DNA of 64,000 bases from the IMG/VR virus record IMGVR_UViG_3300044971_004534. One strand, given 5' to 3'. The position numbers and the translations under genes were made by a program. Source of the stretch: a virus. How positions within the stretch are numbered: position 1 is the first letter of the stretch; the number at the start of each line of letters is the position of its first letter. The notes beneath the pieces are model-generated. The model was given only the letters and a program-made list of their open reading frames with translations. It had not been told where the DNA came from and ran no database searches. Positions 1 through 64,000 of the stretch are shown here, piece after piece.

Positions 1-699
1 GACATTGATGCAGAAAGGCCGTATTACTATGCTCTTATAGGATTTGAGGACAAGCATATGTCGTGTATATGCGGAAACGGTTCATTTTTTGCTTACACAA
101 AATGTGAAGCTATGCAGAACGCCGTCAATCAAGCGTCTTGCATTTTGCCCATCAACGTAGCAAACTCTTTAATGCCAGTACTTGACCTTTGTGAAGATGA
201 AAACATTAAGTTTAGTTTTGACGATCACAGTATAGTAATTCAGTCTTCTTGTATGAAATTTTATATAGCTGTTGATAGAAAAGCTATAAATTGGCCAGAT
301 GCATCTTCTATACTTAATAGAAATACCGGCTCAGAATATACTGTAAAAACTTCTCACTTAAAAGAGATATGTTCAAATATAGACTTGGCTTGTGAGTCTT
401 ATGACAATAAAAACGAAACTCTAAAGTGCAAAGTAACTACTTTTAAAAATAGCATTAATTTGCTCGTTGATGGATCTTGCAAGGTTGAGTCATCTTTAGA
501 TGTTTCTTCCGAAGAAGAAGATAGCAAAACCTTGACTATAGATGCTGTGTGCATTCCAATGTCAATGAAGTCAAAAATGTTAGGAGAAGACATTATCATA
601 AATATTGATTCATCTAATTTTAAAGGTAAAAGCTCTCCGTTACTATTGAGCTCAAGTGTAAATAATTGTGTATATAAAACTTTCTTTGCAGTATCATGA
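1..699 (+). CDS. sliding-clamp-like protein (beta-clamp/DnaN-like), 5' end outside window
   Basis: Frame is open from nt 1 (no stop before the ATG at 58), so the gene probably starts upstream. Linker-like 'AINWPDASSIL' resembles the clamp 'FPDY..VIP' segment, followed by a beta-rich C-terminal domain ending 'VYKTFFAV'. Judged by eye only. Confidence 0.4.
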   Translation, partial: DIDAERPYYYALIGFEDKHMSCICGNGSFFAYTKCEAMQNAVNQASCILPINVANSLMPVLDLCEDENIKFSFDDHSIVIQSSCMKFYIAVDRKAINWPDASSILNRNTGSEYTVKTSHLKEICSNIDLACESYDNKNETLKCKVTTFKNSINLLVDGSCKVESSLDVSSEEEDSKTLTIDAVCIPMSMKSKMLGEDIIINIDSSNFKGKSSPLLLSSSVNNCVYKTFFAVS

Positions 700-1616
700 T
701 AGTATTAGCTGATGTTCCATTTTTTGATGCGTTTACTCATGCTAAATCTCTTAGCAAGGGTGGTCAGTTATCATATTGGTCTTCTGGCGAGAAAATGCCA
801 ATTTCAAATTCTGATATATTTGGTTCAGATGACGTATGTGATGTTTGCTTTGTATGCAGTATAAAAAATCTAGATGATGTTGATTCTTGTATATTGCTAA
901 ATAAGTCATATAAATTTTTATTTTTATGGAACTGTGAATTTGAAAAAGTAAAACAATATTTGACAAAGAAAAACGTAGAATTTAAAAATGTATCTATCCC
1001 TAAATACATAGATTTAAAGAGTAGTATTTCTCAGTCAGCTGAAGTAGATAAAAACATTATGGCTGACTTGATAAAAGATATTGAATTAACTCCTTTGTCA
1101 GAACGCCTACAAAGAGATTCTGTCAGCAGTATATTGCATAAAATTAATGTGACTTACGCACACAAGCAAAGCAATTGCTCTGTTGCGGATTTGACTCTGG
1201 GGGTATCTGCTAGTTCACTAGATATGACAAATGCTTTTTGCAAATCAGAAAATGATTTTATAAATTTTTGTTACTATTACTTTGGCAATAGGAAAGATTT
1301 GCATCCACAGATGTCTCTTTGGATTTACACTGTCTCTAAATTTTTAATGTCTAATGGGGACACTGATCATGCCATTAATAAAAGTAATTTAAATTTTTCT
1401 TCTAAATTGACCGAAATGGTCTATCAAAAATTAAAAGGCACAATTAAACAAGAAGATCATATGTTTTGTTCGCTGTGCTGGCTATATATTTCTAGGATAA
1501 AAACACTTGAATCTTGCATTCTAGCTATTGTGTATATGAGATCTGCAATTGCTGGTAAGGTAAACAAAAAACATTCGATAAATTTAATAAGGAATCTAAA
1601 TGAGCAAAAATCATGA
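696..1616 (+). CDS. hypothetical protein (306 aa)
   Basis: Long ORF whose start overlaps the upstream stop (ATGA at 696-699). No recognisable motif. Confidence 0.6.
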   Translation: MIVLADVPFFDAFTHAKSLSKGGQLSYWSSGEKMPISNSDIFGSDDVCDVCFVCSIKNLDDVDSCILLNKSYKFLFLWNCEFEKVKQYLTKKNVEFKNVSIPKYIDLKSSISQSAEVDKNIMADLIKDIELTPLSERLQRDSVSSILHKINVTYAHKQSNCSVADLTLGVSASSLDMTNAFCKSENDFINFCYYYFGNRKDLHPQMSLWIYTVSKFLMSNGDTDHAINKSNLNFSSKLTEMVYQKLKGTIKQEDHMFCSLCWLYISRIKTLESCILAIVYMRSAIAGKVNKKHSINLIRNLNEQKS

Positions 1617-1953
1617 TAAAAACAACAGTCAGCCACTTGACGACCTTGGCATAAAGAATGATCAAATTATTAATTGTGCTGAAAAAATAGTTGATGAGCT
1701 TTGGAATAGACTTCATAATCCAAATTCAAAAGACATAAATGCTACAGACATACATGCTTATAGTGCAACTCTTTGTAACGTTTGGTCTTTAGTGAGAAAC
1801 ATGATGGAATTCTTAGAAGAAAATTATGATGATGAAATGGCCGGAATGACAGGTGGGGGCTTATCCTCAAAGGACGATGATGACGATGACGACGACGATG
1901 ATGATTTTGACGACGATGATGATTTAGAGTCCGATGTTGACGAAAAGAGATAA
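1600..1953 (+). CDS. hypothetical acidic protein with poly-Asp C-terminal tail
   Basis: 117-aa ORF. C-terminus is 'KDDDDDDDDDDFDDDDDLESDVDEKR' (nt 1873-1923). Helical-looking N-terminal part. Confidence 0.55.
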   Translation: MSKNHDKNNSQPLDDLGIKNDQIINCAEKIVDELWNRLHNPNSKDINATDIHAYSATLCNVWSLVRNMMEFLEENYDDEMAGMTGGGLSSKDDDDDDDDDDDFDDDDDLESDVDEKR

Positions 1954-1955
1954 AT

Positions 1956-2171
1956 ATGCTATACAAAAATATAAAACACGCTTCTTCTTCTGATATAGAA
2001 ATAATTAATGAAATAAAAGATGTTAAGTTTGGTGACAGTCACAGTTACTTTTTAATAGCAAAAAAAGATAATTTGTTTATTGTGCAAAGTAAAGATGGCT
2101 ATAATCTAATTGTTGATAGTGGAATAGTAGATTTGCTAAAAGAAAAAGATTTACTCGGAGGTCTAAAATGA
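1956..2171 (+). CDS. hypothetical small protein (71 aa)
   Basis: ORF packed between neighbours. Its stop overlaps the next start (ATGA at 2168-2171). Confidence 0.45.
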   Translation: MLYKNIKHASSSDIEIINEIKDVKFGDSHSYFLIAKKDNLFIVQSKDGYNLIVDSGIVDLLKEKDLLGGLK

Positions 2172-3130
2172 GATTACTCATTACTGGTGCAGCTGGATTT
2201 ATAGGTTCTGCATTATTTAGAGAGTGTGTAATCAACAAGCACAAGTGGGGGGTGGACAGTGTTGTTGGCGTTGATATAGATAGTTGCGCGTGCGATAAGG
2301 CAAGAATAAATCTTGGTACTGATTGGGAAGTTTCTAATACGCATCATCTAATAAACGTAGATTTTTCTAATAATCAAATACTTGACCAAATTGCAGACAA
2401 GATGTTTGACAAAGTTGTGCATTTGGCCGCTTTACCAAGAGTGGCTTATTCTGTAGCGAATCCTCGAAGAACAGACGAGTACAATATAAATAAATCTGTA
2501 GCCCTACTTGAGTCTTGCTTAAAGTCTAATACGCCTATGGTTTTTGCTTCTTCTTCTTCAGTATACGGAGGGGCAAAGAACTTGCCCACGAAAGAGGACG
2601 AGCCGCTCAAGCAAGTTAGTCCCTACGCATTGCAAAAAGCCACTTTTGAAAAGTATCTTGAAATTTATGAGAGTATTTCAAATTATAATAGCATACGACT
2701 TAGATTTTTTAATGTTTATGGTCCAGGTCAAGACGGATCTTCTGCCTATTCTACTGTTTTAGCTGCATGGATGCATAAGATAAAAAATAAACTCCCCATA
2801 GCTATGGAGGGAGATGGCGAGCAAAGACGAGACTTCTGCTATGTAGGAGATGTTGTTAATGCATGTTTGTTGTCTGCTCAAAAGGTAGATACTGTTTCTG
2901 GAGCTTTTAACGTTGCTTGTGGGAATAATTATTCTTGCAATGAACTTTTGGCTTACTTAAAAAGTAAATTTGCAGATGGTATGATTGTTGTAGAAAATAG
3001 ACCACCACGTCCTGGTGATGTCAGGGAAACATTAGCAGATATATCAAAAGCAAAGTCTATACTCGGCTATGCTCCATCTACTCAATTCTGGGATGGTGTT
3101 GATAAAACTGTTGATTGGTGGTTCTGCTAA
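2168..3130 (+). CDS. NAD-dependent sugar-nucleotide epimerase/dehydratase (extended SDR, WbpP/GalE-like)
   Basis: Rossmann motif 'ITGAAGFIGS', 'SSSSVYG', catalytic YxxxK in 'SPYALQKATFE', 'RFFNVYGPGQ', 'GDGEQRRDFCYVGDV'. GGAGG Shine-Dalgarno upstream of the ATG. Confidence 0.85.
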   Translation: MRLLITGAAGFIGSALFRECVINKHKWGVDSVVGVDIDSCACDKARINLGTDWEVSNTHHLINVDFSNNQILDQIADKMFDKVVHLAALPRVAYSVANPRRTDEYNINKSVALLESCLKSNTPMVFASSSSVYGGAKNLPTKEDEPLKQVSPYALQKATFEKYLEIYESISNYNSIRLRFFNVYGPGQDGSSAYSTVLAAWMHKIKNKLPIAMEGDGEQRRDFCYVGDVVNACLLSAQKVDTVSGAFNVACGNNYSCNELLAYLKSKFADGMIVVENRPPRPGDVRETLADISKAKSILGYAPSTQFWDGVDKTVDWWFC

Positions 3131-3693
3131 TGATATTTGTGGGCATAGATCCAGGCATTAGCGGAGGTATTGCTGCTATTGACATAAAAGGTCAGTGCAT
3201 ATTTGTAAAACCCACTCCGTGCATTTCAATAAAGAAGAATAATAAAAAGAAATCTGACTATGACGTTTTTACTATGTCAAATTATCTTAGACAGTTTGTT
3301 GGAAAAGAATCGCATGTGTGTCAAGAGTTAACGCATGCTATGCCTGGCAATGGTGGAGTGTCTATGTACCATTTTGGCAGAGGTCACGGGATATGGGAGG
3401 GTATAGTTGGAGCATTAAGTCTGCCCCACACTTTTTGCACTCCTCAAAAATGGAAAGAGATGTATCCAGAGTTAGCTCAAGAAAAGTTAACTAAAGAAGA
3501 ACGAGCATTAATGTCTGCTTCTCAAGTTTCTTCATGGAAAAGAAAAAAGAAAGCAGAAGCAAAGAAAAAAAGTATTGAATTAGCAAAGCTTTTATTTCCG
3601 TCTATAGCTCATGAAATTAAGCAGGTAAAGCATGATGGTATGGCCGAAGCTTTGTTAATAGCAAATTGGTTAAGGAGTAAACATGGGAAGTGA
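3130..3693 (+). CDS. RuvC-like Holliday junction resolvase (phage type)
   Basis: 'MIFVGIDPGISGGIAAID' (first catalytic Asp), 'VCQELTHAMPG' (Glu), C-terminal 'HDGMAEALLIANW'. I prefer the ATG at 3130, which overlaps the epimerase stop (TAATG), over the track start at 3115. Confidence 0.75.
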   Translation: MIFVGIDPGISGGIAAIDIKGQCIFVKPTPCISIKKNNKKKSDYDVFTMSNYLRQFVGKESHVCQELTHAMPGNGGVSMYHFGRGHGIWEGIVGALSLPHTFCTPQKWKEMYPELAQEKLTKEERALMSASQVSSWKRKKKAEAKKKSIELAKLLFPSIAHEIKQVKHDGMAEALLIANWLRSKHGK

Positions 3694-4144
3694 ATTTGTA
3701 GAGCCAAAGCCTTTTTCAATAGATGAAAATTCTTTAGAAAATATGCTGGTAAATATAGGCAAGGGAAATACTGGTGCTAGTAAGCCTGTGAATGTTGTAG
3801 ATAAGCAGTCGAAGTCAGATGAAAATAAAGAGCTTAATAATTTATATAATATTATATCTGGCCTACCAGACGAACACAAAAAACATTGTATTAGTTTATT
3901 AGAAAAATATGCCATAAAATTTAACATGAACATTGTTTGTAAAAACACTCAATCTATTACTGAAGAACAGTGCTCAATAGGATCTAAAGAAAAAGAGATA
4001 TTATATAATAATTTTTCAATTCAAGGTCCATGGAGTGGTTTAGAAGTAATAATTACAGGAGATAACGGGTTTCCTATTGTTGCAAAAAGTAAAGGGCAAG
4101 AGTGGGATAATTGTTCAAAACATTTTAAAATTAATAAAATATGA
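3683..4144 (+). CDS. hypothetical protein (153 aa)
   Basis: ORF with AAGGAG 5 nt upstream of the ATG. No motif recognised. Confidence 0.55.
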   Translation: MGSEFVEPKPFSIDENSLENMLVNIGKGNTGASKPVNVVDKQSKSDENKELNNLYNIISGLPDEHKKHCISLLEKYAIKFNMNIVCKNTQSITEEQCSIGSKEKEILYNNFSIQGPWSGLEVIITGDNGFPIVAKSKGQEWDNCSKHFKINKI

Positions 4145-4422
4145 TATATTATTTAGACGACTTTATGACAAAATTAGTTAAAGCACACAATTATGTGTCT
4201 ACAGATCAAAAAAAATCTGTTGATTTAATTAAAAATGTTATTAAAGAATTTAAACCACAAGACGAAAATGTGCTGTATTTATTAAATTCTGCATGCGAAG
4301 TAGGTTTTGATAGTCCAAAAAAGTTTCAATCCTACATTAAGGAATGCATGGAAGTTGTTGAGAAGAATCACCAATTTATGATAAAATCTTACAAATCAAA
4401 TTCTAAATCCAATGGAAGATAA
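4141..4422 (+). CDS. hypothetical protein (93 aa)
   Basis: ATGA overlap with the upstream ORF. No motif recognised. Confidence 0.5.
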   Translation: MIYYLDDFMTKLVKAHNYVSTDQKKSVDLIKNVIKEFKPQDENVLYLLNSACEVGFDSPKKFQSYIKECMEVVEKNHQFMIKSYKSNSKSNGR

Positions 4423-5041
4423 AGCTCTTAAAACAATCAATATACTTGCAAAAAATAAGGCAGAGTCAGTAATTATTAAAAGTAATTGCAAGTTATGCAA
4501 TAGTGCATTCAGGCAAGAAGCAGAAGAGACATATTGTCATGAAAAAAGCTTCACATCTGTATTTAGATTTTTAAAATCTAATAATGAGGAAATCTCTATT
4601 CCTGCAATACGATCTCATATGATGAATCATTTTGTGGATGTTAACAGGCAAGAGAAGATGAAAGAATATGTAGAAGATCTTGAAAAGTGGAAATCTATAT
4701 CTGCCAGTAAAACAGAAAGACTGCATACATATTTATCTATTGTAGAAAAAAGAATATTTCAACTTGCAAGCGCAATAGATGAAAAAACAGACCAAGAAAG
4801 TATTAAGCAAACAGAAGTATTAAATAAGCTGATTGATCAGGCAAGTAGCTTACAGTCGGCATTATCAGAAGAAACGGAAAGAATAGAGCCAGCCAGAATT
4901 GTAATAAAGAAGTTGCAAGAAATAATTGAAATAAGAGTAAGAAGCAGTAAAAGTCCAGAACTTAAAAATGTTCTTATTGATTTGGTTTCTGATTTACAGG
5001 GAAATATAGGAGGATTACTAGAAAATGGAAAACATGAATAA
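4412..5041 (+). CDS. hypothetical protein, CxxC near N-terminus plus coiled-coil-like C-terminal half
   Basis: 209-aa ORF with 'CKLCNS' and a long heptad-like charged region. No family recognised. Confidence 0.55.
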   Translation: MEDKALKTINILAKNKAESVIIKSNCKLCNSAFRQEAEETYCHEKSFTSVFRFLKSNNEEISIPAIRSHMMNHFVDVNRQEKMKEYVEDLEKWKSISASKTERLHTYLSIVEKRIFQLASAIDEKTDQESIKQTEVLNKLIDQASSLQSALSEETERIEPARIVIKKLQEIIEIRVRSSKSPELKNVLIDLVSDLQGNIGGLLENGKHE

Positions 5042-5222
5042 TCAAAAAATCAATTTACTTAAAAAGATAGCAGAGCTTAGACAGTCTATAGGTGGCAATA
5101 AGCCTGTTTCTGGTCCCACAAACGCCCCAAAACCCTCTACTCCAGCTGATCAAAAAACAAATAATAACACGAATAATGGATCAAGGGGTTGCGGTGCATG
5201 TTCTCGTAAAAAGAATTCATGA
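5025..5222 (+). CDS. hypothetical small protein ending in a GCGAC-basic motif
   Basis: 65-aa ORF with AGGAGGA upstream. C-terminus 'GSRGCGACSRKKNS' is shared with the ORF ending at 46163. Confidence 0.45.
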   Translation: MENMNNQKINLLKKIAELRQSIGGNKPVSGPTNAPKPSTPADQKTNNNTNNGSRGCGACSRKKNS

Positions 5223-6115
5223 TAGAAGATATAATAAGCGCTTTTAATTCAAAGCGAGATATTTTTGTATCCCCAGAAGATGCTGCTTCTATAATGGAGG
5301 CAGTTAGCCTTTTTATTGATAATGAGCATATAAAGGACAATAGGGTGGCTCGTTTGCCAGAACGCCTTTCTCAGGGCGATTTAGTGGGAGAGTACGTGTA
5401 TGTCCCATTAACTATTTTGGACGTATCAGTATCTTTGGCCATAGATCAGAAATTGTCAGGTCAAACAGTAATGGGGTCAACTCTTTCTAAAATATCTTCT
5501 TTGTCCAATACGGATATGCTATTGTGCAAAATTAATAGAAAAGATTTAGTGCATAAGGACTTTGGTACTGTATGTCTTCTTAATAAGGGTATCCCTAATT
5601 TTAGGGCCCGCTGTGAAAGCATAGTGGTAATGAACGATCATCCACTAGAAGAAATTACTAGATTTACAAAAAGCAAAGAATTTAATGTAGAAATTCTTAT
5701 AATGCGTGATGAAGAAAAATGGAGATATCATAAGTTTACTTTTGCTGGTCAAAATGGTAATATTAATGTAGAAGAAAAAAATGTTATGTCTGCACTTAAA
5801 AAGTATGCGCACCAAGTCCAAGAAGATTTTGAGTCACTTTCTCATGACCCACTAAAGGTGGCGCAAGCTTTAATTTCTGTAGACGTAAACAAAGAGGGGT
5901 TAAGCGAATTACTTAGATATATTGCGGGTGGAAACAAAATAGTTCATGTGGGCTCTAAGGTTGTAGCAAAGCCTACTAATTTGATGAAAAGCAAGTCTGT
6001 AGGTACAGTTGTAGGTAAATCAGCTAATGTTATTAACGTTAAATGGGATGCTGGTTTTATGAAATACAACTTAGATGATCCAAAAACATATTTTTTAATA
6101 GAGTTTGTTGACTAA
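5219..6115 (+). CDS. hypothetical protein (298 aa), immediately upstream of the giant ORFs
   Basis: ATGA overlap upstream and TAATG overlap downstream. No family recognised. Confidence 0.6.
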   Translation: MIEDIISAFNSKRDIFVSPEDAASIMEAVSLFIDNEHIKDNRVARLPERLSQGDLVGEYVYVPLTILDVSVSLAIDQKLSGQTVMGSTLSKISSLSNTDMLLCKINRKDLVHKDFGTVCLLNKGIPNFRARCESIVVMNDHPLEEITRFTKSKEFNVEILIMRDEEKWRYHKFTFAGQNGNINVEEKNVMSALKKYAHQVQEDFESLSHDPLKVAQALISVDVNKEGLSELLRYIAGGNKIVHVGSKVVAKPTNLMKSKSVGTVVGKSANVINVKWDAGFMKYNLDDPKTYFLIEFVD

Positions 6116-9100
6116 TGAATAAGTCTTATAATGCATATGATACTGTAGCGATAGGTATAAGCCAGAACAAGGCTAAGGTGTACTATCAAAAGCTATTAAA
6201 AAATGGAGACAATCTAGAAATAGGTACTGCATTTTCAAGTTGTGAAAAAGTTGTTTTAGATATAAAGTCTTTAGTTAATGCTCAATATGCGCCTGATGGC
6301 AAAGCTACCAAAGAAAGTGTGCATTATTTACTTAATGAAGAAAATCCATTTGACATTATTATTCCATACAGTAACGCACCAAAAAATGCAAGACAAATTA
6401 AAGGCTACATATCTTACAGTAGAAGCAAAAATATAATAGAAATTAACACTAGGTCTATATTTAATAATGGATTTTTTAAATTTAATTTAAAACTTAATTT
6501 TACATCAGATGGAATTACTCGTGGTAAAGTGGTGAAGCAAAAGCCAGTTATGGAGATTACTCCAACAAAAGTGGCAGAAAATCTATTTGACGGATTAAAT
6601 TTAAGGGTTGATAAAAAAGGTGCAAAAGATGATGCTTTAGTTATTGATGAATTCAAAAGGTTCTCTCAAAACAGATTGATAAATTTTTCTGCTCAAGATG
6701 AATACTTTGGATGCGACAGGTACAATGTTCAATACTCTGGATCTGGCGAATTCGTTTTTGATGATGAGGTAAACTTAAAAAATGTGATTATCAAAAACAA
6801 GGCTACTGTTTCTGTTCCATCTGGCTTTCCATTAATATCGGTTATTGACAGAGCCGAAAGTCCTGTTTTAGAAAATGGATTGTTTTACAGAAGGAACAGT
6901 CCTCAATTAGACAGTTCCGTTGTGCACAAACAGTATTTTGACTCTAATGGGGTAGCTTTTTACGATCAGGTAATTACTAGAGGTCTTAAGTCAGCAAGTG
7001 GTGGAGGCGGAAGAAATCATCCTCTTATACACGTCAGAAACATATTTAATTCTGTTGGTAATTATGAAGATGTTCCAATTTTGCATTTTAGAAGAGAATA
7101 TGCAGAAAAAGAAGACAATAAAAATGGCAAAGCGCCATATCACTTTTATTTTTGTCCAAAATATGTTCTTCCCAGTGAGTCTCTTGCTAGTCCTATTGAG
7201 ATGAGAGTAAAGCAATCCGCATTAAATCGTATTGAATTTTCTTTTTCAATTGGTGAAAGATCATTAAATAAAATAGTTTTAAACAGTAAAACTACTGTTT
7301 ATTCTGATGCTGGAAATAAATTCTATTATGGTTCATTAGAGATTGATGTAACTAATGCTACGCAAAATATAAGACTTCCTTATGGTCGATCTAAAGTATT
7401 TTATTCAGATACAATATCAAGTACTCCATTAACTGATCCAGAATATGGATTAACAATCATGGATGTTCTGCATGCTTTGCAAAATAATGTATCCGGCAAG
7501 GTAAATGTGCTAACGGTAGAAGGGACTGGAGGCGGAACTCATGCAGGATTTGTGCCTACTTTTTCTGAGATTGGTATTTTTTCTCCATCTCCAAATGATC
7601 CGGTAGTAGAGTTTATTGAAGGCCATGACTTTATGGGCTGTGCCATGATGCCTGCAGCGCGCATGTGGAATGGCAATGCTGATAATTCGTACCTTACTGC
7701 ATCTGCAGAAGAGTCTGTCGGCGTAACAATTGAAAAAGGAGCTAGATCTGGACGTATATACACAAGAGGACTGGCTCATCATGTTGATTTAGATAATTAT
7801 GTGGCAATTGCCCCATTGTGTAGAGCATTTACTACTCCATTTGTTCGCGGTGAAATTAAATCGTTTCAAAATCATCTTGAAGATGACGATTTTAAACCAA
7901 TTGAATCTGGAGGAAAAGGCTATAACCGATTCTACAAATACAACACTATAAAAAAGAGTATAGAGGTAATGGCTTTTGGTGAAAACTATTTTACCTCCAT
8001 ACTAAATTTGCCACCTAATGAGTCTGAAGCTATGCTGGTAGGTGGACCTGCAAGTAGATCTTTGGGCTTTGGCAAGCTGAGAAAGCTTGTTGGTGCTTCT
8101 CAAATTGGAGTTGCTTTTGATTTTTTAGGAAAAACATATAAAGATCAAAACGGATTTTTTGAAACTACTCCTGCATACATAATGTCTCACATAGGTTTTG
8201 GTGAGCCAAGTGCAATACAATCTGAAAATTTGGTTAAAAAACTTTCAGATTTTTCTGGTGGTTCCAATTTTATATCTTTGCAGTATAAAAATGCCAAAAT
8301 GTTTCCAGGCATAAGCTCTCACAGAGCTTCTGAATATGTGCCAAATCCCAAAAGATACGGAATTAATGCTTACGGAGAAGATATTAAAAATTTATACAAT
8401 GGCGGTATATTTTCTTCGCTTTACACTACTTCAGGTCTTGGTTCTCATATAGAAGTTGAAAACACTGCAGCAAATAAGGACTCTGCATACTACTCACTTT
8501 CTTTAGACCCATTTATATTTGATAATAATGCACTTTTGTGCTATGAGGGTGGTTCTGAATCTGAATCTCCTAAAAGAAGAATAGAGTTATCTCCATGCAT
8601 GAAGTGGATAGATAATGCTCCAGAAAAATCAAAAATTATTTGTGCTTTCTTAAGAAAAGAAATGATTGATTGGGGTAAGGATCGTGGCTGGTCTGCTGGC
8701 AAAACATTAAGCTTTAGTTTTTATTCTTATAGAAGAGATAAAAATACCAACGGAATATTGTCTATCACTGGAAGCGGAAACAAAGATGTGATTTCGTATT
8801 TAAACTATGATGTAGCTACAAAAAATATTTCTTATTCTGACAATTTAGGATCTAGTACTTTTATTGGCAATACGTTGCAGTCTTTTGTTGATGCTCATGC
8901 TTCTACTTTTAATGGTCTTTTAAGCATAGAGGCAAAGCCTGTAATAAGGGCAACTGATGTAATGCCTTATGAAGATTTTGTTTTCAATACTTCTATAACA
9001 AATATTCAAGGCAAAAGACCAGTTGTAGAAATTACATCAGAAGAGCCATACGCCTATCCATACAGTTCATATCCATATGGGGTTCAGTCAGAAAACCCTT

Positions 9101-11955
9101 ATGCTTCTTCATTGTTTAATTTTGTTAGTAATAATTTTTACTCCGAAAATATAGGAACTTTTGAGATACTTTCTAATCCATATAGCTCTTCCTATGATTA
9201 TCCTTATGATGCATACTACGCTGAACCTTATTACATTGAACCATACGTTAATCCATACGAGCCTGCTCCAAAAGTATTAGAAACTGGATTGTTGATGATC
9301 TATAGGAATACTGTTATTCCCAGTATAAAGTCTGGATTTAATTTGCAAATAGATATGATACAGCAGAATAAGTATCCAAGATCTTATAAATTTTACTTAA
9401 ATAATCCGAAGTATAATTCTTTAGATGATCTTATACATGATGTAAATGACAGACTTTCTGAGTTTGGCATTGTAGCAAATTCTTTAGTTGAAAATCCAAA
9501 AGCATATTCTACTAGCAGACTATTTGCTCAAGAGCCAAAAAAAATCGTAGAAGCTAATTATGTATTTAAGAAAGTTTACCCATTTGTAAGGCCGTCTAGT
9601 TTTTCTGCTACTACTACAGAATTACAAGCTGGTCCCTATGACGCTGTTTCAGATATTGTTATTAATGAATATGGCGCATTATTGGATGATAGCATGCTAT
9701 CAAGTGTTTCTGAAAATTCAGAATCGGTATTGGAGTTTACGCCTAACTATGATGTTGTTTCAAATCCATATTACGATATTTCATCTTTAGAAAATGCCTA
9801 CATAAGTCCATATGAATATCCTCAATTCCAGCAAACTTTTGCTGTTGAATCTTTTGGAAAATTACCGATTGTTGAAACTGAAATTATTACTCCAGAAATA
9901 GGAGCGGTAACTTTTGAAAGAATTAGGGTTTCTGAATCTAGTAAGGGCTCTATTGATATAGAATACGATACTTATGATTCTCAGTATTCACAACCTGACA
10001 ATATTAACATAGCGTTTGTGTCAAAATCTACAAATTATAGTGCAGCAAAAAATCAACAAATTTACACCAATAGACCAAGATATACTGTTGGTGCAAGTGA
10101 TTTAAAGGAAAATAGTATTGCTATTGCTTCATCAGTAATGGAAGACGAAAACAGATTTGTTGAATCATCTGATTTAATAAGCAATAATACGATAGATCAA
10201 GATTATTCAAACACAAGTTTTGTTCAAAAATCTCTACTATTACCACCAAATGTTGTCGCATTAGAGGTCGCATATGGTGGATATATATCTAATGGAGTTG
10301 TCAGCACAAATGTTGCTCCAAACACATATTTCTCTAATTATCAACAAAGCGGAATTGGAGATGTTCAGTTTAGAACTATTGATGCAGATTTTGCTTTAGT
10401 TCTTGTTCGTATAGCATATAATGATGGAAAATACGGACCAAATAATGCTGCTGCTGATGACATCGCTTCTATGATAAAAGCGACTGTAAACTATAATTCT
10501 CCTGTAGATCCTGAGTACGTGGTTGGAGAATTTGCTCCTGGAGACACAGTAGAAACTGTGGAATTTATAAATTCTGAAAATGTAACTGAAACCTATCTAG
10601 TATTCCCTATTATGTTAAAAATTCCACTTAAATCTACCGTAAGCTATGTAAACATAAATATGGAAAATGTTGGACTTTCTACATCTGTAAAAATTATAGA
10701 TGCTCCATCTGAACTTAATAACTTTGGGTTTTTGGCAATCAACAAAAATAATCCTAATTATGATATGAAGTCTTCTAAAGACGGCAGAACCTTTGGACTG
10801 GTGCTCGACAATTATGGATTCTGGGATATTTTGATTGCTCCAGAAGGTGTTCTTCAAACATCTGATGCTGGTGAATTTACTTTTAATGGAAGAGGTTATT
10901 CTAGGACGGTTGTTGATACAGATGATAGATTTGTTGCAGGAATAGGGACTCCTATTATAAATGATGTTGATAATGACATAACTGGATTTGACAAGTCCAT
11001 GATACCTGAATCTATTAGGAACAGCATAACTCTCATTCCAGTTCCTGGTTATCAACAAGTTTGGGTTTTGAGAATTGATCCTGCGGTAAAATCTTATCTT
11101 GTGGCAAGAAGAAAAGCTGCTGGGGGATTGAGTCAAGATGGGTGCTATGTTGATATTCCAATATATTTTCAGGCTAATATTACAGAAGCTTCAGGCACTT
11201 GCAATGTTAGAATATTTAATAATGTAAGCTGTGTTTTTGATTATAATTTCTGTGATTTTTTCTGGAATCTTGGCTCTCCACTTCAGCCACCTTCCGCATT
11301 TGTTATACAGGATTCTATAGAAGTAAATTTTATAGAATACATCAATTGTGATTCAGTTGCCAGAATCATAGAGGAAGATGGCATTCAAAAAGTTGAAATT
11401 ACAAGTTACTTCATAATGAACATTGACAAAATACCGATGCTTGACAACGGGACTTCTTTGTTGCTTATAAAGACAAATACTGCAGAAACTCAAGTAAGGG
11501 AAATATTTACCCCAAACAGTGACACAATAGGCCAGCTAAGGACGCCAACTGCCGTCAATCAACAAAGACCATGGGAATTTGACTGCAGTTTTATACCTGG
11601 TGTTGATAAGATTAACAAAACCACTTTGTACACAAATCCTCAAAATTATTTAGAATATACAATAGCAAGTGCTGAAATAGCAAGGGGCATCAATACTTTA
11701 AGCAGATTTATGCTTGTTCAGCCAAAAACAAAGTTCCCTTTATTCGATGAGTTTGGAATGAGTTCTGCAACAGAAAGAGTAATAGCAAGCATAGGATTTG
11801 TATTCAAAGACTGGAAGCCTTCTGCTACAGATTTTTGGCAAGATAGAATGATATTTGGTATAAAATTTGTAATTCCAACTGGGCAGACACAGCCTAATTT
11901 ATTACAAAATTTTTCGATAAGATTCTTATACAATGAAGATAGACGTTTATTATGA
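6115..11955 (+). CDS. giant protein 1 (1946 aa), unknown function, with a Tyr/Pro-rich low-complexity segment
   Basis: Uninterrupted 5.8-kb ORF in AT-rich DNA, where stop codons should be frequent. Translationally coupled at both ends. PY-rich stretch 'EEPYAYPYSSYPYG...YDYPYDAYYAEPYYIEPYVNPYEPAP' at nt 9041-9270. Confidence 0.85.
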   Translation: MNKSYNAYDTVAIGISQNKAKVYYQKLLKNGDNLEIGTAFSSCEKVVLDIKSLVNAQYAPDGKATKESVHYLLNEENPFDIIIPYSNAPKNARQIKGYISYSRSKNIIEINTRSIFNNGFFKFNLKLNFTSDGITRGKVVKQKPVMEITPTKVAENLFDGLNLRVDKKGAKDDALVIDEFKRFSQNRLINFSAQDEYFGCDRYNVQYSGSGEFVFDDEVNLKNVIIKNKATVSVPSGFPLISVIDRAESPVLENGLFYRRNSPQLDSSVVHKQYFDSNGVAFYDQVITRGLKSASGGGGRNHPLIHVRNIFNSVGNYEDVPILHFRREYAEKEDNKNGKAPYHFYFCPKYVLPSESLASPIEMRVKQSALNRIEFSFSIGERSLNKIVLNSKTTVYSDAGNKFYYGSLEIDVTNATQNIRLPYGRSKVFYSDTISSTPLTDPEYGLTIMDVLHALQNNVSGKVNVLTVEGTGGGTHAGFVPTFSEIGIFSPSPNDPVVEFIEGHDFMGCAMMPAARMWNGNADNSYLTASAEESVGVTIEKGARSGRIYTRGLAHHVDLDNYVAIAPLCRAFTTPFVRGEIKSFQNHLEDDDFKPIESGGKGYNRFYKYNTIKKSIEVMAFGENYFTSILNLPPNESEAMLVGGPASRSLGFGKLRKLVGASQIGVAFDFLGKTYKDQNGFFETTPAYIMSHIGFGEPSAIQSENLVKKLSDFSGGSNFISLQYKNAKMFPGISSHRASEYVPNPKRYGINAYGEDIKNLYNGGIFSSLYTTSGLGSHIEVENTAANKDSAYYSLSLDPFIFDNNALLCYEGGSESESPKRRIELSPCMKWIDNAPEKSKIICAFLRKEMIDWGKDRGWSAGKTLSFSFYSYRRDKNTNGILSITGSGNKDVISYLNYDVATKNISYSDNLGSSTFIGNTLQSFVDAHASTFNGLLSIEAKPVIRATDVMPYEDFVFNTSITNIQGKRPVVEITSEEPYAYPYSSYPYGVQSENPYASSLFNFVSNNFYSENIGTFEILSNPYSSSYDYPYDAYYAEPYYIEPYVNPYEPAPKVLETGLLMIYRNTVIPSIKSGFNLQIDMIQQNKYPRSYKFYLNNPKYNSLDDLIHDVNDRLSEFGIVANSLVENPKAYSTSRLFAQEPKKIVEANYVFKKVYPFVRPSSFSATTTELQAGPYDAVSDIVINEYGALLDDSMLSSVSENSESVLEFTPNYDVVSNPYYDISSLENAYISPYEYPQFQQTFAVESFGKLPIVETEIITPEIGAVTFERIRVSESSKGSIDIEYDTYDSQYSQPDNINIAFVSKSTNYSAAKNQQIYTNRPRYTVGASDLKENSIAIASSVMEDENRFVESSDLISNNTIDQDYSNTSFVQKSLLLPPNVVALEVAYGGYISNGVVSTNVAPNTYFSNYQQSGIGDVQFRTIDADFALVLVRIAYNDGKYGPNNAAADDIASMIKATVNYNSPVDPEYVVGEFAPGDTVETVEFINSENVTETYLVFPIMLKIPLKSTVSYVNINMENVGLSTSVKIIDAPSELNNFGFLAINKNNPNYDMKSSKDGRTFGLVLDNYGFWDILIAPEGVLQTSDAGEFTFNGRGYSRTVVDTDDRFVAGIGTPIINDVDNDITGFDKSMIPESIRNSITLIPVPGYQQVWVLRIDPAVKSYLVARRKAAGGLSQDGCYVDIPIYFQANITEASGTCNVRIFNNVSCVFDYNFCDFFWNLGSPLQPPSAFVIQDSIEVNFIEYINCDSVARIIEEDGIQKVEITSYFIMNIDKIPMLDNGTSLLLIKTNTAETQVREIFTPNSDTIGQLRTPTAVNQQRPWEFDCSFIPGVDKINKTTLYTNPQNYLEYTIASAEIARGINTLSRFMLVQPKTKFPLFDEFGMSSATERVIASIGFVFKDWKPSATDFWQDRMIFGIKFVIPTGQTQPNLLQNFSIRFLYNEDRRLL

Positions 11956-14900
11956 TAAAGATTAGAAAAATCATATATTGGCATTTTGCTGTTTATGGTG
12001 GAGATGCCGAAACAATAGATCCAGAAAACTTGCCAAGTGATTCCATATCTACTCTTGATATGGGATTGAACGAGGCCAATCCCATTATAGTCAATGGTGC
12101 TCCTAACGTAAGAGCCTTTTCTGTTTCTACTGGGTATGAGTGGCTTATTGACATTTTTGTTCAAGACGGCCAGACTAAAGATCTTAATGATGAAAACAAA
12201 AGAACTACTATTCGCTCTAATAATCCAGTGGCTTCTCCTGGATTTGTTTGGTTTGACTTGGCAGTTGTTGAGCTAAAGGCTGTTTTCGGAAATCCAATTG
12301 TTGTTGAGTCTTTAGAGCAGTTAAGTCTTGTTAAAGATGACAATAATGATGGAGTAAGAATACCAGTTAAGTACATGCTGTTCGGAGCTCATAAAGAGGG
12401 CGAGACGGGTGCTCAGCTGAGAAATGAGCCAGATGCATTCTTTGACGCCACAAACATACCTAATGAAGTTAGTTCAGAGGGAGATCAAGGTCATCAAGAG
12501 TTTGTAGAAGCAATTTCTTCAAAAACATTTGTAGACGAAGATGGAGTGCCTAATAGTTTTTTCATAAACATTAAACATCAAGAAGAAGTGACAAAAATTG
12601 GTTGCTGCAACATAGATGTGTCAGAAAGTTCTTCTTCTAGTTCTTCAGCAGATTCCAGTTCTTCCTCATCTGAAGATGGCGCTTCTTCTTCTAGTAGCAG
12701 TAGTAGTACTGACACTGGATCAGAGTCTTGTCCTTCTGGTTTAACTCTCAGGTCTCAACCTGTTATGCATGACGGGAATAGAAGAGTCTGGGCAGTCAGG
12801 CAAACTGCTGATATTCATATTAGCAATAATCCAGTTTATGAAGGTAATTTTTTCGCAGACTCTGGTGTATTGGTTAGAAAAAATTATATAGCATCTGAAT
12901 TGGTATATGCAGACGTTGAAAACGTTTTAAATGGCAACAGTTCTTGGAATTCCACTCATTGGCAGCACGCTGGATATATATCTTTTAGAGAAAATAAACC
13001 ATATGCAATGGGCCTTCATCAAGATCCAGTGTTCAATAAAACAGATTTAAGCTACAGCTCTGGTAATTTGTGTGCTTATCATGCATATGACGATAATTTT
13101 GAATTGCCAGTCACGATACAGTCAATTACTTGGGATACTCGTGGTTATTTATGGGCTTTATGCAGTGGAGGTGCAAAAGATGCTACCCCAGACAGTGGTA
13201 CAACTGTCAGTGGAGTTCAAAGTACTGAGGGTGTTTATGCACTGATACCTGGTGGATGGAAAAAGCAGCCAGCTGACATAATTTATTTTGGAGGCTCAAA
13301 TACTGGCAATACTTTTGAGTACGAAGATCTTAATTCTTCTGCTTTAGTTCTTGCAAGTTTACATATGCGCTGGGGATGTGATCGTAGCAAGAGTAAAGAT
13401 TTCTTAGCTATTGTTGACAATGATTTTCACATTCATATTAAAAAGAATGCTAATTCCAATATAAATTTCCCAGAAGAGCAAAATATAAGAAATGACAACG
13501 GTCTATTGTTGCTTGCAGACAACATATACGCTGGCGTAGAAAAAATATGCGTTGTTGAAGCTGGTACCACTCTGCCATATTTGATATCTTATAGTCAGCT
13601 TGATACTGATTTGAGTAGTTTAATTGCTACTGAGAGAGCAAATAACGTTCGTTATTCTATATTGGCATGTGGTGTAGATTTTATTGTTGGCGTAAGCCAG
13701 AGTAGTCAAATTAAAGTTTTTGTAAATTCGTCAGCAACAAATGTTCCAACACAGGATGACGCTGACGAATTACAGTCTTCTATTAGTACTGATATTACTG
13801 ATGGGTACTCTATAAAGAAAGTTGTTTGTGGTGATTCTTTCTTTGCAGTATATCTCAAGAAAACTTCAGGTGAGTCTAAGTTGTATGCAAGAGGCTATAT
13901 TAAAGATATTAAAATATGGGACGGATCTAATTATGACGCTAATTTTATTAGACCACAATCTTGGGATTTAAGTGAAACTAAGCCAATACTAGATGTTGAG
14001 GCATTTGGAGATTATTTGATTATTGCTTACGCAGAGGGTTTACCATCCGCATCACCCAAGTCTTTGTATTATGAAGTTGCAACAGTGCTTGATGATATTC
14101 CATTACACAATACTGGCTCTGCATCTAGTGCAGCGACATCAAAAATATTGAATTATGAGGTCTTAAATCAATTAAGAAAAATATACATCGATAATGCATC
14201 TAATGACGTTGATAGTTATATAACAAGTTCCAATATTAATCATTTACTTCCATCTAAGGGATTACTTGGTTATAGAAAATTTGAAAATGTAAATAGTGCA
14301 TATGGAAATCTTTTTATACATGAAAATTCAGAGTACTTACATCATCCGTATTTTAGCCAGTCAGGAAGCTTTATTCCAGGAAAGATGGAAGTCAAGTCTG
14401 GCATGTTCGGATACGATATAAGTTCTTTTGGTTGGAATGGCGTTACTTACTTAGCAGTCTCTGCACCCACGGAAGGCCCAGTGTTAAGTGCGCAGAATGG
14501 CGGAGTGCTAGGTCAGCAAGATGGCAAACACGGCAGAGGCGCAGTTTACATATTTAAACGATATGAAAACGGATTTAAGCTTATACAAAAGATACAGCAT
14601 TCAGACACAAGTGTTATAGCTTTTGGAAAACAAGTATGTCTTTATGCAACAAAGAACGCTTCAGACGAAGACGCAATGGCTTTAATATGCTCTTACCGAG
14701 GCAATACTTCTGATTATACCAGAATCTATTATTGGAATTCTGTAGAAGAACTTTTTGAGTGGTCTGAAATGACCGATAGCTTTATTCAGGTTAACCAGTT
14801 GACGCTTTCTCCGTCTACAAGTGATATAAAAATTATTGAGATCAAGAGGATATCAGACCACAATATATCAGTTACATCTTTTGTAAATAATGCAATTGAA

Positions 14901-17900
14901 GGTTATGTTCAGTTTATAAACTTGAGAGAAAACATTGCAAACATGGATACTTGCAAGGGAGTTTATGTTAAACTGACCTCATTTAACAGTCTGTCGTTTG
15001 GTCCTCGTTTCGGAGCGTCTGCTGTTAAGGAAAGTTCTGCATCAGGGTGGACTGTAGCTATTGGATACACTACGTACAATTCTGCACTACAAACATCTTT
15101 GCGTTTAAATTTTTTAAATTTTCCATTAGAAGATGCTATTGAAATAAAGATGCAAGATCCTGTAAGCCCCCTAATTGCTCAAGGCAATGGCGCTGTAATG
15201 CTGTTATATCTTAGTGAAGATATGCAGTCATTTGAGTCAGATGTAAGTGGTCCTATCTTTAATGTGATAGAGGGAACTGGATTTAATTCCAATGCAACTA
15301 CTAAGCCATACTTTGGCTATGACATTGATGCAGATGAAAATCACATTGTTATATCTTCTCCATATGATAGTGGATATTCTGCTTCTGGAGAAAGTTCAAA
15401 TATACTTGAGGGAGGTTCAGTAAGAATATTTGAATTCAACAATCCAATATCTCTTGGCTCAAGAGATGTTAATGTAAATTCTGAATTTAAATTTAATCTT
15501 AATAATTTATCTCAGTACCACCTACCCAGACAGGTTTATAATTTAGGAGCAGGCACTTACAGTGCTCAGTGGACAAAGAAAAAGCTTGGCAAATCAGTAA
15601 AACTGGTTGGAAATAAAGTGCTCGTAAGTTCTTGTGATGATGACTTAAGAAGAGGTCCGTCAACACAGAGCAACTTGTTCGGTAACGTATTTTTGCTAGA
15701 CAAAAATAGTAAAGGCTCTTGGGATATTGTTTCTTCTTCTCATGAAGCTCATAACGGAGACAGATTTGGTCATAAGATTGAAATTTTGCCATTGAATATT
15801 TTGTCAAATGGCAAAGACTTTATAGCTCTTGTTTCATCTCCAGGAATGGTTACATCTGCAGTCCAATTAGAAGATTGCCTGACGTGCAATCCGGCAGATA
15901 CTGACTACTCTTATGGTTCTGGAGTTGTTAAGTCTATTGTTGTATCTGGTGACAAATCTTTTGGTGTTCTTCCATCAAGGATACCAAGTGTTTTGCAGAA
16001 TATAGACAGTGATAATACAAGTACTTATACTTTATCCTCTTCTGCTTTAGGAATAAAGCATGTAGCTCATGATATTAGCAATGGTCCTTTAAATAGCAGA
16101 TATGTGTGGAAGTATTATCCGGCAAGATTGCTTGAAAGATCTGCAATACAGTCTGGGGTTAATGATAATGAAATTCCAAAATTTAGGTTAGCAAAGTTTA
16201 TTAATGATCCATCTCCAACTGGAGAAACTGATTTTGCTTCAACTTATAGTGATGTTGGAGCTTTCAGTATGATATCTGATACTGGCGGTGGAACAGCAGG
16301 TGATATAACAGTAGCAAATCTCCCTATTTATGATAGAGCTAATCTTAATATAAGAGTTATGGAAATGCATCCAAGACCTTATAGAATTGTTGATGCTTCG
16401 ATGAGTTCTTCGTTGGATGAGGCGAGTACTTCGGTAAGTCTGCCAAAACAAATACGCTCTGATTATTTTGATTTTGCAACACCTGCAAAAAATGAACTTC
16501 AAGAAACCATATATTTATATGGTCCAATTTTAAGTCCACAGCAGGGTGCTCAATGGAGCGGCAGTATAAGTCCTTCTAACTCTTTTGGAATTACTCCAGT
16601 GAGGGCTTCGAGATGGCTTATTCCAGTTGCAGATTCTGATGTTAGTAATATATTATACATTAATGGAATAGCAGTTTGGAGCCCAACGGTTTCAAATGTA
16701 GAGTACAATATTGCCGGAGGATATTACTTTAATTCTTCCTCTTTCCTCAGGCCATCTGGTCAGCAGGTTCACACTAACATGACCGGAAACCCTTTGGTAA
16801 AGCCATTTAATGGGACTGTAGACACAAGTAGATGGTGGTCTACTAGGAATTATATTTCTCCTGGGTGCGTTCAACTTCTTGACTCGTCCACTGAGGGACA
16901 TCTAACGGTATGGCCAGCTTTTAATTTTGCTCGTACTTTTACCTCTAGTGGAAACCCTAATCCCCCACCCTTTGGTGGTGCAATACAGGGATTCTTAGAC
17001 ACTAAAAATTTCTATATTGGTAAAGCAGATATCAGGCCAGGTGTGACTTCTGTTGATGCATCACGAATTGATGCTTGCAAAATAGATAAAGCGTATTTTT
17101 GGGGTCTTAAAATTGCAGAGGGCTCTTATAACGTATTTATTAATGCGTACCTAAACGCAACGAGTGTTAATCCCTTTAGAATTCATCAGACAACAAAATA
17201 CCTTGCATGGAGTGGTTGTACTGTTGCTTTGGAGAGAAGTTCTCCGGCTGCAAGCCAATTGGAATACGGTACGTCTTATACTGGCTATGCACCATCTTAT
17301 GAATCTTATGATTTTAATTTAGGTCACATATTAAGTTATCCTCCAATTAATTTCAGATGCACAACTGGAAATGTTGCTCCGAAAAATAGCACCGTTGTTA
17401 ACAATGTTTCTACAATTAGTGCTATTTCTAATGCGCCAAACGGTAGTACGCATGCTCTTTATTTAGATGCAGTTGGCTGGAACTCTTCATTGATGAATGT
17501 GGGAGTTAAAGATATAGTAATACACGGGCATTACAATTATCATGGTTTTAATAAGTCTGCTTCAGAATCTTTACCAGTTGCTGCAATCGCAGATAGAAGA
17601 TCTCAAATAGTAACATTTATTTCTGGTTATGGTTCTAAAATTTCATCAATCAATGGTAGAAATTCAGGTTCATGCTTTTTTGCTCCAAGCATAAAATTTA
17701 CTTGCATTTTAGATTCAGGACTGTCTTCATACAGAAGATGGAAACAAAACTTTGGAGGATTGACAGATTGGAATCACAATGGAGGTGCATATTCAGGTTG
17801 GGGAAAAATTGCAAAAAATCCCACTTTCTTTGCAAACAGCTTTACGAACAATCCAAGTTGGGTAACTGAATCTGGCTTGCCAAATGGTTTTAATGCTAGA

Positions 17901-20900
17901 GTTGCGCCAACAGATACTATGTACATGGTAGATTTGTTTTGGGACTATGATCCTAATGCAACTACTCCAAGTCCTGAAGATTTAAAGACAGCCATATTTA
18001 ATAGTTCTTTCAATAGTACACAAGATATTTATTCTAATTTGCTTTTGCCAGTAAAGGTGTCTGGAAATTTATCCCAATCTCAAGTGAACTTATTTCCATT
18101 AAGGGCTTATCCTCTTAATAGAAATCAAATTAATTTTTCTTCATGTGGTACAACTTGTCCAGCTATTTTGGTGTTCGGAATAGCAGTTAGCGGTTATCCA
18201 GCTACGCAATTTCCTCCCGTAATTGAGCCAACTACTACTTCGCCCTATACTGATACAAGATCTGCACATTTTGGATATTCTTCCAATAATGTTCAGTGCG
18301 CAAACGGAATTTCTGTAAAATATGATAGACAATATACAAATATTGTAGCTTGTAAAACTTTTACAGATGGATTTGGTGTAACTATTGGTGGTGTTGCTGC
18401 AGAGGCTGGAACTCATCTTGCTTCAACAATAACTAGTATTGGTACTAATTGGTGTGGAACTGGAGGAAATACTTCTACTAATGTCGCAACTTATTCATAT
18501 AAATATAAAACTATTCTTTATCCATCTATAACTTCTATAGATTCTCACACTCCTTCTTCTGGATTTAACACCCACAGTACTTATTTTACCGGTGGTGGTC
18601 CATCCCTTTTGCAATGGCATTCTCACTTTGCTCCATCATTCATCGAAACAAATATTGGCAATGGTCCTTTGTCTTTTGGTGCGATTAATGAATTTGCTCC
18701 CTACTACGATGACTTTGCTAATAGTACTACAGGATGGAATACTCCACGTAGTGGTCACAATATTATGTTCTGGGTAAGGCATAAATACAATGCTTCAACT
18801 GTTGCAACTCTCTCGGATGTTTTTCCTGCAAAAATTAATGACTTAGTTGGTAGTTTTTCAGGAAGCATTTATCCTAAATTAAGAAAAGAGTCTGCATTTA
18901 AATACCCATACAAAACAAATATGCTTACCGGGCGCGGCAGGAATGTTCAAATTTCAGCATTGGGTTCAGAACTTCGAAGTATAGGAAGAGACGAGATTGT
19001 TTATCAAAATGAATTTATTTACAGAAAATTATCCTATCATAGGCAAAACAGTTCAGGCACAGTTGTTAACAGTCAATTTTCTCCAGTGCATGAATTCAAC
19101 TCTGTAGAGATTAATTCTTCAGGAACATATACAAATAATCAATCTTTTGTAAATGATATAAGCAGTATTGTCCCTCTCTTGTATTCAGCTAGGTCTATTT
19201 TAGAAAATGATCCTCTCAAGCCGCATATAAGAGAAGAGTATCAGACAGAAACAGTATCAAATGTAAGGTATCGTAGAGCATCTTTGTTTGACAGAGTTAC
19301 ACCTCAAGACTTCTTTACTAATCCAGAAACGCTTGTATGTCTTCCAACATTCAGTATGCCTGACATGCTTGACTTTGCTACCAGTGACAATTCATTTAGT
19401 CATATCTTTGGTATATTGAATAATTTTGCAGACTCTTACGGACCCAATTATCCAGATAGTGCAAATTTAAAGTACATAGGAATGCTCAAAAACACCTTAA
19501 GTACAAACGATAAGAACAATCTAGGTTATAGCTCAAGTTCCCCAACTGCTTCTGCTTTCTGGAAGGCAATAAAAAACGGATTAGCTCACATTATAGATGT
19601 TAATTCTTCTGTAATGTCTCTCAGTAATGGAGAGGACCTATTAACTGTTACCATTTTAGCGTCTTTGAATGGCAATGTATGGACTGGAAGCAATCCAATT
19701 AAACATAGTTTTGGTTGGCAAAATTCTATTTTATCAGAAGAAATATATGGTGGTGGATTAATTTGTGCTGTCATAACGGCTAAAGTAACTAATAATGGTG
19801 GAATTGCTAACGTAAGATCTACATTTGCAAATTCTGCTGCGACCTTATCTAGTTCTAGTGTGAAGGCCAGGGTAAGTGCTGTTCTTGATGGAAATACAGT
19901 TCCAGAAAAGTCATGGTGCAGAATGGGTATTTGGATGCAGCCATTGTTAGGAACAGCTAAGCCTACAAAAGATAACTCTCCATACTACTGGCCAGGAAAT
20001 TTCCCATGGAGTGGGTCAAGCGACATAAAATATCTTGGCATAAATCCAGGAGATCAAGCGGTTAGTCAGACAAAGTTTTTCCATACATCTCCTGGGATGA
20101 TAAAAGTTCCTATTAATAGGTCTTATCTTGCAAAATTAGGCAAACATATTATGTTAAAATATAATACTGGTTCTGAGCAAGATAGATATTTTGCCATCAT
20201 TGGGCCATGTGTATATCATATACAGGATGCATTATCTCTAGACAATGGCCCGCTGTGGTGGGCTAATGAAAGAAAGTCTTCATGTTTTAAAATGCCAAGT
20301 TATTCTTGGGACAGTAGACCTGTCGTGTTCCAAAAATTTGGACTTTCTGTTGCAGAAATCTCGAGTGCATCATCTTATTCTGATTTATTTAAATTCTCTG
20401 CTTATACTGGCCAAGTCCCAAGAATGGTAAAGTCTTTCTTTAACCTTGAATCTTTTACGTCGGATTTTGGAGCAAATAACACTGCCGAGTTTGCGGCCTA
20501 TGGTAGTGTGGGTGGTGGCGCTGGCTCTTTGTTTGCTCCTAATGAGCAATGGTTTGACTACGGCAGTGAAACTTATGGGTTTGCTCCTAGTGGTGCAAAC
20601 GATGCTGTTGCCATACTTGGTGAAGGTATAGGTTTTAATATAAGAGAAGGGAATAAGATTCATGCATTTGTATTCTGGAGAAATGCATTTTATAGAATTA
20701 CTCCTCCTCTAAGTTCTGCTACAGAGTCTCATCCTGTAATAACAGAAATACCAATCAATACAACATATGTTCAAAATGGTGAAACAATAATTATTAAAGA
20801 TCAACTTAAAGCTGCTTATGAACTTCATAGATTAAATGGATTCTTCAATGGAAATACGTCTTTTGTGGTTAGCGGAAATGCTGGCAATGATAACGATAAT

Positions 20901-23747
20901 GCATTTACCTATGTGTTTAAATTCGTATCTAATGGAACGACCGCCAACGGCTTTAGTGGTCCTGGCATGGTTTACGAGGCAAGAGTCGGTGATATAGGTG
21001 CAACTGCAATAAACGATTTGTGCAATCAGGCTTTCAGGTATCAATTATGGATGAGTAGTGATGCAAGTATTTTGGCAATAGGCAATCATAGATGGGACGC
21101 TCAATCTGATCAAATAAGTCCAAACGGCGATCCACTACCTTCGACATTCTATATAGATCTTTATAGAAGAAACGTAACTGGGTCTGGCATTTCATACGTT
21201 AAGCTTTTAGAGCAAGGGTTAAAGCCATCTGATTCTAGTGAAGGTAGGCCGGTCGATGTGTTCTGCTCTTCATTGTGGGGAGTTCAAAGCAGTACAAACG
21301 CTTCTCTCTATGACATATATGTCGCATCTGGAATAGACCCAGATGTTAATGACGCCAATTACTTGGCTCCTACATCTGCTAATTATAGTGCCAGTAACTT
21401 TGAAAACAGAATAGGAAGGGTGACTGTATTTACTGCATCTGTCCCAACCGGAGGACAAGCAAGTAGAAGATCTATTGAGTTAAGCGACATTGTTCCTGCA
21501 ACAGATCCAGCATTCAATGATAACAATAAAGCTTTTGCAAATCTTAATTTCTGGACAATGACTCCAATAAGTGCAAAAAACGGAAGCTGTGGATTGATGT
21601 TCCATCAAAATACTTTAATCGCTTCTTCTCTTGGCTGCCTGATTAAAATGTCTCCCAAGTCTCCCTATCACGGATCTGGATGGCAAATTAGTAAAATTGT
21701 TGGAGCCAATTCTCCTATGCCTTCTATTCCAGTAAAAAGGGCAATTACTCCATATTCTCAATTTGGTTATGTAAATAATAATCCAAATGGTAATTTTGAA
21801 TACGCAATAAATGCAGATATTATGAACATGTCAACTATTGCGGTGCCAACAATTAATTCTTCTGCATCTGCTGGATTTAATAAGCTAGCATCAAAAATAG
21901 CGTTTATAGAGATCGATGTAGACAACAATCCTTATTCAAAGATATTCTCTATATCTAATTATACGTCGATTGTGTCTGGATCTTCTGCAGATGTTGATCA
22001 GTTAGGAGTATTCGATGCAAGTACTGAGCTAAGCAACCCAGTGTGTTATCCTGCCTACACCGCCATAAAGTCTAAGAGAAGCGGCTATTCGGCAGGTCAG
22101 TCTTCTCCAGAAACGCAGATTTACAACCCCAGCATAAAAGCATGGCTGTATGCATATGATTTAGGCAATTCTCTGGGAGATTCGGAATTGCCATACAGCT
22201 CATATGAGTATTCAAAAGATAACGAAGGTCATATACTCGTTAAGCCTCCTGTGCCCGATCTAGAGAAAAAGCAGTTTTATTTTGGTGGTAATGAATTCCT
22301 GACCCTTGATGGAAATAATGTCTATAGAGACTATCATGGACTTATTGGGAATATCAAGGGAACTCTTTTGCAAATGGATTGGCAAGATGTTTCTGGTATA
22401 TTGTGGTGGGGCACTAATGACATATACATCATGAGATCTTACAAATATGATCAGCATTATTCGCCTTCAGCATCAGATATTCTTCTTGAAGAATATGTAC
22501 GCTCAAGAACTTATTATGCAGATGAAAACACGGGTATCACAAGTGTTAATAAAAATGCAATTGTTAAATTTGCTATGCCAAGCAATGCTAATACTATAGT
22601 GCAAAACCCAACTTGTGATGTTAATGATTATATGGGAACTTTAGGATGCGGCTTGACTGGACCAAAAGTCATTACGGTCGCAGCATCCACCAACTATGGT
22701 CTTTACGATGTCCTGCATAATGGAATAACTTCAATAATTCCACTTATGCAGTCAAGAGAAAAATTCGGAAAGCAAAAAACAGTAATTATATTAGATGACT
22801 TCCCTGATCACATGAACAGCCAAATATTTACAGATATTGGTACAAATTATGCAAATATTATGCCGTTCTATAGTTACTCTTCATCGAATACAGTCAATCC
22901 ATACAGGGTATATGCTGAAGATATGTTTATTGACAGCTCTATGCGTTTAATATATAGAAAATCGGACCTCTTGCCATCTATATCAAAGTATCAAAATGGT
23001 TTCTCAATTCCCAATATTAGCGTTAATAACTGTGAGGGACCAATAGTGTTTGCAAGAAAGTCAATATATAGTTCTGCCAATACTAAGTGGAGCTACATGA
23101 TCAAAGACTTGTCTTCTTGCTTTGATCCTCTGTATGGAACAATTTATAATGGCGACAATATTTTACTTACTAGACTTTCTTACATGTATCCCAATTCAGT
23201 TTCGTCTTCTCATCCAGAGGCAGATTGGTATTTTGCTCCAATATCTGAAACTGTGTCAAATGCAGATGTTCCGACATATACTCCATCTATGAGTAAATGC
23301 CTGTGTGTGGGCCTACTTAGAGCTTCTAGTAGAAAGATAGCAAAATGGAAATTAAATTCTTCTTCTGGAGGAAGTTCACTCAGCCTACTTGATATTATAA
23401 CTGTTCAGACTGGAGATCAATCACCAGCCAGAATAAGAACAAGAATAGATACTTCCTCTAGTGGAGCATCAACGATAAAAGACCTTGTATTGTGTGGAAA
23501 AATAAATACTGATATTATAAATGCAGCTCTTAGCAAGTCTGGAGCAACAGATATTCCAAATTTAATGACAAAAATAAAAGACAATTTATATTCAGTAATT
23601 GGCGGTCAAAGCTTTATGGACGCCAACGGATGCATTCATATAGTCGATACAGATTCAGAGGCAAAAATAGATAATACAAAAGAAGAATTTATAAGAGAAT
23701 TTATGAATAAATTTAATGGATTTTATCATGTCATACGAGGCGCATAA
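11952..23747 (+). CDS. giant protein 2 (3931 aa), unknown function, with a Ser-rich linker and FG-GAP-like propeller repeats
   Basis: Uninterrupted 11.8-kb ORF with ATGA overlap to ORF1 and TAATG overlap to ORF3. Poly-Ser linker at nt 12621-12730. Repeats of the form 'FG..(x)..hhhhS.P....G.VYIF' at nt 14404-15850. Confidence 0.9.
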   Translation: MIKIRKIIYWHFAVYGGDAETIDPENLPSDSISTLDMGLNEANPIIVNGAPNVRAFSVSTGYEWLIDIFVQDGQTKDLNDENKRTTIRSNNPVASPGFVWFDLAVVELKAVFGNPIVVESLEQLSLVKDDNNDGVRIPVKYMLFGAHKEGETGAQLRNEPDAFFDATNIPNEVSSEGDQGHQEFVEAISSKTFVDEDGVPNSFFINIKHQEEVTKIGCCNIDVSESSSSSSSADSSSSSSEDGASSSSSSSSTDTGSESCPSGLTLRSQPVMHDGNRRVWAVRQTADIHISNNPVYEGNFFADSGVLVRKNYIASELVYADVENVLNGNSSWNSTHWQHAGYISFRENKPYAMGLHQDPVFNKTDLSYSSGNLCAYHAYDDNFELPVTIQSITWDTRGYLWALCSGGAKDATPDSGTTVSGVQSTEGVYALIPGGWKKQPADIIYFGGSNTGNTFEYEDLNSSALVLASLHMRWGCDRSKSKDFLAIVDNDFHIHIKKNANSNINFPEEQNIRNDNGLLLLADNIYAGVEKICVVEAGTTLPYLISYSQLDTDLSSLIATERANNVRYSILACGVDFIVGVSQSSQIKVFVNSSATNVPTQDDADELQSSISTDITDGYSIKKVVCGDSFFAVYLKKTSGESKLYARGYIKDIKIWDGSNYDANFIRPQSWDLSETKPILDVEAFGDYLIIAYAEGLPSASPKSLYYEVATVLDDIPLHNTGSASSAATSKILNYEVLNQLRKIYIDNASNDVDSYITSSNINHLLPSKGLLGYRKFENVNSAYGNLFIHENSEYLHHPYFSQSGSFIPGKMEVKSGMFGYDISSFGWNGVTYLAVSAPTEGPVLSAQNGGVLGQQDGKHGRGAVYIFKRYENGFKLIQKIQHSDTSVIAFGKQVCLYATKNASDEDAMALICSYRGNTSDYTRIYYWNSVEELFEWSEMTDSFIQVNQLTLSPSTSDIKIIEIKRISDHNISVTSFVNNAIEGYVQFINLRENIANMDTCKGVYVKLTSFNSLSFGPRFGASAVKESSASGWTVAIGYTTYNSALQTSLRLNFLNFPLEDAIEIKMQDPVSPLIAQGNGAVMLLYLSEDMQSFESDVSGPIFNVIEGTGFNSNATTKPYFGYDIDADENHIVISSPYDSGYSASGESSNILEGGSVRIFEFNNPISLGSRDVNVNSEFKFNLNNLSQYHLPRQVYNLGAGTYSAQWTKKKLGKSVKLVGNKVLVSSCDDDLRRGPSTQSNLFGNVFLLDKNSKGSWDIVSSSHEAHNGDRFGHKIEILPLNILSNGKDFIALVSSPGMVTSAVQLEDCLTCNPADTDYSYGSGVVKSIVVSGDKSFGVLPSRIPSVLQNIDSDNTSTYTLSSSALGIKHVAHDISNGPLNSRYVWKYYPARLLERSAIQSGVNDNEIPKFRLAKFINDPSPTGETDFASTYSDVGAFSMISDTGGGTAGDITVANLPIYDRANLNIRVMEMHPRPYRIVDASMSSSLDEASTSVSLPKQIRSDYFDFATPAKNELQETIYLYGPILSPQQGAQWSGSISPSNSFGITPVRASRWLIPVADSDVSNILYINGIAVWSPTVSNVEYNIAGGYYFNSSSFLRPSGQQVHTNMTGNPLVKPFNGTVDTSRWWSTRNYISPGCVQLLDSSTEGHLTVWPAFNFARTFTSSGNPNPPPFGGAIQGFLDTKNFYIGKADIRPGVTSVDASRIDACKIDKAYFWGLKIAEGSYNVFINAYLNATSVNPFRIHQTTKYLAWSGCTVALERSSPAASQLEYGTSYTGYAPSYESYDFNLGHILSYPPINFRCTTGNVAPKNSTVVNNVSTISAISNAPNGSTHALYLDAVGWNSSLMNVGVKDIVIHGHYNYHGFNKSASESLPVAAIADRRSQIVTFISGYGSKISSINGRNSGSCFFAPSIKFTCILDSGLSSYRRWKQNFGGLTDWNHNGGAYSGWGKIAKNPTFFANSFTNNPSWVTESGLPNGFNARVAPTDTMYMVDLFWDYDPNATTPSPEDLKTAIFNSSFNSTQDIYSNLLLPVKVSGNLSQSQVNLFPLRAYPLNRNQINFSSCGTTCPAILVFGIAVSGYPATQFPPVIEPTTTSPYTDTRSAHFGYSSNNVQCANGISVKYDRQYTNIVACKTFTDGFGVTIGGVAAEAGTHLASTITSIGTNWCGTGGNTSTNVATYSYKYKTILYPSITSIDSHTPSSGFNTHSTYFTGGGPSLLQWHSHFAPSFIETNIGNGPLSFGAINEFAPYYDDFANSTTGWNTPRSGHNIMFWVRHKYNASTVATLSDVFPAKINDLVGSFSGSIYPKLRKESAFKYPYKTNMLTGRGRNVQISALGSELRSIGRDEIVYQNEFIYRKLSYHRQNSSGTVVNSQFSPVHEFNSVEINSSGTYTNNQSFVNDISSIVPLLYSARSILENDPLKPHIREEYQTETVSNVRYRRASLFDRVTPQDFFTNPETLVCLPTFSMPDMLDFATSDNSFSHIFGILNNFADSYGPNYPDSANLKYIGMLKNTLSTNDKNNLGYSSSSPTASAFWKAIKNGLAHIIDVNSSVMSLSNGEDLLTVTILASLNGNVWTGSNPIKHSFGWQNSILSEEIYGGGLICAVITAKVTNNGGIANVRSTFANSAATLSSSSVKARVSAVLDGNTVPEKSWCRMGIWMQPLLGTAKPTKDNSPYYWPGNFPWSGSSDIKYLGINPGDQAVSQTKFFHTSPGMIKVPINRSYLAKLGKHIMLKYNTGSEQDRYFAIIGPCVYHIQDALSLDNGPLWWANERKSSCFKMPSYSWDSRPVVFQKFGLSVAEISSASSYSDLFKFSAYTGQVPRMVKSFFNLESFTSDFGANNTAEFAAYGSVGGGAGSLFAPNEQWFDYGSETYGFAPSGANDAVAILGEGIGFNIREGNKIHAFVFWRNAFYRITPPLSSATESHPVITEIPINTTYVQNGETIIIKDQLKAAYELHRLNGFFNGNTSFVVSGNAGNDNDNAFTYVFKFVSNGTTANGFSGPGMVYEARVGDIGATAINDLCNQAFRYQLWMSSDASILAIGNHRWDAQSDQISPNGDPLPSTFYIDLYRRNVTGSGISYVKLLEQGLKPSDSSEGRPVDVFCSSLWGVQSSTNASLYDIYVASGIDPDVNDANYLAPTSANYSASNFENRIGRVTVFTASVPTGGQASRRSIELSDIVPATDPAFNDNNKAFANLNFWTMTPISAKNGSCGLMFHQNTLIASSLGCLIKMSPKSPYHGSGWQISKIVGANSPMPSIPVKRAITPYSQFGYVNNNPNGNFEYAINADIMNMSTIAVPTINSSASAGFNKLASKIAFIEIDVDNNPYSKIFSISNYTSIVSGSSADVDQLGVFDASTELSNPVCYPAYTAIKSKRSGYSAGQSSPETQIYNPSIKAWLYAYDLGNSLGDSELPYSSYEYSKDNEGHILVKPPVPDLEKKQFYFGGNEFLTLDGNNVYRDYHGLIGNIKGTLLQMDWQDVSGILWWGTNDIYIMRSYKYDQHYSPSASDILLEEYVRSRTYYADENTGITSVNKNAIVKFAMPSNANTIVQNPTCDVNDYMGTLGCGLTGPKVITVAASTNYGLYDVLHNGITSIIPLMQSREKFGKQKTVIILDDFPDHMNSQIFTDIGTNYANIMPFYSYSSSNTVNPYRVYAEDMFIDSSMRLIYRKSDLLPSISKYQNGFSIPNISVNNCEGPIVFARKSIYSSANTKWSYMIKDLSSCFDPLYGTIYNGDNILLTRLSYMYPNSVSSSHPEADWYFAPISETVSNADVPTYTPSMSKCLCVGLLRASSRKIAKWKLNSSSGGSSLSLLDIITVQTGDQSPARIRTRIDTSSSGASTIKDLVLCGKINTDIINAALSKSGATDIPNLMTKIKDNLYSVIGGQSFMDANGCIHIVDTDSEAKIDNTKEEFIREFMNKFNGFYHVIRGA

Positions 23748-26700
23748 TGATTAGGAACCCATTTGAAACCACGCAATATGCGTCTAATTTCTTAAAAGAA
23801 AACATTATACTTGATTCTTCTGGAATAGGACTGACAGGTATAGATGTTTTAATGGAATTTCTTGTTAATCAAACAAGAATACGTCAAGAAGCTATAAGAA
23901 TAGGCTATATATCCAACAATCCATCTAGAATAGATGGAGAAGATTATAGCCAAGTAAGTTTGCTTGGCTTGTCTTTTGATACCCCTCAAAATATATATGA
24001 TGGCTCTTTACTTATAGTGAGCGCAATAAAGCAGATGTTTTCTGGGCATCCATCTGAACTTTATGAAAAACTTGCTTATAGACCAACTATTATACAATAT
24101 CAAGATCCAGACGATGGAGTGTATGTTAGTAGAACTGGTGGATTTTTTCATAAAATTGTGGACCCTAGTTCTGATGTTGAGCAGCCAAATGATGACTATT
24201 TTGAATTCTTTGACGATCCAGAATTTGTTGATGGTCAATATCTTACAAGTGGAGACATAGACAGATTTAATAGTCCGCCATCTTTTACTGATCCTTCAAA
24301 TCCTTACGCTACATTAAATGAATATTTGAAAGATCAAGTTAAATGGGTTAACAGCACAATCGCTATATTAAATAAGTTAAAATATATCCATAAAAAATTA
24401 GTTTTTACTTATCCATTTGCTGGAATATCTTTTGGAAGTGGCTGCTCATTTGCAAAAAATATTAGTTCTACCACTACTCCAGATTCGAACGGAAAGCCTG
24501 TAGAAATTATACTTGACATGTCTGAGGTGGTAGCTTCTTGTGTTGACGGTACTGATTCCTATGGGTATCTTTGCATTAGGTGGCGTAGTGTCGGCAACGG
24601 TTCACGTTTTATTGTCATGCCCACCGTGGGTGCGACAGCTGCACAGACAGCGGCTCTTCGTCAGCCAATATGGGGCGCATTGACAGTTAACCCAGCTTCA
24701 GATCAGCCTTATGTTCATAGTAATTCTGGTAATCAAGGATATTTGAACAGTGCTAACTACATTTCTTATGCTTCTTCTGAAGGTATATTGAAGACTTGGG
24801 ACCCAGAAACTAATACTGTTTTCGATAGGCCAGTTTCTCCTATTCTGAGATCTGGTTGTCAAAATGCTCCGTGCTGTACAACAAACGATAATACCAATAA
24901 CATTCCATTTAGAGAAGGTGGCAATGACGTAAACTCTGATTTTGCATGTATAAATATTAATAATACTTTCTTCTCTACTGGAACTGGTTCTGACTGGGAT
25001 AATAAAATAAGAATAGTGATATTTTCTGGATGCCAGAGTGCTAGCTCCAATACTTCCTGGGAGCTTGAGCTTAATTGTCTTGGCTGCACAGATTGCAATG
25101 TGACTTTGACTGAATGCGGAGGCATTCCTTCATCAAGTTCAAGTTCTGAAGACATTAATTTTGGCATATTTATTCTAGATGATAGTAATAAAATAGGAAA
25201 AATAGATGTAATAACCGGCAATTTATCTGGTAGAATTCTTACTGTCAAAGATGATGCAGGCAATCCACTGGAAGATAATCTGCATGACATTGATTTTGAT
25301 ACTGACGGCAACCTGTATGGTCTTGCGCAATCTGGAATTTTATACGTTATCAGCAAGTCAACAGGTAAAGCAACAGTTGTGGGGAATACTGGACTAACAA
25401 ATACAAACGGTCTTGGATTTGGTCAAGACGGCAGACTTTACACTATAAATAATACAACTCTTTATTATTTAAACAAGCAAAATGCTGGTACGAATCAAGT
25501 GGGAAGTATTGGCTATACTGGAAGCGGTGATATATGTACTTCAAGATCTGGCCCCAATAGACTAATAGTTTCTGCAAAAAATGGAAATAATAATTTTATC
25601 CTTGAATTATCTGTTGGTGCAAATAGCGTAACATCTCAAGTAAAACTTAGTGGATCAAGAGTTGTTCCAAGAGTTTTTGGTTTAGCTAGACCACTTTCTC
25701 TTTCTGCAGGCCCACTTGCTGTTGCTGATCAGAAAATATATGTTTTTAATAGATTTGATACTTCAGATGCTTCTATGACTGTTGTTTCCGATTTTTCTCA
25801 GTCTGGTCTTTGCTGTGCGGTTGGCGCAGCTTACTGGAACGGAAATTTTGAAAATGACGAAGGTGGCGGTGGAGGCGGCAACTTTGATTTTCCACAGTGT
25901 GACAATATACCAGTATGGACTGTAGGTAGAGATAATGTTCTTAAGCAGGTTAATATTAAAAACGGGGACTCTCTTAAGTCTTATACACTGCAGGGTGCGA
26001 CATTTGATAGCTTCTATGGATGTCCAACCGATTTAGCGGTAAATGATTCTGGCGACATATATCTAATAGATAACTCTAATCTTTATAGAGTGCTACTGCC
26101 CTTTGTTGACGCTCCTGTGCAAGACGTTGCTACCGCTATTCTAATTGGACGTTTATTAGAAGGTAGTTCCGCAGTAGCTTTTGCCGGTTTAACGTTTGGC
26201 AAAGACGGGATCTTATATGGATGTATGGTTGAAGGGGTTACAAACCCTATTTCTACGATTCCAGCATATCCACTATTCAAAATAGATCCTCAAACTGCAG
26301 AATGCACTGCTGTTTGCACAGACATGGGTGTTGGTTGTCAGGGTGATGTTGCTCCATGGACCGACGCGAATGGTGTAAACTGGTTTTATTTAGTTGGCGC
26401 TAATGAGGATCATAACCAGATATACAGGTTTAGATATGGTGGAGAGGGAGACTGCGGTGAACTTGAGCTTATTTCAGACCCAGACACTTTCCAGTATGGA
26501 ACAGACGTTTTTAGCATTTCCAATGCTCGTGATAATAAAATTTATGTTATAGCTGGAACCCAGGTTCTTAAGATAGACCCGATCACTAATACCATTACGG
26601 AAACTGGAGTGAGTATTAGTGGATCTCATAGTCATGGTTCTGGTTGGCTTCCTAATGATGTGCTTGCAGACGGTTGCTCTGACAACTCCTCTAGCTCAAG

Positions 26701-29700
26701 TTCATCTGGTGAAAATTCATCTTCAAGCTCTTCTTCAAGTGAAGATATTGCGCCATGTCCTTGCGTGCCCCAGTCTTCAAGTAGTTCAAGTTCAAGTTCA
26801 AGTTCAAGCAGTGAGATTTCTTCATCCTCTTCTAGTTCAAGCTCCTCAAGTTCAAGTTCTTCTAGTGCTTCATGCCCAGATTGTGGAGATAGTCCGTCTA
26901 TTATTATAGACAGGGATGATTGGCTAAGTGGTATAGTTAATTGCCATAAAGTTGGATTTGATTCTGGATCAGTCATAAGGATAAAATGGTTTCAAGTTTG
27001 TTCTCTTTGCTGCACTTGTCCTACAGAAAGACAGTTCACAAGAGAATGTGAAATCGAAATAAGCATATTTGATATTGATTGTCAGAGTTGGTCTGCAATT
27101 TGGCAATATCTTATTAGTACAGGACAAGTAGAAGAAATTAGATGCAGCGTAGATGGTGGTTCTTGCAGATTTTATTATAGAGTAGATTTTGACAGAGATC
27201 CAGATTTGCCAAATATATTTTATTGGAGATTTACAGAAAACTTCCAAACATTTTTCCCAGATTATCCTGCCAATTGCGAATGTCCTCCATGTGATCCAGA
27301 TCCATCATGCTGTGACTCGTCTTGCTTTGGCTTAGGCACCATGATAAAAATGGCAGATGGTAGTGAGAAAAGAATTGAAGACATTAAGGAAGGTGATATT
27401 CTTTTAGCAGCTTATTTCAACGAGTTTGGAGTTGCCAGAAATCCTACTTTAGAGCAAATAAACAGTGGTTGGACTTTAAGCGACTCTAGATATATCAGGT
27501 TCGCTGAAACCAGAGTAAAGAGCATAAAGGTTGGATCTGAGCTTTCTATATATAAATTTTCTGATTCATTAAAGCTTACTTTTGAACATCCTGTATTTAT
27601 AATGGATGTAGACGGCACTTTAAAATTTAGAAGTGCTGTGTATATGCAAGATGGCGTTTATGGATATGACGTAAATCTTGAAATGATTCCGATGAGATAT
27701 TTTGAAGAAATAAATAGAAAATCAATCACTATTACTCTCACAACTGAACCTTTCCATTGCATATTTGCAGGAAATATATTAGTGCACACTGGTTCTTCAG
27801 GTAATTACACAAATACAGTTGGTTTTGGTGAAATAGGCATTAATATAAATACTGATATTTATACAGATCCAGTCTCTCCAGCCACATCTGTTATTGACGA
27901 TGGCTCTACTGGTTACAGTTTTATTTCAGACGGATTAGGCACAGTAAATCCAGGGACTGGTGGTCCAATTGACGACAGTGGAGTAATTGTAGACAGCCCT
28001 TATGTTTGTCAATTTGCTTGCAGATGTTTAAGCGGAAATTGCAGCACAGTTAGTTTCGTAAGTTCCTGGAAGCTTGGAACGCCTATACAGTTCTGCGCAG
28101 ATCCTACGGCGTGCTGTAATAATGGAAGTTGTACAAGAGGTAATGCAGACTGTAAAGACGTATCTGACAACTCCGTATTGATTGAAAGAACTATAGTCGC
28201 CAATAGTTGTGCTGATGCTTGTAGAAAATGTGCTGCTCTTGCTACGCAAAGTGTTGATTTTGTAAACAGCCCTTCTTTTGAATGCGCAAACGCTTCACTG
28301 ATATGTACATCATCGGGTTCATCTTCATCTTCCGTTTCTGCTTCGTCTTCAAGTAGTAGCTCCGAAATAACTGGTGAAGAGGTTGTTTTGTGGCTGAATC
28401 CTCCAATGGCTGCAGTTGACGTTGGCAATGGACTTATGTCAGTTTCTGGTGCTCCTACTGCTCATTTATTAAGTAACGGCAATGATGGGCAAATGTTGGC
28501 TCAAAGATTTGCTGTACCAGACAATTGTCAATGGCGTGTTTATAAATTTAGAATGTGGGGCGGTAGCGAATACGTGGACGAGCCTGTTGGTGGAGCGGGT
28601 GGCAACAGCTTGTCAAGTAATATACAAGCTATAAGAATAAACATCTTTAAGTTCCAGGCATCTTCTGGTAATTGGGAGTTGTATAATTCTACTACTGGTT
28701 ATTTAAAAATGGCTTCAGGTTTGATTTTAAATGATCAGGGAAGCACTATGGGCATATTTGGATCTAAGCATTTTCAAATTGACATGGAGTTTAATCCATC
28801 TGTTTCTACTATTTTGGACAGTGGGGATTATTTGCTTGGTATTGGTGGCGTGCATTCTTTGACTGGCCCTACCGCTCCAGAAAAACTTCTGTGGACATAT
28901 AGTGAGTTTGGGACTGCAACCAGCCCTGGGCAATACTCGACTACCAATTTAAACTGGGGAAATTGGGTTGATAGCAATCAGAACACAAGTTTAGCAGCTG
29001 CTCTCATAGGAATAAGAAGTTCAACATGCGTAGTGTCAAGCTCTTCAAGCTCTTCCGGCTTGGGATCTCAATCTTCTAGTTCTTCTTCTGATTTGTCGAG
29101 TTCATCTTCTAGTTCTTCCTCCGTAGGTGCTTGTACGCAATCTTTTGGTCATTGGAACAATAGCAGTGGAACTCCAGTATACTCTGAAATTATTGATTTA
29201 TCTGGATTTGAAGTACAAACCGATACATCTGGAGAGTTTATTGACGTGTGTGTTGAATATATGACTGGCTCAGATATTTCTGACAGAATTCTAATAATAG
29301 CAACAAAAGACGATGATGAGGTTAGTACTGATGAATTCTTAAGAAATGGGGATATAGACTATTCTTACTACGCAAATATTGATAATTACATAAATGGTCA
29401 GGAGAGTAGGTTCTCTATTTCCTCAGGACATCCATTAATCGCCTACAACGGCTCCTCTTTTGCGCCACCATTGCGATCATTGATATTTGATAGCGGTTGT
29501 GCTTTAACTGGAGACACAAATTCCACAGTTACTTCTATAAGGCTTAGAAAAAATTCTGTGTCATTAGACCCAACTGATCCAATGTATAAAAAGTTCCGAT
29601 TGGTTGTATTCGGAGTTTGTGATGTAGCTTTTGCTCCAAATAGTATTACAAATTGGTGGATTACATTTAAGTGTGATATTGCAAATTGCGTTGTAACTTC

Positions 29701-31600
29701 ATCAAGCAGTTCATCTTCGTCTTCTTCTAGTTCTGTTCTGTCTAGCTCTAGTTCATCCAGTAGCTCTTCAGTCTGCACTAAAATATGGTCTGGACCAGGA
29801 TGTCCAGATGTCAATAATGATGGATTTGTAGATTCTCTTGATCTTGGACTTTTAAATGGTATCTGGGGTGCTGTTGATTATGACAATAGAATATCCGTAG
29901 CGTCAGATTTAAATGGAGATGGCTTTATAGACGGGCAAGATATGATTATTCTATTAAGTAACGGTGGATGTATAGAATGTCCTAATTTTCAATGGCCCAT
30001 TTCTTCATCTAGTTCCAGTAGTTCCAGTAGTTCCAGTAGTTCCAGTAGTTCCAGTAGTTCCAGTTCTTCTATACCCTCCGGTCCTCCGCTGCCGTATTAT
30101 GGCTCAAACAAATTTGGTAGATTCATGGTAGATGCAAGAGATGGTAAAAACATAGTTGACATTATGTATATAGGACAAGATGCTAACTATTGGGTTCCTG
30201 CCTTAAATAGAGGTTTTAATTTACTTAATGTAAAAGCTTTTGGTACACCGTTTGCTCCCGCCTTGATGTCTACATCATTTGATGTTGTAAGTAATGTTGC
30301 TCATCTTTCTGCGGATTGGGATGCTGGATCAAATGCTAGATCAAGTGAAGTTGGCACTCTAAAAATTTTCAAAGGTGGTAGTCTTTTTGCCGGAGACGCG
30401 ATACATGAAGCCATGCATACATCTGTTACTCCATATGGAAAAGCTTTGGAGTGGGGGTATGTTCCAAAGATAGATGGTGAGTACTTCATAGAGTATGCTT
30501 CAGGAATGTATATATCAAATGGACCACCAAGCTTGGGCATCCCTATAGATAGCGTTTCAAAACTGGAGTACAGAGTTTTAAGAGTATCTGGTTATACAGG
30601 AAGTTACTCCATGTCTGTGGACACTTATGATGCAAGTAGAAATTATGCTGTATTGCCAGTAGTCAGTAATCAATCAAGTGACCTGATATGGGTAAGTGAC
30701 AGTTTGGAATTTATGTATAATCCATTAGTTCATGGAGTAGAAGGCTTGCGTTTTGCATGTACTGGAAGTGAAAATTTAGGACTCACTTCTGGAATAAGCG
30801 GAGACTTTGGAGTTGGATTGCATAGTTTGCACAAGAATGAAATAAGCGGTCTCGCGATTACTCCATTCCACACGTATGGTCAGGCAACATTTGAGTCATT
30901 AAATTCCGATCTTAATAGACCTGAAACCATTTTTACTTTAGAAACTTATCTAAACGCGATAAATGAAAGATCTGTGTCTGCTTACAGTAAGCTGCCAGGA
31001 GCAGAAGGCGGCTCAGGAAGAATGGTATTCTTCATACAAGCCAATTCGTCTTCTGAATCAACTATGATTAATGACATCATATCGATTAAAGATAAAATTA
31101 CTGCTACATGTTTAGGTTTAGGTTTTGATGAAAACAACTTTACATTCGCCATTATGATACCAGCTCCTATAAGTGAATTCGACTTAGAGTTTGTCAGTCT
31201 TCGTCAAAGCATTGCTGATGCAATACTTGCTCAAAGTAGCTCAATCGCAAATATATCTTTCATAAACATTCCAGCTATTTTCTCTTATACGCAAATGATA
31301 GAAAATGGCTGGGCAACAATTGCGATCACGCCAGTCGAAGAAAATCCAACAAGTCAATTTGCTTTACTGACAGGAGGACAGTGCTGTGAGACTTATACTA
31401 ATTGCTGCCCGAGCGTGCCAGTTTGCACAGGCGGTACTTGCACTTATGTAAGATGCTGGAATTGCTCAGAAGACGCTCCTGGCTTCGGCGTGTGCGGAGT
31501 GGTCATGTCAACAGATCCAGACACAGGAGGAAGTTCTTCAGATACATCTGGTGGAGGCAGTAGCAGCTCTTCTAGTAGTGAAAAAAATCCATTTATTTAA
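23747..31600 (+). CDS. giant protein 3 (2617 aa), modular: propeller-like repeats, Ser linkers, Hint domain, dockerin-like module, HExxH and Cys-rich C-terminus
   Basis: Uninterrupted 7.85-kb ORF. At least 7 Ser-rich linkers separate the modules. 'DGNLYG..., GRLYT...' repeat pattern at about nt 25175-26650. See the sub-features listed separately. Confidence 0.9.
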   Translation: MIRNPFETTQYASNFLKENIILDSSGIGLTGIDVLMEFLVNQTRIRQEAIRIGYISNNPSRIDGEDYSQVSLLGLSFDTPQNIYDGSLLIVSAIKQMFSGHPSELYEKLAYRPTIIQYQDPDDGVYVSRTGGFFHKIVDPSSDVEQPNDDYFEFFDDPEFVDGQYLTSGDIDRFNSPPSFTDPSNPYATLNEYLKDQVKWVNSTIAILNKLKYIHKKLVFTYPFAGISFGSGCSFAKNISSTTTPDSNGKPVEIILDMSEVVASCVDGTDSYGYLCIRWRSVGNGSRFIVMPTVGATAAQTAALRQPIWGALTVNPASDQPYVHSNSGNQGYLNSANYISYASSEGILKTWDPETNTVFDRPVSPILRSGCQNAPCCTTNDNTNNIPFREGGNDVNSDFACININNTFFSTGTGSDWDNKIRIVIFSGCQSASSNTSWELELNCLGCTDCNVTLTECGGIPSSSSSSEDINFGIFILDDSNKIGKIDVITGNLSGRILTVKDDAGNPLEDNLHDIDFDTDGNLYGLAQSGILYVISKSTGKATVVGNTGLTNTNGLGFGQDGRLYTINNTTLYYLNKQNAGTNQVGSIGYTGSGDICTSRSGPNRLIVSAKNGNNNFILELSVGANSVTSQVKLSGSRVVPRVFGLARPLSLSAGPLAVADQKIYVFNRFDTSDASMTVVSDFSQSGLCCAVGAAYWNGNFENDEGGGGGGNFDFPQCDNIPVWTVGRDNVLKQVNIKNGDSLKSYTLQGATFDSFYGCPTDLAVNDSGDIYLIDNSNLYRVLLPFVDAPVQDVATAILIGRLLEGSSAVAFAGLTFGKDGILYGCMVEGVTNPISTIPAYPLFKIDPQTAECTAVCTDMGVGCQGDVAPWTDANGVNWFYLVGANEDHNQIYRFRYGGEGDCGELELISDPDTFQYGTDVFSISNARDNKIYVIAGTQVLKIDPITNTITETGVSISGSHSHGSGWLPNDVLADGCSDNSSSSSSSGENSSSSSSSSEDIAPCPCVPQSSSSSSSSSSSSSEISSSSSSSSSSSSSSSSASCPDCGDSPSIIIDRDDWLSGIVNCHKVGFDSGSVIRIKWFQVCSLCCTCPTERQFTRECEIEISIFDIDCQSWSAIWQYLISTGQVEEIRCSVDGGSCRFYYRVDFDRDPDLPNIFYWRFTENFQTFFPDYPANCECPPCDPDPSCCDSSCFGLGTMIKMADGSEKRIEDIKEGDILLAAYFNEFGVARNPTLEQINSGWTLSDSRYIRFAETRVKSIKVGSELSIYKFSDSLKLTFEHPVFIMDVDGTLKFRSAVYMQDGVYGYDVNLEMIPMRYFEEINRKSITITLTTEPFHCIFAGNILVHTGSSGNYTNTVGFGEIGININTDIYTDPVSPATSVIDDGSTGYSFISDGLGTVNPGTGGPIDDSGVIVDSPYVCQFACRCLSGNCSTVSFVSSWKLGTPIQFCADPTACCNNGSCTRGNADCKDVSDNSVLIERTIVANSCADACRKCAALATQSVDFVNSPSFECANASLICTSSGSSSSSVSASSSSSSSEITGEEVVLWLNPPMAAVDVGNGLMSVSGAPTAHLLSNGNDGQMLAQRFAVPDNCQWRVYKFRMWGGSEYVDEPVGGAGGNSLSSNIQAIRINIFKFQASSGNWELYNSTTGYLKMASGLILNDQGSTMGIFGSKHFQIDMEFNPSVSTILDSGDYLLGIGGVHSLTGPTAPEKLLWTYSEFGTATSPGQYSTTNLNWGNWVDSNQNTSLAAALIGIRSSTCVVSSSSSSSGLGSQSSSSSSDLSSSSSSSSSVGACTQSFGHWNNSSGTPVYSEIIDLSGFEVQTDTSGEFIDVCVEYMTGSDISDRILIIATKDDDEVSTDEFLRNGDIDYSYYANIDNYINGQESRFSISSGHPLIAYNGSSFAPPLRSLIFDSGCALTGDTNSTVTSIRLRKNSVSLDPTDPMYKKFRLVVFGVCDVAFAPNSITNWWITFKCDIANCVVTSSSSSSSSSSSSVLSSSSSSSSSSVCTKIWSGPGCPDVNNDGFVDSLDLGLLNGIWGAVDYDNRISVASDLNGDGFIDGQDMIILLSNGGCIECPNFQWPISSSSSSSSSSSSSSSSSSSSSSSIPSGPPLPYYGSNKFGRFMVDARDGKNIVDIMYIGQDANYWVPALNRGFNLLNVKAFGTPFAPALMSTSFDVVSNVAHLSADWDAGSNARSSEVGTLKIFKGGSLFAGDAIHEAMHTSVTPYGKALEWGYVPKIDGEYFIEYASGMYISNGPPSLGIPIDSVSKLEYRVLRVSGYTGSYSMSVDTYDASRNYAVLPVVSNQSSDLIWVSDSLEFMYNPLVHGVEGLRFACTGSENLGLTSGISGDFGVGLHSLHKNEISGLAITPFHTYGQATFESLNSDLNRPETIFTLETYLNAINERSVSAYSKLPGAEGGSGRMVFFIQANSSSESTMINDIISIKDKITATCLGLGFDENNFTFAIMIPAPISEFDLEFVSLRQSIADAILAQSSSIANISFINIPAIFSYTQMIENGWATIAITPVEENPTSQFALLTGGQCCETYTNCCPSVPVCTGGTCTYVRCWNCSEDAPGFGVCGVVMSTDPDTGGSSSDTSGGGSSSSSSSEKNPFI
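26783..26806 (+). repeat. perfect 6-bp tandem repeat (agttca x4) within a Ser linker
   Basis: Read directly: agttca agttca agttca agttca. In frame, encodes Ser-Ser units. Confidence 0.9.
27323..27790 (+). other. Hint (Hedgehog/intein-like) autoprocessing domain inside giant protein 3
   Basis: N-terminal block 'CFGLGTMIKMADGSEKRIEDIKEGDILL', block B 'LKLTFEHPVF' (TxxH), C-terminal block 'FHCIFAGNILVHT'. About 156 aa. Terminal Asn is replaced by Thr and the next residue is Gly. Confidence 0.7.
29807..29970 (+). other. dockerin-like duplicated Ca-binding module inside giant protein 3
   Basis: Two 12-residue EF-hand-like loops, each followed by a helix: 'DVNNDGFVDSLDLGLLNGIWG' and 'DLNGDGFIDGQDMIILLSNGG'. 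Confidence 0.65.
30011..30064 (+). repeat. perfect 9-bp tandem repeat (agttccagt x6) encoding poly-Ser
   Basis: Read directly from the sequence. In frame (AGT TCC AGT). Part of a run of about 24 Ser. Confidence 0.95.
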
Positions 31601-31676
31601 ATAGTAAAAAGGAATAATATTATTATTTATATATAAACTGTTGTGTCGGGGGGTTGTATTTCAAGGAGTTTAATTA

Positions 31677-32045
31677 ATGGCACCAAAAGAAGATAAATCA
31701 GATAATGATTCTATGAATAAACTAAATTTTATTTCTAATATAGGTCAAACTTTTTGGACTGTTATTGTTGGTGCTGGAGTGTTTTTTGCAACCATGTATT
31801 CAACTCAATCTGTAGTAAATACTAGAATATCTTATATAGAAGAAGAAATACATAGCTTGCAGCAAAGTGACAAAAAAATAAGTGACGATCTTCAAAATTT
31901 AAGTACTAAGCAGAATACAATATTGATGGATATTTCAAATAGGCTTAGGGACATGGAAGTAAAGCTAACAGAATTGCAAGTTAGAGTGCTTTACGCTCTT
32001 GAAGCAAAAGATTCTGCCAAAAAATCTCAAGAAGCTCCTAAGTAA
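31677..32045 (+). CDS. small membrane protein with C-terminal coiled coil (122 aa)
   Basis: AAGGAG 8 nt upstream of the ATG. Hydrophobic segment 'FWTVIVGAGVFFATMY' followed by a heptad-like charged region. Confidence 0.6.
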   Translation: MAPKEDKSDNDSMNKLNFISNIGQTFWTVIVGAGVFFATMYSTQSVVNTRISYIEEEIHSLQQSDKKISDDLQNLSTKQNTILMDISNRLRDMEVKLTELQVRVLYALEAKDSAKKSQEAPK

Positions 32046-33260
32046 TTATTGTAAATCTTGTAAGTAATATTTTTTGCATTCTTCAGGGATGCAGGATGTA
32101 TTATATTCTGTTAGCACCCAATGCCATAATCTTGGCTTTTTGTATTCCGCATAATCTCCGTAACCATCAGTTAATATGATAATTGCGTCATATTTTTTAA
32201 TATTTTTATTTACGTAATCACTTATGCACTTAAATGATGTGCCGCCGTACCCAAAAAGATTTTTTGTTTTCTTATCTATTTTATGAACTGTTGTGTCAAA
32301 ATTATATAAAAATACATTAAACTTATTTTCTGGGAATGAAGCAGCCGAAGCCATAAAAGCAGCACTCCAGTTAGAGCAAGATCCACTTGTGTCCATAAAA
32401 ATATGAACATCTCTTTTTGTTATTGTTTCACACAGCGAATCTGTACTTGGTATAAAATAATCAGCTTGCCAGTCTCTTCTTCTTGGCTGCTCAAACCAAC
32501 TCTCTTCCTGTACGTTTTGTGCATCAAATCTTTTTGATATTTTTCTTAACACATTTTGCCAATTTATTTTTCTTGAAGCTTCTTCTTCCTCTGCACTTAG
32601 TGCTTTTTCAAGGTTTCCAGGCTCAGTTCCTGGAGCAGAGTATTTGTGCTTCAAATTTTTAATTAATTTCTGCAACTCTTTAGTATCAATGCCGTTTTGT
32701 TTAAGCCAGTCGGTTATTCTTTTTAGTTGTTCATCTCCAAGATTGCCGATTTTTTCAAGCCAATCATGGTTTGATCCAGATGTAAACTGGTCCATGTCTA
32801 TATCAGAATTGAGTATTTTTTTATAGTAATACTCGAAACATCTTCCAGATTCTAATGATTTATCTATTTTTTCTAGATAAACTGCGTTTTCAAGTACTGG
32901 ACAATTTTCTGGATGAAAATCAAATTCATTTTTTAATATTTCATTAACGCATATGTCCATGCATACATTTTCTATCTTTGATACTTTATTATTTTTAGAA
33001 AATCTAGCTCCGTGATTTAATATAACATGCAGAAGTTCATGAGCAACAATAGCTGCCTTTTCTCTTGCAGACAATTTGTCCCAAAAATATGGATTATATG
33101 ATATGTAAAGAGGCTCTCTTGATCTAGTATTAAAATTTACGCAAGCCGTGGGAATAAAGTCACTTTCTACAAAATTAAATGACATTACTAGCTGAGAAAG
33201 TATCTTGCTTTTTTTGGCAAGTACGTTACTTATTTCTTTTTTCTCAAAAGAACCGTTCAT
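32046..33260 (-). CDS. VWA-domain protein with N-terminal putative metallopeptidase domain (DUF2201-like, CobT-like partner of MoxR ATPases)
   Basis: HExxH in 'AAIVAHELLHVILNH'. MIDAS-like 'FMDTSGSCS' in the C-terminal half. Located directly downstream of the AAA+ gene. Confidence 0.7.
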   Translation of the reverse strand: MNGSFEKKEISNVLAKKSKILSQLVMSFNFVESDFIPTACVNFNTRSREPLYISYNPYFWDKLSAREKAAIVAHELLHVILNHGARFSKNNKVSKIENVCMDICVNEILKNEFDFHPENCPVLENAVYLEKIDKSLESGRCFEYYYKKILNSDIDMDQFTSGSNHDWLEKIGNLGDEQLKRITDWLKQNGIDTKELQKLIKNLKHKYSAPGTEPGNLEKALSAEEEEASRKINWQNVLRKISKRFDAQNVQEESWFEQPRRRDWQADYFIPSTDSLCETITKRDVHIFMDTSGSCSNWSAAFMASAASFPENKFNVFLYNFDTTVHKIDKKTKNLFGYGGTSFKCISDYVNKNIKKYDAIIILTDGYGDYAEYKKPRLWHWVLTEYNTSCIPEECKKYYLQDLQ

Positions 33261-33265
33261 ATAAT

Positions 33266-34879
33266 TTATTTAATGAAGGAATAAATTTGCGCTTTTTCAT
33301 TTAACTTTATGTTATGAGCGCATCCGTGTTTTTCAACCTCAGGTATAATCAAGTGTCTATATATATTCATGTACGGACCTACTTGAACTTCTTCTCCTTT
33401 TATCATCAATCCATAGGATCTTTGTCTAATTGAGTCAATATTGCCATGCGTGCTGTAATTTATCATCTGTGCAGCTTTAGAGCTAATATTTTTCATGGAT
33501 TGGTCTTTTTCAATCATAGCTCGAATACGTCTATTTTTCAATGCGCTTTCAAGTATAGACAACATTTCGTTGGACTCTGAAATTTCTATAGGCTCATTAG
33601 ACTCACTAAAATTTAAGTTTGACCAGTCTGTCCATTTACTCATGGATCTCATGTTTGGATGTCTATTGCACCATTCTTGTACTCTAAAACTTAAGTATTC
33701 ATATCTCTTGCTGCACTGATATTCAAACTCTTTACTAGTCATTTCTTTGTTTGCAACTATCTTATAACCAGGCACGCATATCTTAATAATATTTTCTGCC
33801 CAATTTGACGCCGCCTTGTTATTGTTGATAGCTGATATGTTGGCAAGACAGGATATAATCTTTTTTTGCACATCATCAGGAACTTTTATGTCTTTTGAAA
33901 TTTTATTCAAAGAATTAGATGTATTTTTACTGTCATCGCACAGTTCTTCAATTTTAGACTCAGCCCATGTTCTCATATTTTCGTGTTGCATAAAACACGC
34001 AGCTAGCTGCTCTTCGTTCATTGCGTTTACACATGCTTCAAGAATAATGCCATTGGAAGTTTTGCCAATTGACATCATAATGCTGTCAAAGTTATTTAGT
34101 AAACTTTTAATTTTATTGATATCATTTTTTAGTGCAGCTTGAGCAAGCAAAGTTTTAAGGGTAACTGAATTTATAGAATCCTTAAATTCAGAAATATCTA
34201 TAGAGCTTGGCAGGACATCGGATGGATCTCCTCCGTTGTCCATTACGTCAATTGCGTACTCTACACGCCGAGGTGATATTTTGTCTTTTTCTTTTCTATC
34301 AAGTGATCCATACCATTCTGATATATTGTAAGCTTTTTCAGATCCGTACTTTTTGCTAAAAAAGTCTATGCATATATTATCTTTGATTTTGTATTGTAAA
34401 TGGAATCTGTCCATTTGGGCTGGATCTATCTTTTCAACATCATAAGTGTCCATCGTGTCTTCTGGATTGATTGCTGCCCAAACGCATTGTAGCTTAGGAA
34501 ATTTAATGCCATTAACAGATTTAAATTGTATAAGTTCCATTACTGCATTTCTTACTCTCTTAGGAGATCTGTTAAATTCATCAAAAAATAAAACTTTAAT
34601 TTCTTTTGGATTGATATACTCTGGCTTTACAAGCTTAATAACTGGTTCGCCATTATTTTCATACATTCTTGGGATGCCTAAAAAATCAATCCATGGGTCC
34701 ATGGTGGCTGCGCTAAAAGAAACATACTCTAGTTGCTGCTTTAACTTATTGTTTTCTATTACATTTTGTATAATTGAGGTTTTACCAACGCCGTGTTTTC
34801 CTTCGATAATAACATTGAGGCCGTTTTCGTATGCAAACTGTAGTTTTTTTGAAAGTTCGTATGATTCAATGTGTTTCAT
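33266..34879 (-). CDS. AAA+ ATPase, MoxR/CobS-like (AAA_5 type)
   Basis: Walker A 'GKHGVGKTS'. Walker B and sensor region 'VLFFDEFNRSPKRVRNAVMELIQ'. I prefer the start 'MKHIES' (ATG at 34879) because it avoids overlap with the divergent gene. The track start is 34954. Confidence 0.8.
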   Translation of the reverse strand: MKHIESYELSKKLQFAYENGLNVIIEGKHGVGKTSIIQNVIENNKLKQQLEYVSFSAATMDPWIDFLGIPRMYENNGEPVIKLVKPEYINPKEIKVLFFDEFNRSPKRVRNAVMELIQFKSVNGIKFPKLQCVWAAINPEDTMDTYDVEKIDPAQMDRFHLQYKIKDNICIDFFSKKYGSEKAYNISEWYGSLDRKEKDKISPRRVEYAIDVMDNGGDPSDVLPSSIDISEFKDSINSVTLKTLLAQAALKNDINKIKSLLNNFDSIMMSIGKTSNGIILEACVNAMNEEQLAACFMQHENMRTWAESKIEELCDDSKNTSNSLNKISKDIKVPDDVQKKIISCLANISAINNNKAASNWAENIIKICVPGYKIVANKEMTSKEFEYQCSKRYEYLSFRVQEWCNRHPNMRSMSKWTDWSNLNFSESNEPIEISESNEMLSILESALKNRRIRAMIEKDQSMKNISSKAAQMINYSTHGNIDSIRQRSYGLMIKGEEVQVGPYMNIYRHLIIPEVEKHGCAHNIKLNEKAQIYSFIK

Positions 34880-34901
34880 AGGTATTTTTTTTCCTTCATA
34901 G

Positions 34902-34934
34902 TAATAATATCCATACTGGAGAAAGATATGCCAA
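34902..34934 (-). promoter_or_regulatory. candidate promoter (TTGGCA-N16-GGATATTATTA) for the AAA+/VWA operon
   Basis: On the minus strand: TTGGCA, 16 nt, GGATATTATTA, about 20 nt upstream of the ATG at 34879. Same GGATAT-type element as three plus-strand sites. Confidence 0.35.
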
Positions 34935-35518
34935 ATATTTTCAAAATAGAACAATTTAAGAACTTTGATGCCCCTGTTGGTTCTGTGCGAATCATAGGAC
35001 CCGGAGCCTCAAGGTCCATACCGATTAAGCAAACTGGCTACTCCATAAGATTGATGGACCTTTTGCAGGCCATTGCCGCTCAGCTTAAAAATTCTTTTAT
35101 GGAATCTAAAATTCACACTATAGACACCAGTCCAATTGCTGATGCAAAAGTGCTAGGATTGGCGAAGGTTGACATTCAGGGTGGTCCAGATGGGTATGTT
35201 GATAGGGAGTCTGGCAAAATTTATGTTGATGTAGAGAAGATTGTCAATCATGTAATGAATGGAATGTTTCCTCCAAATGTTCAGTTGCCCAATGAGGGGG
35301 CGTCTTTAGATCCTGATTTAAAAAAATCTATAGCTAAAAAAGTATACGAAGCCATTGCTCGCCAGGTCGCAGACACAGTTGCTCACGAGACTCACCATAA
35401 GAAAAGAACTATTTTAGACATAAGAGAAGGCAAGCCCGTTGACTACAACCCAGAAGCTGAGGCTGAATCTGCTGGAAGACAATTTGGGCAAAGCTTTTCT
35501 GCCCCCTCTCAGTTTTGA
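34928..35518 (+). CDS. hypothetical protein with HExxH motif
   Basis: 'VAHETHHKK' near the C-terminus. I prefer the ATG at 34928 (GGAG upstream) over the track start at 34871. Confidence 0.5.
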   Translation: MPNIFKIEQFKNFDAPVGSVRIIGPGASRSIPIKQTGYSIRLMDLLQAIAAQLKNSFMESKIHTIDTSPIADAKVLGLAKVDIQGGPDGYVDRESGKIYVDVEKIVNHVMNGMFPPNVQLPNEGASLDPDLKKSIAKKVYEAIARQVADTVAHETHHKKRTILDIREGKPVDYNPEAEAESAGRQFGQSFSAPSQF

Positions 35519-35546
35519 TATCACTTGGCGATGATGTCGGATATCA

Positions 35547-36101
35547 ATGAGTGTGTCCGAAGAGCACTCAGAAATTTTAAACCAGAAAATTGGTTCTTTC
35601 TCGCAGCATCGTGTTGCGTGTGAGAGGCTGTCTTGGCACAAATACTTTTTTGATCTTTCATATCTTGTTGCTGCTCGGTCTCCAGACGCTCAAACAAGGC
35701 ATGGAGCAGTAATCGTAGATAAAGAAAACAGGATTGTTTCTACTGGCTATAACGGATTCCCAGCCAACGGTCCTGATGAAATTTTGCCCAATGTTCGTCC
35801 AGAGAAGTATCCATACATAGTGCATGCAGAGATGAACGCCCTACTGTCGGCACGGTGCGATGTGCGTGGATACTCTGTGTACATCACTGGAATGCCGTGC
35901 AAAAATTGTCTTCTTCACCTGATTGGTGCTGGGATCTCAAAAATTTTTGCAGGCCATACCAAATTTCAAGAAGACCTTGAATCCATGATCGCAAAGGCTG
36001 TTCTGTGCGAGGTTTACGGTGTAGAAGTATACACCCATGCACAGGGTAGTCACGATAAAATCGTTCCCTGGGACCACAAGAAGTGGATTTCAGGGGCTTG
36101 A
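35547..36101 (+). CDS. dCMP deaminase (ComEB/Dcd-type zinc deaminase)
   Basis: 'WHKYFFDLSYLVAARS', 'HGAVIVDKENRIVSTGYNGFP', zinc motifs 'VHAEMNAL' and 'PCKNCLLHL'. Confidence 0.85.
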   Translation: MSVSEEHSEILNQKIGSFSQHRVACERLSWHKYFFDLSYLVAARSPDAQTRHGAVIVDKENRIVSTGYNGFPANGPDEILPNVRPEKYPYIVHAEMNALLSARCDVRGYSVYITGMPCKNCLLHLIGAGISKIFAGHTKFQEDLESMIAKAVLCEVYGVEVYTHAQGSHDKIVPWDHKKWISGA

Positions 36102-36105
36102 CAGC

Positions 36106-36999
36106 ATGACAAGTATACAGTATACTGTTGGTCCCCATTCGCAAGGAGGAAACATGGGTCTTGATAACGATAGGAAGTCGTTTTTGGTTGAAAAAATTAA
36201 GAAAGACATCTCTTTCATCAACACATCTTTGTTGACGACGGATCAGATGGTGGTTAGCTATGGTCGTTTGGTTGATCGTACTGCTAACAACAGCGTCAAT
36301 CATAAGACTATGGGCGTGGAGAATGTCATTTGGTTTACCGAGGAGGAAGAAAAAGAGTTTTTCTCTCTGTATGGTAGTGCTCGTGCTGACTTCATCCACA
36401 ATCAGAATGACATCGACATGGAGAAGATGCTTGAAGATGTCATGCGAATTCGCACTATTTTGATTTATCAGCACATGCCTATGGTGCAGGCATGGGTGCG
36501 CAGGCAGATGTCCAAGCGCTCCAAGAATAGGCACCATCTTACCATTGAAGATAAAAATAGCGAAGGGCTTCGTGTGCTCCTCAACTGCATCGACAGGTTC
36601 GATTGCAGCAAACAGACCAAGTTTTTGGGTTATCTCTTTAGAGCCTTGGACAATCTCGTCTTGAAGGACGTTAGGGACAATAAAAAGAGACAAAAAGACA
36701 TTGAGATGGACCTGGTTGATGTCTCTCATGTCAGAGATAGAGCTAGCGAGCTTTCCCCTGTCCTTGTTGAAGTCAAGGATATTTGGGAAGGATGCAGTGG
36801 CGACAATGGTGCTGCTGCCTTTCTGACTGATTTTGAAAGGTCTATCATCCTCCATGAGTTTGGCGATGATTTTGCCGATTTGGTACAGGATGAAAGGGCC
36901 AAGTCTTTGAATATTAACTTGGCCACCTTTAGAAAGAAGAGAAAGAATGCTATTCAAAAGATCAAAGAGGCAATCTTCTCGCGTCTTAATCTCCACTAG
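36106..36999 (+). CDS. sigma-70 family RNA polymerase sigma factor (divergent)
   Basis: Region 2-like 'EDKNSEGLRVLLNCIDRFDCSKQTKFLGYLFRALDNLVLKDV' (compare 'QEG..GL..A...FD......F..Y'). Region 4-like 'ERSIILHEFGDD...LNINLATFRKKRKNAIQKIKE'. The ATG at 36106 lies 4 nt after the deaminase stop. The track start is 36037. Confidence 0.6.
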   Translation: MTSIQYTVGPHSQGGNMGLDNDRKSFLVEKIKKDISFINTSLLTTDQMVVSYGRLVDRTANNSVNHKTMGVENVIWFTEEEEKEFFSLYGSARADFIHNQNDIDMEKMLEDVMRIRTILIYQHMPMVQAWVRRQMSKRSKNRHHLTIEDKNSEGLRVLLNCIDRFDCSKQTKFLGYLFRALDNLVLKDVRDNKKRQKDIEMDLVDVSHVRDRASELSPVLVEVKDIWEGCSGDNGAAAFLTDFERSIILHEFGDDFADLVQDERAKSLNINLATFRKKRKNAIQKIKEAIFSRLNLH

Positions 37000-37441
37000 A
37001 GATCAAGACTGCTATCATTTTGCTGGCAGCGATGTTCACGGAATAGGTGTTTTTGCAAAAAAAGACATTCAAAAGGGTGAAAAAATAGGAAAATTTCTTC
37101 ATCTAAGGAAGAAAGACAATTCTGATAAGATCAATAGGTTTGTCAGAGATGAACTTTGCAGGTTCATGAATCACAGTGACGAGCCTAATGTAATTCTTGT
37201 AATCAATGAAAATGGAGGGCTTGATGCTAAAGCCTTGCATAGATTACAAAAAAGTGAAGAACTTTTCATAAATTACAATGATGCTTTTCAGATGTTGATG
37301 GATAAATTTTTCCCTTTTTTCATCGATGTTCCAGTTCTTATTAGGACTAAAGAATTAAAAAATCACGGCGGTAATATCAATAGTCGTGGTCTTTTAGACG
37401 AAATAAAGAGAATCAAAGATGGCGTTTGGAGAAAAGTTTAA
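36947..37441 (+). CDS. SET-domain protein (putative protein lysine methyltransferase)
   Basis: 'VHGIGVFAKKDIQKGEKIG', 'RFMNHSDEPNV' (compare NHSCxPN), 'EELFINYND' (compare ELxxDY). Overlaps the sigma gene 3' end by 53 nt if the ATG at 36947 is used. Confidence 0.7.
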   Translation: MLFKRSKRQSSRVLISTRDQDCYHFAGSDVHGIGVFAKKDIQKGEKIGKFLHLRKKDNSDKINRFVRDELCRFMNHSDEPNVILVINENGGLDAKALHRLQKSEELFINYNDAFQMLMDKFFPFFIDVPVLIRTKELKNHGGNINSRGLLDEIKRIKDGVWRKV

Positions 37442-38678
37442 TTTTAAAGATGTCGTATTTGATGGCAGAATTGACAAGGTAAACAGGAAGATATTTTTTG
37501 TTATATCTCGGATAGGTGGCGGGGAATATGCCTCTGTGGAAATGAGGCTACATCTGCCTGATCGTATTTCCGAAGACTTTGTGCCTTCTAATTTTGATAG
37601 AAATATAACATCAACATCTTATGGTGCAAAAGGTATTTGTTTTCATAGCAATTGTGGAACTATAAAAAGTCCACATTCAGTTGAAAGATTAACTAATTTT
37701 TTCTCTATTTCTTTAACAAATAGCTTTAGAAGTATTAGTAAGTATGAGACCTCAAGAGAAATTTCTCTATCTTCTGGTTTTCATTTGCATAAATTTCCTG
37801 ACAGAATGAGTAAGTGGTTCGGTCTATGGTGTTCTAAAAAGATAAAAGAAAGAATATATGGATTTATAAACCAGGGTTGCTCTTCTTTGTTAGCTTATTC
37901 AAAATTAGATGACCTGGAAAGGCAAAGGTTTTTTATCAGTGCTTTTTCAGCGAGTAACTGGGACAATTTAATGACATCGGATGCCATCAGCATTTTGCAT
38001 CACAGTAAAATGCCGTGCTCTTCTGAATTTAAAGCTGCTTTTGAATTGCCAGTTAGCAGAAAGTGTCTGCTTGACGCTTGCGTCATTGATGGCAAGCTTT
38101 TGTTTAGAAAAATGCTTATTAGTAAAGCTGAAAATTTTTGCATAGCGATAAGCGATAGCAAAGATAGTGGATTGTTCTCTGATGCTTTTCAGTATTATGA
38201 CAACTGGAAGTCTTATTTAGTAATGAGCGATTCTTCTAATGATCTTAATTTGGTTGAAAGGTGCATGCCTTTTATGAGGTATAACTTTTCTTTCTGCTAT
38301 CTAAATAACTTTCAGTACATACACCCAGACTCGAAAATAGAAAGTCATCTAGATTTCAAAACTGCGCTTTCTATCAGTTCTGCTATCGGTGAATTTTATC
38401 TAAGGAGCATGTCTGATATCGATATTTTTGAACTAAGGTGTAAGTTTAAAGACATATATGACCAGTACTTGCTTGACAGAGATGCTACTTTGTGTAAGAT
38501 ACACAAGTCTTACGCAAGTAAGGGCTCACTCTTTACGGGTACAATCTCTGACTTGAGGAAGTCTTTGCCCTCTTACTCGTCCGCTTGGTCAAATTATCTA
38601 GAAGAGGAAATTTTTGTGAAGGATAAACGTAAAGTGTCTAGTAACAATACTTTAGATGAAGAGATGGAACTTTTCTGA
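37419..38678 (+). CDS. hypothetical protein (419 aa)
   Basis: Long ORF with no recognised motif. Confidence 0.6.
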   Translation: MAFGEKFNFKDVVFDGRIDKVNRKIFFVISRIGGGEYASVEMRLHLPDRISEDFVPSNFDRNITSTSYGAKGICFHSNCGTIKSPHSVERLTNFFSISLTNSFRSISKYETSREISLSSGFHLHKFPDRMSKWFGLWCSKKIKERIYGFINQGCSSLLAYSKLDDLERQRFFISAFSASNWDNLMTSDAISILHHSKMPCSSEFKAAFELPVSRKCLLDACVIDGKLLFRKMLISKAENFCIAISDSKDSGLFSDAFQYYDNWKSYLVMSDSSNDLNLVERCMPFMRYNFSFCYLNNFQYIHPDSKIESHLDFKTALSISSAIGEFYLRSMSDIDIFELRCKFKDIYDQYLLDRDATLCKIHKSYASKGSLFTGTISDLRKSLPSYSSAWSNYLEEEIFVKDKRKVSSNNTLDEEMELF

Positions 38679-38718
38679 TCTTCTTCCCAAAAAACAACTT
38701 ACAAGCTATCTGAGTCAA

Positions 38719-39609
38719 ATGAAAGTCGCAACATGTCTATCATCATGTTTGGCGGCTTTTGCTGTTTCTATTCAGCCTGCTTGTTCTACACTTGATACTT
38801 GCCACGATGCATGGAGCGGAGATTTTGACGGTCGAAGAACAGCCAATCTGTCCGTTGCCATGCATCGTGGTGAGACGGTATATTTAAAACTGGATATCTA
38901 CTTTGAGGTTATTGTATGTGAAGTAAAGGGCATGGAGAATAAGTTAATCTTGACAAGCATTGATCCTGACAGAATTGACAGAGAGATTGAGTTGCTGCGT
39001 TCTTCTTTTGCTCCGATGCATGTTGATTTTATTTTTAATAGTGTCAATCCAGTTGTTGAAGAGGTATGTGCAAATAGCGTAGACGAAATAGAGTCCGTAT
39101 TGTCTGATAAAATTTCAGAAGTTATGAACAGAGATGGTCAAAAGCAGTGTGACGACAAAGCCTCGCACAATAAAGATGCTTGCAGTATGTTTTTTCAATT
39201 CTCTCTGGGTGAGAACTACGCAGGATTGAGTAAACTGCCATACTGGGAAGATTGTTCTGGAATCAGGATTTGTGGACCCATGCTTCATGACTATCTTTTG
39301 GCACACGAAGTAGGACACTATTTCGGATTGCAGCATACTTTCAGCGTCAATGGAGACAATGTCTCAGACACCCCAGACGGCCCTAGTGATCCAAGAATGA
39401 TTGGCACTCCAAATGATCCTAATCTCCATAATATTATGACATATGCTTCTAATGGAATTGCAAGAAGTTTTACAAGTGGTCAAATGGATTATATGAAAAA
39501 GTGCATGCTCGCTTTTAGATACAAAGAGCTGTACCTGAAGGTGGACAAAAATGCGATCAAAAAGCCTTTGTCTGAAACAGTTAAAGAAATCATTTTTGAT
39601 ATCAAGTAG
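38719..39609 (+). CDS. secreted zinc metallopeptidase, M43 (cytophagalysin/pappalysin-like)
   Basis: 'LLAHEVGHYFGLQHTF' then 'GDNVSDTPD'. N-terminal signal-like 'MKVATCLSSCLAAFAVSIQPA'. An alternative upstream ATG lies at 38656. Confidence 0.7.
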   Translation: MKVATCLSSCLAAFAVSIQPACSTLDTCHDAWSGDFDGRRTANLSVAMHRGETVYLKLDIYFEVIVCEVKGMENKLILTSIDPDRIDREIELLRSSFAPMHVDFIFNSVNPVVEEVCANSVDEIESVLSDKISEVMNRDGQKQCDDKASHNKDACSMFFQFSLGENYAGLSKLPYWEDCSGIRICGPMLHDYLLAHEVGHYFGLQHTFSVNGDNVSDTPDGPSDPRMIGTPNDPNLHNIMTYASNGIARSFTSGQMDYMKKCMLAFRYKELYLKVDKNAIKKPLSETVKEIIFDIK

Positions 39610-40294
39610 TTTTGGTTTTTGTCTTATTGATAAATTCCATACATATATCAATTACTGAATTTTGATTTTCTTCGTCCATACGAAATGTTCTTGAAGAGCT
39701 TGAAAATAGGTTGGCATTTTTTGTATCCATAAACATAATAATTTGGTTATTATTTTTTTGAGCAGAAGATACAAGCATTTTGACGTATTCTTGAGATTCA
39801 GTCTCACTTAATCCTCTGCAGCAGTTGTCTATTACAAGACAGCAGTTTTGTATTGTTGAGTCATGAAGGTCTGCAAGTGGGATTGCGGCATTAGTTGCTA
39901 TTTCTCCATAAAAAAATAAATCGTCAACTACGCTATATCTTTCTGCTGGGTAGTATAGGATAGAATTTTTAATAGTTTTTTCTATTGATATTTTTGCTTG
40001 TATGGAAACTTTATTTGTCAACTTAGATGGTATGCCAAAAATTATAGGTTGTAAATCTGAAAAATTTGCCTCTATATTTATGTATCTATCAGTAGCAGAT
40101 TTTAAAATACCATTTTCTCCATGAAACAAATTCATTTGCCATGCATCAGATATAAGTTTTGCAAGATATGTTTTTCCGCAGTTATGATCTCCATATATGA
40201 AAAATTCATTATATGGATTACCATCCTGTTTTGTCAGGTTTATCAGGATATTCTTCCCAGTTTTATTTTTGAATTCAATTTTACTTATCTTCAT
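39602..40294 (-). CDS. small ABC/SMC-like P-loop ATPase (230 aa)
   Basis: N-terminus 'MKISKIEFKNKTGKNILINL...FFIYGDHNCGKTYLAKLI' (Walker A). 'CCLVIDNCCRGLSE' (Walker B/D-loop-like). AT-rich, unlike its flanks. Confidence 0.55.
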   Translation of the reverse strand: MKISKIEFKNKTGKNILINLTKQDGNPYNEFFIYGDHNCGKTYLAKLISDAWQMNLFHGENGILKSATDRYINIEANFSDLQPIIFGIPSKLTNKVSIQAKISIEKTIKNSILYYPAERYSVVDDLFFYGEIATNAAIPLADLHDSTIQNCCLVIDNCCRGLSETESQEYVKMLVSSAQKNNNQIIMFMDTKNANLFSSSSRTFRMDEENQNSVIDICMEFINKTKTKTT

Positions 40295-40670
40295 GGACTA
40301 TGTGATTACTAGGAACTACAACAACCATTTTCTTTAGGCTGTGTGGTTCTTTTGTCGTCACAATTCTTGTCTTAATTTCATCGTTTTGTGGTTTTGAAGA
40401 TACGCCATCAACTAAGTTTCCACAAAAATTCATCTTAACTTTATTTAAGATTTTTTCTTTTTCTTTTTGCTTCTGGAATACTTTTCTTATGTTCGATGGA
40501 AAAATGTTGTGAACTTTTTCATTCTTGTCTTTTATTACAAGTATGTAGCCTTTTGTTGCACTTGGTTTAATTAGTTGAAAAAGTCCGGTGACAAAATCAC
40601 CTATCTCTGTTAAACCAGAGATGTGCTTGTCTTTAAAACCGTTTTCTAAACCTTTAAGGTACCAATTCAT
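40281..40670 (-). CDS. hypothetical protein (129 aa), upstream partner of the small ATPase
   Basis: ORF overlapping the ATPase start by 14 nt. No motif recognised. Confidence 0.5.
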   Translation of the reverse strand: MNWYLKGLENGFKDKHISGLTEIGDFVTGLFQLIKPSATKGYILVIKDKNEKVHNIFPSNIRKVFQKQKEKEKILNKVKMNFCGNLVDGVSSKPQNDEIKTRIVTTKEPHSLKKMVVVVPSNHIVHEDK

Positions 40671-40690
40671 TATTAATTATTCTTTCTACA

Positions 40691-40726
40691 TTGTGTCAAC
40701 TGATCAATCCCTCATGGATATATATA
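40691..40726 (+). promoter_or_regulatory. candidate promoter (TTGTGTCA-N17-GGATATATATA) upstream of the deaminase-tilS-guaC operon
   Basis: Read directly. Lies in the 78-bp divergent intergenic region, 22 nt upstream of the ATG at 40749. Same bipartite motif at 43088 and 46611. Confidence 0.4.
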
Positions 40727-40748
40727 CAAGCTAAAGGGATTTGTTCCT

Positions 40749-41228
40749 ATGGAAAAAAGACTAACAGAAATTGCAGTAAATTTAATGGGTGCTCATTTTT
40801 CATCCATGATCTCCATGGAAGGGCAAAAGAAGCATTGCAGTGCTATTGTCTATGACGGCGAGGTTATTGCAGTTGGCTTTAATAGACATAGGACTAGTCA
40901 AATTGCTTTCGAGTTTGGCTATCAATATGGAGAGTATCATGCCGAACTAGATGCGCTAATTCAGATTCACCATTTTGCCATGGATCTTGAAAAAGATAAA
41001 CTTTCTCTCATAAATTTTAGAATCAATAGATTTACTAACATAGGAATTTCTCGTCCATGCTCCAAGTGCATGAGATGGGCTGATGGACTTTTTTCTACAT
41101 TCATGTACACGGACGCTGATGGTGGTCTTGTTATCGAAGATTCACTTACCAAAGAACGTGTGAATGTTATGAATGCTTTTGATTTGCGCAAAAAATTAGG
41201 ATGGAAAGAGAGTGTGTGCCATGCTTGA
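40749..41228 (+). CDS. CDA-fold zinc deaminase (TadA/dCMP-deaminase-like, substrate unresolved)
   Basis: 'HCSAIVYDGEVIAVGFN', 'YHAELDAL', 'RPCSKCMRWA' (H-A-E ... P-C-x-x-C). Confidence 0.65.
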   Translation: MEKRLTEIAVNLMGAHFSSMISMEGQKKHCSAIVYDGEVIAVGFNRHRTSQIAFEFGYQYGEYHAELDALIQIHHFAMDLEKDKLSLINFRINRFTNIGISRPCSKCMRWADGLFSTFMYTDADGGLVIEDSLTKERVNVMNAFDLRKKLGWKESVCHA

Positions 41229-42009
41229 TGTGAAATCTTCAAAATATGCTGCTATGGTTTTTTCTCGTTCCGGCATGTGCAATGACTTCATTGCAAATCT
41301 CAGGCCAGAAGAGAACAACTTATTGCTTGCTTGTAGCGGCGGACCTGATAGTGCAGCCATGATCGGTATTGCAAGAGTTTTGCTGAATCGTGGTCTTATC
41401 AAAAAAGCTGATGTTGTTCACGTAAATCACAATCTAAGAGATGAGGCTATGCTTGATGCAGAGGTTTGTGAGAATCAAGCTAATATGTTTGGTCTTCCAT
41501 TCTTTTATTACGATGTATATCCATCTATGTCTAATAAAAATTTATATGAGGCTGGCAGGGAGCTGAGATATCAGATTCTTCAGCATCACGCTTTAAGGCA
41601 TAATAGTCATGTAATCATGACCGCTCATCATGCTGACGACATTGCAGAGACGGTTATGATGCATTTGGCAAGAGGTTGCGGAGCTAATGGTCTTTGTGGC
41701 GTCCATGAAAGAAACTCTTCTTTTGGTCACGTTGACGTTGTTCGCCCTCTCTTGAAGGCGAGGAAAAAGAAGCTAGAAGAACTCTGCGAAAAAGCGGGAA
41801 TCGAGTACTGCGTAGACAAATCAAATTTTAATACTGAAAAATCTAGAGCTTATATCCGGCACTCTGTAATCCCCATGCTGGAAAAACTAAATCCAGCTTT
41901 TGTTGAACATGTTGCAAAAACGGCAATGCTCATGCAGGGTATTGTCGAGAAAGATGAATATGGGAAAATTAATAGAACAAAAAAACACTCTTCGAGCATT
42001 AAAAGCTAA
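41221..42009 (+). CDS. tilS: tRNA(Ile)-lysidine synthetase, N-terminal PP-loop catalytic domain only (about 263 aa)
   Basis: 'LLLACSGGPDSAAM' (SGGxDS PP-loop), 'VVHVNHNLRDEA', 'EAGRELRYQIL', 'TAHHADDIAETVMMHLARGCG..GLCG'. The ATG at 41221 overlaps the deaminase stop. An alternative GTG start lies at 41212. Confidence 0.8.
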   Translation: MLDVKSSKYAAMVFSRSGMCNDFIANLRPEENNLLLACSGGPDSAAMIGIARVLLNRGLIKKADVVHVNHNLRDEAMLDAEVCENQANMFGLPFFYYDVYPSMSNKNLYEAGRELRYQILQHHALRHNSHVIMTAHHADDIAETVMMHLARGCGANGLCGVHERNSSFGHVDVVRPLLKARKKKLEELCEKAGIEYCVDKSNFNTEKSRAYIRHSVIPMLEKLNPAFVEHVAKTAMLMQGIVEKDEYGKINRTKKHSSSIKS

Positions 42010-42021
42010 TCAGGAAAGAAT

Positions 42022-43072
42022 TATGGATAACAAGTTTGAGCCAGACGTAAAACTTGACTTTTGCGACGTTCTTATAGTGCCAAAGTCAACAAGAGTTGGC
42101 AGCAGGAAAGAAGTTAATCTAAAAACTTCTCTTCAATTTAGAAAGGCTAGATTTTCTCTACCGTGTGTGCCAGTGTGTGCATCAAACATGGATGGAGTGG
42201 GGACCGTGTCTATGGGGCAAAAACTTGCCACGCATAGCATGCTTACTACTCTAACCAAATACACGACTATGAAAGTTTTTGAAGATCAGAACTATAAAAA
42301 GTCTGATTATATTTTTGGAACTTTTGGCTTAGACGATGACAGTAAGAGCATACTTTTTAATGAAAATTTAGAAAAATACTTTTCCACCATTTGCTTAGAT
42401 GTTGCTAATGGGTACATGGACAAATTTTTAGATTTTGTTTACGTGGTAAGAAAGCGTTGGCCAAACATGGGCATCCTCGCTGGCAACGTAGTTACTCCAG
42501 AGGGGGTTTACGAAACGGCTCGTGCCGGTGCAGACTTTGTTAAGGTAGGCATAGGCAGCGGGTCTGTCTGCACTACACGACGCGTTGCCGGTATCGGCTA
42601 TCCGCAGCTCTCTGCTCTACTTGAGTGTCGTTCTGCTGCTGAAGAAAGTGGATGTGGAGTAGTCAGTGATGGCGGCTGCGTGCATCCAGGAGACGTGTCA
42701 AAGGCATTTGCAGCAGGTGCGGAGATAGTCCTTCTTGGCGGCATGCTTGCTGGCCACGATGAAGGCGCCGATGACGGCGTATTCATAGATGACGGTGAAA
42801 AAAGAAGATTTGTTTTCTCGGGGTCTTCTTCTTCGCGTGCATTGAAAAAGATTGGAAACAACTCTAAATACAGAACTTCTGAGGGTCGAGTGGTAATCAT
42901 GGACGCCAAGGGTCCAGTTGAAGAAACCGTAAATCATATCCTGGGCGGACTTAGATCAACTTGCTCATACACAAATTGCTTCGACCTAAAGGATTTATTT
43001 ACTAATTCAAAGTTTATTCGTGTCAATAGACAACTTAATGAGTACTTCGAACATCACACAATAGGTGTTTAA
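42022..43072 (+). CDS. guaC: GMP reductase
   Basis: 'LDFCDVLIVPK', 'ASNMDGVGT', 'VKVGIGSGSVCTTRRVAGIGYPQLSAL', 'VSDGGC..PGDVSKAFAAGAEIVLLGGMLAGHDE'. About 350 aa with no CBS insert, which fits GuaC rather than IMPDH. The ATG at 42022 has AGGAAAG upstream. The track start is 41900. Confidence 0.75.
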
Positions 43073-43087
43073 GTCACATAGATGTTT

Positions 43088-43121
43088 TCGTGTCATCTCT
43101 GAGTTTTCAGGGATATATATG
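43088..43121 (+). promoter_or_regulatory. candidate promoter (TCGTGTCA-N15-GGATATATATG)
   Basis: Read directly in the 102-bp intergenic region between guaC and the ORF at 43175. Confidence 0.4.
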
Positions 43122-43174
43122 GGTGTGGCATAGCTGTGAATGTCGCCTGTTTTTGAGTAAAAAAGGAGCAAAAG

Positions 43175-43531
43175 ATGGAAGAACGTGAGAGTGAAAAAGT
43201 TACCAACGGCGACATTGAGTTTGCCATTTTTTTGGCCGAATCTGAAGACGCCAAAGAACAAAAAAAGTCATTCTTGACTCCTGGTAACATTTTTAGAATT
43301 TACCTCGAAACATCGTATGAAGATGATAACGAAGATTTTGAGGGAGGGGTCATTTATAATGTATACGCTTGCATTGACGGTATGTACTTTATGCTTGCAA
43401 CATTAGAAGACAAGGCGGATGCTATCAGATTCGCAGAAAACTCATGCATTCAGCTGGAAAAGAGCCTGAAGAAGCACATGATTGACTCTGTTTCCTCTAT
43501 CACTTTCAAAAAGGAAGATATCGATGAATAA
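43175..43531 (+). CDS. hypothetical acidic protein (118 aa)
   Basis: AAGGAG 6 nt upstream of the ATG. No motif recognised. Confidence 0.55.
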   Translation: MEERESEKVTNGDIEFAIFLAESEDAKEQKKSFLTPGNIFRIYLETSYEDDNEDFEGGVIYNVYACIDGMYFMLATLEDKADAIRFAENSCIQLEKSLKKHMIDSVSSITFKKEDIDE

Positions 43532-43685
43532 GACTGGAAGAAGAATGCTGAAAGTTCGCAAGAAGCGCAAGGAAAGAATTAAGGCTAAGCGCAAAGAGGC
43601 GATTATGCAGGCGCAAATGGAAAAGGAAGCAAGATCTCGTCGTAGAAAGAACTCCGCTAGTCAGGCTGGCAAGTCATCCATTTGA
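43524..43685 (+). CDS. small Lys/Arg-rich protein (53 aa)
   Basis: 'MNKTGRRMLKVRKKRKERIKAKRKEA...RSRRRKNS'. The ATG at 43524 overlaps the upstream stop (ATGAATAA). The track start is 43482. Confidence 0.4.
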   Translation: MNKTGRRMLKVRKKRKERIKAKRKEAIMQAQMEKEARSRRRKNSASQAGKSSI

Positions 43686-44137
43686 TGAAGTGCTGATTGT
43701 GGCACGAACCAAGCCTTAGGTCTATCGTTATATGTTTTGGTTTCATGCTCATATCTTTCTGAGCCTCTGATCCAGCCGACAATCTTGTATTTGCAGCCGC
43801 TCCCGGTCACAAGCACGTAAATCTTGTGATCGGGATCGTCTTTTCTGAGTATTAAATCAAAATGGTCTTCACGTCTTGTTCTAACTTCATAATTTTTTAC
43901 GTCTGGAGTAGACCGAAATGTGTTTACCGTCAAGGCCTCATCGCTTCCTAGAAACTTTCTGAACGCTATTTCACCTCTTGCTCCAAGTAAATGATATTCT
44001 AAATTTTTTAAATTAGACGCCCCATGTTTGTCGTGCAGTCCAAGATCTTTAACTCCATTCATTCTTTTTTCAGCTAGGTCACATGCCTCGGCAAGTTCTT
44101 GCCTGCTCAAAGTGATGTACTTTGTGGTTTGATTCAC
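43661..44137 (-). CDS. PD-(D/E)xK-like nuclease-fold protein (putative)
   Basis: 'LLGARGEIAFRKFLG', 'TPDVKNYEVRTRRE' (D...E-x-R/K), 'IYVLVT'. On the minus strand, a GTG at 44137 is preceded by GGAGG with a 6-nt spacer, so I prefer it to the track ATG at 44257. Confidence 0.4.
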   Translation of the reverse strand: MNQTTKYITLSRQELAEACDLAEKRMNGVKDLGLHDKHGASNLKNLEYHLLGARGEIAFRKFLGSDEALTVNTFRSTPDVKNYEVRTRREDHFDLILRKDDPDHKIYVLVTGSGCKYKIVGWIRGSERYEHETKTYNDRPKAWFVPQSALHQMDDLPA

Positions 44138-44172
44138 TTGACACCTCCAGCATACCGTGGTATGATACTGGC

Positions 44173-44412
44173 ATGAACCAGATTGAGTCCATGCGTAAGA
44201 TGTTATCGTCAAAACAGCAGGTGTGGGTTCGTCATAATGCAAAGGGAAGAGCTCCACACCAGTCTAGGGCGCGTCTACTAGAGCTTCATGATACATATGC
44301 TATCATTAAGCCAATCAAGCACGGTGGTCGTATTGAAAAAGTCCCGGTAAATACGATAAAACTATGGCATAGCATGAATAATAAAATTGGTAATCGCAAT
44401 GAAAAGATATAG
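44173..44412 (+). CDS. hypothetical small basic protein
   Basis: ORF 'MNQIESMRKMLSSKQQVWVRH...'. Start is uncertain (the track gives 44122). Confidence 0.4.
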   Translation: MNQIESMRKMLSSKQQVWVRHNAKGRAPHQSRARLLELHDTYAIIKPIKHGGRIEKVPVNTIKLWHSMNNKIGNRNEKI

Positions 44413-45268
44413 CCCTTGGGTATTTTTCAATAAGTCAGCAAAAATATCTGAATCGAATTTAGAATTAAATACATGGAAAAATGCTTTTAGTAGATATGTA
44501 ACCACTTACATTATTGATGAAGACAAGGGTAAATTTGATAACGACAACATAGAGTCTTCAATATCTAATATATTAAGGTATTCAGGAGTAGATACTCCAT
44601 CCTTTTTATGTTCTTTACATTTTGGAGAATCTCTTTTTCCAAAAGAGTCTTTTAATTTTTTACGGAATTATGGTTTAAAAAGAATCTTAGTTTTAACAAG
44701 CGAAGGAATCACAGAAGGCATATATAAAGAAATATCTCTTGGTTTTTTTGACTTCATATTGATAGATTCTGTAAGTGAGCATTTTGGCATGAAAAGCATA
44801 ATTCATGATATAAATCCATTTATGGAAGTTAGGGTGTATGATAACTTAAAAGTAAATGTAACAACTGATCAAGAACATGAATGGAAAATAATTGTAGATA
44901 AAACGGACAGTAATGATGTCGTATTAAAAAATCAAATTAAGAATATGAGTGCATTGGGCATGAATGGTTCGCTAGACAGTGTGTCTGAGATTGATATTTC
45001 AAAGCCGATTAATGGATGGATAGTTCTGCCTCAAATGGCAGATAGAATTATGACTATGAAAAAAGCAGTAGTTCTTAACGAAAGTGGAGAACGTGTTTTT
45101 GTGCCTACAGAAGTTTATAATAACATAAATTGCTGCATAGCGTATAATTCATTGCAAGATATAAAAAATTGGTCGATAAATGACAGAAGAGAAATGAATA
45201 AGACATTTAAATGTTCTGATATTTCAGATTTTGGAATAAAAATGCTTTCTATAATTCATGGGAGTTAA
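44399..45268 (+). CDS. hypothetical protein (about 289 aa)
   Basis: Long AT-rich ORF. First ATG is at 44399 (the track uses TTG at 44387). Confidence 0.6.
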   Translation: MKRYSPWVFFNKSAKISESNLELNTWKNAFSRYVTTYIIDEDKGKFDNDNIESSISNILRYSGVDTPSFLCSLHFGESLFPKESFNFLRNYGLKRILVLTSEGITEGIYKEISLGFFDFILIDSVSEHFGMKSIIHDINPFMEVRVYDNLKVNVTTDQEHEWKIIVDKTDSNDVVLKNQIKNMSALGMNGSLDSVSEIDISKPINGWIVLPQMADRIMTMKKAVVLNESGERVFVPTEVYNNINCCIAYNSLQDIKNWSINDRREMNKTFKCSDISDFGIKMLSIIHGS

Positions 45269-45269
45269 T

Positions 45270-46163
45270 ATGAGAGAAATTATATGGTCAGTTTGTAGTG
45301 GAGATTCCTGTCTTGCTTTGCAGGGTTTTGTTCGCTCATTAAGAGCTGCTGGTAATCAAAATGAATTTATCGCTTGGTCTGATTTTGATATTGCTGGGGC
45401 AACAAGCATACCGCTTGACGCTTCCATAAAGTTTGACCCGAATGGCATGTGGAAATTTGATTATTTGAATAAATTGCATGAAATGTACCCTGATGCGATA
45501 CTTTCTTATTTTGGTGCTCATCACTACATGATTTATAACTTTGCACAATCATTTAATGACTTTATGGGCAATGAGCAATGTGTATCATTTTTAGAATCTA
45601 ATCTTATGGGAGACAACTTGCAAAGAAACAGCTGGAACGAAGTGAATGTGCTTCAATTTTCTGATGCTGTTAGAAGTTTTGGGAATCTTTCAAGTAGTTG
45701 TTATAATTTGAATGCAAATCACTTTTTTGTCAAACCAGATTTTGTAAAAGATTTTTATCAAATGACAAAAATGGCTTCTGAACATTTAAGAAAAAGAAAC
45801 ATCAAAATCAATGATGAAATGGTGCTTTCTGTAATTATGAACACAAGCATGCAAGATAAAGAAAAATATTTGCTTTCTAGCAACACTAATTTTTATGGAA
45901 TGGACATCACTGGAGTTTTCTCTGAAAAATTACCAGACGGAACTGAGTGGACCTCAGAAGAATATTTTACAGGCATCAAGAGCCAGGTAAATCCTAAATT
46001 AGTATTTTGTCCTCTCAATAGGCATAATCTAAAAAACTTGGGCAGACAACATCTTGGAAAAAGAATATCAAATGCCGTTGTTGGTCAACCAGTGAACAAA
46101 GGCTGCGGTGCTTGTCAAAGATCAAAGCCTCAGCTTAAAGAGGGTGAGCAGGTCAATTCTTAG
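45270..46163 (+). CDS. hypothetical protein ending in a GCGAC-basic motif
   Basis: The ATG at 45270 is preceded by GGGAG and lies 1 nt after the upstream stop (the track gives 45258). C-terminus is '...NKGCGACQRSKPQ...'. Confidence 0.6.
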   Translation: MREIIWSVCSGDSCLALQGFVRSLRAAGNQNEFIAWSDFDIAGATSIPLDASIKFDPNGMWKFDYLNKLHEMYPDAILSYFGAHHYMIYNFAQSFNDFMGNEQCVSFLESNLMGDNLQRNSWNEVNVLQFSDAVRSFGNLSSSCYNLNANHFFVKPDFVKDFYQMTKMASEHLRKRNIKINDEMVLSVIMNTSMQDKEKYLLSSNTNFYGMDITGVFSEKLPDGTEWTSEEYFTGIKSQVNPKLVFCPLNRHNLKNLGRQHLGKRISNAVVGQPVNKGCGACQRSKPQLKEGEQVNS

Positions 46164-46197
46164 TATATAATATTACCTTATGACAGGAGTAAATAAA

Positions 46198-46557
46198 ATG
46201 ATAATAAAAAGTTTTTTAACCATACAAAATCAGCTTCGCATTCTTCACTGGCAGACAACTTCTTATGCAGAGCATAAGGCGTTGGGCAATGCCTATGAAG
46301 ACCTTGATGGTCTAGTTGATTCATTTGTAGAAGTTTTTGCTGGTTCTGACAGATCTATATTAGAGGTAGGTTCTTTTGAGTGCAAGTGTCACTCAATAGA
46401 TTCCGTTACCCCACTTGACTTCATGAACAGTGTTGAGAAATTCATATCTGAAAGTCTTTCAGACGCTATTCCAGAAGAAAGAACTGATTTGCACAACATC
46501 AAGGATGAGATGTTGGCTTTAGTTAACAAAACAAAATACTTGCTTAACCTGAAATAA
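46198..46557 (+). CDS. Dps/ferritin-like four-helix-bundle protein (putative)
   Basis: 'LRILHWQTTSYAEHKALGNAYEDLDGLVDSFVEVFAG' resembles the Dps 'HW.V.G..F..LH..FEE.Y..L....D..AER' pattern. AGGAG 8 nt upstream of the ATG at 46198. Confidence 0.45.
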   Translation: MIIKSFLTIQNQLRILHWQTTSYAEHKALGNAYEDLDGLVDSFVEVFAGSDRSILEVGSFECKCHSIDSVTPLDFMNSVEKFISESLSDAIPEERTDLHNIKDEMLALVNKTKYLLNLK

Positions 46558-46610
46558 TTTATGTGTAAAGAAAAAGAAGATAAAGAAAATTTTCCAAGAG
46601 ATTTTGCTAT

Positions 46611-46644
46611 TCCTGTCATCGACAAGTGCTCGTCGGATATAGAT
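46611..46644 (+). promoter_or_regulatory. candidate promoter (TCCTGTCA-N16-GGATATAGAT) 11 nt upstream of tRNA-Ser
   Basis: Read directly. Spacing to the mature tRNA 5' end fits a transcription start just upstream of the tRNA. Confidence 0.4.
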
Positions 46645-46655
46645 ATAGAAGACTA

Positions 46656-46742
46656 GGACAGATGTCCGAGTGGTTGAAGGAGCAGCATTGGAAATGCTGT
46701 GTACGGGAAACCGTACCGTGGGTTCGAATCCCACTCTGTCCG
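46656..46742 (+). tRNA. tRNA-Ser (anticodon GGA), class II with long variable arm
   Basis: Hand-folded. Acceptor GGACAGA/TCTGTCC. D arm TCC-GAGTGGTTGAA-GGA. Anticodon stem CAGCA/TGCTG with loop TTGGAAA. Variable arm GTACGG-GAAA-CCGTAC. T arm GTGGG-TTCGAAT-CCCAC. Discriminator G. Confidence 0.9.
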
Positions 46743-46755
46743 TTGAAGGAGTTTT

Positions 46756-46947
46756 ATGAGCAAGAAGAAGATCACCGCATTGGCAAGTTTAGAAGTACAT
46801 TGGGTTGACAAAGCAGATTACTTCAACAAGGATGAGGCTTTCTTTTTGCCCATACCAGACGAAATTATAAACCATCTGGAATGGAAAGATGGAGACGAGC
46901 TCGTTCTTGACATTAAAGATGGCAAAATTGTAATTAATAAAAAATAA
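46756..46947 (+). CDS. AbrB/MazE/SpoVT-like DNA-binding protein (63 aa)
   Basis: 'LPIPDEIINHLEWKDGDELVLDIKDGKIVI' matches the swapped-hairpin pattern 'IPKEI...LGL..GD.L......G.I.L'. GGAG upstream. Confidence 0.5.
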   Translation: MSKKKITALASLEVHWVDKADYFNKDEAFFLPIPDEIINHLEWKDGDELVLDIKDGKIVINKK

Positions 46948-46978
46948 GGTACATTCATGCTATTATAGAATTAATGGT

Positions 46979-47305
46979 ATGCGCAGGTTATTTTATTTAT
47001 TAGATAATTTAATAAAAACAGCATCAACATCTCACTCTGTATCTAGATTTCACTCAGCTGTTTTAAAAGCTGGTAAATCTAATTCGTCTAGAAAAAGCCT
47101 TGAGATAAAGTTGCATCACAGACAGGCTTCTGGTAAAGTAACTGTGGATGTTTACGAGTACACTAAATCTGGTCACAAACATAGGCGTTATGAGCTTGAA
47201 AATATATCAAAGCCTATGTTCGCAAAGCTTGAAAAAATGATATCTTCCGGTAGTTGGGGAATGTTCTTTGCCGTTGTGAACAAGCACAGGATACAAGAAG
47301 ACTAA
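46979..47305 (+). CDS. hypothetical basic protein (108 aa)
   Basis: ORF with no recognised motif. Its stop overlaps the convergent SNF2 stop (CTAA). Confidence 0.45.
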   Translation: MRRLFYLLDNLIKTASTSHSVSRFHSAVLKAGKSNSSRKSLEIKLHHRQASGKVTVDVYEYTKSGHKHRRYELENISKPMFAKLEKMISSGSWGMFFAVVNKHRIQED

Positions 47306-49812
47306 ATTTCAGCCAATGCATCTGGTGCAGTTCCAAATGTATTTCTTCTTAGTGCACTCATATGTTTGAGAGCATTCCATTTTTCTTGTCTAATTCTTGC
47401 AATCTGCTCTCTGGCATCAACTGCCGTTGATGTGGCAGCTTTCTTCTCTGCTTCAGTGAGGTTCTGTATCTTTTCTGCTATCTTTTTCTTTTCCTGAAGT
47501 AGATTGTAGAACTTTCTGTCTAAGGTGTTGTCAGCAATCATATATGTGACGTTGATAGATTTTTTAGAGCTGATACGATAGAACCTACCCAAAGACTGGT
47601 CGTCGTCGCTTGGAGACCAGTCAAAGTCATTGACAATTACATCTGTTAATATGTTTGGAAAGTCAAGACCTGTACCTCCCGCATCTATACTTATCACAAT
47701 CGCCATATAATCAGATAGTGGCGATTTGAATTCAGATATAAGAGATTGTCTTTCTGTTCTGTTTTGCCCACCATAAATGGCAGCTGCTTTTTTATTTTTT
47801 CCTGGATACATAGATTGCAGTTCTAAGTTTAGCTGTCTTTGTATTTCTTTCAGAGAATCGGAATGTGCGGTAAATATACCAACTTTATGCCCCTGTTCCA
47901 TAATAGAAATAGCTAAAGCTACCGTATTCGGAACTTTGCTCATAGCAATTTTTTCTCTTATTTTGCTCATTTCTTGAGCAGTTGGTCTTTCTTTATTTTT
48001 TACTCCCTGTAAAACACTTTCAATTTCGTCAGAAGACAAAGATATTGGGCTTTCATTAATATTCATATCAGGTATATTTGGATTGACTTCTTTCTTACTT
48101 CTTCTTATGTAGACGCCTTGGTCTGTAAGCAAGTCTCTAATCATATCTGCTTTTTGAAAACTTTCATCCTCATCATCAGAAGATTCAAAGCGCTTTTTGA
48201 ATTCAGCATAATCCATATTTCCAAGTCCATGATTAATGGCTTGTAGCTGATTTAGCAAGTCTCTTGGCTTATTCGCAACGATAGTAGCAGAAGCCCCCCA
48301 TACGAATGGAATGTGCTTAGTTACCTCTTGTACATTGAAGGTTCTATGGCTATTTTTATGTTTTAAGAAACCATTTGCGTTTTTGTTTTCTGGATTTCCA
48401 TTTTTAACCATATGGATTTCATCTAATATGCATACTTTGAATTTTCCATTTTTTGCATAATTTATTAATGTTTCTGTCACCACTTCTCTTAACGGCTTTG
48501 CAGATCCGTCAGATGTCGCAACAGCAGAATCTTCTTCAAAAAGCTGATAGGGCAAAACTGTCCATTTAGATGGTGCTTGCCAATTTTCAGATATATCAGC
48601 ATCAGAAGCTCCTGTGATTTTCTGGATTTCTACAACAAGTTGTGGTACCACAGCATTTTTAGTTATAATAAGACATCCAGGACCACTTTTGGACATTCTA
48701 ATATCAGCTGCAACTATACATTGAATAGTTTTTCCTACACCTACTTCATCTCCTAGTAAAGCACTTTGTCTTGAATATAAGAACTGTATGCCCTTTACTT
48801 GTGCTGGGAAAAACTTTTTATCTTCTTCTGGAATATCTAAATGCCTGAAGAACATTTTTTCATATTGTGAAACGAGTTCTAAAAATTCCTTATTGGTTTT
48901 GAATCCATCTAATTGTCCGTCTATTCTGGTTTTCTGTATTTTCTTTTTTCTGGCGAGTTCGTCTATCAAGGCCCCCATTGCTGTTGTATTGAAATTGTTT
49001 TTCTCAAGCATGGTTTGTAAAGACTTTAATTCTCTGTAGTCGCATCTTAAGTAATAAGTAGTTCTCATGCTGTTTTTTATCACAGCTACTTTATATTGTG
49101 GTTCGTTATTGTTTGCACTATCTGTCTTGTTTGGGAAAAGAAAAGATATTACATTATCCATTTCTTGTGCAACTACGGATGGATCTCTGCTCCCCTGATT
49201 TGCAGTTATTTTCATAATCCAGTTTGGATAATCTGAAACTTCAGCAAGAACCATGGGATTTACATATCCTTCTCTATCCTCAGGTGCATTATTTACAATT
49301 GGAGTCAATGGCGATACGTCAAACCTGCTTGCCAGAAGAGCATTAACAAATTGTCTTATCAGATTTCTTGTAACACTAGATATAATGTATGTATTGTCTC
49401 CAACTGGAGCAACTTTATTCTCAAATATTCTTTTAACTATACTGTAAAATATTGCACTAAACTTGTCGGTACCGGTGCTTCTATCTTGCGTCTTGATAGT
49501 CAAGTCTCCAAATTTATCAAAAGACACTACTTTTATAATTGTGTCTTCATTATTTCTAGTGGACTGAGGAACATCAAATACTGTGGTATCATGTGATCGT
49601 AGGCCAATCTCTGTCAGTATGTTTTCTACTGCCATCTTATATTGAAAATTAGATTGCATAGTCTTTCTTGATCCAAATGAGGTAGTCATGATCAATGGTA
49701 TTTTTGCAGCTGCAGCTTTATGAGCAAATCTGCAAAATTCGTCTGGAGCAACCCCAATAAGGGTTATGAAAAGATTTCCCAATCTGTCGATATTAAATGT
49801 GTACGTACTCAT
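47302..49812 (-). CDS. SNF2-family helicase/translocase with an N-terminal extension of about 330 aa
   Basis: Motif I 'LLGDEVGVGKTIQCI', motif II 'CILDEIHMVKN', motif III 'WGASATIVANKPRDL', motifs V/VI 'DAGGTGLDFPN...VNDFDWSPSDDDQSLGRFYRISS'. Confidence 0.85.
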   Translation of the reverse strand: MSTYTFNIDRLGNLFITLIGVAPDEFCRFAHKAAAAKIPLIMTTSFGSRKTMQSNFQYKMAVENILTEIGLRSHDTTVFDVPQSTRNNEDTIIKVVSFDKFGDLTIKTQDRSTGTDKFSAIFYSIVKRIFENKVAPVGDNTYIISSVTRNLIRQFVNALLASRFDVSPLTPIVNNAPEDREGYVNPMVLAEVSDYPNWIMKITANQGSRDPSVVAQEMDNVISFLFPNKTDSANNNEPQYKVAVIKNSMRTTYYLRCDYRELKSLQTMLEKNNFNTTAMGALIDELARKKKIQKTRIDGQLDGFKTNKEFLELVSQYEKMFFRHLDIPEEDKKFFPAQVKGIQFLYSRQSALLGDEVGVGKTIQCIVAADIRMSKSGPGCLIITKNAVVPQLVVEIQKITGASDADISENWQAPSKWTVLPYQLFEEDSAVATSDGSAKPLREVVTETLINYAKNGKFKVCILDEIHMVKNGNPENKNANGFLKHKNSHRTFNVQEVTKHIPFVWGASATIVANKPRDLLNQLQAINHGLGNMDYAEFKKRFESSDDEDESFQKADMIRDLLTDQGVYIRRSKKEVNPNIPDMNINESPISLSSDEIESVLQGVKNKERPTAQEMSKIREKIAMSKVPNTVALAISIMEQGHKVGIFTAHSDSLKEIQRQLNLELQSMYPGKNKKAAAIYGGQNRTERQSLISEFKSPLSDYMAIVISIDAGGTGLDFPNILTDVIVNDFDWSPSDDDQSLGRFYRISSKKSINVTYMIADNTLDRKFYNLLQEKKKIAEKIQNLTEAEKKAATSTAVDAREQIARIRQEKWNALKHMSALRRNTFGTAPDALAEI

Positions 49813-49841
49813 TATTTATATTTTTCGAGGACTTTCGGTCC

Positions 49842-50600
49842 ATGACCTCCATATTTACCATATTAACTGCAAGCTATAACAATATTTCGTATCTTGAACA
49901 ATGGATGAACAGTATTTTATTACAAGATTACAGGCCTTTACGTGTTTCTTTCGTTGATGACTGCAGCACAGACGGGACAGATCAAAATTTTCATAAATAT
50001 GCTCAAAAATTGGCCAACAAAGACATACAAGTAGAATACGTAAAAAACAGCAAAAGACTTTTTTATGGAAATTGCTTAAAGGTTGCTTACGACATGTCTA
50101 AAGGCGATTTTTTTGGCTCTCTTGATGCTGATGATGGATTAACCCCAGATGCGGTATCTTCGGTCATGGAACAATATAATAAATATCCTCATATTGGGTA
50201 TGTGTATACTCAGTTCAAAATGTGTGATATTCATTTGAATCCAATTAAGCGAGGATTTAGTTCATGTCCTCCACATGGTAGCAGTCTATTAAACGAAGGT
50301 AAGCGCAATAAGCATTGCTATAGTCATTTTAGAACTTTTTCTAATAGAATAGAAAGATTGGAAAAAATATGGGCAAAAGACCTTAAATGTGCGGTGGATA
50401 AATATATGGGATATAGGCTAGAGGAGCTTGCTGACGGCTTATTCCTTGATAGGGAATGCTACCTGTGGAGGACGGGCAGAAAAGACTCTATAGGGCATAC
50501 AGAGCCATCTAGGGCGCAATGGACTAAAGTTATGATGGAAGCCCGTAAGAGAAGAGCAATGTGGAAACTTAGTCCTAGACCTATTTTACATATAAAATGA
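49842..50600 (+). CDS. family 2 glycosyltransferase
   Basis: 'FTILTASYNNISYLEQWMNSILLQDYRPLRVSFVDDCSTDGT' and the DxD motif 'SLDADDG'. The ATG at 49842 is preferred over the track start at 49797, which overlaps the SNF2 gene. Confidence 0.85.
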   Translation: MTSIFTILTASYNNISYLEQWMNSILLQDYRPLRVSFVDDCSTDGTDQNFHKYAQKLANKDIQVEYVKNSKRLFYGNCLKVAYDMSKGDFFGSLDADDGLTPDAVSSVMEQYNKYPHIGYVYTQFKMCDIHLNPIKRGFSSCPPHGSSLLNEGKRNKHCYSHFRTFSNRIERLEKIWAKDLKCAVDKYMGYRLEELADGLFLDRECYLWRTGRKDSIGHTEPSRAQWTKVMMEARKRRAMWKLSPRPILHIK

Positions 50601-52957
50601 AGATTTCTGTTATAACTACACTTTTTAATTATAAGTGTTATATTTTAGAGTGCGTTAAGAGTGTAATATCTCAGGATTTTACAGATCTTGAAATGATTAT
50701 CGTAGATGACGGTTCTTCTGATGGTGGACCAGAATATGTAGAAAGAAAATTTCAAAACGATCCAAGAGTAAAATTAGTTCGTCTATCTAAAAATTATGGA
50801 TATTCTGTTGCTAAAAATGTTGGCATAGCTATGTCTAGCGGAGATTTTATATGTATGCTTGATGCTGACGACATGTTAATGCCAAGCTCCCTGTCCAAGC
50901 GTTATAATAAAATAAAAGAAGGTTTTGACCTGGTTCATGGTTGGGCGTATAATTTTTCAAAAAATAGAAGATGGGAAAATGAATTAAGAAAAAAATGGAT
51001 TGATAATAAAAAGCCAGTTTACCAATGGAAGAATATACATCCGCAATGTGTTCTTTTAAGAAAAAACATTCACAATCTAGTTGGTCTTTATGATGAAGAC
51101 TTAAGATGTAAAAGTGATAGAGAGATGTGGGCTAGAATATACAATCATGGGTTTAAGATAGGATTTATTGACGAACCAGTTGCTCTTTACAGGCAGCATG
51201 GTGATCAAATGCATAAGAGTCCTTGGAAAATAAAGAATAACAAAAGGTTGAGTAGCGAGCTTCTCAGTCTTGTCGAAATAAGAAAGACTGATTTGTCGGA
51301 ATGCAAAATATTATCTAATTATAATTGGAAAGAAAAAATATTGAGTAAGCAAAAATTAAATAATACAGATGCGGAACCTATTGCTAGAGAAAATCCAGCT
51401 GATCTTTATCCAGAAGAGTTTTTTTCAAAGAGGACAAAAGATAAGCACAATTGGGGTGTCGCGATGGGGAAATATTTAGCAATGAAACTTGGCTCTTCTT
51501 CCATGATAGATTGGGGCTGCGGAATAGGCTCGCTTATATCTGGAGCAAAAGAGCAGGGTGTCAATAAAGTGTTGGGGATTGAGGTGGGTTATGAGGCGGC
51601 AAAGCCTTATTTGGTTGAAAATATAAAGCAAGATGTAATGTACGGAAATGCTGCTGAAAAGAGTGATTTTGGCAAATTTGACACTGCAGTATCGGTAGAG
51701 GTTGCAGAACACCTTTTACCAGAACAAGCAGACATGTTTTGTGAAAATATTGCCAATAGCTCTTCTCGCATGATAGTGATTACTGCGGCAAGACCAGGAC
51801 AAGAGGGTGTTTATCATTTTAATTGTCAGCCAAAAGAGTATTGGATAAATAAAATACAAAAATTTGGTTTCTTATACAGATCAGATCTATCTGAAAAAAT
51901 ATCAAAAGGATGGAAAGACAATGTGCCAGGAATACCTTCCTATCTTACGCAGAACGTAATGGTGTTCAAGATAGATAGTAAATGCCCCGAAGACATAAAA
52001 AAAAAGATAAGCAATAAGTTTTTAGCTCAAGATTCAATTAGAATAAGTTTTGACTTACCAGACAATGACTCAAGTGGTAAACATAAGTTTTTTCAAAGAG
52101 TAAGAGAAAACATATCTGATTTTGGTTGTAAGATTGTCAGTTCGCATGAAAAATCAGACATACATTTTTACATCAATAATCCTAATAAAAAATCAATAGT
52201 CAACATAAAAAGACTCGATGGCGTATACTTTGACGGAACTCATGGTACAAAAGTTAGAAATGCTGGCATATTGCATTCTATGAAAGTTTCTGATGGAATA
52301 ATATACCAGAGCAAGTATTGCAAAGATTACGCTTGTAAGATACTTAATTTTAATTCAAATAAGCCTAATGCAATAATATACAATGGATGTGATCCTAGAG
52401 AATTTTTAGTAGAGCCAAAGGACATAGGTTTTCCATACTTTTTAGCTTTATGTAAATGGCGTAGACATAAAAGGCTAAAAGAGTCAGTGGATGGCTTCCT
52501 GAGGGCTGAAATAAACGGAGTAAAGCTAGTTGTTTGTGGTCCACCAGACTATCATGTTTCCCATCCAAGTATAATATATGCTGGAGATTTGCATAGAGAA
52601 GAATTAGCTAGATATATTGCTGGCTGTATTGGTACTGTTCATCTTGCATGGATAGATTGGTGTCCAAATTCAGTAGTAGAGAGCGTAGTGGCTGGCAAGC
52701 AGGTTATTCACACTAATTCTGGAGGCACATCAGAGATAGTAAAACATAGAGGTTACATCGTAAATGATAAAGTTTGGCATGGAGAGCAGGCAAGTCCAAA
52801 AAATCCACCAGACATTAGTATTGATGAAGTTGCAAATGCTTACATAAACAGTTATAAAAATCCAATTTCAAATTTTGAGTATGACGATCTTTTGATATCA
52901 AATTCTTCTAAAAAATATGTAGAGTTTGGAATTTCGGTTTTGAGGAATAAAAAATGA
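50597..52957 (+). CDS. trifunctional fusion: GT2 glycosyltransferase, class I SAM methyltransferase and GT4 (group 1) glycosyltransferase
   Basis: N-terminus 'ISVITTLFNY...IIVDDGSSDG...MLDADD'. Middle 'MIDWGCGIGSLISGA...SVEVAEHL'. C-terminus '...NSVVESVVAGKQVIHTNSGGTSEIV'. Confidence 0.8.
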   Translation: MKISVITTLFNYKCYILECVKSVISQDFTDLEMIIVDDGSSDGGPEYVERKFQNDPRVKLVRLSKNYGYSVAKNVGIAMSSGDFICMLDADDMLMPSSLSKRYNKIKEGFDLVHGWAYNFSKNRRWENELRKKWIDNKKPVYQWKNIHPQCVLLRKNIHNLVGLYDEDLRCKSDREMWARIYNHGFKIGFIDEPVALYRQHGDQMHKSPWKIKNNKRLSSELLSLVEIRKTDLSECKILSNYNWKEKILSKQKLNNTDAEPIARENPADLYPEEFFSKRTKDKHNWGVAMGKYLAMKLGSSSMIDWGCGIGSLISGAKEQGVNKVLGIEVGYEAAKPYLVENIKQDVMYGNAAEKSDFGKFDTAVSVEVAEHLLPEQADMFCENIANSSSRMIVITAARPGQEGVYHFNCQPKEYWINKIQKFGFLYRSDLSEKISKGWKDNVPGIPSYLTQNVMVFKIDSKCPEDIKKKISNKFLAQDSIRISFDLPDNDSSGKHKFFQRVRENISDFGCKIVSSHEKSDIHFYINNPNKKSIVNIKRLDGVYFDGTHGTKVRNAGILHSMKVSDGIIYQSKYCKDYACKILNFNSNKPNAIIYNGCDPREFLVEPKDIGFPYFLALCKWRRHKRLKESVDGFLRAEINGVKLVVCGPPDYHVSHPSIIYAGDLHREELARYIAGCIGTVHLAWIDWCPNSVVESVVAGKQVIHTNSGGTSEIVKHRGYIVNDKVWHGEQASPKNPPDISIDEVANAYINSYKNPISNFEYDDLLISNSSKKYVEFGISVLRNKK

Positions 52958-53895
52958 TTAGTCATGTTATTTTGCACTATAACAGGCCGTGGCTTTTAAA
53001 AGCTCATATATGTTTATTAAAATTATTTTGTCCATCAGTATCTGAAATTGTTATAGCAGACGATGGCTCTGATAAGAGAGTTTTAGACTTAGTACAATCA
53101 TTTGGAGCTGATCATGTATATGTACAGAGTAATCATCGTTTTGAGTGGGGTAAAAGTTCTGCATCTAATACTTTGATGAGTGGTATAAAAAAATGCAAAA
53201 ACAAGTATATTAGTTTTTCTGAGGATGATTTTTTTGTGTGCCCGAATGGTATAGATGATAGCTCTTTTTATAATAATGGAGAGTATCCAAATTCAAAAAT
53301 ATCTGGTGGTGTAGATCCATTTGCAGATTGTCTTTTTTTGTTTAAAAGTCAAAAGGCCATAATGATTCAGCCTTCTAGGGACGCTAATGGATGGAAGGGT
53401 GTTCCATGTACTGGTAAAAATAGATCAAATCAACTGCAATGGTGTCAAATGGATCACGTTAAAAAGACTAGATTTTATTACAGTAATTGGCCTTGGGTCA
53501 TGCCAGCTACGATTGCAAAACACTTAGACATACCTAAGGACTCTGGCATGTGGACAGTTGAAAGTCATTTAAACAAATGGATGGCAAAAAACTTTGGTAC
53601 TGGCAATTGGAACTGGTGTGCCAGCAAGAGAATGTTTGTTCATGTTGGTCTGCCATTTTCCAAAAAAGATATGAGATATTCTGAAAAAACAGAAAAATCT
53701 ATGATAAGGAATGAGCAATCAAAAGCATTTGCAGACTCAATAGGTCAAAGAGAAGCTTTTTCCAATATAGATGATTTTAATAAAATATTTTTAAATAAGT
53801 GGTTAGAGAAAAAAGTAGATATATCCATAAGCGACCTCTCAACAATTGGAATAAAGAATACTTTTTCAAAATTTGCATCAGAGGTAATGGCTTGA
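52954..53895 (+). CDS. GT-A-like glycosyltransferase (paralog A)
   Basis: 'VILHYNRPWLL...VIADDGSD...ISFSEDDFF...YSNWPWVM'. Clear paralog of the next ORF. Confidence 0.5.
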   Translation: MISHVILHYNRPWLLKAHICLLKLFCPSVSEIVIADDGSDKRVLDLVQSFGADHVYVQSNHRFEWGKSSASNTLMSGIKKCKNKYISFSEDDFFVCPNGIDDSSFYNNGEYPNSKISGGVDPFADCLFLFKSQKAIMIQPSRDANGWKGVPCTGKNRSNQLQWCQMDHVKKTRFYYSNWPWVMPATIAKHLDIPKDSGMWTVESHLNKWMAKNFGTGNWNWCASKRMFVHVGLPFSKKDMRYSEKTEKSMIRNEQSKAFADSIGQREAFSNIDDFNKIFLNKWLEKKVDISISDLSTIGIKNTFSKFASEVMA

Positions 53896-54791
53896 ATATA
53901 GATTATGTAGTTCTTCATTGGAATAGGCCATATTTTGCTGAAGCTAATGTAAAATTGGCCAAAATGTATTTTCCATTTATAAGAAACTTTATTTTACTAG
54001 ATGATGGCTCAAGACAGGAGTGCGTTGATGCATTAAAGCCTAACTTTGACATTGTTTTTCAAAATGGCAAGAATCGTAATGAATGGAAAAAAGGAAGTGT
54101 TGGTAGATTGTTTGAGTCTTTTTTTAAGCAGTCTGATGCAGATTTTATTATTTTTACAGAAGACGATTTTTTCCCATGCACATCTTATTTTGATGATACT
54201 AGTACAGACAATACACTAATATCTCCCGATGTATTATTTTCAAAAGATACATGTTTCAAAGACTTGACAAATAAAATAGAAAAAATAAACACCCCATTCT
54301 TTTACCTCCAATTGGCAAAGTCAAATTATGGATGGAAGTGTTTAGAGACTTATGAGTACAGTGATGACTTTTTAAGAGTGGTTCCACAGCCAGAAAAAAG
54401 AATATATAGCAACTGGCCTTGGCTAATGGGCAAGTCTGTATTTAAAAAATGCATGCACACTCTAGGAGAAATCCCAATATGGCAAATGGAAAACATCGTT
54501 GATAAAAATATAAAGAATATCAATAGAATGAAACCATTGTGTGTAAGACAAAAAATGTTTATACACGTCGGATTCATCTGTACAACTAGAAGAGACCAAT
54601 TTAAATCAATAGGGAAATTTAATCAAAATAGATTAAATGGATCAAGTGCTTTTAGCGGCGAAAATCAAGAAAGTCTTGACGCGATAAGAGATGAGTACAT
54701 AGAAAAGTACTTGAATGGCAGTGCAATTAATATTGAGGATCTTTTTATTAAGGGCCTTCATTACGCCCTTAAAGGTTTTATTGCTGCGTAG
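53892..54791 (+). CDS. GT-A-like glycosyltransferase (paralog B), probable TTG start
   Basis: 'VVLHWNRPYFA...ILLDDGSR...IIFTEDDFF...YSNWPWLM'. GAGG 7 nt upstream of TTG at 53892, which overlaps the upstream TGA (TTGA). The track ATG at 53799 would overlap the upstream gene by 97 nt. Confidence 0.5.
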   Translation: MNIDYVVLHWNRPYFAEANVKLAKMYFPFIRNFILLDDGSRQECVDALKPNFDIVFQNGKNRNEWKKGSVGRLFESFFKQSDADFIIFTEDDFFPCTSYFDDTSTDNTLISPDVLFSKDTCFKDLTNKIEKINTPFFYLQLAKSNYGWKCLETYEYSDDFLRVVPQPEKRIYSNWPWLMGKSVFKKCMHTLGEIPIWQMENIVDKNIKNINRMKPLCVRQKMFIHVGFICTTRRDQFKSIGKFNQNRLNGSSAFSGENQESLDAIRDEYIEKYLNGSAINIEDLFIKGLHYALKGFIAA

Positions 54792-55182
54792 GAACTTCTT
54801 GTACTACGCCAGCAAGCGGTATTGGTTGGCTTATTGGCTGCCATCCAGAAAGCAAGTTGCTATCTTTTGGCTTGCCTCCAACTTCCGTATTTACTGCAAC
54901 GGTTACATGGGGCTTGCGTCCGTCTTTGATATCATATCCCTGCACTCCTACAGCTATCACCTTTTCGTCCTTGGCCCATTCTGATGCTGTTAGATTGATA
55001 ATTTTACCTACGTCTTTTTTATTTTTAGCAGGCCCCATGTTTATGGTCATGTGATGCGCATAGATCTTCCATCCTTTTGGAATGAAAGTGCTCATTCTTT
55101 CAATGAGCATTTGATGACTTGCTTGGTCTAGCAAGATTCCAGTATATGAAACTGTGGAGTTGGCTTTTTTGTACCAATTCAT
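54778..55182 (-). CDS. hypothetical protein with two H-x-T-x motifs (possible minimal 2H phosphoesterase)
   Basis: 'AHHMTIN' and 'PHVTVAV' about 50 aa apart. The start 'MNWYKK' (ATG at 55182) is preferred because the track start at 55284 would overlap tRNA-Gln. Confidence 0.3.
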   Translation of the reverse strand: MNWYKKANSTVSYTGILLDQASHQMLIERMSTFIPKGWKIYAHHMTINMGPAKNKKDVGKIINLTASEWAKDEKVIAVGVQGYDIKDGRKPHVTVAVNTEVGGKPKDSNLLSGWQPISQPIPLAGVVQEVPTQQ

Positions 55183-55260
55183 GTCGTATAATTTTATTTC
55201 ACTATTGCGGCTATTCTTTCCTCTCTTATTGCTGCTCTGGATACGATATAAGTAGAGTAT

Positions 55261-55331
55261 TGCCCCGTGATGTAACGGTAGCATCGGAGCCTTTGAAGCT
55301 TTTTGTCTTGGTTCGAATCCAAGCGGGGCAG
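55261..55331 (+). tRNA. tRNA-Gln (anticodon TTG)
   Basis: Hand-folded. Acceptor TGCCCCG/CGGGGCA (U1-A72). D arm ATGT-AACGGTA-GCAT. Anticodon stem GGAGC/GCTTT with loop CTTTGAA. Variable TTGT. T arm CTTGG-TTCGAAT-CCAAG. Discriminator G. Confidence 0.8.
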
Positions 55332-55335
55332 TTTT

Positions 55336-55731
55336 ATGAGTAAGAATGATCTTTCAAAAATTGAATTTATATTTCCAAAACTTCTTCAAATTTGGGATAA
55401 AGCACCAGATGCAAGACCTGCGTCTATGTCTAACGTAAAAAAAGCACACGATCTTTGGGAATGGTGTGATGAAAGATCTATGGATTTTGAAGATCTTGAA
55501 ACATACTTAAGTATGTTTATTGTAGAAAAAATGTCTAAGTTTTTTACAATTTGCGTAACAGTAAAAAACGGTATACAAGAAGTTAAAAATATAGATGAAA
55601 ATATATCCGTTTCTGGATTCAATATTATATCTTCAATGTCTGAGTTGGTAAAAGCATCTGACAATATTATGCAAATTAAAAGCAGTCCTATTGAAATTAT
55701 AAAAAGAACTGTTCTTAATTCTGCTAGATGA
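55336..55731 (+). CDS. hypothetical protein (131 aa)
   Basis: The ATG at 55336 lies just after tRNA-Gln. The track start at 55303 lies inside the tRNA. Confidence 0.5.
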   Translation: MSKNDLSKIEFIFPKLLQIWDKAPDARPASMSNVKKAHDLWEWCDERSMDFEDLETYLSMFIVEKMSKFFTICVTVKNGIQEVKNIDENISVSGFNIISSMSELVKASDNIMQIKSSPIEIIKRTVLNSAR

Positions 55732-56193
55732 TTAGCGGAGCCTTAAAACATGCACGCACATTTCTGATCTTCTCGGGAAAGCTTCGATATGTTTTTTTAT
55801 TTCTATAAAATTAACATTCTCTATTAGTTCTTGATTGTTTAATGTTTTTTCTAGCAAAGAATTAAATTCTTTTACTACTTCGTTTTCAGCATCTTGTTTT
55901 AACGCCTCTTTCCACAAAGATATATCCCATCCAAATATTTTACTTATTCCAAGCTGGGGTAGCGAGTCAAGGTTGTTCGATAAAGAGTTGTAGGAAAGCA
56001 TATTTATGCAGAAGAATATAGTATATAATTCAGAAAAATTTGAAAAGTTCTTTGCTGAACCTTTTGATTTTTCATCTCGAATTTCTCTGGAAAAGCATAT
56101 TATACAATCAGTGGGACATGAATTAATAACTCCAGAAGAAAGATCAAAAATAATATTAAAGACTTCTTTTATGCGATCAGAATCTGGAGGCAT
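55732..56193 (-). CDS. hypothetical protein, start ambiguous (ATG at 56193 or 56001)
   Basis: ORF abutting the upstream plus-strand stop. Its 5' part overlaps the plus-strand ORF that starts at 56006. Confidence 0.4.
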   Translation of the reverse strand: MPPDSDRIKEVFNIIFDLSSGVINSCPTDCIICFSREIRDEKSKGSAKNFSNFSELYTIFFCINMLSYNSLSNNLDSLPQLGISKIFGWDISLWKEALKQDAENEVVKEFNSLLEKTLNNQELIENVNFIEIKKHIEAFPRRSEMCVHVLRLR

Positions 56194-56617
56194 AGTTACA
56201 TACCAAGGTGGTCATCCAGTCCGTAAATTTGTTACAAAATTGATGCAAATAATGAGATCTTTAGAGCCAGAAAATGTTCTTTTCTGGATGAATCATTTAC
56301 AGTCTGATGAAGTTAATCGTAGTACCTTGCAAAGATGCTGGAGGTCTTCCATAATGCGCATGAGTGAAAATTGGCAGACTCATGCATTTCGTGTTTGGAG
56401 TTTCCCTACAGGCCAAAAATGGCAGTCTTTTAATTGCGTTATAATATTGCCTAGTCGTGATGTATCAGAATCTTATAAACATCTTGATGGTGCTTTAAAC
56501 AATTTTGGATTTTCTAGCTCTACTGGGTTTGTGAGAAGAAATAAGCATGGTTTGCCTCCTTTTTGCATGCACTTGAACATGGATTTATTGAATGAATGTA
56601 TCATAGAGATGAAATGA
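56006..56617 (+). CDS. hypothetical protein (up to 203 aa), start ambiguous
   Basis: ORF with no recognised motif. Its 5' part overlaps the minus-strand ORF. Confidence 0.45.
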   Translation: MQKNIVYNSEKFEKFFAEPFDFSSRISLEKHIIQSVGHELITPEERSKIILKTSFMRSESGGIVTYQGGHPVRKFVTKLMQIMRSLEPENVLFWMNHLQSDEVNRSTLQRCWRSSIMRMSENWQTHAFRVWSFPTGQKWQSFNCVIILPSRDVSESYKHLDGALNNFGFSSSTGFVRRNKHGLPPFCMHLNMDLLNECIIEMK

Positions 56618-56632
56618 TGGATATATAAAGAT

Positions 56633-57235
56633 ATGAGCACTCAAAATTCAAATCAAAAAAACCATAATAGCATAAGCAAGAAAAGTCATAAAAATATTAT
56701 GCAAAAAAATCTATCACATTGGAGCAAGCATTATCAGAATTCGTATCCAAACTCCAATTCTACTTACAATGTTTATCCACACAGCTGGAAAGACTCTGAA
56801 GAGAAAACAGAAAAAATTGATTTAGGCTTTGACGGTTGGGAGTTCAATCTAACAACTAACTCTTGGACATGTAAAATAGATGGAATACGAAACTTTGCTG
56901 ATAGCGGCGTAAATATTTTAATATCTGCAAAGATAAACTCTGGCAGTATGAACAGTTTTTTTCATGTGCTTTTATCTAATAATACAGCTAGTCCCAGTGA
57001 GGATGTTCAGCAAGACTTTGATGACAATAGCATCGAAGTCAGATTAACAATCAAGTCTGCAGACGAAGACTATAAGAAATGGTTTAAAAATTGGAATATT
57101 AATCAAGAAGGAATGTCTTTGACTTTTAACTCAAAAGACAACGGGCCTATCATTGAAAGCCTATCTTCTATAAATCAAATTATAGAAAAAATTAAAGGGA
57201 GATTAATCCTTGAAAAACTCTCACAAAGAAAATAA
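56633..57235 (+). CDS. hypothetical protein (200 aa)
   Basis: ORF with an Asn/Ser/His-rich N-terminus. No family recognised. Confidence 0.55.
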   Translation: MSTQNSNQKNHNSISKKSHKNIMQKNLSHWSKHYQNSYPNSNSTYNVYPHSWKDSEEKTEKIDLGFDGWEFNLTTNSWTCKIDGIRNFADSGVNILISAKINSGSMNSFFHVLLSNNTASPSEDVQQDFDDNSIEVRLTIKSADEDYKKWFKNWNINQEGMSLTFNSKDNGPIIESLSSINQIIEKIKGRLILEKLSQRK

Positions 57236-57341
57236 GATAGATAAATACGCTTTTAAAATATGGATGAGCGGCTTTGTCGTTGGTGTAATTTTAACTTTTT
57301 CTTTTGTCAGCTTAGTGCTAATGTTAAATTCAGCACACTAA
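57210..57341 (+). CDS. possible small membrane protein (26-43 aa) not in the ORF track
   Basis: My translation: (L)KNSHKENKIDKYAFKIW-MSGFVVGVILTFSFVSLVLMLNSAH*. GGGAG 8 nt upstream of TTG at 57210. An internal ATG lies at 57264. Fills the otherwise unassigned gap exactly. Confidence 0.3.
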   Translation: MKNSHKENKIDKYAFKIWMSGFVVGVILTFSFVSLVLMLNSAH

Positions 57342-57689
57342 TCAAAAAGCCATCTTACGCATTTGCTCTATAAGAGCTGGCCCAGATGCCAAAGTTTTAA
57401 CGTATACATTCTTTTGATTGCTGTTATTTTGGAAAAAATTAACTGCTTCTAATAAGGCATTTCTTAAAGTAGATATTGCTTCTATGTTTTCTTTATTTTC
57501 AGATTCTTCTAAAAAACACAGCCATGGATTATTATAGGTTTTTGGAGTACCGCCACTAAATTGCTTATCAGCAGATAGCCTTTTTCCAGAGCTATTTAGT
57601 GTATCAATCAACTTTCTGCATTCTTCTGCAATGCTTTTTAATTGATTTTCTGATACCTTTTTAAAATTATTAGAAACAATCTTGATCAT
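57342..57689 (-). CDS. hypothetical protein (115 aa)
   Basis: ORF downstream of the GT25 gene on the minus strand. Confidence 0.5.
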   Translation of the reverse strand: MIKIVSNNFKKVSENQLKSIAEECRKLIDTLNSSGKRLSADKQFSGGTPKTYNNPWLCFLEESENKENIEAISTLRNALLEAVNFFQNNSNQKNVYVKTLASGPALIEQMRKMAF

Positions 57690-57708
57690 AACTTGATTTT
57701 ACCCACAT

Positions 57709-58326
57709 TTATCTAATATTCCTATAATCCTTAAATGTATTTTCTATGTCAGAGTGATCTGCTCTTTGCCATGCTAGGTGTGGTCTAAATCCATAGCATG
57801 GCATATGTTTTTGCAAAAATGCCAAATGAAGATCTGCTGGTTTTGTAAATATTACATTATCGCTAAATCTTTCCATAATTTTTTCTAATGCCGTTCTTTT
57901 AATTGCATAACAATGAGTTGTATATGTTTTTCTTAACTTATGGACATGCCTATTTATCATCATTATTGGATTATGCCTATGACTGCCTCCAAAATATAGC
58001 ATTTGCCAATCCTTTGGCACCATTGGGTAGTATTCTTGAAATCTTTTTCCTAAGTTTCTGTCAAATTCTACATCATCTTCCATAATCAAAGCTGTTTTTA
58101 TTGTTTTGTCTGCTAGGATCATCTCAAATACCTTGCGGTGCGACATGCAGCATCCAGCTGCCCCAGGCTTTAACTCCCCTATGTTTGTAAGGGTGCTTCC
58201 ATCAATTGCGTCTACAAATTGAACGTTTAATTGAAATTCAGAAAATATCTGTTCACATCTTGCCCTTCTGTCTTGTCTTCTTGGCAAGTTTATGCAATAC
58301 ATTTTATTAAAATCTCTTAATAACAT
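57709..58326 (-). CDS. family 25 glycosyltransferase (LOS/LPS galactosyltransferase-like)
   Basis: 'MYCINLPRRQDRRARCEQIF...VQFVDAIDG', 'GAAGCCMSHRKVFE', 'ALIMEDDVEFD'. Confidence 0.8.
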   Translation of the reverse strand: MLLRDFNKMYCINLPRRQDRRARCEQIFSEFQLNVQFVDAIDGSTLTNIGELKPGAAGCCMSHRKVFEMILADKTIKTALIMEDDVEFDRNLGKRFQEYYPMVPKDWQMLYFGGSHRHNPIMMINRHVHKLRKTYTTHCYAIKRTALEKIMERFSDNVIFTKPADLHLAFLQKHMPCYGFRPHLAWQRADHSDIENTFKDYRNIR

Positions 58327-58359
58327 ATAATTATTTTGTCGAAAAAATACAATATTACC

Positions 58360-59103
58360 ATGACTAAATATTTAATTAATTATGCAGCTAAGGGAACTAA
58401 TTGTTCTGCAAACCACCCAAATGGCGGTTATTTTAACGCACAAATATTAAACAGTAAAACTGGCAAGGAAGTTGCTGGATTTGATCACGTAATAAGTTAC
58501 GGGAAACATTCGTTGTCAACTGATTTTGTAAACAGGCACGAAAAACATTTCCAATACACCAGAGGCGCAGGATACTGGGCCTGGAAGCCTCAAATATGTC
58601 TAGATGCTTTAGATAAAATAAGTAATGGTGACATATTGATGTATTCTGATTCTGGATGTCATTTTGTTCACTCTATGAGCCCTGTTTTTGAAAGATTGGA
58701 AAATGCAAAAAGTAATGTTTTGTGTTTCAATATAGCTCAGATCGAAAAAGATTGGAACAAGAGAGATTGCTTCGTGAGTTTAAATTGTGATTCCCCAGAA
58801 TATACGGATACAAAACAAATTATGAGCACTTTCTTGCTATGCAAAAAAAACGATTTTGCTTATCATATAATTAATGAGTGGCAAAGGCTTGTGAGTGATT
58901 TTCATATGGTGTCCGATGAATTTTTATCTCCTAGTAAAACTCCTAATTATCCATCTTTTAAAGAGCATAGGCATGATCAGTCGCTATTGAGCTTAGTATG
59001 CAAAAAAAATTCGGTATCGATGATGGAAGATATCACTGAATGGGGAGATCCGCATTTGAGAGGCACTCCTCAGATTGTAGCCCATACAAGAAGGACGGAT
59101 TAA
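58360..59103 (+). CDS. hypothetical protein, possible glycosyltransferase
   Basis: 'GAGYWAWKPQI...GDILMYSDSGC'. The call rests on context in the glycan operon. The ATG at 58360 is preferred over the TTG at 58336. Confidence 0.35.
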   Translation: MTKYLINYAAKGTNCSANHPNGGYFNAQILNSKTGKEVAGFDHVISYGKHSLSTDFVNRHEKHFQYTRGAGYWAWKPQICLDALDKISNGDILMYSDSGCHFVHSMSPVFERLENAKSNVLCFNIAQIEKDWNKRDCFVSLNCDSPEYTDTKQIMSTFLLCKKNDFAYHIINEWQRLVSDFHMVSDEFLSPSKTPNYPSFKEHRHDQSLLSLVCKKNSVSMMEDITEWGDPHLRGTPQIVAHTRRTD

Positions 59104-59871
59104 ATGAAAATTGATAAGGTCATACATGCTTCAGACGACAAAGCTTTTTATTTAGATTTTTGGCCCATAGTTTCTAAAATATGGAAGAAAAAGTTCCAAG
59201 TTGAACCAGTTCTTTTGTATTTTGGTAATGGAAATCCGTCTACAGAATTTGGCACAGTTATTAAAATGCCTATTATCCCAGGTGTTCCAGTAAATACTCA
59301 GTGTCAAATATCTCGTTACTGGATTCCTTCAACCGATCTTGACGCAACTTGGATGACATCGGATATTGATATGTTGCCAATATCAAGACATTATTTTCTA
59401 GGATGGCCTTTAGATGTTCCTGATGACAAGTGGCTTCATCTTAATGCGGACCCAGGAGAGCACCACCCCAATATTGTTTATCTATGCTGCTACAACGTAG
59501 CCAAAGGAAGAACTTTTAAGGAAATTTTAGAATTGCCAGAAAGTTTTGAAGAATTTGTAAAAAAAGAATTCTGGAAAGAAAATAGTCACAATTATACTCC
59601 AAATGGTCTTTCGCATGCCTTGCCTCATTGGGGAGCAGATGAGATGTGGTCTAGTAGAATGTTAAATAGATTTTTAGATCAATCAAGAATAGTTCGTCAA
59701 TTTAGAGATTGTGGGCCTCACGGATGCCATAGAATTGATCGATTGAACTGGGAATGGGATGAATCAAAAGTAATCTCCGAAGATTACTATGATTGTCATG
59801 CAATTAGGCCATATTCAAAACATAAAGACTCAATTGACAAGCTAACTAACCTAATACTTAAAAATGTTTAA
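59104..59871 (+). CDS. hypothetical protein with DxD-like motif, possible glycosyltransferase
   Basis: 'WMTSDIDMLPIS'. Starts 1 nt after the upstream stop. Confidence 0.3.
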   Translation: MKIDKVIHASDDKAFYLDFWPIVSKIWKKKFQVEPVLLYFGNGNPSTEFGTVIKMPIIPGVPVNTQCQISRYWIPSTDLDATWMTSDIDMLPISRHYFLGWPLDVPDDKWLHLNADPGEHHPNIVYLCCYNVAKGRTFKEILELPESFEEFVKKEFWKENSHNYTPNGLSHALPHWGADEMWSSRMLNRFLDQSRIVRQFRDCGPHGCHRIDRLNWEWDESKVISEDYYDCHAIRPYSKHKDSIDKLTNLILKNV

Positions 59872-60616
59872 TTTTTCTATAGAATATAATGACCTTGTTT
59901 GGGGTGATAGGTTTTCAAGCATCCCAGGAGTAAAGTTTTTAAAAATTGATGATGCTCTTAATTTTATCAAAAACAACAGCTCAAAAATCAATATAGTAAC
60001 TCATAATGGAGACATAGCGGTGGATGAAAAGTTTACACCATATGCTAACAAGTTTCCAAAATGGTATGGTCAAAATATTGTTACCGGATCTCCAAAATTT
60101 TCTCCAATTCCGATAGGATTAGAGAATGACTATGTTGCGAACTCGGTTGAAAAAAAGCACATGCTTGTTAGACTTTCTAATGAGCGTAGCTATATAATGC
60201 CTAGTAAAATGCTTTATATAAATCACAACATAGGAACAAATCCAGGCGAAAGAAATAAACCATATCATTTATTTGCTACCAGTAATTGGTCTACTGTTGA
60301 GCATAGTGGTGGATTCAGCTATCAAGAGCATTATTACTCCAAAATATTGGATCATTTTTTTATGCTTAGTCCACCAGGAAACGGCATAGATTGTCACAGA
60401 ACTTGGGAGATATTATATCTTAAAAGAATTCCCATACTAAAAAGAGTTGGAAGACTAGAAGAGCTTTATTCTGGACTTCCGGTAGTGTTTATTGATAATT
60501 ACGAAGAAATATCTGAAGAATTTTTACGTAATAAGTATGATGAAATTTTTAACAAACCATTTAATTTTAATAAACTAAAATTTACATATTGGCAAAACTT
60601 AATAGAGCATTCATAA
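59864..60616 (+). CDS. exostosin-like (GT47-like) glycosyltransferase
   Basis: 'FFMLSPPGNGIDCHRTWEILYLKRIPILK' resembles the exostosin C-terminal motif 'FCL.P.G......R..EA...G.IPV'. Confidence 0.45.
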   Translation: MFNFSIEYNDLVWGDRFSSIPGVKFLKIDDALNFIKNNSSKINIVTHNGDIAVDEKFTPYANKFPKWYGQNIVTGSPKFSPIPIGLENDYVANSVEKKHMLVRLSNERSYIMPSKMLYINHNIGTNPGERNKPYHLFATSNWSTVEHSGGFSYQEHYYSKILDHFFMLSPPGNGIDCHRTWEILYLKRIPILKRVGRLEELYSGLPVVFIDNYEEISEEFLRNKYDEIFNKPFNFNKLKFTYWQNLIEHS

Positions 60617-61245
60617 TGAGAATACAATCATATCAGGACATGCTTGAGAATTGGTCTATTAGCAGATATGGTCCCGGCTTTCACGGAGACTTAAGAATGA
60701 TAGAGTGCGTTCATGATATTATAAAATCATGTGATTATTTTATAGAAACAGGTACTAATTTAGGAAATACTCTTTTTTTTGTGTCTCGTAATTTTGATAT
60801 ATTTTGTTACTCTTGCGAGATCTCAGATGCCACTCCAGAGTATGTAAAATACAAAGATAATGTGTGCTTTAGAAAAGAAACATCTCCTCAATTTTTAATG
60901 AATATCGTTAATGAAAACCCTGAAATAGTAGAAAAAAAATGCTTTTTTTATTTAGATGCTCATAGCGATACCCAGTCTGTTTGGCAGGAAGAAATAAAAT
61001 TTATTCTACAATCATTTAAAAATTTTTGTATTATAATAGACGACTTTAATATTAATAATATTTTATTTTCTCATAATGGCTACAGTACAAAAGAATTATT
61101 TAGCATTACTAGCAATGCAAGAGTCAAAGTTTATTCGCCTTCATATAGTGAGTCAACTTCTAATTTTCATTCGCTAACAGGTTGGGTTTTGGTTACTAAT
61201 AGAAATGATTTAAAATTTATAAATGTGAAAGAAATAAATGAATAG
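60616..61245 (+). CDS. possible class I methyltransferase-fold protein (CmcI/TylF-like)
   Basis: 'YFIETGTNLGNTLFFVS' and 'FFYLDAHSD'. TAATG overlap upstream. A weak call. Confidence 0.3.
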   Translation: MRIQSYQDMLENWSISRYGPGFHGDLRMIECVHDIIKSCDYFIETGTNLGNTLFFVSRNFDIFCYSCEISDATPEYVKYKDNVCFRKETSPQFLMNIVNENPEIVEKKCFFYLDAHSDTQSVWQEEIKFILQSFKNFCIIIDDFNINNILFSHNGYSTKELFSITSNARVKVYSPSYSESTSNFHSLTGWVLVTNRNDLKFINVKEINE

Positions 61246-61816
61246 AAAAATATCAGAAAAAGAAAGTTTTGAATTTTGGTTTAATAACTCAGAGTTTGAT
61301 GAACATGATCAATTTGGATCAAAGTATTATGTTAATGATTTTTACAACAAGATAGTTTCTAAGCTAGATGTTCCCAAAGATGGACTTATAGTGGTTGCTG
61401 GAACTCATAAAGCGGTTTCTTTCAATATCCTGTGTGAAATGTTTGGTAGCGAGAGATGTGTTGGTTTAGATTTATACAATCCTTCAGGGCATGATAGGGT
61501 TCTCATTAAGGACTGCTTATCGCTATCTGACTCTGATGATATACCCATAGCATTCGCGCATAACGATGTTGGCAGTCTTTCTCACACCCCAGATGTGAAG
61601 ATACATACTCACAGGTGGCTAACAAAAAATATCGTTCGAGGTGGATACTTAATGGGTAACAATAATTTAAATAGAGCAAAATTTAAATTTGAAGAATATA
61701 TGATTGATAATGGATTTAATAATACTAATTTTTCAGATTTAGATGCAAGCATATTCGATGTATCTTCTTTCCCAAAAGAAAGAATAGAAGGATACATGCT
61801 CTCAAGGAAGAGATAA
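61238..61816 (+). CDS. hypothetical protein (192 aa)
   Basis: ORF coupled to its neighbours in the glycan operon. No firm motif. Confidence 0.45.
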   Translation: MNRKISEKESFEFWFNNSEFDEHDQFGSKYYVNDFYNKIVSKLDVPKDGLIVVAGTHKAVSFNILCEMFGSERCVGLDLYNPSGHDRVLIKDCLSLSDSDDIPIAFAHNDVGSLSHTPDVKIHTHRWLTKNIVRGGYLMGNNNLNRAKFKFEEYMIDNGFNNTNFSDLDASIFDVSSFPKERIEGYMLSRKR

Positions 61817-61818
61817 AT

Positions 61819-62454
61819 ATGAATGATACAAATTTCGACACCTCTTTTACTCAGCTTGTTTCTTATCCTCGAACTGGTAGTCATTATGTAAGAATAGTTA
61901 TTGAGGATTGTACAGGGTCTCCATGTGCTCCAACTTCTTTTCTAGGAAATGAAGGCGTAAAGCCATGGGGTTTTCATCTTCATGATAGAATTGTTGGTAA
62001 AGGAGATGAGGGTGTGGTGTCTGGATTTGACAAAGTTATCTATTTGTATAGAAACCCGGTTGACACCATCTTTTCGCACATTAAATATCAAGGTACGGAA
62101 GATTGGATTTCAATAGCTAGCGAATATAAAATGCATTTGCTAAGATGGTTGCACAACCACTCTGACTGTAAAAGTGTTTTAGTTAAAAATTATGATGACA
62201 TATTAAGAAATCCAGTTCGTCACTTTAATGATATTCTTAATTATATTAATTTTGAAGTAGACAAGAATAGACTGTCAACGGCCATAGGAAGAACAACAAT
62301 TGGCAGAGTAAAGGCGTTAACGGACAAGATTGACAACAAAGTAGTCAGCGATAGTCATTTTGACGGAAAATACGTGATAGACAAATCTGTTTTTATTTCA
62401 AATCATGGTGAAGAAATACATAAAATGTTTGATGGAATTTATACTTATGAGTGA
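61819..62454 (+). CDS. sulfotransferase
   Basis: 5'-PSB-like 'SYPRTGSHYVRIVIE' (compare PKSGTTW) and 3'-PB-like 'VIYLYRNPVDTIFS' (compare RNPxDxxxS). Confidence 0.55.
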   Translation: MNDTNFDTSFTQLVSYPRTGSHYVRIVIEDCTGSPCAPTSFLGNEGVKPWGFHLHDRIVGKGDEGVVSGFDKVIYLYRNPVDTIFSHIKYQGTEDWISIASEYKMHLLRWLHNHSDCKSVLVKNYDDILRNPVRHFNDILNYINFEVDKNRLSTAIGRTTIGRVKALTDKIDNKVVSDSHFDGKYVIDKSVFISNHGEEIHKMFDGIYTYE

Positions 62455-63388
62455 ATATAAAATAATAAATTTTATTGACGAAAATATCAGTCATGCTAAA
62501 ACCTGGAAACACGGCAGCATTATGTGCGGCTGTCGTGTTGGCGAAGAAAATATTGGCAAATATTACACTCCCCCAAAAAATATATGGGTAAAAAAGCAAA
62601 AAAGATTTCATAAAAATGAAATAGACAGCGGAATATCAGTTTTTACCGATCAGACATTTTGCACAGTAAAGAATTATGAATCAGATTTTAAAGTTGCTTT
62701 AATATTAGAGCCTCCTATAGAAGCAAGAGGCGCTTATGAAAAAATATTAGACTATGAAAACGACTTTGATTTTATTTTTACTTTTGAAAAACGATTGCTT
62801 GAGCGAAACAGTGAGAAGTATAAGTTTATGCCCGCAGACTTTGTGACACTACAAGACGAAGTACACAGTATAAAAGAGAAAAATAAGCATTTATCCATGG
62901 TGTATTCTGGAATGCGTGGTCATAATAGGGATCTTAGACATGAAGTGGCAAACGTTTTTAAAAATAATATAGACCTTTATGGAAGCGGTAGCCCAAAAGG
63001 ACATCTAGATTTAAAGTCAGATAGTCTTGTTGACTACAGATTTTCTATAGTTATAGAAAATTCCACTCCATTTGATTACTATTTTACAGAAAAAATACTA
63101 GATTGTTTTATTGTTGGGAATATTCCAATATATAATGGAACTAAATCAATTGATAAATTTTTTGATAAACGTGGTTTTTTTACATGGTCATCATTAGAAG
63201 AGCTTAAATCTATTTTAGATAGATTGTCGGAAGAAGAATATTTAAAAATGCTACCTTTTATAAAAACCAATTATGAGCTAGCTAAAAAATATGTAAGTGC
63301 AGATGACGTTATGACAGAATTAATATATTCATGTTTTGAAAATCCGACGACAAATACTATGGAAAAATATATTTACCAATGGAGATAG
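62447..63388 (+). CDS. GT10-like alpha-1,3-fucosyltransferase
   Basis: 'RFSIVIENSTPFDYYFTEKILDCFIVGNIPIYNG' matches the FucT motif 'F.L.FEN.....YVTEK......G.IP.Y.G'. The ATG at 62447 overlaps the upstream stop. Confidence 0.65.
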   Translation: MSEYKIINFIDENISHAKTWKHGSIMCGCRVGEENIGKYYTPPKNIWVKKQKRFHKNEIDSGISVFTDQTFCTVKNYESDFKVALILEPPIEARGAYEKILDYENDFDFIFTFEKRLLERNSEKYKFMPADFVTLQDEVHSIKEKNKHLSMVYSGMRGHNRDLRHEVANVFKNNIDLYGSGSPKGHLDLKSDSLVDYRFSIVIENSTPFDYYFTEKILDCFIVGNIPIYNGTKSIDKFFDKRGFFTWSSLEELKSILDRLSEEEYLKMLPFIKTNYELAKKYVSADDVMTELIYSCFENPTTNTMEKYIYQWR

Positions 63389-63389
63389 T

Positions 63390-64000
63390 ATGAAAATTTT
63401 ATATTATGATACGCAAAAGTATCCATTCAGAGATTTATTGCAAACAGTTTATAGCACAGATTTAACTAGCTTAGATACTGATGATGCTAAAAAGAACTTA
63501 ACTTTAGGCAATGACACTAAAACTTCTTTACACAAAGAGTTCTATAAAAAAATAGATGCTGGTTGGCCTGAGTTTATGGACTTGTACAAATCTTTCATAT
63601 CAAACGTCATACATCCTATGTTTGAAGATGACATTTTGATATATCAAAAAACTCCTGGAATTAGATTTTGCAGACCTGGGGCTAAAGCTGTATATAAATG
63701 GCATTCTGATGGAGATAAGGATCACAAGCATCCTCTAGGAGAAGTAAATATATTTTTGCCGCTCACTAAATGTTTTGATACTAATTCTGTATGGTTTGAG
63801 ACAATACCTGGAATGGGCGATTGGCGTCCTTTAGACATTGATTACGGTCAATTTTATATAGGATATTGGAATCAATGCAGACACGGAAATAAAGAGAATT
63901 CAACAGGCAAGACTAGGGTAAGTTTTGATTTCAGGGTAATTCCAGGATTTGCATACGATGAAAATTGTGATTTACAAAGCTGTACTACAAAGCAGCGATT
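63390..64000 (+). CDS. possible cupin/Fe(II)-dioxygenase-like protein, 3' end outside window (not in ORF track)
   Basis: My translation from the ATG at 63390 (GGAG upstream) is open to the window end: 'MKILYYDTQKYPF...KWHSDGDKDHKHPLGEVNIFLPL...QCRHGNKENSTGKTRVSFDFRV'. HxD...H spacing suggests a double-stranded beta-helix. Confidence 0.35.
   Translation, partial: MKILYYDTQKYPFRDLLQTVYSTDLTSLDTDDAKKNLTLGNDTKTSLHKEFYKKIDAGWPEFMDLYKSFISNVIHPMFEDDILIYQKTPGIRFCRPGAKAVYKWHSDGDKDHKHPLGEVNIFLPLTKCFDTNSVWFETIPGMGDWRPLDIDYGQFYIGYWNQCRHGNKENSTGKTRVSFDFRVIPGFAYDENCDLQSCTTKQR

What the first reader, a model, noticed from the sequence alone, without database searches (positions are those of the whole stretch)
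6115..31600. 25.5-kb operon of three translationally coupled giant ORFs (1946 + 3931 + 2617 aa)
Seen:
- Three consecutive uninterrupted ORFs occupy about 40% of the window.
- They are joined by start-stop overlaps: TAATG at 6113-6117, ATGA at 11952-11955 and TAATG at 23745-23749.
- The DNA is AT-rich, so frames this long are very unlikely to be open by chance.
- I see no polymerase, terminase, portal or capsid-like motif in them.
- They contain propeller-like repeats, poly-Ser linkers, a Hint domain, a dockerin-like module, an HExxH site and Cys-rich segments. That is the vocabulary of extracellular or surface proteins.

Inference: these proteins form a giant secreted or virion- or cell-surface fibre or adhesin complex. 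The Ser linkers would be natural substrates for the glycan locus at 49.8-64 kb. I cannot tell whether such an assembly has been described.
Basis: partly seen in the sequence, partly recalled or inferred. Interest (0 to 1): 0.8.

Follow-up and report, generated by a model that had tools for sequence, protein, structure and literature searches.

The report
Giant three-protein phage adhesin module
Three real, overlapping giant genes (about 8,500 amino acids in all) of an uncultured huge phage encode a conserved core carrying swappable sugar-binding, docking and self-cleaving modules, most likely a giant surface fibre or adhesin, with no relative among studied phages or solved proteins.

Summary
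ORFs A (6115-11955, 1946 aa), B (11952-23747, 3931 aa) and C (23747-31600, 2617 aa) exist with the stated TAATG/ATGA/TAATG overlaps.

- **Real genes.** The same coupled triplet occurs in related huge-phage contigs of up to 370 kb. dN/dS is about 0.1.
- **Dark sequence.** A and B match nothing in Pfam, PHROGs, NCBIfam, PDB or cultured phages. AF2 models of A are low-confidence and nearly all-beta.
- **C is a mosaic.** A conserved about 460-aa N-domain and a Cys-rich + Hint core persist in all orthologues. Propellers, dockerins (1 to at least 3) and other modules are gained, lost or moved at poly-Ser linkers.
- **Hint.** It is a non-splicing, bacterial-intein-like autoprocessing domain.
- **HExxH.** It is not conserved, so it is chance.
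- **Export.** No signal peptides or TM helices are present.
- **Ancestry.** A compact ancestral cassette exists in other huge phages: A-like, then a VWA protein, then a C-N-like protein, then glycosyltransferases.

Best reading (confidence about 0.5): a stoichiometric giant fibre/adhesin complex released or displayed at lysis, probably on the virion, with C as a Hint-processed, modular binding subunit. Virion association is inferred, not shown. I rate it a new variant of a known kind, interest about 0.6.

The parts
5219..6115 (+). 298-aa ORF translationally coupled to A (its stop overlaps A's ATG in TAATG). Conserved directly upstream of A in all relatives.
   Evidence: No Pfam or PHROG family. 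Its C-terminus weakly resembles the C-terminus of the 890-aa tRNA nucleotidyltransferase protein that precedes the A-like gene in the compact cassette (E 4e-4).
6115..11955 (+). ORF A, 1946 aa. No known family. No Cys-rich or Ser-rich segments.
   Evidence: 12 full-length homologues with 42-100% identity. dN/dS 0.096.
6115..8994 (+). A N-terminal region (aa 1-960). Conserved, predicted mostly beta.
   Evidence: AF2 mean pLDDT 48.5. No Foldseek PDB hit with E<1e-3.
8995..10260 (+). A central variable region with Pro-Tyr-rich low-complexity stretches (aa ~961-1382).
   Evidence: pN 0.29. In the distant relative L013 a separate 382-aa PY-rich ORF sits here.
10261..11952 (+). A C-terminal domain (aa 1383-1946), the most conserved part of the locus. 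It defines a wider family, occurring as a stand-alone ORF or as the C-terminus of 1265-1456-aa proteins.
   Evidence: pN 0.073. L013 570-aa ORF is 38% identical, E 2.5e-128. 40 clusters in the representative library. AF2 gives tandem beta-sandwiches at pLDDT 53.6, with only generic Ig-like Foldseek hits.
11952..23747 (+). ORF B, 3931 aa. Non-repetitive, essentially no detectable family.
   Evidence: Orthologues of 3149-3947 aa. dN/dS 0.13.
11952..12611 (+). B N-terminal domain (aa 1-220), highly conserved. Followed by a poly-Ser linker (aa 224-253, nt 12621-12710).
   Evidence: pN 0.083..
12732..15911 (+). B region with weak beta-propeller signals (RCC1-like around aa 570-650, FG-GAP-like at aa 1114-1146).
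   Evidence: FG-GAP_2 E 0.035. HERC1/RCC1-like E 0.014 with a 6-sequence profile. WD40_RLD 'weak' on an orthologue. All below significance.
15912..23744 (+). B dark region (aa 1321-3931), conserved but with no match anywhere.
   Evidence: profile searches A2 and A4 against PDB found nothing. Split into separate ORFs in one relative, L008.
23747..31600 (+). ORF C, 2617 aa. A modular mosaic with 14 Ser runs and 80 Cys.
23747..25126 (+). C N-terminal domain (aa 1-460), present in all C orthologues and in ~354-367-aa proteins of the compact cassette. Candidate anchor to the rest of the complex.
   Evidence: 52-78% identity in close orthologues, 32% in L013. dN/dS 0.048. Profile hits to compact-cassette genes at E 1.7e-12, 3.4e-12 and 1.5e-16.
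25154..26671 (+). Two propeller-like modules (aa 470-705 and 715-975) of tachylectin/NHL/DUF4394 type. Present only in the window and its closest relative. The second is the fastest-evolving part.
   Evidence: Tachylectin 27.1 bits (cut-off 29.8), DUF4394, DUF5074, NHL. Absent from L011, L012 and L013. pN 0.44 for propeller 2.
26873..27322 (+). Cys-rich module preceding the Hint domain (aa 1043-1192). The poly-Ser linker aa 981-1040 lies just upstream (nt 26687-26866).
   Evidence: A Cys-rich stretch precedes the Hint domain in every orthologue.
27323..27796 (+). Hint (bacterial-intein-like) autoprocessing domain, aa 1193-1350. It has Cys-1 (C1193), TxxH (T1278, H1281) and ends ...LVHT|G.
   Evidence: Invariant catalytic positions in 4 aligned orthologues, and an L013 Hint hit. 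Profile against PDB: bacterial Hint domains 6y75/6tmm E 2.8e-4, BIL domain 2lwy E 3.6e-3, inteins. pN 0.10. Pfam hits are below cut-off.
27797..29698 (+). Cys-rich module 2 (aa 1351-1521), module X (aa 1541-1762) and module Y (aa 1794-1984), separated by poly-Ser linkers. Y is present in all orthologues but at a different position.
   Evidence: module map; no Pfam family.
29771..30001 (+). Dockerin type I module (aa 2009-2085), bracketed by Cys, with two DxNxDGxxDxxD calcium loops.
   Evidence: Dockerin_1 26.4 bits against cut-off 22.9. 36 bits/2 stretches in L004 and 65 bits/3 stretches in L012. An extra copy is inserted in a Ser linker of L004.
30071..31597 (+). Module Z (aa 2109-2545, holds the non-conserved HEAMH), plus a C-terminal Cys-rich knot and Ser tail.
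   Evidence: No PDB match.
31677..32045 (+). 122-aa ORF with one TM helix and a coiled coil, weak holin match. Same strand, directly after C. Possibly part of the same late unit.
   Evidence: phrog_1296 holin, E 3.5e-4. Conserved in L004, absent in L012.
32046..34954 (-). Convergent DUF2201 (metallopeptidase-like + VWA-like) and MoxR-type AAA+ ATPase pair. Conserved next to C in relatives. Link to the giants is unproven.

Best explanation
The locus is a late-acting structural module of an uncultured huge phage (relatives of 224-370 kb).

**Assembly (inferred).** Three translationally coupled genes, together with the coupled 298-aa ORF upstream, produce A, B and C in fixed proportion. The products assemble into a complex of about 0.9 MDa per protomer (my estimate from residue counts). 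Assembly goes through the slowly evolving junction-proximal domains: A C-terminal domain, B N-terminal 220 aa and C N-terminal 460 aa.

**Route outside (inferred).** None of the three has a signal peptide or membrane anchor, yet C is built from modules that work outside cells: calcium-dependent dockerins, Cys-rich knots, lectin-type propellers and poly-Ser spacers. The complex therefore most likely reaches the outside at lysis. It would be attached to the virion as a giant fibre or decoration, or less likely released free, and would mediate binding to host or environmental glycans and surfaces.

**Role of C (part shown, part inferred).** C is the specificity subunit. Its N-domain and its Cys-rich + Hint core are fixed. 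Binding modules are swapped, duplicated or moved at the poly-Ser linkers between related phages.

**Hint processing (chemistry inferred).** The Hint domain has the nucleophilic Cys-1 and the TxxH block. It lacks the terminal Asn and the +1 nucleophile needed for splicing. It should therefore cut C between S1192 and C1193 through a thioester. This either matures the protein or transfers the N-terminal fragment onto another nucleophile.

**Shown:** gene reality, conservation, coupling, module map, Hint and dockerin identity, absence of export signals.
**Inferred:** complex formation, extracellular or virion location, adhesin function, cleavage.
For: - **ORFs and overlaps:**
- **Conserved coupled triplet in relatives:**
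- **Purifying selection:** dN/dS is 0.10-0.13. The lowest pN values are in A C-terminus (0.073), B aa 1-220 (0.083), Hint (0.10) and C N-domain (0.14). The highest are in C propeller 2 (0.44) and B aa 2001-2300 (0.37).
- **No export signals:** no hydrophobic 19-mers and no signal-like N-termini.
- **Dockerin:** above the Pfam cut-off and multiplied in orthologues.
- **Cys:** 71 of 80 Cys are conserved.
- **Module shuffling at Ser linkers:**
- **Hint:** catalytic positions are invariant, with matches to bacterial Hint/BIL structures.
- **Minimal C in L013:** it consists of N-domain + Y + Cys-rich + terminal Hint.
- **A:** predicted nearly all-beta with tandem sandwich domains. The only, weak, structural neighbours are multi-Ig surface and virion proteins.
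- **Phage context:** Holliday junction resolvase, clamp loader, dNMP kinase, sigma factor, tRNAs, IMG/VR membership.
- **Holin-like ORF** on the same strand directly after C.
- **Glycosyltransferase genes** in the window and directly after the compact cassette.
Against: - No homology to any tail-fibre, baseplate, capsid-decoration or other virion family: PHROGs gave none, and tblastn against 50,697 phage records gave none.
- The neighbours are replication, nucleotide-metabolism and auxiliary genes, not a structural module.
- AF2 models are low confidence and the Foldseek hits have TM about 0.1, so the fold evidence is weak.
- No cohesin partner for the dockerins was detected in A, B or C.
- Propeller assignments are below family cut-offs.
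- Hint cleavage, complex formation and location are untested.
- The holin match is weak, and the ORF is missing in one relative.
Confidence: 0.5

Rival explanations
1. A free (not virion-bound) extracellular scaffold released at lysis. This would be a cellulosome-like or integrin-like multi-lectin complex. It would bind host polysaccharide, biofilm matrix or particles, for example to keep progeny near hosts or to mask receptors on debris.
For: - Dockerins, lectin-type propellers, Cys-rich modules and Ser linkers are present.
- No structural-module context and no virion-protein homology.
- The compact cassette has a VWA adhesion-type protein in B's place.
- B has weak FG-GAP signals.
Against: - A strongly conserved N-terminal anchor with variable distal modules is the classic layout of virion receptor-binding proteins.
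- Devoting about 11% of a 224-kb genome to a non-virion product is costly (my inference).
- No cohesin was detected.
Confidence: 0.17
2. An intracellular assembly acting inside the infected cell, such as a scaffold, compartment or cytoskeleton-like structure, or a host-takeover machine. It would possibly be matured by the neighbouring MoxR ATPase and VWA/DUF2201 protein.
For: - No signal peptides or TM segments.
- The locus sits among replication and nucleotide-metabolism genes.
- A MoxR + DUF2201 pair is conserved next to C.
- A VWA protein sits in the compact cassette.
Against: - Dockerins, dense conserved Cys clusters, lectin-like propellers and long poly-Ser spacers are typical of extracellular proteins.
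- The rapid module turnover in C looks like adaptation to an external, variable ligand.
Confidence: 0.12
3. A polymorphic-toxin-like or effector delivery system. The Hint domain would release variable C-terminal effector modules of C, as pre-toxin Hint domains do in bacterial polymorphic toxins.
For: - The Hint domain is followed by a highly variable C-terminal region.
- The best structural-sequence match is the Hint domain of an ADP-ribosyltransferase toxin precursor.
Against: - No toxin domain was detected in any orthologue.
- The terminal residue is Thr or Ser, so C-terminal release by Asn cyclisation is not expected in the window's protein.
- In the minimal version (L013) almost nothing follows the Hint domain.
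- No secretion or trafficking domain is present, and no immunity-like small ORF pattern was examined.
Confidence: 0.06
4. Internal virion (ejected/cargo) proteins or a giant virion RNA polymerase, as in crAss-like phages, where several giant adjacent ORFs encode packaged proteins.
For: - Several giant adjacent ORFs without homologues in an uncultured phage resemble the crAss-like arrangement (my recollection; not tested against those proteins beyond the tblastn).
Against: - No polymerase motif or family was found.
- The A models are nearly all-beta.
- Disulfide-type Cys knots, dockerins and propellers are implausible for proteins that must unfold to pass through a tail (inference).
- No match in the phage collection, which includes crAss-like genomes.
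Confidence: 0.03

Closest known systems
Long tail fibres / receptor-binding proteins and head or tail 'whisker' fibres of large myophages (including the multi-thousand-residue fibre proteins of T4-like cyanophages and the decorated jumbo phages reviewed in PMC13282480)
   Same: - Very large, beta-rich, non-enzymatic proteins made without export signals.
- A conserved proximal (N-terminal) part with fast-evolving, exchangeable distal modules.
- Several fibre subunits encoded side by side.
- Auto-cleaving C-terminal domains are known in some fibres and spikes (intramolecular chaperones; my knowledge).
   Different: - No sequence or profile similarity to any fibre or baseplate family.
- Not located in a recognisable structural module.
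- Processing would be by a Hint domain rather than an S74-type chaperone.
- Dockerins and poly-Ser linkers are not typical fibre parts.
- Virion association is not shown.
Bacterial intein-like (BIL) / Hedgehog-type Hint autoprocessing domains
   Same: - Cys-1 nucleophile, TxxH block and C-terminal hydrophobic block ending in His-X.
- Embedded in variable, extracellular-type proteins.
- In the minimal orthologue the layout is Hedgehog-like: cargo domains followed by a C-terminal Hint.
   Different: - The terminal residue is Thr or Ser in the window clade (Asn only in L013), and +1 is Gly or Ala.
- Neither splicing nor C-terminal cleavage is expected.
- The acceptor of the predicted thioester is unknown.
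- The host protein is a phage giant protein.
Cellulosome-type dockerin-bearing modular proteins with Ser/Thr-rich linkers
   Same: - Type I dockerin with duplicated calcium loops.
- Modules strung on long Ser linkers.
- Copy number of dockerins varies between relatives.
   Different: - No cohesin, glycoside hydrolase or CBM family was detected.
- No signal peptide.
- Encoded by a phage.
Giant bacterial adhesins (T1SS RTX adhesins such as SiiE/LapA; giant Omnitrophota dockerin-type proteins, bioRxiv 10.1101/2023.11.21.568195)
   Same: - Size, beta-rich build, and dockerin/EF-hand modules in the Omnitrophota type.
- Presumed attachment role.
   Different: - No tandem repeats at all.
- No RTX or T1SS signal, TM anchor or secretion locus.
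- Split over three coupled genes.
- Viral.
Compact 'A-like - VWA protein - C-N-like' cassette of other huge phages (found here: L014, L015, L017, L018)
   Same: - Homologous A C-terminal domain (E 1e-53 to 1e-76 by BLAST) and homologous C N-domain (E 1e-12 to 1e-16).
- Same upstream genes (resolvase-like and 209/223-aa protein) and same gene order.
   Different: - The middle gene is a 615-663-aa VWA protein with no detectable similarity to B.
- The C-like protein is only ~354-367 aa, with no Hint, dockerin or Ser linkers.
- A tRNA nucleotidyltransferase fusion precedes the A-like gene.

Membership tests
Hint superfamily (BIL/Hog-type autoprocessing domain) | N-terminal nucleophile (Cys/Ser) at position 1 | tested here: met
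   C1193 is invariant in the four aligned orthologues and is followed by the typical xGxGTxIxMADG...GD.LL block.
Hint superfamily (BIL/Hog-type autoprocessing domain) | Block B TxxH motif | tested here: met
   LTFEHP: T1278 and H1281 are invariant.
Hint superfamily (BIL/Hog-type autoprocessing domain) | Statistically supported similarity to known Hint domains over both N- and C-terminal blocks | tested here: met
   The 4-sequence profile against PDB gives 6y75/6tmm at E 2.8e-4 (two aligned stretches), BIL 2lwy at E 3.6e-3, plus PI-SceI and Prp8 inteins. Pfam Hint models stay below cut-off.
Hint superfamily (BIL/Hog-type autoprocessing domain) | Autoproteolytic activity | not testable with these tools
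   Needs expression of the Cys-rich + Hint segment with a C1193A control.
Intein (protein splicing element) | C-terminal Asn (or Gln/Asp) followed by a +1 Cys/Ser/Thr, and contiguous conserved exteins | tested here: not met
   The window and L004 end in HT|G. L011 and L012 end in HS|G. L013 ends in HN|A. The downstream sequence differs between orthologues and there is no homing endonuclease.
Dockerin type I | Score above Pfam gathering threshold | tested here: met
   26.4 bits against 22.9 in the window. 36.1 bits in L004 and 65.3 bits (3 stretches) in L012.
Dockerin type I | Duplicated calcium-binding loop DxNxDGxxxxxD | tested here: met
   DVNNDGFVDSLD (aa 2021-2032) and DLNGDGFIDGQD (aa 2054-2065), read.
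Dockerin type I | A cohesin partner | tested here: not met
   No Cohesin hit in A, B or C at E<=0.1. The rest of the phage genome and the host were not searched.
Phage tail fibre / baseplate / receptor-binding proteins | Homology to a known virion fibre or baseplate family | tested here: not met
   PHROGs gave 0 families for A, B and C. tblastn against 50,697 phage records gave no match. Foldseek shows only generic Ig-like arrays at TM ~0.1.
Phage tail fibre / baseplate / receptor-binding proteins | Conserved proximal anchor with variable distal binding modules | tested here: met
   The C N-domain has dN/dS 0.048 and is present in all orthologues. Distal modules are gained, lost or moved.
Phage tail fibre / baseplate / receptor-binding proteins | Location in the virion structural gene module | tested here: not met
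   The flanks encode dNMP kinase, clamp loader, epimerase, resolvase, MoxR/VWA, dCMP deaminase and a sigma factor.
Phage tail fibre / baseplate / receptor-binding proteins | Presence in purified virions | not testable with these tools
   Uncultured phage; no proteomics available.
Beta-propeller lectins (Tachylectin/NHL/DUF4394) in C; FG-GAP/RCC1 propellers in B | Score above family threshold | tested here: inconclusive
   Tachylectin 27.1 bits against 29.8, DUF4394 21.7 against 29.6, NHL 15.3 against 20, FG-GAP_2 14.7 against 23. RCC1-like E 0.014 with a profile.
Zinc metalloprotease (HExxH) | Conserved HExxH motif | tested here: not met
   HEAMH in the window corresponds to IYESLH in L004. 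No peptidase family hit.
SGNH/GDSL esterase (module Z) | GDS...DxxH catalytic blocks and similarity to SGNH proteins | tested here: not met
   GDS and DTQH are seen only in the L012 copy. The window has GQD and lacks the DxxH segment. No Pfam or PDB profile hit.
Giant repetitive T1SS adhesins | Tandem Ig-like/RTX repeats and a C-terminal secretion signal | tested here: not met
   No internal repeats by BLASTP. No RTX, Big or cadherin families.
Polymorphic toxins with pre-toxin Hint | Recognisable C-terminal toxin domain and N-terminal trafficking domain | tested here: not met
   No such domains in the window or orthologues. Immunity genes were not examined.

The most novel reading that the evidence does not exclude
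The module is not an ordinary fibre but a Hedgehog-like covalent attachment device of a virus. The Hint domain of C converts the S1192-C1193 bond into a thioester. It then transfers the lectin-bearing N-terminal fragment (N-domain + propellers + Cys knot) onto a hydroxyl or amine. The acceptor could be another subunit, the capsid, or a host-surface glycan. The dockerin-bearing C-terminal fragment would dock separately. Together they would form a self-assembling, partly covalent, cellulosome-like adhesion scaffold, built from an ancestral 'A - VWA - C-N' cassette.
Probability: 0.1. Interest if true: 0.9.

Novelty: new variant of a known kind. Interest (0 to 1): 0.6.

Why it matters
**What is unusual.** About 11% of a 224-kb phage genome is spent on three proteins. 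They have no detectable relatives among studied phages, solved structures or curated families, yet they are under strong purifying selection across a whole clade of huge phages.

**If they are virion fibres.**
- They would be among the largest multi-subunit receptor-binding machines described.
- They would show how huge phages diversify host or substrate binding, by shuffling dockerin, lectin and Cys-knot modules at poly-Ser linkers on a fixed anchor.
- They would add Hint autoprocessing to the phage structural toolbox.

**What becomes testable.** The compact-to-giant series gives a tractable evolutionary path. It runs from the ~360-aa C-like protein, through the 1021-aa minimal C, to the 2500-2700-aa mosaics.

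**Practical point.** Poly-Ser runs of more than 200 residues break assemblies (L011). Word-indexed searches also miss or are swamped by these proteins, so such genes are probably under-reported.

Tried and rejected
**Searches that found nothing**
- Word-indexed homologue searches for C were swamped by poly-Ser words.
- The search for full-length B timed out.
- A clean 900-aa B segment found nothing, not even itself. Very long proteins seem absent from that index.
- A pattern scan of metagenomes using the C alignment found nothing.
- A scan of GTDB genomes with the A C-terminal profile found nothing.
- Literature searches found no description of this triplet.
- A link to the 'moraphage' lineage could not be verified.

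**Structure prediction**
- Both AF2 jobs on A gave low-confidence models with only generic Foldseek hits.

**Hypotheses rejected**
- HExxH metalloprotease: the motif is not conserved.
- Intein: the splice-junction residues are wrong.
- Repetitive adhesin: no repeats.
- crAss-like giant RNA polymerase or cargo: no motif or family, all-beta models.
- Tape-measure protein: A and B lack the helical character expected of one; this is inference only.
- Sec, T1SS or T9SS secretion: no signals or families.
- Homology between B and the VWA protein of the compact cassette: none by profile search.
Full report
**1. The observation**

The window holds three consecutive + strand ORFs: A at 6115..11955 (1946 aa), B at 11952..23747 (3931 aa) and C at 23747..31600 (2617 aa). 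The junctions read TAATG, ATGA and TAATG. GC is 0.33-0.40. By my estimate about 7% of random codons would then be stops, so open frames of this length cannot be chance. The 298-aa ORF at 5219..6115 is coupled to A in the same way, so the coupled run has at least four genes.

**2. Are they genes?**

Yes.
- An IMG/VR contig of 223,646 bp carries the same triplet (1936, 3947 and 2671 aa) with the same overlaps.
- Amino-acid identity to that relative is 76% (A), 66% (B) and 64% (C). About 43-51% of the identical residues use different codons.
- NG86 gives dN/dS of 0.096, 0.13 and 0.13, with dS saturated at 1.7-2.4.
- A has 12 full-length homologues with 42-100% identity.
- Their contigs show the same upstream genes and a 3600-3800-aa gene downstream. 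These include a 369,758-bp JGI contig and a 131-kb NCBI metagenome contig.
- A second scan recovered complete B and C orthologues (3763 and 2506 aa), a partial locus, and a distant relative.

**3. Context**

The flanks are phage-like.
- Upstream in relatives: dNMP kinase and clamp loader.
- In the window: an epimerase; a Holliday junction resolvase; a convergent DUF2201/VWA + MoxR ATPase pair; dCMP deaminase; a sigma factor; a SET-domain protein; a Zn peptidase; a TilS-like PP-loop protein; a GMP-reductase-like protein; an SNF2 helicase; two tRNAs; and a glycosyltransferase-rich block.
- No capsid, portal, terminase or tail gene was recognised in the window.
- There is no cultured relative. 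The SNF2 helicase reaches only 22-25% identity to phage proteins.

**4. What the proteins are made of**

- **Family searches.** A and B have no Pfam, PHROG or NCBIfam family, no PDB relative by sequence or profile, and no tblastn match in 50,697 phage records.
- **No repeats.** BLASTP finds no internal repeats and no modules shared between A, B and C.
- **No export signals.** None of the three has a hydrophobic segment of TM strength or a signal-like N-terminus.
- **B.** It has a strongly conserved 220-aa N-domain, a poly-Ser linker, and then about 1000 aa with sub-threshold RCC1-like and FG-GAP-like propeller signals. The remaining 2600 aa match nothing.
- **A.** It has a conserved 960-aa N-region, a variable Pro-Tyr-rich middle, and a very conserved 560-aa C-terminal domain.
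- **A models.** AF2 with 9-10-sequence MSAs gave low-confidence, nearly all-beta models (pLDDT 53.6 and 48.5). Foldseek returned only generic tandem Ig-like arrays at TM about 0.1. This fits a structural or adhesive protein but identifies nothing.

**5. C is a mosaic on a fixed core**

The window's C reads, in order:
- N-domain (aa 1-460)
- two propeller-like modules (aa 470-975; Tachylectin, NHL and DUF4394 just under cut-off)
- Ser linker
- Cys-rich module
- Hint (aa 1193-1350)
- Cys-rich module
- Ser linker, then module X
- Ser linker, then module Y
- Ser linker, then dockerin (aa 2009-2085; above cut-off)
- Ser linker, then module Z
- Cys knot and Ser tail

Comparison of five orthologues gives the following.
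- The N-domain, the Hint domain and module Y are always present.
- Y sits right after the N-domain in three genomes and after the Hint domain in two.
- The propellers, X and both flanking Cys modules are confined to the window and its closest relative.
- Dockerins number 1, 2 or at least 3. In L004 an extra one is inserted inside a Ser linker.
- Ser runs range from 6 to more than 200 residues.
- pN is lowest in the Hint domain (0.10) and the N-domain (0.14), and highest in propeller 2 (0.44).
- 71 of the 80 Cys are conserved.
- The HEAMH motif is IYESLH in the orthologue, so it is not an active site.
- An SGNH-like GDS...DxxH pattern seen in one orthologue's Z module has no statistical support and is absent from the window's copy.

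**6. The Hint domain**

- Cys-1, the TxxH block and the C-terminal block ending in His-X are invariant.
- A 4-sequence profile matches bacterial Hint domains (6y75/6tmm, E 2.8e-4, both blocks), a bacterial intein-like domain (2lwy) and inteins.
- The last residue is Thr or Ser, and Asn only in the distant L013. The +1 residue is Gly or Ala.
- The domain therefore cannot splice. It should perform only the N-terminal acyl shift and cleavage. This follows from established Hint chemistry and was not tested here.
- In L013 the whole C protein is N-domain + Y + Cys-rich + terminal Hint (1021 aa). That is a Hedgehog-like layout.

**7. A compact ancestor**

- The A C-terminal profile finds 40 clusters among 1.84 billion representatives. 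They include about 20 clusters of 1265-1456-aa proteins that carry the domain at their C-terminus.
- Their loci come from other huge-phage contigs of up to 229 kb. They share the resolvase-like gene and the 209/223-aa gene with the window.
- The gene order there is: tRNA nucleotidyltransferase fusion, A-like, a 615-663-aa VWA protein, a ~354-367-aa protein, then glycosyltransferase-like genes.
- The ~354-367-aa protein matches the C N-domain profile at E 1.7e-12 to 1.5e-16.
- No similarity between B and the VWA protein was detected.
- The giant triplet is thus an expanded version of an older three-gene cassette. None of the compact proteins has a PHROG family.

**8. Interpretation**

Three things point to a fixed-ratio complex:
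- the conserved start-stop coupling;
- the concentration of constraint in the junction-proximal domains (A C-terminus, B N-terminus, C N-terminus);
- the persistence of gene order.

C's extracellular-type modules, together with the lack of any export signal, point to release at lysis. The fixed anchor with variable distal modules is the pattern of phage receptor-binding proteins.

A weakly holin-like ORF follows C on the same strand. This hints at late expression.

I therefore favour a virion-attached giant fibre/adhesin with C as a Hint-processed specificity subunit, at a confidence of about 0.5. What weakens this reading is the absence of any homology to virion proteins, the non-structural neighbourhood, and the poor structure models.

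The rivals are:
- a free extracellular scaffold (0.17)
- an intracellular assembly, perhaps served by the adjacent MoxR/VWA pair (0.12)
- a polymorphic-toxin-like device (0.06)
- packaged cargo or polymerase proteins (0.03)

**9.

The glycan idea remains untested.
- The glycan genes are real.
- An epimerase is syntenic upstream of the cassette in many relatives.
- Glycosyltransferase-like genes directly follow the compact cassette.
- This is circumstantial support only.

**10. Novelty**

Giant phage fibres, BIL/Hint domains and dockerin-bearing modular proteins are each known. Their combination appears undescribed in the literature I could search. That combination is a three-gene, 8,500-residue, clade-conserved phage module with no detectable relatives among characterised proteins. 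I rate it a new variant of a known kind, interest 0.6.

Noticed in passing
window 46656-46742 and 55260-55332: The phage encodes tRNA-Ser(GGA) and tRNA-Gln(TTG). TCT, which the GGA anticodon can read, makes up 39-43% of Ser codons. A, B and C together hold 1056 Ser. The poly-Ser linkers use mixed Ser codons rather than a simple DNA repeat.
   Followed up: partly
window 31677-32045 (+): A 122-aa ORF directly after C has one TM helix and a coiled coil, with a weak holin match (phrog_1296, E 3.5e-4). It is conserved in L004 (29936-30310) but absent in L012.
   Followed up: partly
window 32046-34954 (-): A DUF2201 (metallopeptidase-like + VWA-like) gene and a MoxR-type AAA+ ATPase pair lie convergent to C. 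They are conserved in the same place in L004 and L012. Whether they serve the giant proteins is unknown.
   Followed up: partly
window 36947-37441 (+): A SET-domain protein (Pfam SET, E 1.7e-12) is encoded next to a sigma-factor-like gene (36037-36999). A lysine-methyltransferase fold is unusual in a phage.
   Followed up: no
window 38656-39609, 41212-42009, 41900-43072: An M43/reprolysin-like Zn peptidase, a TilS-like PP-loop ATPase and a GMP-reductase/IMPDH-family protein are encoded here. These look like auxiliary genes typical of huge phages.
   Followed up: no
window 49797-63388: A glycan-modification block contains three GT2 genes (one fused to methyltransferase and GT1-like parts, 786 aa), a glucosyltransferase-like gene on the - strand (57709-58326), a sulfotransferase and a GT10 fucosyltransferase-like gene.
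   Followed up: partly
L008 15964-25967: In one relative (ENA scaffold, 162 kb) the B orthologue is broken into at least three ORFs in different frames (1537 aa, 1201 aa, >566 aa), and the gene caller missed them. This is either assembly indels or a naturally split B.
   Followed up: partly
L011 13015-17336: The C orthologue runs off the contig end inside an uninterrupted run of more than 200 Ser codons. Such linkers probably fragment assemblies and hide these genes.
   Followed up: no
L014/L015 (Logan contigs, up to 228,840 bp), L017, L018: This is a compact cassette in other huge phages. An 890-aa tRNA nucleotidyltransferase (PolyA_pol + HD) fusion protein is followed by an A-like protein, a VWA protein and a C-N-like protein. 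A sialyltransferase-like gene and a GT8-like gene come next. An IS605-family transposase lies nearby in L014/L015.
   Followed up: partly
(method): The word-indexed protein search returned nothing for B or C, not even the query itself, although 1853-1988-aa A homologues were found. Proteins well above ~2000 aa seem not to be retrievable there.
   Followed up: no

What the first reader, a model, noticed from the sequence alone, without database searches (positions are those of the whole stretch)
27323..27790. Hint (Hedgehog/intein-like) autoprocessing domain embedded in giant protein 3, not a canonical intein
Seen: intein/Hint blocks are present in order.
- 'CFGLGTMIKMADGSEKRIEDIKEGDILL' (block A, starting with Cys).
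- 'LTFEHPVF' (TxxH, block B).
- 'FHCIFAGNILVHT' (blocks F/G).
- The terminal Asn needed for splicing is Thr, and the +1 residue is Gly rather than Cys, Ser or Thr.

Established: Hint domains lacking these residues (bacterial intein-like domains, Hedgehog) carry out N-terminal cleavage or transfer the upstream chain to another nucleophile. They do not splice.

Inference: giant protein 3 cleaves itself between Ser1192 and Cys1193. This would release the roughly 1190-aa N-terminal part, or covalently attach it to another molecule.
Basis: partly seen in the sequence, partly recalled or inferred. Interest (0 to 1): 0.7.

Follow-up and report, generated by a model that had tools for sequence, protein, structure and literature searches.

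The report
Self-cleaving Hint domain in giant phage protein
A 156-residue self-processing (Hint, intein-like) domain really does sit in the middle of a 2617-residue protein of an uncultured large virus, and it most likely cuts that protein in two rather than splicing itself out; this kind of domain is already known.

Summary
Residues 1193-1348 of the 2617-aa ORF (nt 27323-27790) form a Hint domain.

- **Direct Pfam hits:** below threshold.
- **Exhaustive phmmer search:** 182 relatives.
- **Profile from distant relatives only:** scores the segment at 142 bits.
- **Family profile against solved structures:** hits bacterial intein-like (BIL) domains at E about 1e-18.
- **AlphaFold model:** pLDDT 90; best structural matches are BIL domains, then inteins and Hedgehog.

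Cys1193, Thr1278/His1281 and His1347 are conserved. The family's usual terminal Asn is Thr here, and +1 is Gly. An IMG/VR orthologue keeps His-Thr|Gly. The Hint is the most constrained part of the protein (83% identity against 63% overall).

So this is a BIL-type autoprocessing domain that has lost C-terminal cleavage. The inferred activity is an N-S acyl shift at Ser1192|Cys1193, which would split the protein into fragments of about 129 and 152 kDa or pass the N-fragment to a nucleophile. That activity is not tested.

Two things were noticed across the family. Most relatives are C-terminal Hint domains of phage fibre- or adhesin-like proteins. Their short tails after His-Asn almost always contain a Lys.

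Verdict: a new member of a known kind, of moderate interest.

The parts
23747..31600 (+). Host gene: 2617-aa modular 'giant protein 3'. It is the last of three translationally coupled giant ORFs (6115-11955, 11952-23747, 23747-31600).
   Evidence: ORF list and translation. The start and stop codons overlap as ATGA and TAATG. The same protein lies on JGI metagenome contigs of 161 kb and 0.2-1 Mb. An orthologue of 2671 aa lies on IMG/VR viral contigs.
23747..25150 (+). Conserved N-terminal domain (aa 1-468, MIRNPFE...). It is shared with proteins that carry other cargo modules. It is presumed to be the attachment or anchor module.
   Evidence: It is 47-78% identical in P0151, P0152 and L004/L005, and is also present in P0001 and P0012. 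The AlphaFold model was poor (pLDDT 54), so the function is not established.
25163..26746 (+). Two beta-propeller-like lectin or NHL-type modules (aa ~473-1000).
   Evidence: Sub-threshold Pfam hits to Tachylectin (27.1 bits against a cut-off of 29.8), DUF4394, DUF5074 and NHL.
26873..27322 (+). Cys-rich pre-Hint module (aa 1043-1192), ending ...CCDSS. It follows long poly-Ser linkers (26687-26866).
   Evidence: Translation. It is conserved in the orthologue at 62% identity. Similar Cys-rich pre-Hint segments occur in P0002, P0003, P0006 and P0012.
27320..27325 (+). Predicted scissile bond Ser1192|Cys1193, the site of the N-S acyl shift.
   Evidence: Cys is present in all 64 aligned domains that cover this column and is invariant in alignment A1. 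The cleavage itself is inferred.
27323..27790 (+). Hint (BIL-type) autoprocessing domain, aa 1193-1348.
   Evidence: There is only one Hint in the window.
27323..27406 (+). Block A: CFGLGTMIKMADGSEKRIEDIKEGDILL.
   Evidence: It aligns with the family consensus CxxxGTxIxMADGSxKxIEDLxVGD.
27578..27589 (+). Block B: Thr1278-Phe-Glu-His1281 (TxxH).
   Evidence: His is present in 70 of 70 domains. The Thr position is Thr in 61 and Ser in 8 of 70.
27752..27790 (+). Blocks F/G: FHCIFAGNILVHT. The penultimate His1347 is kept. The terminal Asn is replaced by Thr1348, and +1 is Gly1349.
   Evidence: The terminal residue is Asn in 62 of 70 domains and in 256 of 263. His-Thr|Gly-Ser-Ser is conserved in the IMG/VR orthologue.
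27791..27973 (+). Post-Hint conserved segment (aa 1349-1409, GSSGNYTNTVGFGEIGININTDIYTDP...).
   Evidence: The phmmer alignment to P0001 runs on to query position 340, which is aa 1409. A similar GxGIxVxDP-like motif follows the Hint in P0002, P0003, P0006 and P0012.
29807..29953 (+). Dockerin type I-like domain (aa 2021-2069), in the part of the protein that would stay attached to the Hint.
   Evidence: Pfam PF00404 at 26.4 bits, above its cut-off of 22.9. The orthologue has two copies.
31559..31597 (+). C-terminal tail SSSSSSSEKNPFI, carrying Lys2613 (nt 31583-31585). A poly-Ser run followed by Lys and hydrophobic residues ends every Hint-bearing relative in this clade.
   Evidence: Compare P0012 ...SSSSSSKILIP, P0002 ...SSSSSKMLVNG, P0006 ...SSSSSKIIVS, P0004 ...CSKNLVI and the orthologue ...SNEKFPFI.

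Best explanation
Residues 1193-1348 are a bacterial-intein-like (BIL-type) Hint autoprocessing domain. It is embedded in a modular giant protein of an uncultured large virus, probably a jumbo or huge tailed phage.

**Shown here:**
- The fold is Hint and the segment belongs to a large Hint family.
- The first-step catalytic residues are conserved.
- The C-terminal Asn is lost and there is no +1 nucleophile.
- The domain is under strong purifying constraint.

**Inferred from established Hint chemistry:**
- After folding, Cys1193 attacks the Ser1192 carbonyl. Thr1278 and His1281 assist, and the result is a thioester.
- Asn cyclisation cannot happen because residue 1348 is Thr. Transesterification to a +1 side chain cannot happen because that residue is Gly. 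The thioester can therefore only be resolved by water or by an external nucleophile.
- The net result is a single cut. It separates a ~129 kDa N-fragment (anchor domain, two propeller modules and the Cys-rich module) from a ~152 kDa fragment. The second fragment begins with the Hint and carries the dockerin-like and C-terminal modules.
- Less likely, the N-fragment is attached through its new C-terminus to another molecule.

In the wider family the same domain normally sits at the extreme C-terminus and removes itself. The window protein's clade appears to have inserted cargo after the Hint and disabled C-terminal cleavage.
For: **Identity**
- Whole-library phmmer E-values down to 3.4e-31.
- Leave-out profile score of 141.7 bits.
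- Of 30 family members scanned, 18 match Pfam Hom_end_hint, 18 Intein_splicing, 13 PT-HINT, 12 Hint_2 and 11 Hint. Relatives mostly carry precomputed PF07591.
- The family profile hits BIL structures 6tmm/6y75 and 2lwy at 1e-17 to 1e-18.
- AlphaFold2 pLDDT is 90.2. Foldseek ranks BIL domains first, then inteins, then Hedgehog.

**Catalytic set**
- Cys1193, His1281 and His1347 are invariant in A1.
- The block B position is Thr or Ser in 69 of 70 domains.
- All clade members that lost the Asn (P0001 HS, P0004/5/7 HD, P0014 HV) still keep Cys1 and [TS]xxH.

**Constraint**
- The Hint is 83% identical to the IMG/VR orthologue, against 63% for the whole protein.
- It has the lowest dN of any segment: 0.112, against 0.155 to 0.44 elsewhere.
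- His-Thr|Gly-Ser-Ser is conserved in that orthologue.

**Not an intein**
- 56 of 69 relatives have 60 or fewer residues after the Hint, and 39 have 12 or fewer.
- +1 is rarely a nucleophile: 5 Ser/Thr and no Cys among the 62 Asn-terminated domains.

**Chemistry**
- BILs lack the +1 nucleophile, and cleavage products dominate (PMC4031507; PMC7765530).
Against: - No experiment was done. Cleavage is inferred from residue conservation.
- Direct Pfam and NCBIfam hits of this protein are sub-threshold.
- The block F position that is Asp in many inteins is Thr here, by my reading of the alignment. Its effect on the acyl shift is unknown.
- The penultimate His, which normally assists Asn cyclisation, is still conserved although the Asn is gone. 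It may have another role that this account does not include.
- The conserved post-Hint motif and the distal Lys tail are not explained by simple hydrolysis.
- Whether the protein is a virion component is not shown. The N-domain model was poor and there are no PHROG hits.
Confidence: 0.65

Rival explanations
1. Thioester-mediated ligation rather than hydrolysis. The Cys1193 thioester is captured by an amine, for example a Lys side chain. The Lys could be in the protein's own C-terminal Lys tail, in another virion protein or on a host-surface molecule. The result would be an isopeptide-linked, branched or cross-linked product, as the Tetrahymena BUBL BIL2 domain makes.
For: - The closest solved relatives by profile are the BUBL1 BIL2 structures. 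BIL2 forms a Lys-epsilon isopeptide (PMC8616854).
- Across the family, 84 of 94 short tails after His-Asn contain Lys, against 20.4 expected. The maximum in 20,000 simulations was 38.
- Linkers in tandem Hint arrays are mostly K, KG or KGGG.
- Every Hint-bearing member of the window protein's clade ends with poly-Ser, then Lys, then hydrophobic residues.
Against: - In the window protein the nearest Lys after the Hint is at residue 1442, and the tail Lys is 1265 residues away.
- The Lys could instead serve folding, charge or Asn-cyclisation chemistry.
- The sequences counted are not phylogenetically independent.
- No acceptor has been identified.
Confidence: 0.15
2. Catalytically dead Hint fold, kept as a structural, spacer or interaction module. 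The protein stays in one piece.
For: - The terminal Asn is lost, and T, S, D and V all occur at that position in the clade. This shows that part of the catalytic apparatus has decayed.
- Hint-like folds without processing activity exist. For example, the AXH module is matched by 11 of 30 family members.
Against: - Cys1, block B Thr/His and the penultimate His are invariant even in the members without Asn.
- The Hint is the slowest-evolving part of the protein.
- A purely structural module would not need the N-terminal Cys.
Confidence: 0.15
3. Cleavage at both ends without ligation, as in type B BILs. The Hint excises itself through an atypical C-terminal reaction, for example an N-O shift at His1347-Thr1348. 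This would give three fragments.
For: - Type B BILs lack block G similarity yet cleave at the C-terminal junction by an atypical reaction (PMC7765530; PMC4031507).
- Several clade replacements of the Asn are themselves nucleophiles or can cyclise: Thr, Ser, Cys and Asp.
Against: - P0014 has Val at this position.
- No precedent known to me for Thr-mediated cleavage at this position in Hint domains.
- Blocks F and G otherwise look like type A BIL or intein, not type B.
Confidence: 0.04
4. Canonical or class-variant mini-intein that splices out and leaves a 2461-aa mature protein.
For: Blocks A, B, F and G are present in order. Inteins are abundant in the Foldseek and profile hit lists.
Against: - Thr cannot cyclise, and +1 Gly has no side-chain nucleophile.
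- There is no homing endonuclease.
- No Hint-less allele with a joined junction was found.
- Relatives are mostly terminal domains with tails of 1-12 residues.
- The host protein is a shuffled, non-conserved modular protein.
Confidence: 0.01

Closest known systems
Type A bacterial intein-like (BIL) domains (Amitai et al. 2003; Dassa et al. 2004; structure 2lwy, Clostridium thermocellum BIL)
   Same: - Hint fold. 2lwy is the top Foldseek hit and a profile hit at 2.6e-17.
- N-terminal Cys and block B TxxH.
- No +1 nucleophile.
- Located in variable, non-conserved, apparently extracellular modular proteins.
- The wider family ends in His-Asn, like type A BILs.
   Different: - The window domain has His-Thr instead of His-Asn, so the Asn-dependent C-terminal cleavage and weak splicing of type A BILs are not available.
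- The host is viral.
- Family members are predominantly at the extreme C-terminus and have a Lys-containing tail.
Tetrahymena BUBL BIL2 domain (6tmm/6y75)
   Same: Best profile-to-PDB match (E about 2e-18) and second-best Foldseek match. It has no +1 nucleophile. It transfers the upstream chain to a Lys amine (PMC8616854).
   Different: - It is eukaryotic and is flanked by ubiquitin-like domains.
- It keeps the terminal Asn; the crystallised construct is an N143A mutant.
- No ubiquitin-like cargo is present here.
Pretoxin HINT (PT-HINT, PF07591) of polymorphic toxins
   Same: It is the Pfam family most often assigned to the relatives. It too sits in large secreted modular proteins.
   Different: - The window protein itself does not reach the PF07591 threshold.
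- PT-HINT lies in front of a C-terminal toxin. Most relatives here have nothing after the Hint.
- The window protein's downstream region shows no toxin domain. Its HEAMH motif is not conserved in the orthologue.
Hedgehog/Hog C-terminal autoprocessing domain
   Same: Hint fold (1at0 and 6tyy among the Foldseek hits). Cleavage at the N-terminal junction only, through a Cys thioester. No Asn and no splicing. Family relatives are C-terminal domains that remove themselves.
   Different: - No sterol-recognition region was identified.
- Similarity is more distant than to BILs and inteins.
- The acceptor nucleophile, if there is one, is unknown.
S74 intramolecular-chaperone autopeptidase of phage tail fibres and spikes
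   Same: An analogy only. It is a C-terminal module of phage fibre proteins that cuts itself off after assembly (PMC7824862). Relatives of the window Hint end fibre-like proteins, for example Erwinia jumbo-phage gp110.
   Different: The fold and chemistry are unrelated: a Ser-Lys dyad peptidase against a Cys thioester Hint.

Membership tests
Hint (Hedgehog/intein) superfamily | Hint beta-fold | tested here: met
   The AlphaFold2 model has pLDDT 90.2. Foldseek against PDB gave 51 hits at E<=1e-3; all 50 listed are BIL domains, inteins, Hedgehog or Vint. BFVD top hits have TM 0.79 and include 'Hint domain containing' phage proteins.
Hint (Hedgehog/intein) superfamily | Significant sequence-profile match | tested here: met
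   Direct Pfam hits are sub-threshold. The leave-out family HMM scores 141.7 bits. The family profile against PDB BILs and inteins reaches 1e-18. Members hit Pfam Hint families.
Hint (Hedgehog/intein) superfamily | N-terminal Cys/Ser nucleophile and block B TxxH | tested here: met
   Cys1193 and Thr1278-x-x-His1281 are present. Both Cys and His are invariant in A1.
Canonical (class 1) intein | C-terminal Asn (or Gln/Asp) able to cyclise | tested here: not met
   The terminal residue is Thr1348. The orthologue has the same.
Canonical (class 1) intein | +1 Cys/Ser/Thr on the C-extein | tested here: not met
   +1 is Gly1349.
Canonical (class 1) intein | Insertion at a conserved site of a conserved host protein, with intein-less alleles | tested here: not met
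   The host protein is modular and shuffled. Relatives carry the Hint at or near the C-terminus. The Hint-less N-domain relative P0152 carries different cargo altogether.
Type A BIL domain | C-terminal His-Asn | tested here: not met
   The window protein has His-Thr. The wider family meets the feature, with Asn in 256 of 263 domains.
Type A BIL domain | No +1 nucleophile; located in variable regions of non-conserved proteins | tested here: met
   +1 is Gly. In the family +1 is mostly A, I, K, G or F. The architectures are modular and hypervariable.
Type A BIL domain | Type-specific sequence motifs of Amitai et al. 2003 | not testable with these tools
   No type A or type B BIL profile is in the libraries. 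The only evidence is proximity to 2lwy.
Type B BIL / Hint_2 (PF13403) | Match to the Hint_2 profile; C-terminal motif unlike intein block G | tested here: not met
   The window protein has no Hint_2 hit. 12 of 30 relatives match weakly. Blocks F and G (FAGNILVH-) look intein-like or type-A-like.
PT-HINT (PF07591) | Profile match above the gathering score | tested here: not met
   There is no PF07591 hit for the window protein at E<=1. Many relatives do carry it.
PT-HINT (PF07591) | Toxin domain immediately C-terminal, with an adjacent immunity gene | tested here: inconclusive
   Pfam finds only a dockerin-like domain in the 1269 downstream residues. HEAMH is not conserved. The next gene is a 122-aa ORF with a weak holin-like PHROG hit.
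Hedgehog Hog domain | Sterol/adduct recognition region after the Hint, and cholesterol-activating Asp | not tested
   No profile for the sterol-recognition region was available. Hint PF01079 scores only 13.6 bits.

The most novel reading that the evidence does not exclude
The window domain belongs to a large, essentially uncharacterised family of Hint domains, many of them phage-encoded. They terminate fibre- or adhesin-like proteins and pair the Hint with a conserved Lys just after His-Asn. In this clade the Lys sits at the end of a long flexible tail.

The novel reading is that these are not mere self-removing plugs. They would be thioester-to-Lys ligases that form an isopeptide, either within the protein or to another virion or host molecule. 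In the giant protein this would re-attach the 1192-residue N-fragment to Lys2613 or to a partner, producing a branched or cross-linked fibre.
Probability: 0.12. Interest if true: 0.75.

Novelty: new member of a known kind. Interest (0 to 1): 0.4.

Why it matters
If the cut happens, one 2617-residue gene product is really two large polypeptides, or a branched one. That changes how the protein should be annotated, modelled and looked for in proteomics.

More broadly, the relatives show that BIL-type Hint domains are a recurrent C-terminal module of phage fibre-like proteins. One example is a virion structural protein of cultured Erwinia jumbo phages. This offers a tractable system for asking what Hint autoprocessing does in virion assembly or host attachment.

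A naturally Asn-less Hint that should only cleave at its N-terminus is also the behaviour sought in thioester-generating tags for protein engineering.

Tried and rejected
- **Direct Pfam and NCBIfam scans:** only sub-threshold hits.
- **Word-indexed homologue search with the Hint segment:** nothing.
- **Megablast of the gene against phage genomes:** nothing.
- **tblastn of the N-domain against phage genomes:** nothing.
- **BLAST among the three giant proteins:** no shared modules and no second Hint.
- **PHROGs and Pfam on giant proteins 1 and 2 and most neighbours:** no hits, so a virion role could not be established.
- **N-domain in genome contigs:** no relatives.
- **N-domain in metagenome contigs:** three distant loci, all cut off in poly-Ser repeats and without a Hint in the part held.
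- **AlphaFold2 of the N-terminal domain:** pLDDT 54, too poor for a fold search.
- **Metalloprotease cargo downstream (HEAMH at aa 2220):** rejected, because the orthologue has YESLH.
- **dN/dS:** dS is saturated, so only dN could be compared.
- **Active-site geometry:** model coordinates could not be read in the sandbox, so it was not measured.
Full report
**1. The observation**

The segment nt 27323-27790 translates in frame to CFGLGTMIKMADGSEKRIEDIKEGDILL...LTFEHPVF...FHCIFAGNILVHT. It lies inside a 2617-aa ORF at 23747-31600 on the + strand.

- Cys is residue 1193 and is preceded by Ser1192.
- TFEH is residues 1278-1281.
- The last residue is Thr1348 and +1 is Gly1349.

**2. Is it a Hint domain?**

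Direct library scans are weak.
- Pfam gives only Hom_end_hint, at 20 bits against a cut-off of 32, covering 28 residues.
- Pfam also gives AXH, and Hint PF01079 at 13.6 bits.
- NCBIfam gives nothing useful.
- A single-sequence PDB search puts the C. thermocellum BIL domain 2lwy first, but only at E 0.03.
- The word-indexed homologue search found nothing.

The exhaustive phmmer search of 1.84 billion representatives settled the question.
- It returned 182 hits at E<=1e-3 for the whole library, 19 at E<=1e-10, and a best of 3.4e-31.
- Most align from query position 122-124 to 279. That is exactly Cys1193 to Thr1348.

I aligned 29 of these domains with the window segment (alignment A1). Cys1193, His1281 and His1347 are invariant.

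Four further results confirm the assignment.
- Of the 30 A1 members, 18 match Pfam Hom_end_hint, 18 Intein_splicing, 13 PT-HINT, 12 Hint_2, 11 Hint and 4 Vint.
- The A1 profile hits solved BIL domains (6tmm/6y75 at about 2e-18, 2lwy at 2.6e-17) and then many inteins.
- To avoid circularity, I built an HMM from the 24 members below 31% identity, without the window protein. It scores residues 1183-1352 at 141.7 bits.
- AlphaFold2 with A1 gives mean pLDDT 90.2. Foldseek ranks 2lwy and the BUBL1 BIL2 domain first, then inteins, Hedgehog 1at0/6tyy and Vint.

The fold and the homology are established.

**3. What kind of Hint?**

These counts come from 69 near-full-length homologous domains.
- The N-terminal residue is Cys wherever that column is covered.
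- Block B is [TS]xxH in 69 of 70 domains.
- The penultimate residue is His in 69 of 70.
- The terminal residue is Asn in 62 of 70.
- +1 is mostly A, I, K, G or F. Among the 62 Asn-terminated domains it is Ser or Thr in only 5 and never Cys.
- 39 of the 69 have 12 or fewer residues after the Hint before the stop codon.

In a larger set of 263 domains the terminal residue is Asn in 256.

Taken together, these are the hallmarks reported for type A BIL domains: His-Asn, no +1 nucleophile and a variable host protein (PMC4031507; PMC7765530). The difference is that most of these domains are terminal.

The window protein belongs to a small clade, its closest relatives, in which the terminal residue varies:

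| Protein | Terminal residue and +1 | Residues after the Hint |
|---|---|---|
| Window protein | HT\|G | 1269 |
| IMG/VR orthologue | HT\|G | about 1330 |
| P0001 | HS\|A | 191 |
| P0014 | HV\|G | 484 |
| P0004, P0005, P0007 | HD\|G | 31 |
| P0002, P0003, P0006, P0012 | HN | 33-50 |

Within this clade the four proteins with long C-terminal extensions all lack Asn. The short-tailed ones have Asn or Asp. The sample is small and the sequences are not independent.

All members that lack Asn keep Cys1 and [TS]xxH.

**4. Is it functional?**

An orthologue of 2671 aa lies on two IMG/VR viral contigs of 48 kb and 224 kb.
- It is 63% identical overall but 83% identical in the Hint. The flanking 130-150 residues are 62% and 68% identical.
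- dN is lowest in the Hint at 0.112. The N-domain has 0.155 and other segments 0.27-0.44. dS is saturated.
- His-Thr|Gly-Ser-Ser is retained.

A syntenic orthologue in another metagenome is P0001, 999 aa. It shares the upstream giant ORF and the downstream dCMP deaminase, SET and ATP_bind_3 genes. It has the same N-terminal domain and the Hint close to its C-terminus.

There is exactly one Hint per locus.

**5. Host protein and context**

The window has about 36% GC. Three giant ORFs of 1946, 3931 and 2617 aa are translationally coupled through ATGA and TAATG overlaps. The first two have no Pfam or PHROG hits.

Neighbouring genes include:
- a sigma-70-like protein;
- dCMP deaminase;
- a helicase;
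- a Holliday-junction resolvase;
- glycosyltransferases;
- an AAA_3 ATPase next to a DUF2201 gene.

The protein occurs on contigs of 161 kb and 0.2-1 Mb and on IMG/VR contigs. It has no relatives in 185,579 species genomes. It is most likely from a jumbo or huge phage, but no capsid or tail hallmark was seen in this window.

The protein is modular. In order, it contains:
- a conserved N-domain, aa 1-468;
- poly-Ser linkers;
- two lectin- or NHL-like propeller modules;
- a Cys-rich module;
- the Hint;
- a conserved post-Hint segment;
- further modules separated by poly-Ser, including a dockerin type I domain above the Pfam threshold;
- a tail ending ...SSSSSSSEKNPFI.

The same N-domain is fused to an FGE-sulfatase domain, with no Hint, in P0152. 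The N-domain therefore looks like a common anchor for variable cargo.

**6. Mechanism**

Established Hint chemistry says the following. Cys1, with block B Thr and His, forms a thioester at the N-terminal junction. Resolution by splicing needs a +1 nucleophile and Asn cyclisation. Type A BILs use Asn cyclisation and then aminolysis. Hedgehog uses an external nucleophile (PMC4031507, PMC7765530).

With Thr1348 and Gly1349, only hydrolysis or external capture is possible. The inferred outcome is a single cut that gives fragments of 128.7 kDa (aa 1-1192) and 151.5 kDa (aa 1193-2617). I hold it at about 0.65.

The rivals are:
- capture by an amine, such as a Lys, giving a cross-linked or branched product;
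- a dead structural domain;
- atypical cleavage at both ends, as in type B BILs;
- true splicing, which the sequence effectively excludes.

**7. Things noticed about the family**

*(a) A conserved Lys after His-Asn.* 95 domains have tails of 15 or fewer residues, and one of those tails is empty.
- Of the 94 non-empty tails, 84 contain Lys.
- 20.4 would be expected from the family's Lys content of 4.3%. The maximum in 20,000 simulations was 38.
- Ten one-residue tails are simply 'K'. Many others are IK, IKQx, FKL or KLI.

*(b) Tandem Hint arrays.* Several proteins are tandem arrays of up to seven Hint domains with nothing between them but K, KG, KGGG or R.

*(c) A displaced Lys tail in this clade.* In the window protein's clade the proximal Lys is missing. 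Every Hint-bearing member nevertheless ends with poly-Ser, then Lys, then hydrophobic residues. It looks as if cargo was inserted between His-Asn and the Lys tail.

*(d) A possible parallel.* The closest solved relative, BUBL BIL2, ligates its upstream chain to a Lys epsilon-amine (PMC8616854). This makes a Lys-directed transfer worth testing, but nothing here shows it.

*(e) Phage fibre-like hosts.*
- Cultured Erwinia jumbo phages (Alexandravirus) encode a 481-aa 'virion structural protein' in the tail gene cluster. It has collagen-like GXY repeats and ends in this Hint...SGC|IVYG...THEHP...VLVHN|TDIVAKAEKT-stop.
- BFVD structural neighbours at TM 0.79 are uncultured Caudovirales proteins with fn3, PASTA or collagen annotations.
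- Other relatives carry MBG, Calx-beta, CBM_4_9, fn3 and LCCL modules.

A comparative review of jumbo phages discusses S74 self-cleaving chaperone domains in fibres but not Hint domains (PMC7824862).

**8. Comparison and novelty**

The domain works like a Hedgehog or type B BIL domain, with N-terminal cleavage only. By sequence and structure it is nearest to type A BILs and BUBL BIL2. It fails the His-Asn criterion of type A BILs and the profile thresholds of PT-HINT and Hint_2.

BIL domains, their cleavage-dominated chemistry and their presence in variable secreted proteins have been known since 2003. 'Hint domain containing' phage proteins are already annotated in UniProt. The finding is therefore a new member of a known kind, with a derived Asn-to-Thr state.

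What may be new is the family-level Lys-tail pattern and the domain's use in phage fibre-like proteins.

Interest is 0.4. The most novel reading not excluded is Hint-driven isopeptide ligation in virion fibres, at a probability of about 0.12.

Noticed in passing
Homologues P0008-P0202; compare window 31559-31597: Short C-terminal tails after the Hint's His-Asn almost always contain Lys: 84 of 94, against about 20 expected. Ten of the one-residue tails are just 'K'. The window protein's clade lacks the proximal Lys, but each member ends with poly-Ser, then Lys, then hydrophobic residues.
   Followed up: partly
Proteins P0009, P0017, P0032, P0053: Tandem arrays of up to seven Hint domains are joined only by K, KG, KGGG or R. 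There is no cargo between the copies, and their purpose is unknown.
   Followed up: partly
L006:4975-6417 (Erwinia phage pEa_SNUABM_2, NC_061443.1 gp110): An annotated 'virion structural protein' in the tail gene cluster of cultured jumbo phages has collagen-like GXY repeats. It ends in the same Hint family: C|IVYG...THEHP...VLVHN, then 10 residues, then stop.
   Followed up: partly
window 6115-31600: Three giant ORFs of 1946, 3931 and 2617 aa are translationally coupled through ATGA and TAATG overlaps. The first two have no Pfam or PHROG hit at all and share no detectable similarity with each other or with the third.
   Followed up: no
window 29807-29953: A dockerin type I domain scores above the Pfam threshold (26.4 bits against 22.9), downstream of the Hint. 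The IMG/VR orthologue has two copies.
   Followed up: no
window 30404-30418: An HEAMH (HExxH) motif in the C-terminal domain looks like a zinc-protease signature. The orthologue has YESLH at this position, so the motif is probably chance.
   Followed up: yes
Alignment A1 members; PDB ataxin-1 chains: The Pfam AXH (ataxin-1/HBP1) model is matched by 11 of 30 Hint family members, down to E 1e-13. The family profile also retrieves ataxin-1 AXH structures over the N-terminal ~50 residues.
   Followed up: no
L003:4267-6231 (P0152): The same conserved N-terminal domain (MIRNPF...) is fused through a Ser/Gly linker to an FGE-sulfatase domain, with no Hint. This suggests the N-domain is a common anchor for interchangeable cargo.
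   Followed up: partly
L009, L010, L011: Metagenome contigs that encode distant relatives of the N-domain all end inside poly-Ser coding repeats. Assemblies probably break systematically within these genes.
   Followed up: no
window 31677-34954: The 122-aa ORF just downstream has a weak holin-like PHROG hit (E 3.5e-4). On the opposite strand, a DUF2201_N metallopeptidase-like gene sits next to an AAA_3 ATPase gene.
   Followed up: no

What the first reader, a model, noticed from the sequence alone, without database searches (positions are those of the whole stretch)
49842..64000. Glycan synthesis and tailoring locus of at least 14 kb, with about 10 glycosyltransferase-like genes plus methyl-, sulfo- and possibly oxygenase functions
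Seen:
- Recognisable genes are GT2 (49842), a GT2-MT-GT4 fusion (50597), two GT-A paralogs (52954, 53892), GT25 (57709, minus strand), an exostosin-like gene (59864), a sulfotransferase (61819), a GT10 FucT-like gene (62447) and a cupin-like ORF (63390, truncated).
- Several unknown ORFs are coupled to these by 1-8 nt overlaps.
- The locus continues past the window edge.
- A WbpP/GalE-like epimerase sits separately at 2168.

Inference: the element can build a complex, probably fucosylated, methylated and sulfated glycan. Candidate acceptors are the Ser-linker giant proteins or the host envelope, for example receptor masking or superinfection exclusion. A locus this large is unusual in a phage-like element.
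Basis: partly seen in the sequence, partly recalled or inferred. Interest (0 to 1): 0.7.

Follow-up and report, generated by a model that had tools for sequence, protein, structure and literature searches.

The report
Giant glycan-building island in a huge phage
An uncultured freshwater phage with a genome of roughly 300 kb devotes at least 22 kb (about 31 kb in a close relative) to soluble sugar-building enzymes, including a relative of a chlorovirus capsid-glycan enzyme, so it probably makes its own complex fucosylated, methylated and sulfated glycan, whose target is still unknown.

Summary
Every named gene is at the stated coordinates. It also carries a sulfotransferase with both PAPS-binding motifs and a weak 2OG-oxygenase-like ORF.

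- A 2.9-kb non-glycan insert with a tRNA-Gln splits the locus.
- The locus runs at least 8.4 kb past the window. That stretch holds a short DegT-like gene, a split transketolase-like pair, a TylF methyltransferase, an epimerase/dehydratase, further GT10, GT25-like and GT2 genes, and a GDP-fucose-synthase-like gene.
- A syntenic 223.6-kb relative has about 17 GT genes in about 31 kb.

The element is a phage, not a bacterial O-antigen locus. A 99.3% identical contig comes from a DNase-treated, CsCl-purified lake virome.

None of the roughly 50 island proteins tested has a membrane segment. No initiating transferase, flippase, polymerase or exporter is present.

The best reading is autonomous cytoplasmic glycan synthesis. 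Virion proteins are the favoured acceptor but this is unproven. Remodelling of the host envelope is the main rival. I rate it a new variant of a known kind, of moderate to high interest.

The parts
49842..50600 (+). GT2 glycosyltransferase. The ORF can also start at 49797. It has a DAD motif.
   Evidence: Pfam PF00535, E 1.4e-19. DxD motif.
50597..52957 (+). Three-domain enzyme of 786 aa: GT2, class I SAM methyltransferase, GT1/GT4-type GT-B.
   Evidence: Pfam domains. Motif I DWGCGIG at residue 305. Full-length homologues occur in only 12 clusters, all on metagenomic contigs of at most 230 kb.
52954..53895 (+). GT-A (GT2-like) glycosyltransferase; paralog of the next gene.
   Evidence: PF00535, 27.4 bits. 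Chondroitin synthase 2z87, E 4.4e-5. Paralogy E 5.6e-25.
53892..54791 (+). GT-A paralog with a TTG start and a DAD motif.
   Evidence: 26% identity over 316 aa to 52954-53895. Gene call. DAD at residue 82.
54778..57689 (.). Insert with no recognisable glycan function that splits the island. It holds a 2H-phosphoesterase-like ORF (54778-55284, minus strand), tRNA-Gln(TTG) at 55260-55332, and five small ORFs without matches (55336-55731 +, 55732-56001 -, 56006-56617 +, 56633-57235 +, 57342-57689 -).
   Evidence: No Pfam hits. Only phrog_36523 among PHROGs. tRNA. HxT/S motifs. Conserved in position in L029, L028 and L015.
57709..58326 (-). GT25 glycosyltransferase.
   Evidence: PF01755, E 9.1e-18.
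58360..59103 (+). Unannotated GT-A-fold glycosyltransferase family, GT6/GT8-like, with invariant D91, D97 and HRHDQS.
   Evidence: No Pfam, NCBIfam or PDB sequence hit. AlphaFold model pLDDT 92.3. Foldseek against PDB: GT6, XXYLT1 and LARGE1, E about 1e-6. BFVD viral proteins at TM 0.74-0.85.
59104..59871 (+). Second unannotated GT-A-fold family with an invariant SDIDM (DxD) motif.
   Evidence: More than 372 homologues, none with a Pfam hit. Invariant columns. Model pLDDT 95.8. Foldseek: chondroitin synthase, LgtC, GT6, glycogenin, and PBCV-1 A064R-D1 at rank 49. Unrelated to the 58360 family at profile level.
59864..60616 (+). GT114 glycosyltransferase, a homologue of the chlorovirus PBCV-1 A075L beta-xylosyltransferase.
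   Evidence: PDB 8avq, 8q8i and 8asa, E 4.9e-28. 33% identity over 201 aa. D73, N148, R158, N202 and R208 of A075L are all conserved (with PMC11571054).
60616..61245 (+). Unknown 209-aa protein, translationally coupled to its neighbours. An IETGT motif is reminiscent of class I methyltransferases, but this is unproven.
   Evidence: No significant hit in Pfam, NCBIfam, PHROGs or a PDB profile search. Conserved in L029, L011 and L098.
61238..61816 (+). Unknown 192-aa protein. In other viral contigs it is fused in one ORF with homologues of the 2OG-oxygenase-like and short DegT-like genes.
   Evidence: Fusion ORFs L077:13873-15861 and L098:12157-14139, 51-53% identity.
61819..62454 (+). PAPS-dependent sulfotransferase.
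   Evidence: PF00685, 27.4 bits against a cut-off of 22. PRTGS at residue 17 and RNPVDTIFS at residue 78.
62447..63388 (+). GT10 (alpha-1,3/4-fucosyltransferase-like).
   Evidence: PF00852, 29.6 bits against a cut-off of 23.9. ENSTPFDYYFTEK. Paralog beyond the window, E 3e-9.
63390..64000 (+). 2OG-Fe(II) oxygenase-like ORF, cut by the window edge. The full gene encodes 234 aa and ends 94 nt beyond the window.
   Evidence: TIGR04324, E 1.2e-7, below the cut-off. Full gene seen in L001.
2168..3130 (+). Satellite WbpP/WbgU-like UDP-hexose or UDP-HexNAc 4-epimerase, 47 kb upstream of the island.
   Evidence: PF01370, E 2.9e-50. PDB WbpP 1sb8, E 7.8e-42.

Best explanation
The region is the first two thirds or so of a large glycan-biosynthesis island in an uncultured freshwater huge phage. 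The island spans at least 22.6 kb and 29 genes here, and about 31 kb with about 17 GT genes in a syntenic relative. The phage genome is probably about 300 kb.

Shown:
- The island encodes enzymes that make and tailor nucleotide sugars. These are SDR epimerases/dehydratases, a GDP-fucose-synthase-like gene, a short DegT-like protein, a split transketolase-like pair and a 2OG-oxygenase-like protein. In relatives there are also a GDP-mannose 4,6-dehydratase, a full DegT and a DHQS-like enzyme.
- It encodes many glycosyltransferases of at least eight kinds: GT2, GT4, GT25, GT10, GT114 and two unclassified GT-A families, plus GT11 in relatives.
- It encodes tailoring enzymes: SAM methyltransferases and a PAPS sulfotransferase.
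- All of these proteins are predicted to be soluble.

Inferred mechanism:
- During infection the enzymes work in the host cytoplasm. They convert host UDP- and GDP-sugars into unusual donors, including GDP-L-fucose and probably UDP-xylose-type donors.
- They then build a branched glycan sugar by sugar, probably fucosylated and xylosylated, and O-methylate and sulfate it.
- No phage-encoded lipid-carrier initiation, flipping, polymerisation or export is involved.
- The acceptor I think most likely is one or more virion proteins (capsid, decoration or fibre proteins) that are glycosylated before or during assembly. Chloroviruses, Megavirinae and some mycobacteriophages do this. Cassette swapping between related phages would then diversify the virion surface.

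Confidence:
- About 0.9 that this is a phage-borne glycan-synthesis island.
- About 0.45 that virion proteins are the acceptor.
- The figure given below is for the whole statement.
For: Phage identity:
- The window is 100% identical to a 161-kb JGI contig, and variants at 99.1-99.4% identity occur in five other samples, on scaffolds up to 301 kb.
- One variant (L002, run ERR2814753) was assembled from a Lake Soyang virome that was filtered below 0.2 um, DNase-treated and CsCl-purified (PMC7553992).
- The same sequence and relatives at 68% identity are held in IMG/VR.
- The flanks carry an SNF2 helicase, a T4-type dNMP kinase, a clamp loader, a RuvC-like resolvase, a sigma-like factor and tRNAs. 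More than half of the ORFs have no family match.

Enzymology.

Cytoplasmic and autonomous:
- The highest 19-residue Kyte-Doolittle mean is 1.64 (at Rossmann-type N-termini) among the 29 island proteins here and 32 ORFs of two relatives (about half beyond the island). None looks like a membrane segment.
- No WecA/WbaP, Wzx, Wzy, ABC-transporter or GtrABC-like gene was found among them.

Viral rather than host-derived gene pool:
- The GT114 ORF is homologous to PBCV-1 A075L, which builds the capsid N-glycan core.
- 99 IMG/VR stretches encode GT114 relatives, including giant-virus MAG contigs.
- The best structural matches of the 58360 family are viral proteins, TM 0.74-0.85.
- Only 1 of its 44 homologues lies on a megabase-scale bacterial chromosome.
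- The three-domain fusion is confined to this phage lineage.
- The island's G+C equals that of the rest of the window.
- The best bacterial relative of the epimerase found among 185,579 species genomes is only 26% identical.

Long-term retention with modular variation:
- 27 of 29 genes are syntenic in a 223.6-kb relative at 40-92% amino-acid identity.
- Other relatives lack defined cassettes.
- This resembles the clade-specific glycan clusters that decorate Megavirinae fibrils (PMC9614988).

Precedent for soluble viral GTs that glycosylate capsids in the cytoplasm: PBCV-1.
Against: - No glycoprotein, glycan or expression data exist, and the phage is uncultured.
- No recognisable protein-priming glycosyltransferase (of the NGT, GT41 or GtfA/B type) was identified.
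- Most GTs of bacterial O-antigen and capsule pathways are also soluble or peripheral. The absence of membrane proteins therefore does not exclude action on host undecaprenyl-linked or lipid A-core acceptors, with the host supplying the flippase and ligase.
- GT25, GT10, GT11 and the TIGR04324-type genes are typical of bacterial LPS and surface-polysaccharide loci.
- No capsid, portal, terminase or tail gene was seen in the roughly 82 kb I could read. The island lies next to replication genes rather than structural genes.
- The GDP-mannose dehydratase was found only in the relative, not in the readable part of this phage.
Confidence: 0.5

Rival explanations
1. The phage uses the island to remodel the host's envelope glycans. 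The phage GTs act at the cytoplasmic membrane face on host undecaprenyl-linked O-antigen or capsule units, or on lipid A-core. Host flippase, polymerase and ligase then export the altered glycan. This masks receptors, causing superinfection exclusion or fewer progeny lost to cell debris. It is the reading proposed for the P-SSM2 'LPS' clusters.
For: - GT25, GT10, GT11, GT2, GT4 and the TIGR04324-type gene are families typical of LPS, LOS and capsule loci.
- P-SSM2 is a precedent: 24 genes in two clusters, with this hypothesis attached (PMC1079782).
- O-antigen GTs are normally soluble or peripheral, so the lack of membrane segments is compatible.
- Cassette variation between relatives could track host serotypes.
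Against: - No phage-encoded initiating transferase, flippase, polymerase, ligase or Gtr-type membrane component is present.
- The genes look long resident in viruses rather than recently captured from a host O-antigen locus.
- The nearest characterised homologue, A075L, works on a capsid glycan.
- An investment of about 10% of the genome is large for receptor masking in a lytic cycle.
Confidence: 0.3
2. The window is an ordinary bacterial O-antigen or capsule locus in a chromosome, or in a prophage-free genomic island.
For: The gene families are those of bacterial surface-polysaccharide loci.
Against: - A 99.3% identical contig comes from a DNase-treated, CsCl-banded virome filtered below 0.2 um.
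- Of 36-39 collection blocks that carry these genes, none has a contig above 1 Mb.
- The sequence is held in IMG/VR.
- The flanks are phage-type replication and nucleotide genes, giant orphan ORFs and tRNAs. There are no housekeeping genes.
- No Wzx, Wzy, ABC-transporter or initiating transferase is present.
Confidence: 0.02
3. Some or all of the GTs hypermodify the phage DNA with glycans, as with the glucosyl- or arabinosyl-hydroxymethylcytosine of T-even-like phages, to evade restriction.
For: - A dCMP deaminase (35547-36101) and a T4-type dNMP kinase lie upstream.
- A separate 532-aa GT1 lies near the kinase.
- Viral GTs are reported to hypermodify DNA with diverse glycans (cited in PMC12619734).
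Against: - No dCMP or dUMP hydroxymethylase was seen in the roughly 82 kb read.
- Fucosyltransferases, GT114, a sulfotransferase, O-methyltransferases and amino- or branched-sugar genes are not known components of DNA glycosylation.
- About 17 GTs is far more than any DNA modification system uses.
Confidence: 0.05

Closest known systems
Chlorovirus PBCV-1 capsid N-glycosylation machinery (A064R, A075L, A111/114R, A061L, GMD A118R, GMER A295L)
   Same: - Virus-encoded GTs that are mostly soluble.
- A true homologue of A075L (GT114) with the catalytic residues conserved.
- A three-transferase-domain enzyme that combines two GT domains with a methyltransferase, as A064R does.
- Fucosyltransferases plus virus-encoded GDP-fucose pathway genes.
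- A freshwater habitat.
   Different: - The host is a bacterium, not an alga, and the element is a tailed-phage-type genome.
- The domain order and folds of the fusion differ: GT2-MT-GT4 here, against GT-A, a novel GT, then MT in A064R.
- There are many more GTs: 12 readable here and about 17 in the relative, against 8 in PBCV-1.
- A sulfotransferase is present.
- The genes are clustered and translationally coupled, whereas they are dispersed in PBCV-1.
- Attachment to the capsid is not shown here.
Glycan gene clusters of Megavirinae and CroV (6-21 genes in Megavirinae; 38 kb and 34 ORFs in CroV)
   Same: - Clustered nucleotide-sugar genes, several GTs (some multi-domain), methyltransferases and sulfate-related genes.
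- Clade-specific cassette variation (PMC9614988).
- A comparable size.
- Contigs binned as giant-virus MAGs share a cassette with this phage at 36-60% identity.
   Different: - This is a prokaryotic virus with operon-like coupling.
- The sugars and GT families differ.
- Here the sulfate step is a sulfotransferase, not a SAT/APS kinase.
- The giant-virus glycans are shown to decorate fibrils. Here the acceptor is unknown.
Cyanophage P-SSM2 'LPS' gene clusters
   Same: [quoted passage not shown]
   Different: - No detectable close sequence relationship: no DNA match at about 85% identity or above in the phage collection.
- GT114 homologues occur in only 2 of 50,697 phage records, and neither is a cultured phage.
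- This island is larger in GT count and adds sulfation.
Mycobacteriophage virion glycosylation (Freeman et al. 2023, known to me only through its citation in PMC12619734)
   Same: Phage-encoded GTs glycosylate capsid and tail-tube subunits in the cytoplasm. This is precedent for the favoured acceptor.
   Different: Those systems have only a few GTs, located next to structural genes. I could not read the paper, so this comparison rests on the citation and my own knowledge.
Moraphages (freshwater jumbo phages of 200-307 kb, predicted Bacteroidota hosts)
   Same: The same habitat and size class. Four core orthologous groups are putative GTs (PMC12619734).
   Different: Membership was not tested because no moraphage sequences were at hand. 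That paper describes no large glycan island.

Membership tests
CAZy GT114 (A075L-type inverting GT-B xylosyltransferase), for ORF 59864-60616 | Significant sequence similarity to A075L across most of the protein. | tested here: met
   phmmer E 4.9e-28. Query residues 45-249 align to chain residues 70-280, 33% identity over 201 aa.
CAZy GT114 (A075L-type inverting GT-B xylosyltransferase), for ORF 59864-60616 | Catalytic base Asp73 and the donor- and phosphate-binding residues Asn148, Arg158 and Arg208. | tested here: met
   These align with D50, N120, R130 and the R of DCHRTWE. N202 is also conserved (PPGNG). Alignment, read against the residue roles given in PMC11571054.
CAZy GT114 (A075L-type inverting GT-B xylosyltransferase), for ORF 59864-60616 | UDP-xylose donor and beta-xylosyl transfer to O-4 of fucose. 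| not testable with these tools
   Needs an enzyme assay. Donor specificity cannot be read from 33% identity.
GT10 fucosyltransferase, for ORF 62447-63388 | Pfam GT10 C-terminal domain above the gathering score, plus the alpha-1,3-FucT motif (ENS....Y.TEK). | tested here: met
   29.6 bits against a cut-off of 23.9. ENSTPFDYYFTEK at residue 204.
GT10 fucosyltransferase, for ORF 62447-63388 | A supply of GDP-L-fucose (GMD plus GMER). | tested here: inconclusive
   - A GMER-like gene starts just beyond the last readable GT2. Its first 55 aa are 76% identical to the relative's gene, which best matches annotated GDP-L-fucose synthases.
- GMD (E 3.6e-116) was found only in the relative.
- The host could also supply the donor.
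PAPS-dependent sulfotransferase (PF00685 fold), for ORF 61819-62454 | The 5'-phosphosulfate-binding loop and the 3'-phosphate-binding motif. | tested here: met
   PRTGS at residue 17 and RNPVDTIFS at residue 78. Pfam 27.4 bits against a cut-off of 22. The motif definitions are from my own knowledge of the family.
Virus-encoded autonomous glycosylation system (chlorovirus or Megavirinae type) | The element is a virus. | tested here: met
   - A 99.3% identical contig in a nuclease-treated, CsCl-banded virome.
- IMG/VR membership.
- Phage-type flanking genes.
- Caveat: no capsid or terminase gene lies within the roughly 82 kb read.
Virus-encoded autonomous glycosylation system (chlorovirus or Megavirinae type) | The virus's own soluble GTs plus its own nucleotide-sugar enzymes. 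| tested here: met
Virus-encoded autonomous glycosylation system (chlorovirus or Megavirinae type) | The glycan is attached to virion proteins. | not testable with these tools
   Needs glycoproteomics of virions or a reconstitution experiment.
Bacterial O-antigen or capsule locus (Wzx/Wzy- or ABC-transporter-dependent) | An initiating phosphoglycosyltransferase (WecA or WbaP), a flippase and polymerase or an ABC transporter, and a chain-length regulator. | tested here: not met
   No Pfam hit of these kinds and no predicted membrane segment in the 29 island proteins here or the 32 ORFs examined in relatives (about half beyond the island).
Bacterial O-antigen or capsule locus (Wzx/Wzy- or ABC-transporter-dependent) | A chromosomal context. 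| tested here: not met
Seroconverting-phage glycan modification (GtrABC or O-acetyltransferase type) | Membrane-bound GtrA flippase, GtrB bactoprenol glucosyltransferase and a serotype-specific GtrC. | tested here: not met
   None of the island proteins has a membrane segment.

The most novel reading that the evidence does not exclude
A bacteriophage carries a full, giant-virus-style, host-independent cytoplasmic glycosylation factory. It would coat its own virion (capsid or giant poly-Ser-linked fibre proteins) with a complex fucose- and xylose-containing, methylated and sulfated glycan. The factory is built partly from the same enzyme families as the chlorovirus capsid-glycan core: GT114, possibly an A111/114R-like GT-A domain, and the GDP-fucose pathway. 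Its cassettes would be exchanged between huge phages and nucleocytoplasmic giant viruses that share freshwater habitats. That would make glycan 'serotype' switching a general strategy of large viruses across domains of life.
Probability: 0.3. Interest if true: 0.8.

Novelty: new variant of a known kind. Interest (0 to 1): 0.55.

Why it matters
Virus-encoded glycosylation that does not depend on the host is well documented only for giant viruses of eukaryotes and, on a small scale, for mycobacteriophages.

This island shows that huge phages can carry a glycan toolkit as large as those of giant viruses. It has 12 GT genes readable here and about 17 in a close relative, together with nucleotide-sugar, methylation and sulfation enzymes. 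It draws on the same rare families. GT114 is present in only 2 of 50,697 phage records.

It also yields concrete leads:
- Two widespread GT-A-fold families with no annotation.
- A three-domain GT2-MT-GT4 enzyme confined to this lineage.
- A Rosetta-stone fusion that ties three unknown genes to one function.

If the glycan sits on the virion, it would affect adsorption, grazing, immune or lectin recognition, and the colloidal behaviour of large phages in lakes. If it sits on the host, it is an unusually elaborate form of receptor masking.

Tried and rejected
Searches that found nothing:
- Megablast of 24 kb against 50,697 phage records: no match.
- An exact 37-mer from beyond the window in IMG/VR: no match.
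- tblastn of two of the giant ORFs against the phage collection: no match.
- PHROGs on 20 ORFs: only a RuvC-like resolvase, a Dps-like protein and one family of unknown function.
- Pfam on the three giant ORFs: only weak dockerin and tachylectin hits in the third.
- Promoter and terminator scan of 49-64 kb: counts no higher than in shuffled sequence.
- PDB sequence and profile searches for 58360, 59104 and 60616: nothing significant.
- Profile-profile comparison of the two new GT-A families with each other, and of the 60616 family with the TylF family: no relationship. My guess that 60616-61245 is a methyltransferase therefore stays unproven.

Searches of limited yield:
- The scan of 185,579 species genomes with the epimerase gave only a 26%-identical MAG hit, so there is no host clue.
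- The metagenome scan did not return the source contig, only relatives.
- I could not reach capsid, terminase or portal genes. Contig look-ups extend only 10 kb beyond window genes.
- The Freeman et al. paper on mycobacteriophage glycosylation is not held.

Interpretations rejected:
- A chromosomal O-antigen locus.
- Gtr-type seroconversion.
- DNA hypermodification as the main role.
- Alternative genetic code: ORFs of up to 3,931 aa read through in table 11.

Full report
**1. What is in the window**

- 49797/49842-50600 is a GT2 (E 1.4e-19).
- 50597-52957 encodes a 786-aa protein with three domains.
  - An N-terminal GT2 domain scores E 3.4e-32.
  - A central class I SAM-methyltransferase region scores E 1.8e-4, below Pfam's gathering score, but motif I (DWGCGIG) is present.
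  - A C-terminal GT1/GT4-type domain scores E 2.9e-4. It is supported by precomputed PF00534/PF13692 hits in homologues at 56-61% identity.
- 52954-53895 is a weak GT2 that scores above the cut-off. Its neighbour 53892-54791 is a clear paralog (26% identity over 316 aa, E 5.6e-25).
- 57709-58326 on the minus strand is GT25 (E 9e-18).
- 61819-62454 is a sulfotransferase. It scores above the cut-off and has both PAPS-binding motifs, PRTGS and RNPVDTIFS.
- 62447-63388 is GT10, with the ENSTPFDYYFTEK fucosyltransferase motif.

Genes within each block are joined by overlaps of 0-8 nt or gaps of 1-2 nt. The separate epimerase at 2168-3130 is WbpP/WbgU-like.

**2. Refinements to the observation**

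*The 'exostosin-like' gene is a GT114.*
- ORF 59864-60616 is a bona fide homologue of PBCV-1 A075L. A075L is the beta-xylosyltransferase that founded CAZy family GT114 and adds xylose to the fucose of the chlorovirus capsid N-glycan core.
- phmmer gives E 4.9e-28 against PDB 8avq, 8q8i and 8asa, with 33% identity over 201 aligned residues.
- The catalytic base Asp73 and the residues Asn148, Arg158, Asn202 and Arg208 are all conserved (read against PMC11571054).

*Two ORFs with no Pfam, NCBIfam or PDB sequence match turn out to be GT-A-fold proteins.*
- The model of 58360-59103 (pLDDT 92.3) matches GT6 blood-group transferases, XXYLT1 and LARGE1 (E about 1e-6). It matches uncharacterised viral proteins much better, at TM 0.74-0.85. 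These include proteins from uncultured Caudovirales, a Hyperionvirus protein, an 845-aa protein M1HIA0 and a Synechococcus phage S-SRM01 GT.
- The model of 59104-59871 (pLDDT 95.8) matches chondroitin synthase, LgtC, GT6 and glycogenin, and PBCV-1 A064R domain 1 at rank 49. Its family has an invariant SDIDM (DxD) motif.
- The two families are unrelated at the profile level.

*Other points.*
- The window therefore holds 9 GT genes with 10 GT domains.
- The truncated ORF at 63390 matches the 2OG-Fe(II) oxygenase of the 'sporadic carbohydrate cluster' (TIGR04324) only weakly: E 1.2e-7, well below the curated cut-off.
- The locus is not continuous. Positions 54778-57689 carry six ORFs with no recognisable glycan function on both strands. 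One looks like a 2H phosphoesterase, with HMTI and HVTV motifs. A tRNA-Gln lies at 55260-55332. This insert is conserved in position in relatives.

**3. Beyond the window**

An exact-protein look-up with the sulfotransferase found the element in at least 36 blocks of public assemblies.
- The window is 100% identical to JGI contig Ga0453138_0000025 (161 kb).
- Five other samples hold variants at 99.1-99.4% identity, on scaffolds up to 301 kb.

The next 8.4 kb encodes, in order:
- the rest of the oxygenase-like gene;
- a short (227 aa) DegT-family protein;
- a transketolase N-terminal-like subunit;
- an unknown 281-aa protein;
- a TylF-type O-methyltransferase;
- a transketolase pyrimidine-binding subunit;
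- a 345-aa SDR epimerase/dehydratase;
- a 318-aa protein with faint methyltransferase hits;
- a second GT10 on the minus strand;
- a GT25-like gene on the minus strand;
- another GT2.

The last gene that can be read begins just after this GT2. Its first 55 residues are 76% identical to a gene of the relative that best matches annotated GDP-L-fucose synthases. The readable island is thus 22.6 kb and 29 genes, 12 of them GT genes.

*A close relative.* The 223.6-kb IMG/VR contig IMGVR_UViG_3300042326_002445 is syntenic for 27 of these 29 genes at 40-92% amino-acid identity. There the island continues with another GT2, the fucose-synthase-like gene, a second dehydratase, two FkbM methyltransferases, GT11, GT10, GT25 and a GT2-like gene. 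That makes about 17 GT genes in about 31 kb. Non-glycan genes follow, including purA. A GDP-mannose 4,6-dehydratase (E 3.6e-116) lies about 8 kb further on.

*Another relative.* L015 continues with GT11, a full DegT, a DHQS-like enzyme, an SDR, a SIS-domain protein and a class III aminotransferase.

*Upstream of the window.* There is a further 532-aa GT1, a T4-type dNMP kinase and a clamp loader.

**4. What the element is**

Nothing supports a bacterial chromosome.
- Run ERR2814753, from which a 53.8-kb contig 99.3% identical to the island was assembled, is a Lake Soyang virome. It was prepared by 0.2-um filtration, FeCl3 flocculation, DNase treatment and CsCl banding at dsDNA-phage density (PMC7553992).
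- The same sequence and relatives at 68% identity are in IMG/VR.
- No contig above 1 Mb carries these genes.
- Relatives come from lake metagenomes.
- The window's other genes fit a huge phage:
  - SNF2 helicase, RuvC-like resolvase and dCMP deaminase;
  - a sigma-70-region-2 protein and a SET-domain protein;
  - a MoxR-plus-VWA/metallopeptidase pair;
  - a TilS-like PP-loop protein and an IMPDH/GMP-reductase-like protein;
  - a Dps-like protein and two tRNAs;
  - three tandem orphan giant ORFs of 1,946, 3,931 and 2,617 aa.
- Caveat: I could not reach capsid, portal or terminase genes.
- The lineage could belong to the recently described freshwater 'moraphages' (200-307 kb; four core GT groups; PMC12619734). 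I could not test this.

**5. How it most likely works**

*Shown:*
- The island combines nucleotide-sugar synthesis and tailoring, many GTs of different folds and families, methyltransferases and a sulfotransferase.
- None of the 29 island proteins, nor the 32 ORFs examined in two relatives (about half of which lie beyond the island), has a plausible membrane segment.
- There is no initiating phosphoglycosyltransferase, flippase, polymerase, ABC transporter or Gtr-type component.

*Inferred:*
- The enzymes act in the cytoplasm and assemble a branched glycan step by step. The glycan is fucosylated and probably xylosylated, then methylated and sulfated.
- The acceptor is the open question. I favour virion proteins, at about 0.45, for these reasons:
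  - The gene pool looks viral rather than host-derived. Its elements are GT114; the best structural neighbours of the 58360 family being viral; only 1 of 44 homologues on a bacterial chromosome; the fusion confined to this lineage; G+C equal to the rest of the genome; and no close bacterial relative of the epimerase.
  - The island is retained across diverged relatives with cassette-type variation. This is how Megavirinae glycan clusters behave.
  - Chloroviruses are a direct precedent for soluble viral GTs building capsid glycans in the cytoplasm.
- The main rival, at about 0.3, is remodelling of host LPS or capsule through host export machinery, as proposed for P-SSM2. O-antigen GTs are also soluble or peripheral, so the lack of membrane proteins does not exclude it.
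- The poly-Ser tracts in two of the giant ORFs are real. Nothing links them to the island.

**6. Comparative observations**

- GT114 relatives are common in uncultured viruses and rare in catalogued phages.
  - 99 IMG/VR stretches encode a relative, including contigs binned as giant-virus MAGs.
  - 6,296 representatives at 50% identity match at E <= 1e-3, and 3,212 at E <= 1e-10, in a library of 1.84 billion proteins. CAZy listed 178 members in 2024.
  - Only 2 of 50,697 phage records have one. One is the 642-kb huge phage LR756502.1, with two tandem copies next to DegT-like and GT2 genes.
- The block 58360-64771 behaves as a variable cassette.
  - L028 lacks 60616-64771.
  - L015 lacks 58360-64771.
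  - AT-rich viral contigs L077 (a giant-virus MAG contig) and L098 carry GT114, both new GT-A families, GT25 and the downstream genes.
- In L077 and L098, homologues of three separate genes here are fused into a single ORF of 661-663 aa at 36-60% identity. The three are the oxygenase-like 63390, the short DegT-like gene just beyond the window, and the unknown 61238. This argues that they act together.
- Even at 99% nucleotide identity, strain L003 differs from the window's strain in gene content immediately after the last GT2.

**7. Novelty and verdict**

Virus-encoded glycan clusters are a known kind. Examples are chloroviruses, Megavirinae, CroV's 38-kb cluster, P-SSM2's 24 genes and the few GTs of mycobacteriophages. 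This is a new variant for four reasons:
- It is in a bacteriophage and has the largest GT complement I could find described for one.
- It contains a chlorovirus-type GT114.
- It contains two unannotated GT-A families and a lineage-specific GT2-MT-GT4 enzyme.
- It contains a sulfotransferase.

Its acceptor hypotheses remain untested, and its claim of unusual size is somewhat overstated. I score interest at 0.55. The finding is not a new principle, but it gives a concrete and testable link between huge-phage and giant-virus glycobiology.

Noticed in passing
window 54778-57689 (tRNA-Gln at 55260-55332; ORF 54778-55284, minus strand): A 2.9-kb insert with no recognisable glycan function splits the island. 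It holds a tRNA-Gln(TTG), an ORF with two HxT/S motifs (HMTI, HVTV) typical of 2H phosphoesterases, and five small ORFs without matches. It is conserved in position in relatives but evolves faster (31-80% identity).
   Followed up: partly
window 6115-11955, 11952-23747, 23747-31600: Three tandem, translationally coupled giant ORFs of 1,946, 3,931 and 2,617 aa. The second and third have poly-Ser runs of up to 22 residues. Pfam gives only weak dockerin and tachylectin-like hits, all in the third. tblastn of the first and third found no homologue in 50,697 phage records.
   Followed up: partly
L077:13873-15861 and L098:12157-14139 (compare window 63390-64000, 61238-61816, and the gene just beyond the window): In AT-rich viral contigs (24-25% G+C), one of them binned as a giant-virus MAG, a single ORF of 661-663 aa fuses homologues of three separate genes of this phage. 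These are the 2OG-oxygenase-like gene, the short DegT-like gene (60% identity) and the unknown 192-aa gene (51-53% identity).
   Followed up: yes
L003 from 20468 onwards, compared with L001 (about 8.3 kb beyond the window end): Two strains that are 99.1% identical over 20.5 kb diverge abruptly right after the last GT2. The 301-kb scaffold carries a homologue of a 248-aa gene of the relative (L107:11703-12449), where the window's strain goes straight to the fucose-synthase-like gene. This is gene-content microdiversity inside the island.
   Followed up: partly
L134 = LR756502.1 434010-474519: The published but unannotated 642-kb huge phage has two tandem GT114-like genes with a DegT-like gene, an epimerase and a GT2 within about 20 kb. 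It and a marine viral single-cell contig are the only 2 of 50,697 phage records with a GT114 homologue.
   Followed up: partly
window 46656-46742: A tRNA-Ser(GGA) gene lies between the Dps-like DUF5856 gene and the SNF2 helicase. It is notable given the long poly-Ser tracts in the giant ORFs. I did not examine codon usage in those tracts.
   Followed up: no
window 32046-34954 (minus strand), 36037-37441, 41212-43072: Other accessory genes typical of huge phages:
- a MoxR-like AAA ATPase with a DUF2201 metallopeptidase/VWA partner;
- a sigma-70-region-2 protein followed by a SET-domain protein;
- a TilS-like PP-loop ATPase that overlaps an IMPDH/GMP-reductase-like gene by about 110 nt.
   Followed up: no
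L023:406-2004 (about 9 kb upstream of window position 1): A further 532-aa GT1/GT4 glycosyltransferase sits apart from the island, near a T4-type dNMP kinase and a clamp loader. It could be a candidate for a different role, for example DNA or another acceptor.
   Followed up: no
BFVD hit M1HIA0: An 845-aa viral protein with no name in the tables at hand matches the 58360-59103 model at TM 0.80. From memory, M1H-prefixed accessions are chlorovirus proteins, and the length is close to the three-domain A111/114R (860 aa). If so, a second enzyme of the chlorovirus capsid-glycan core has a relative here. This is not verified.
   Followed up: no
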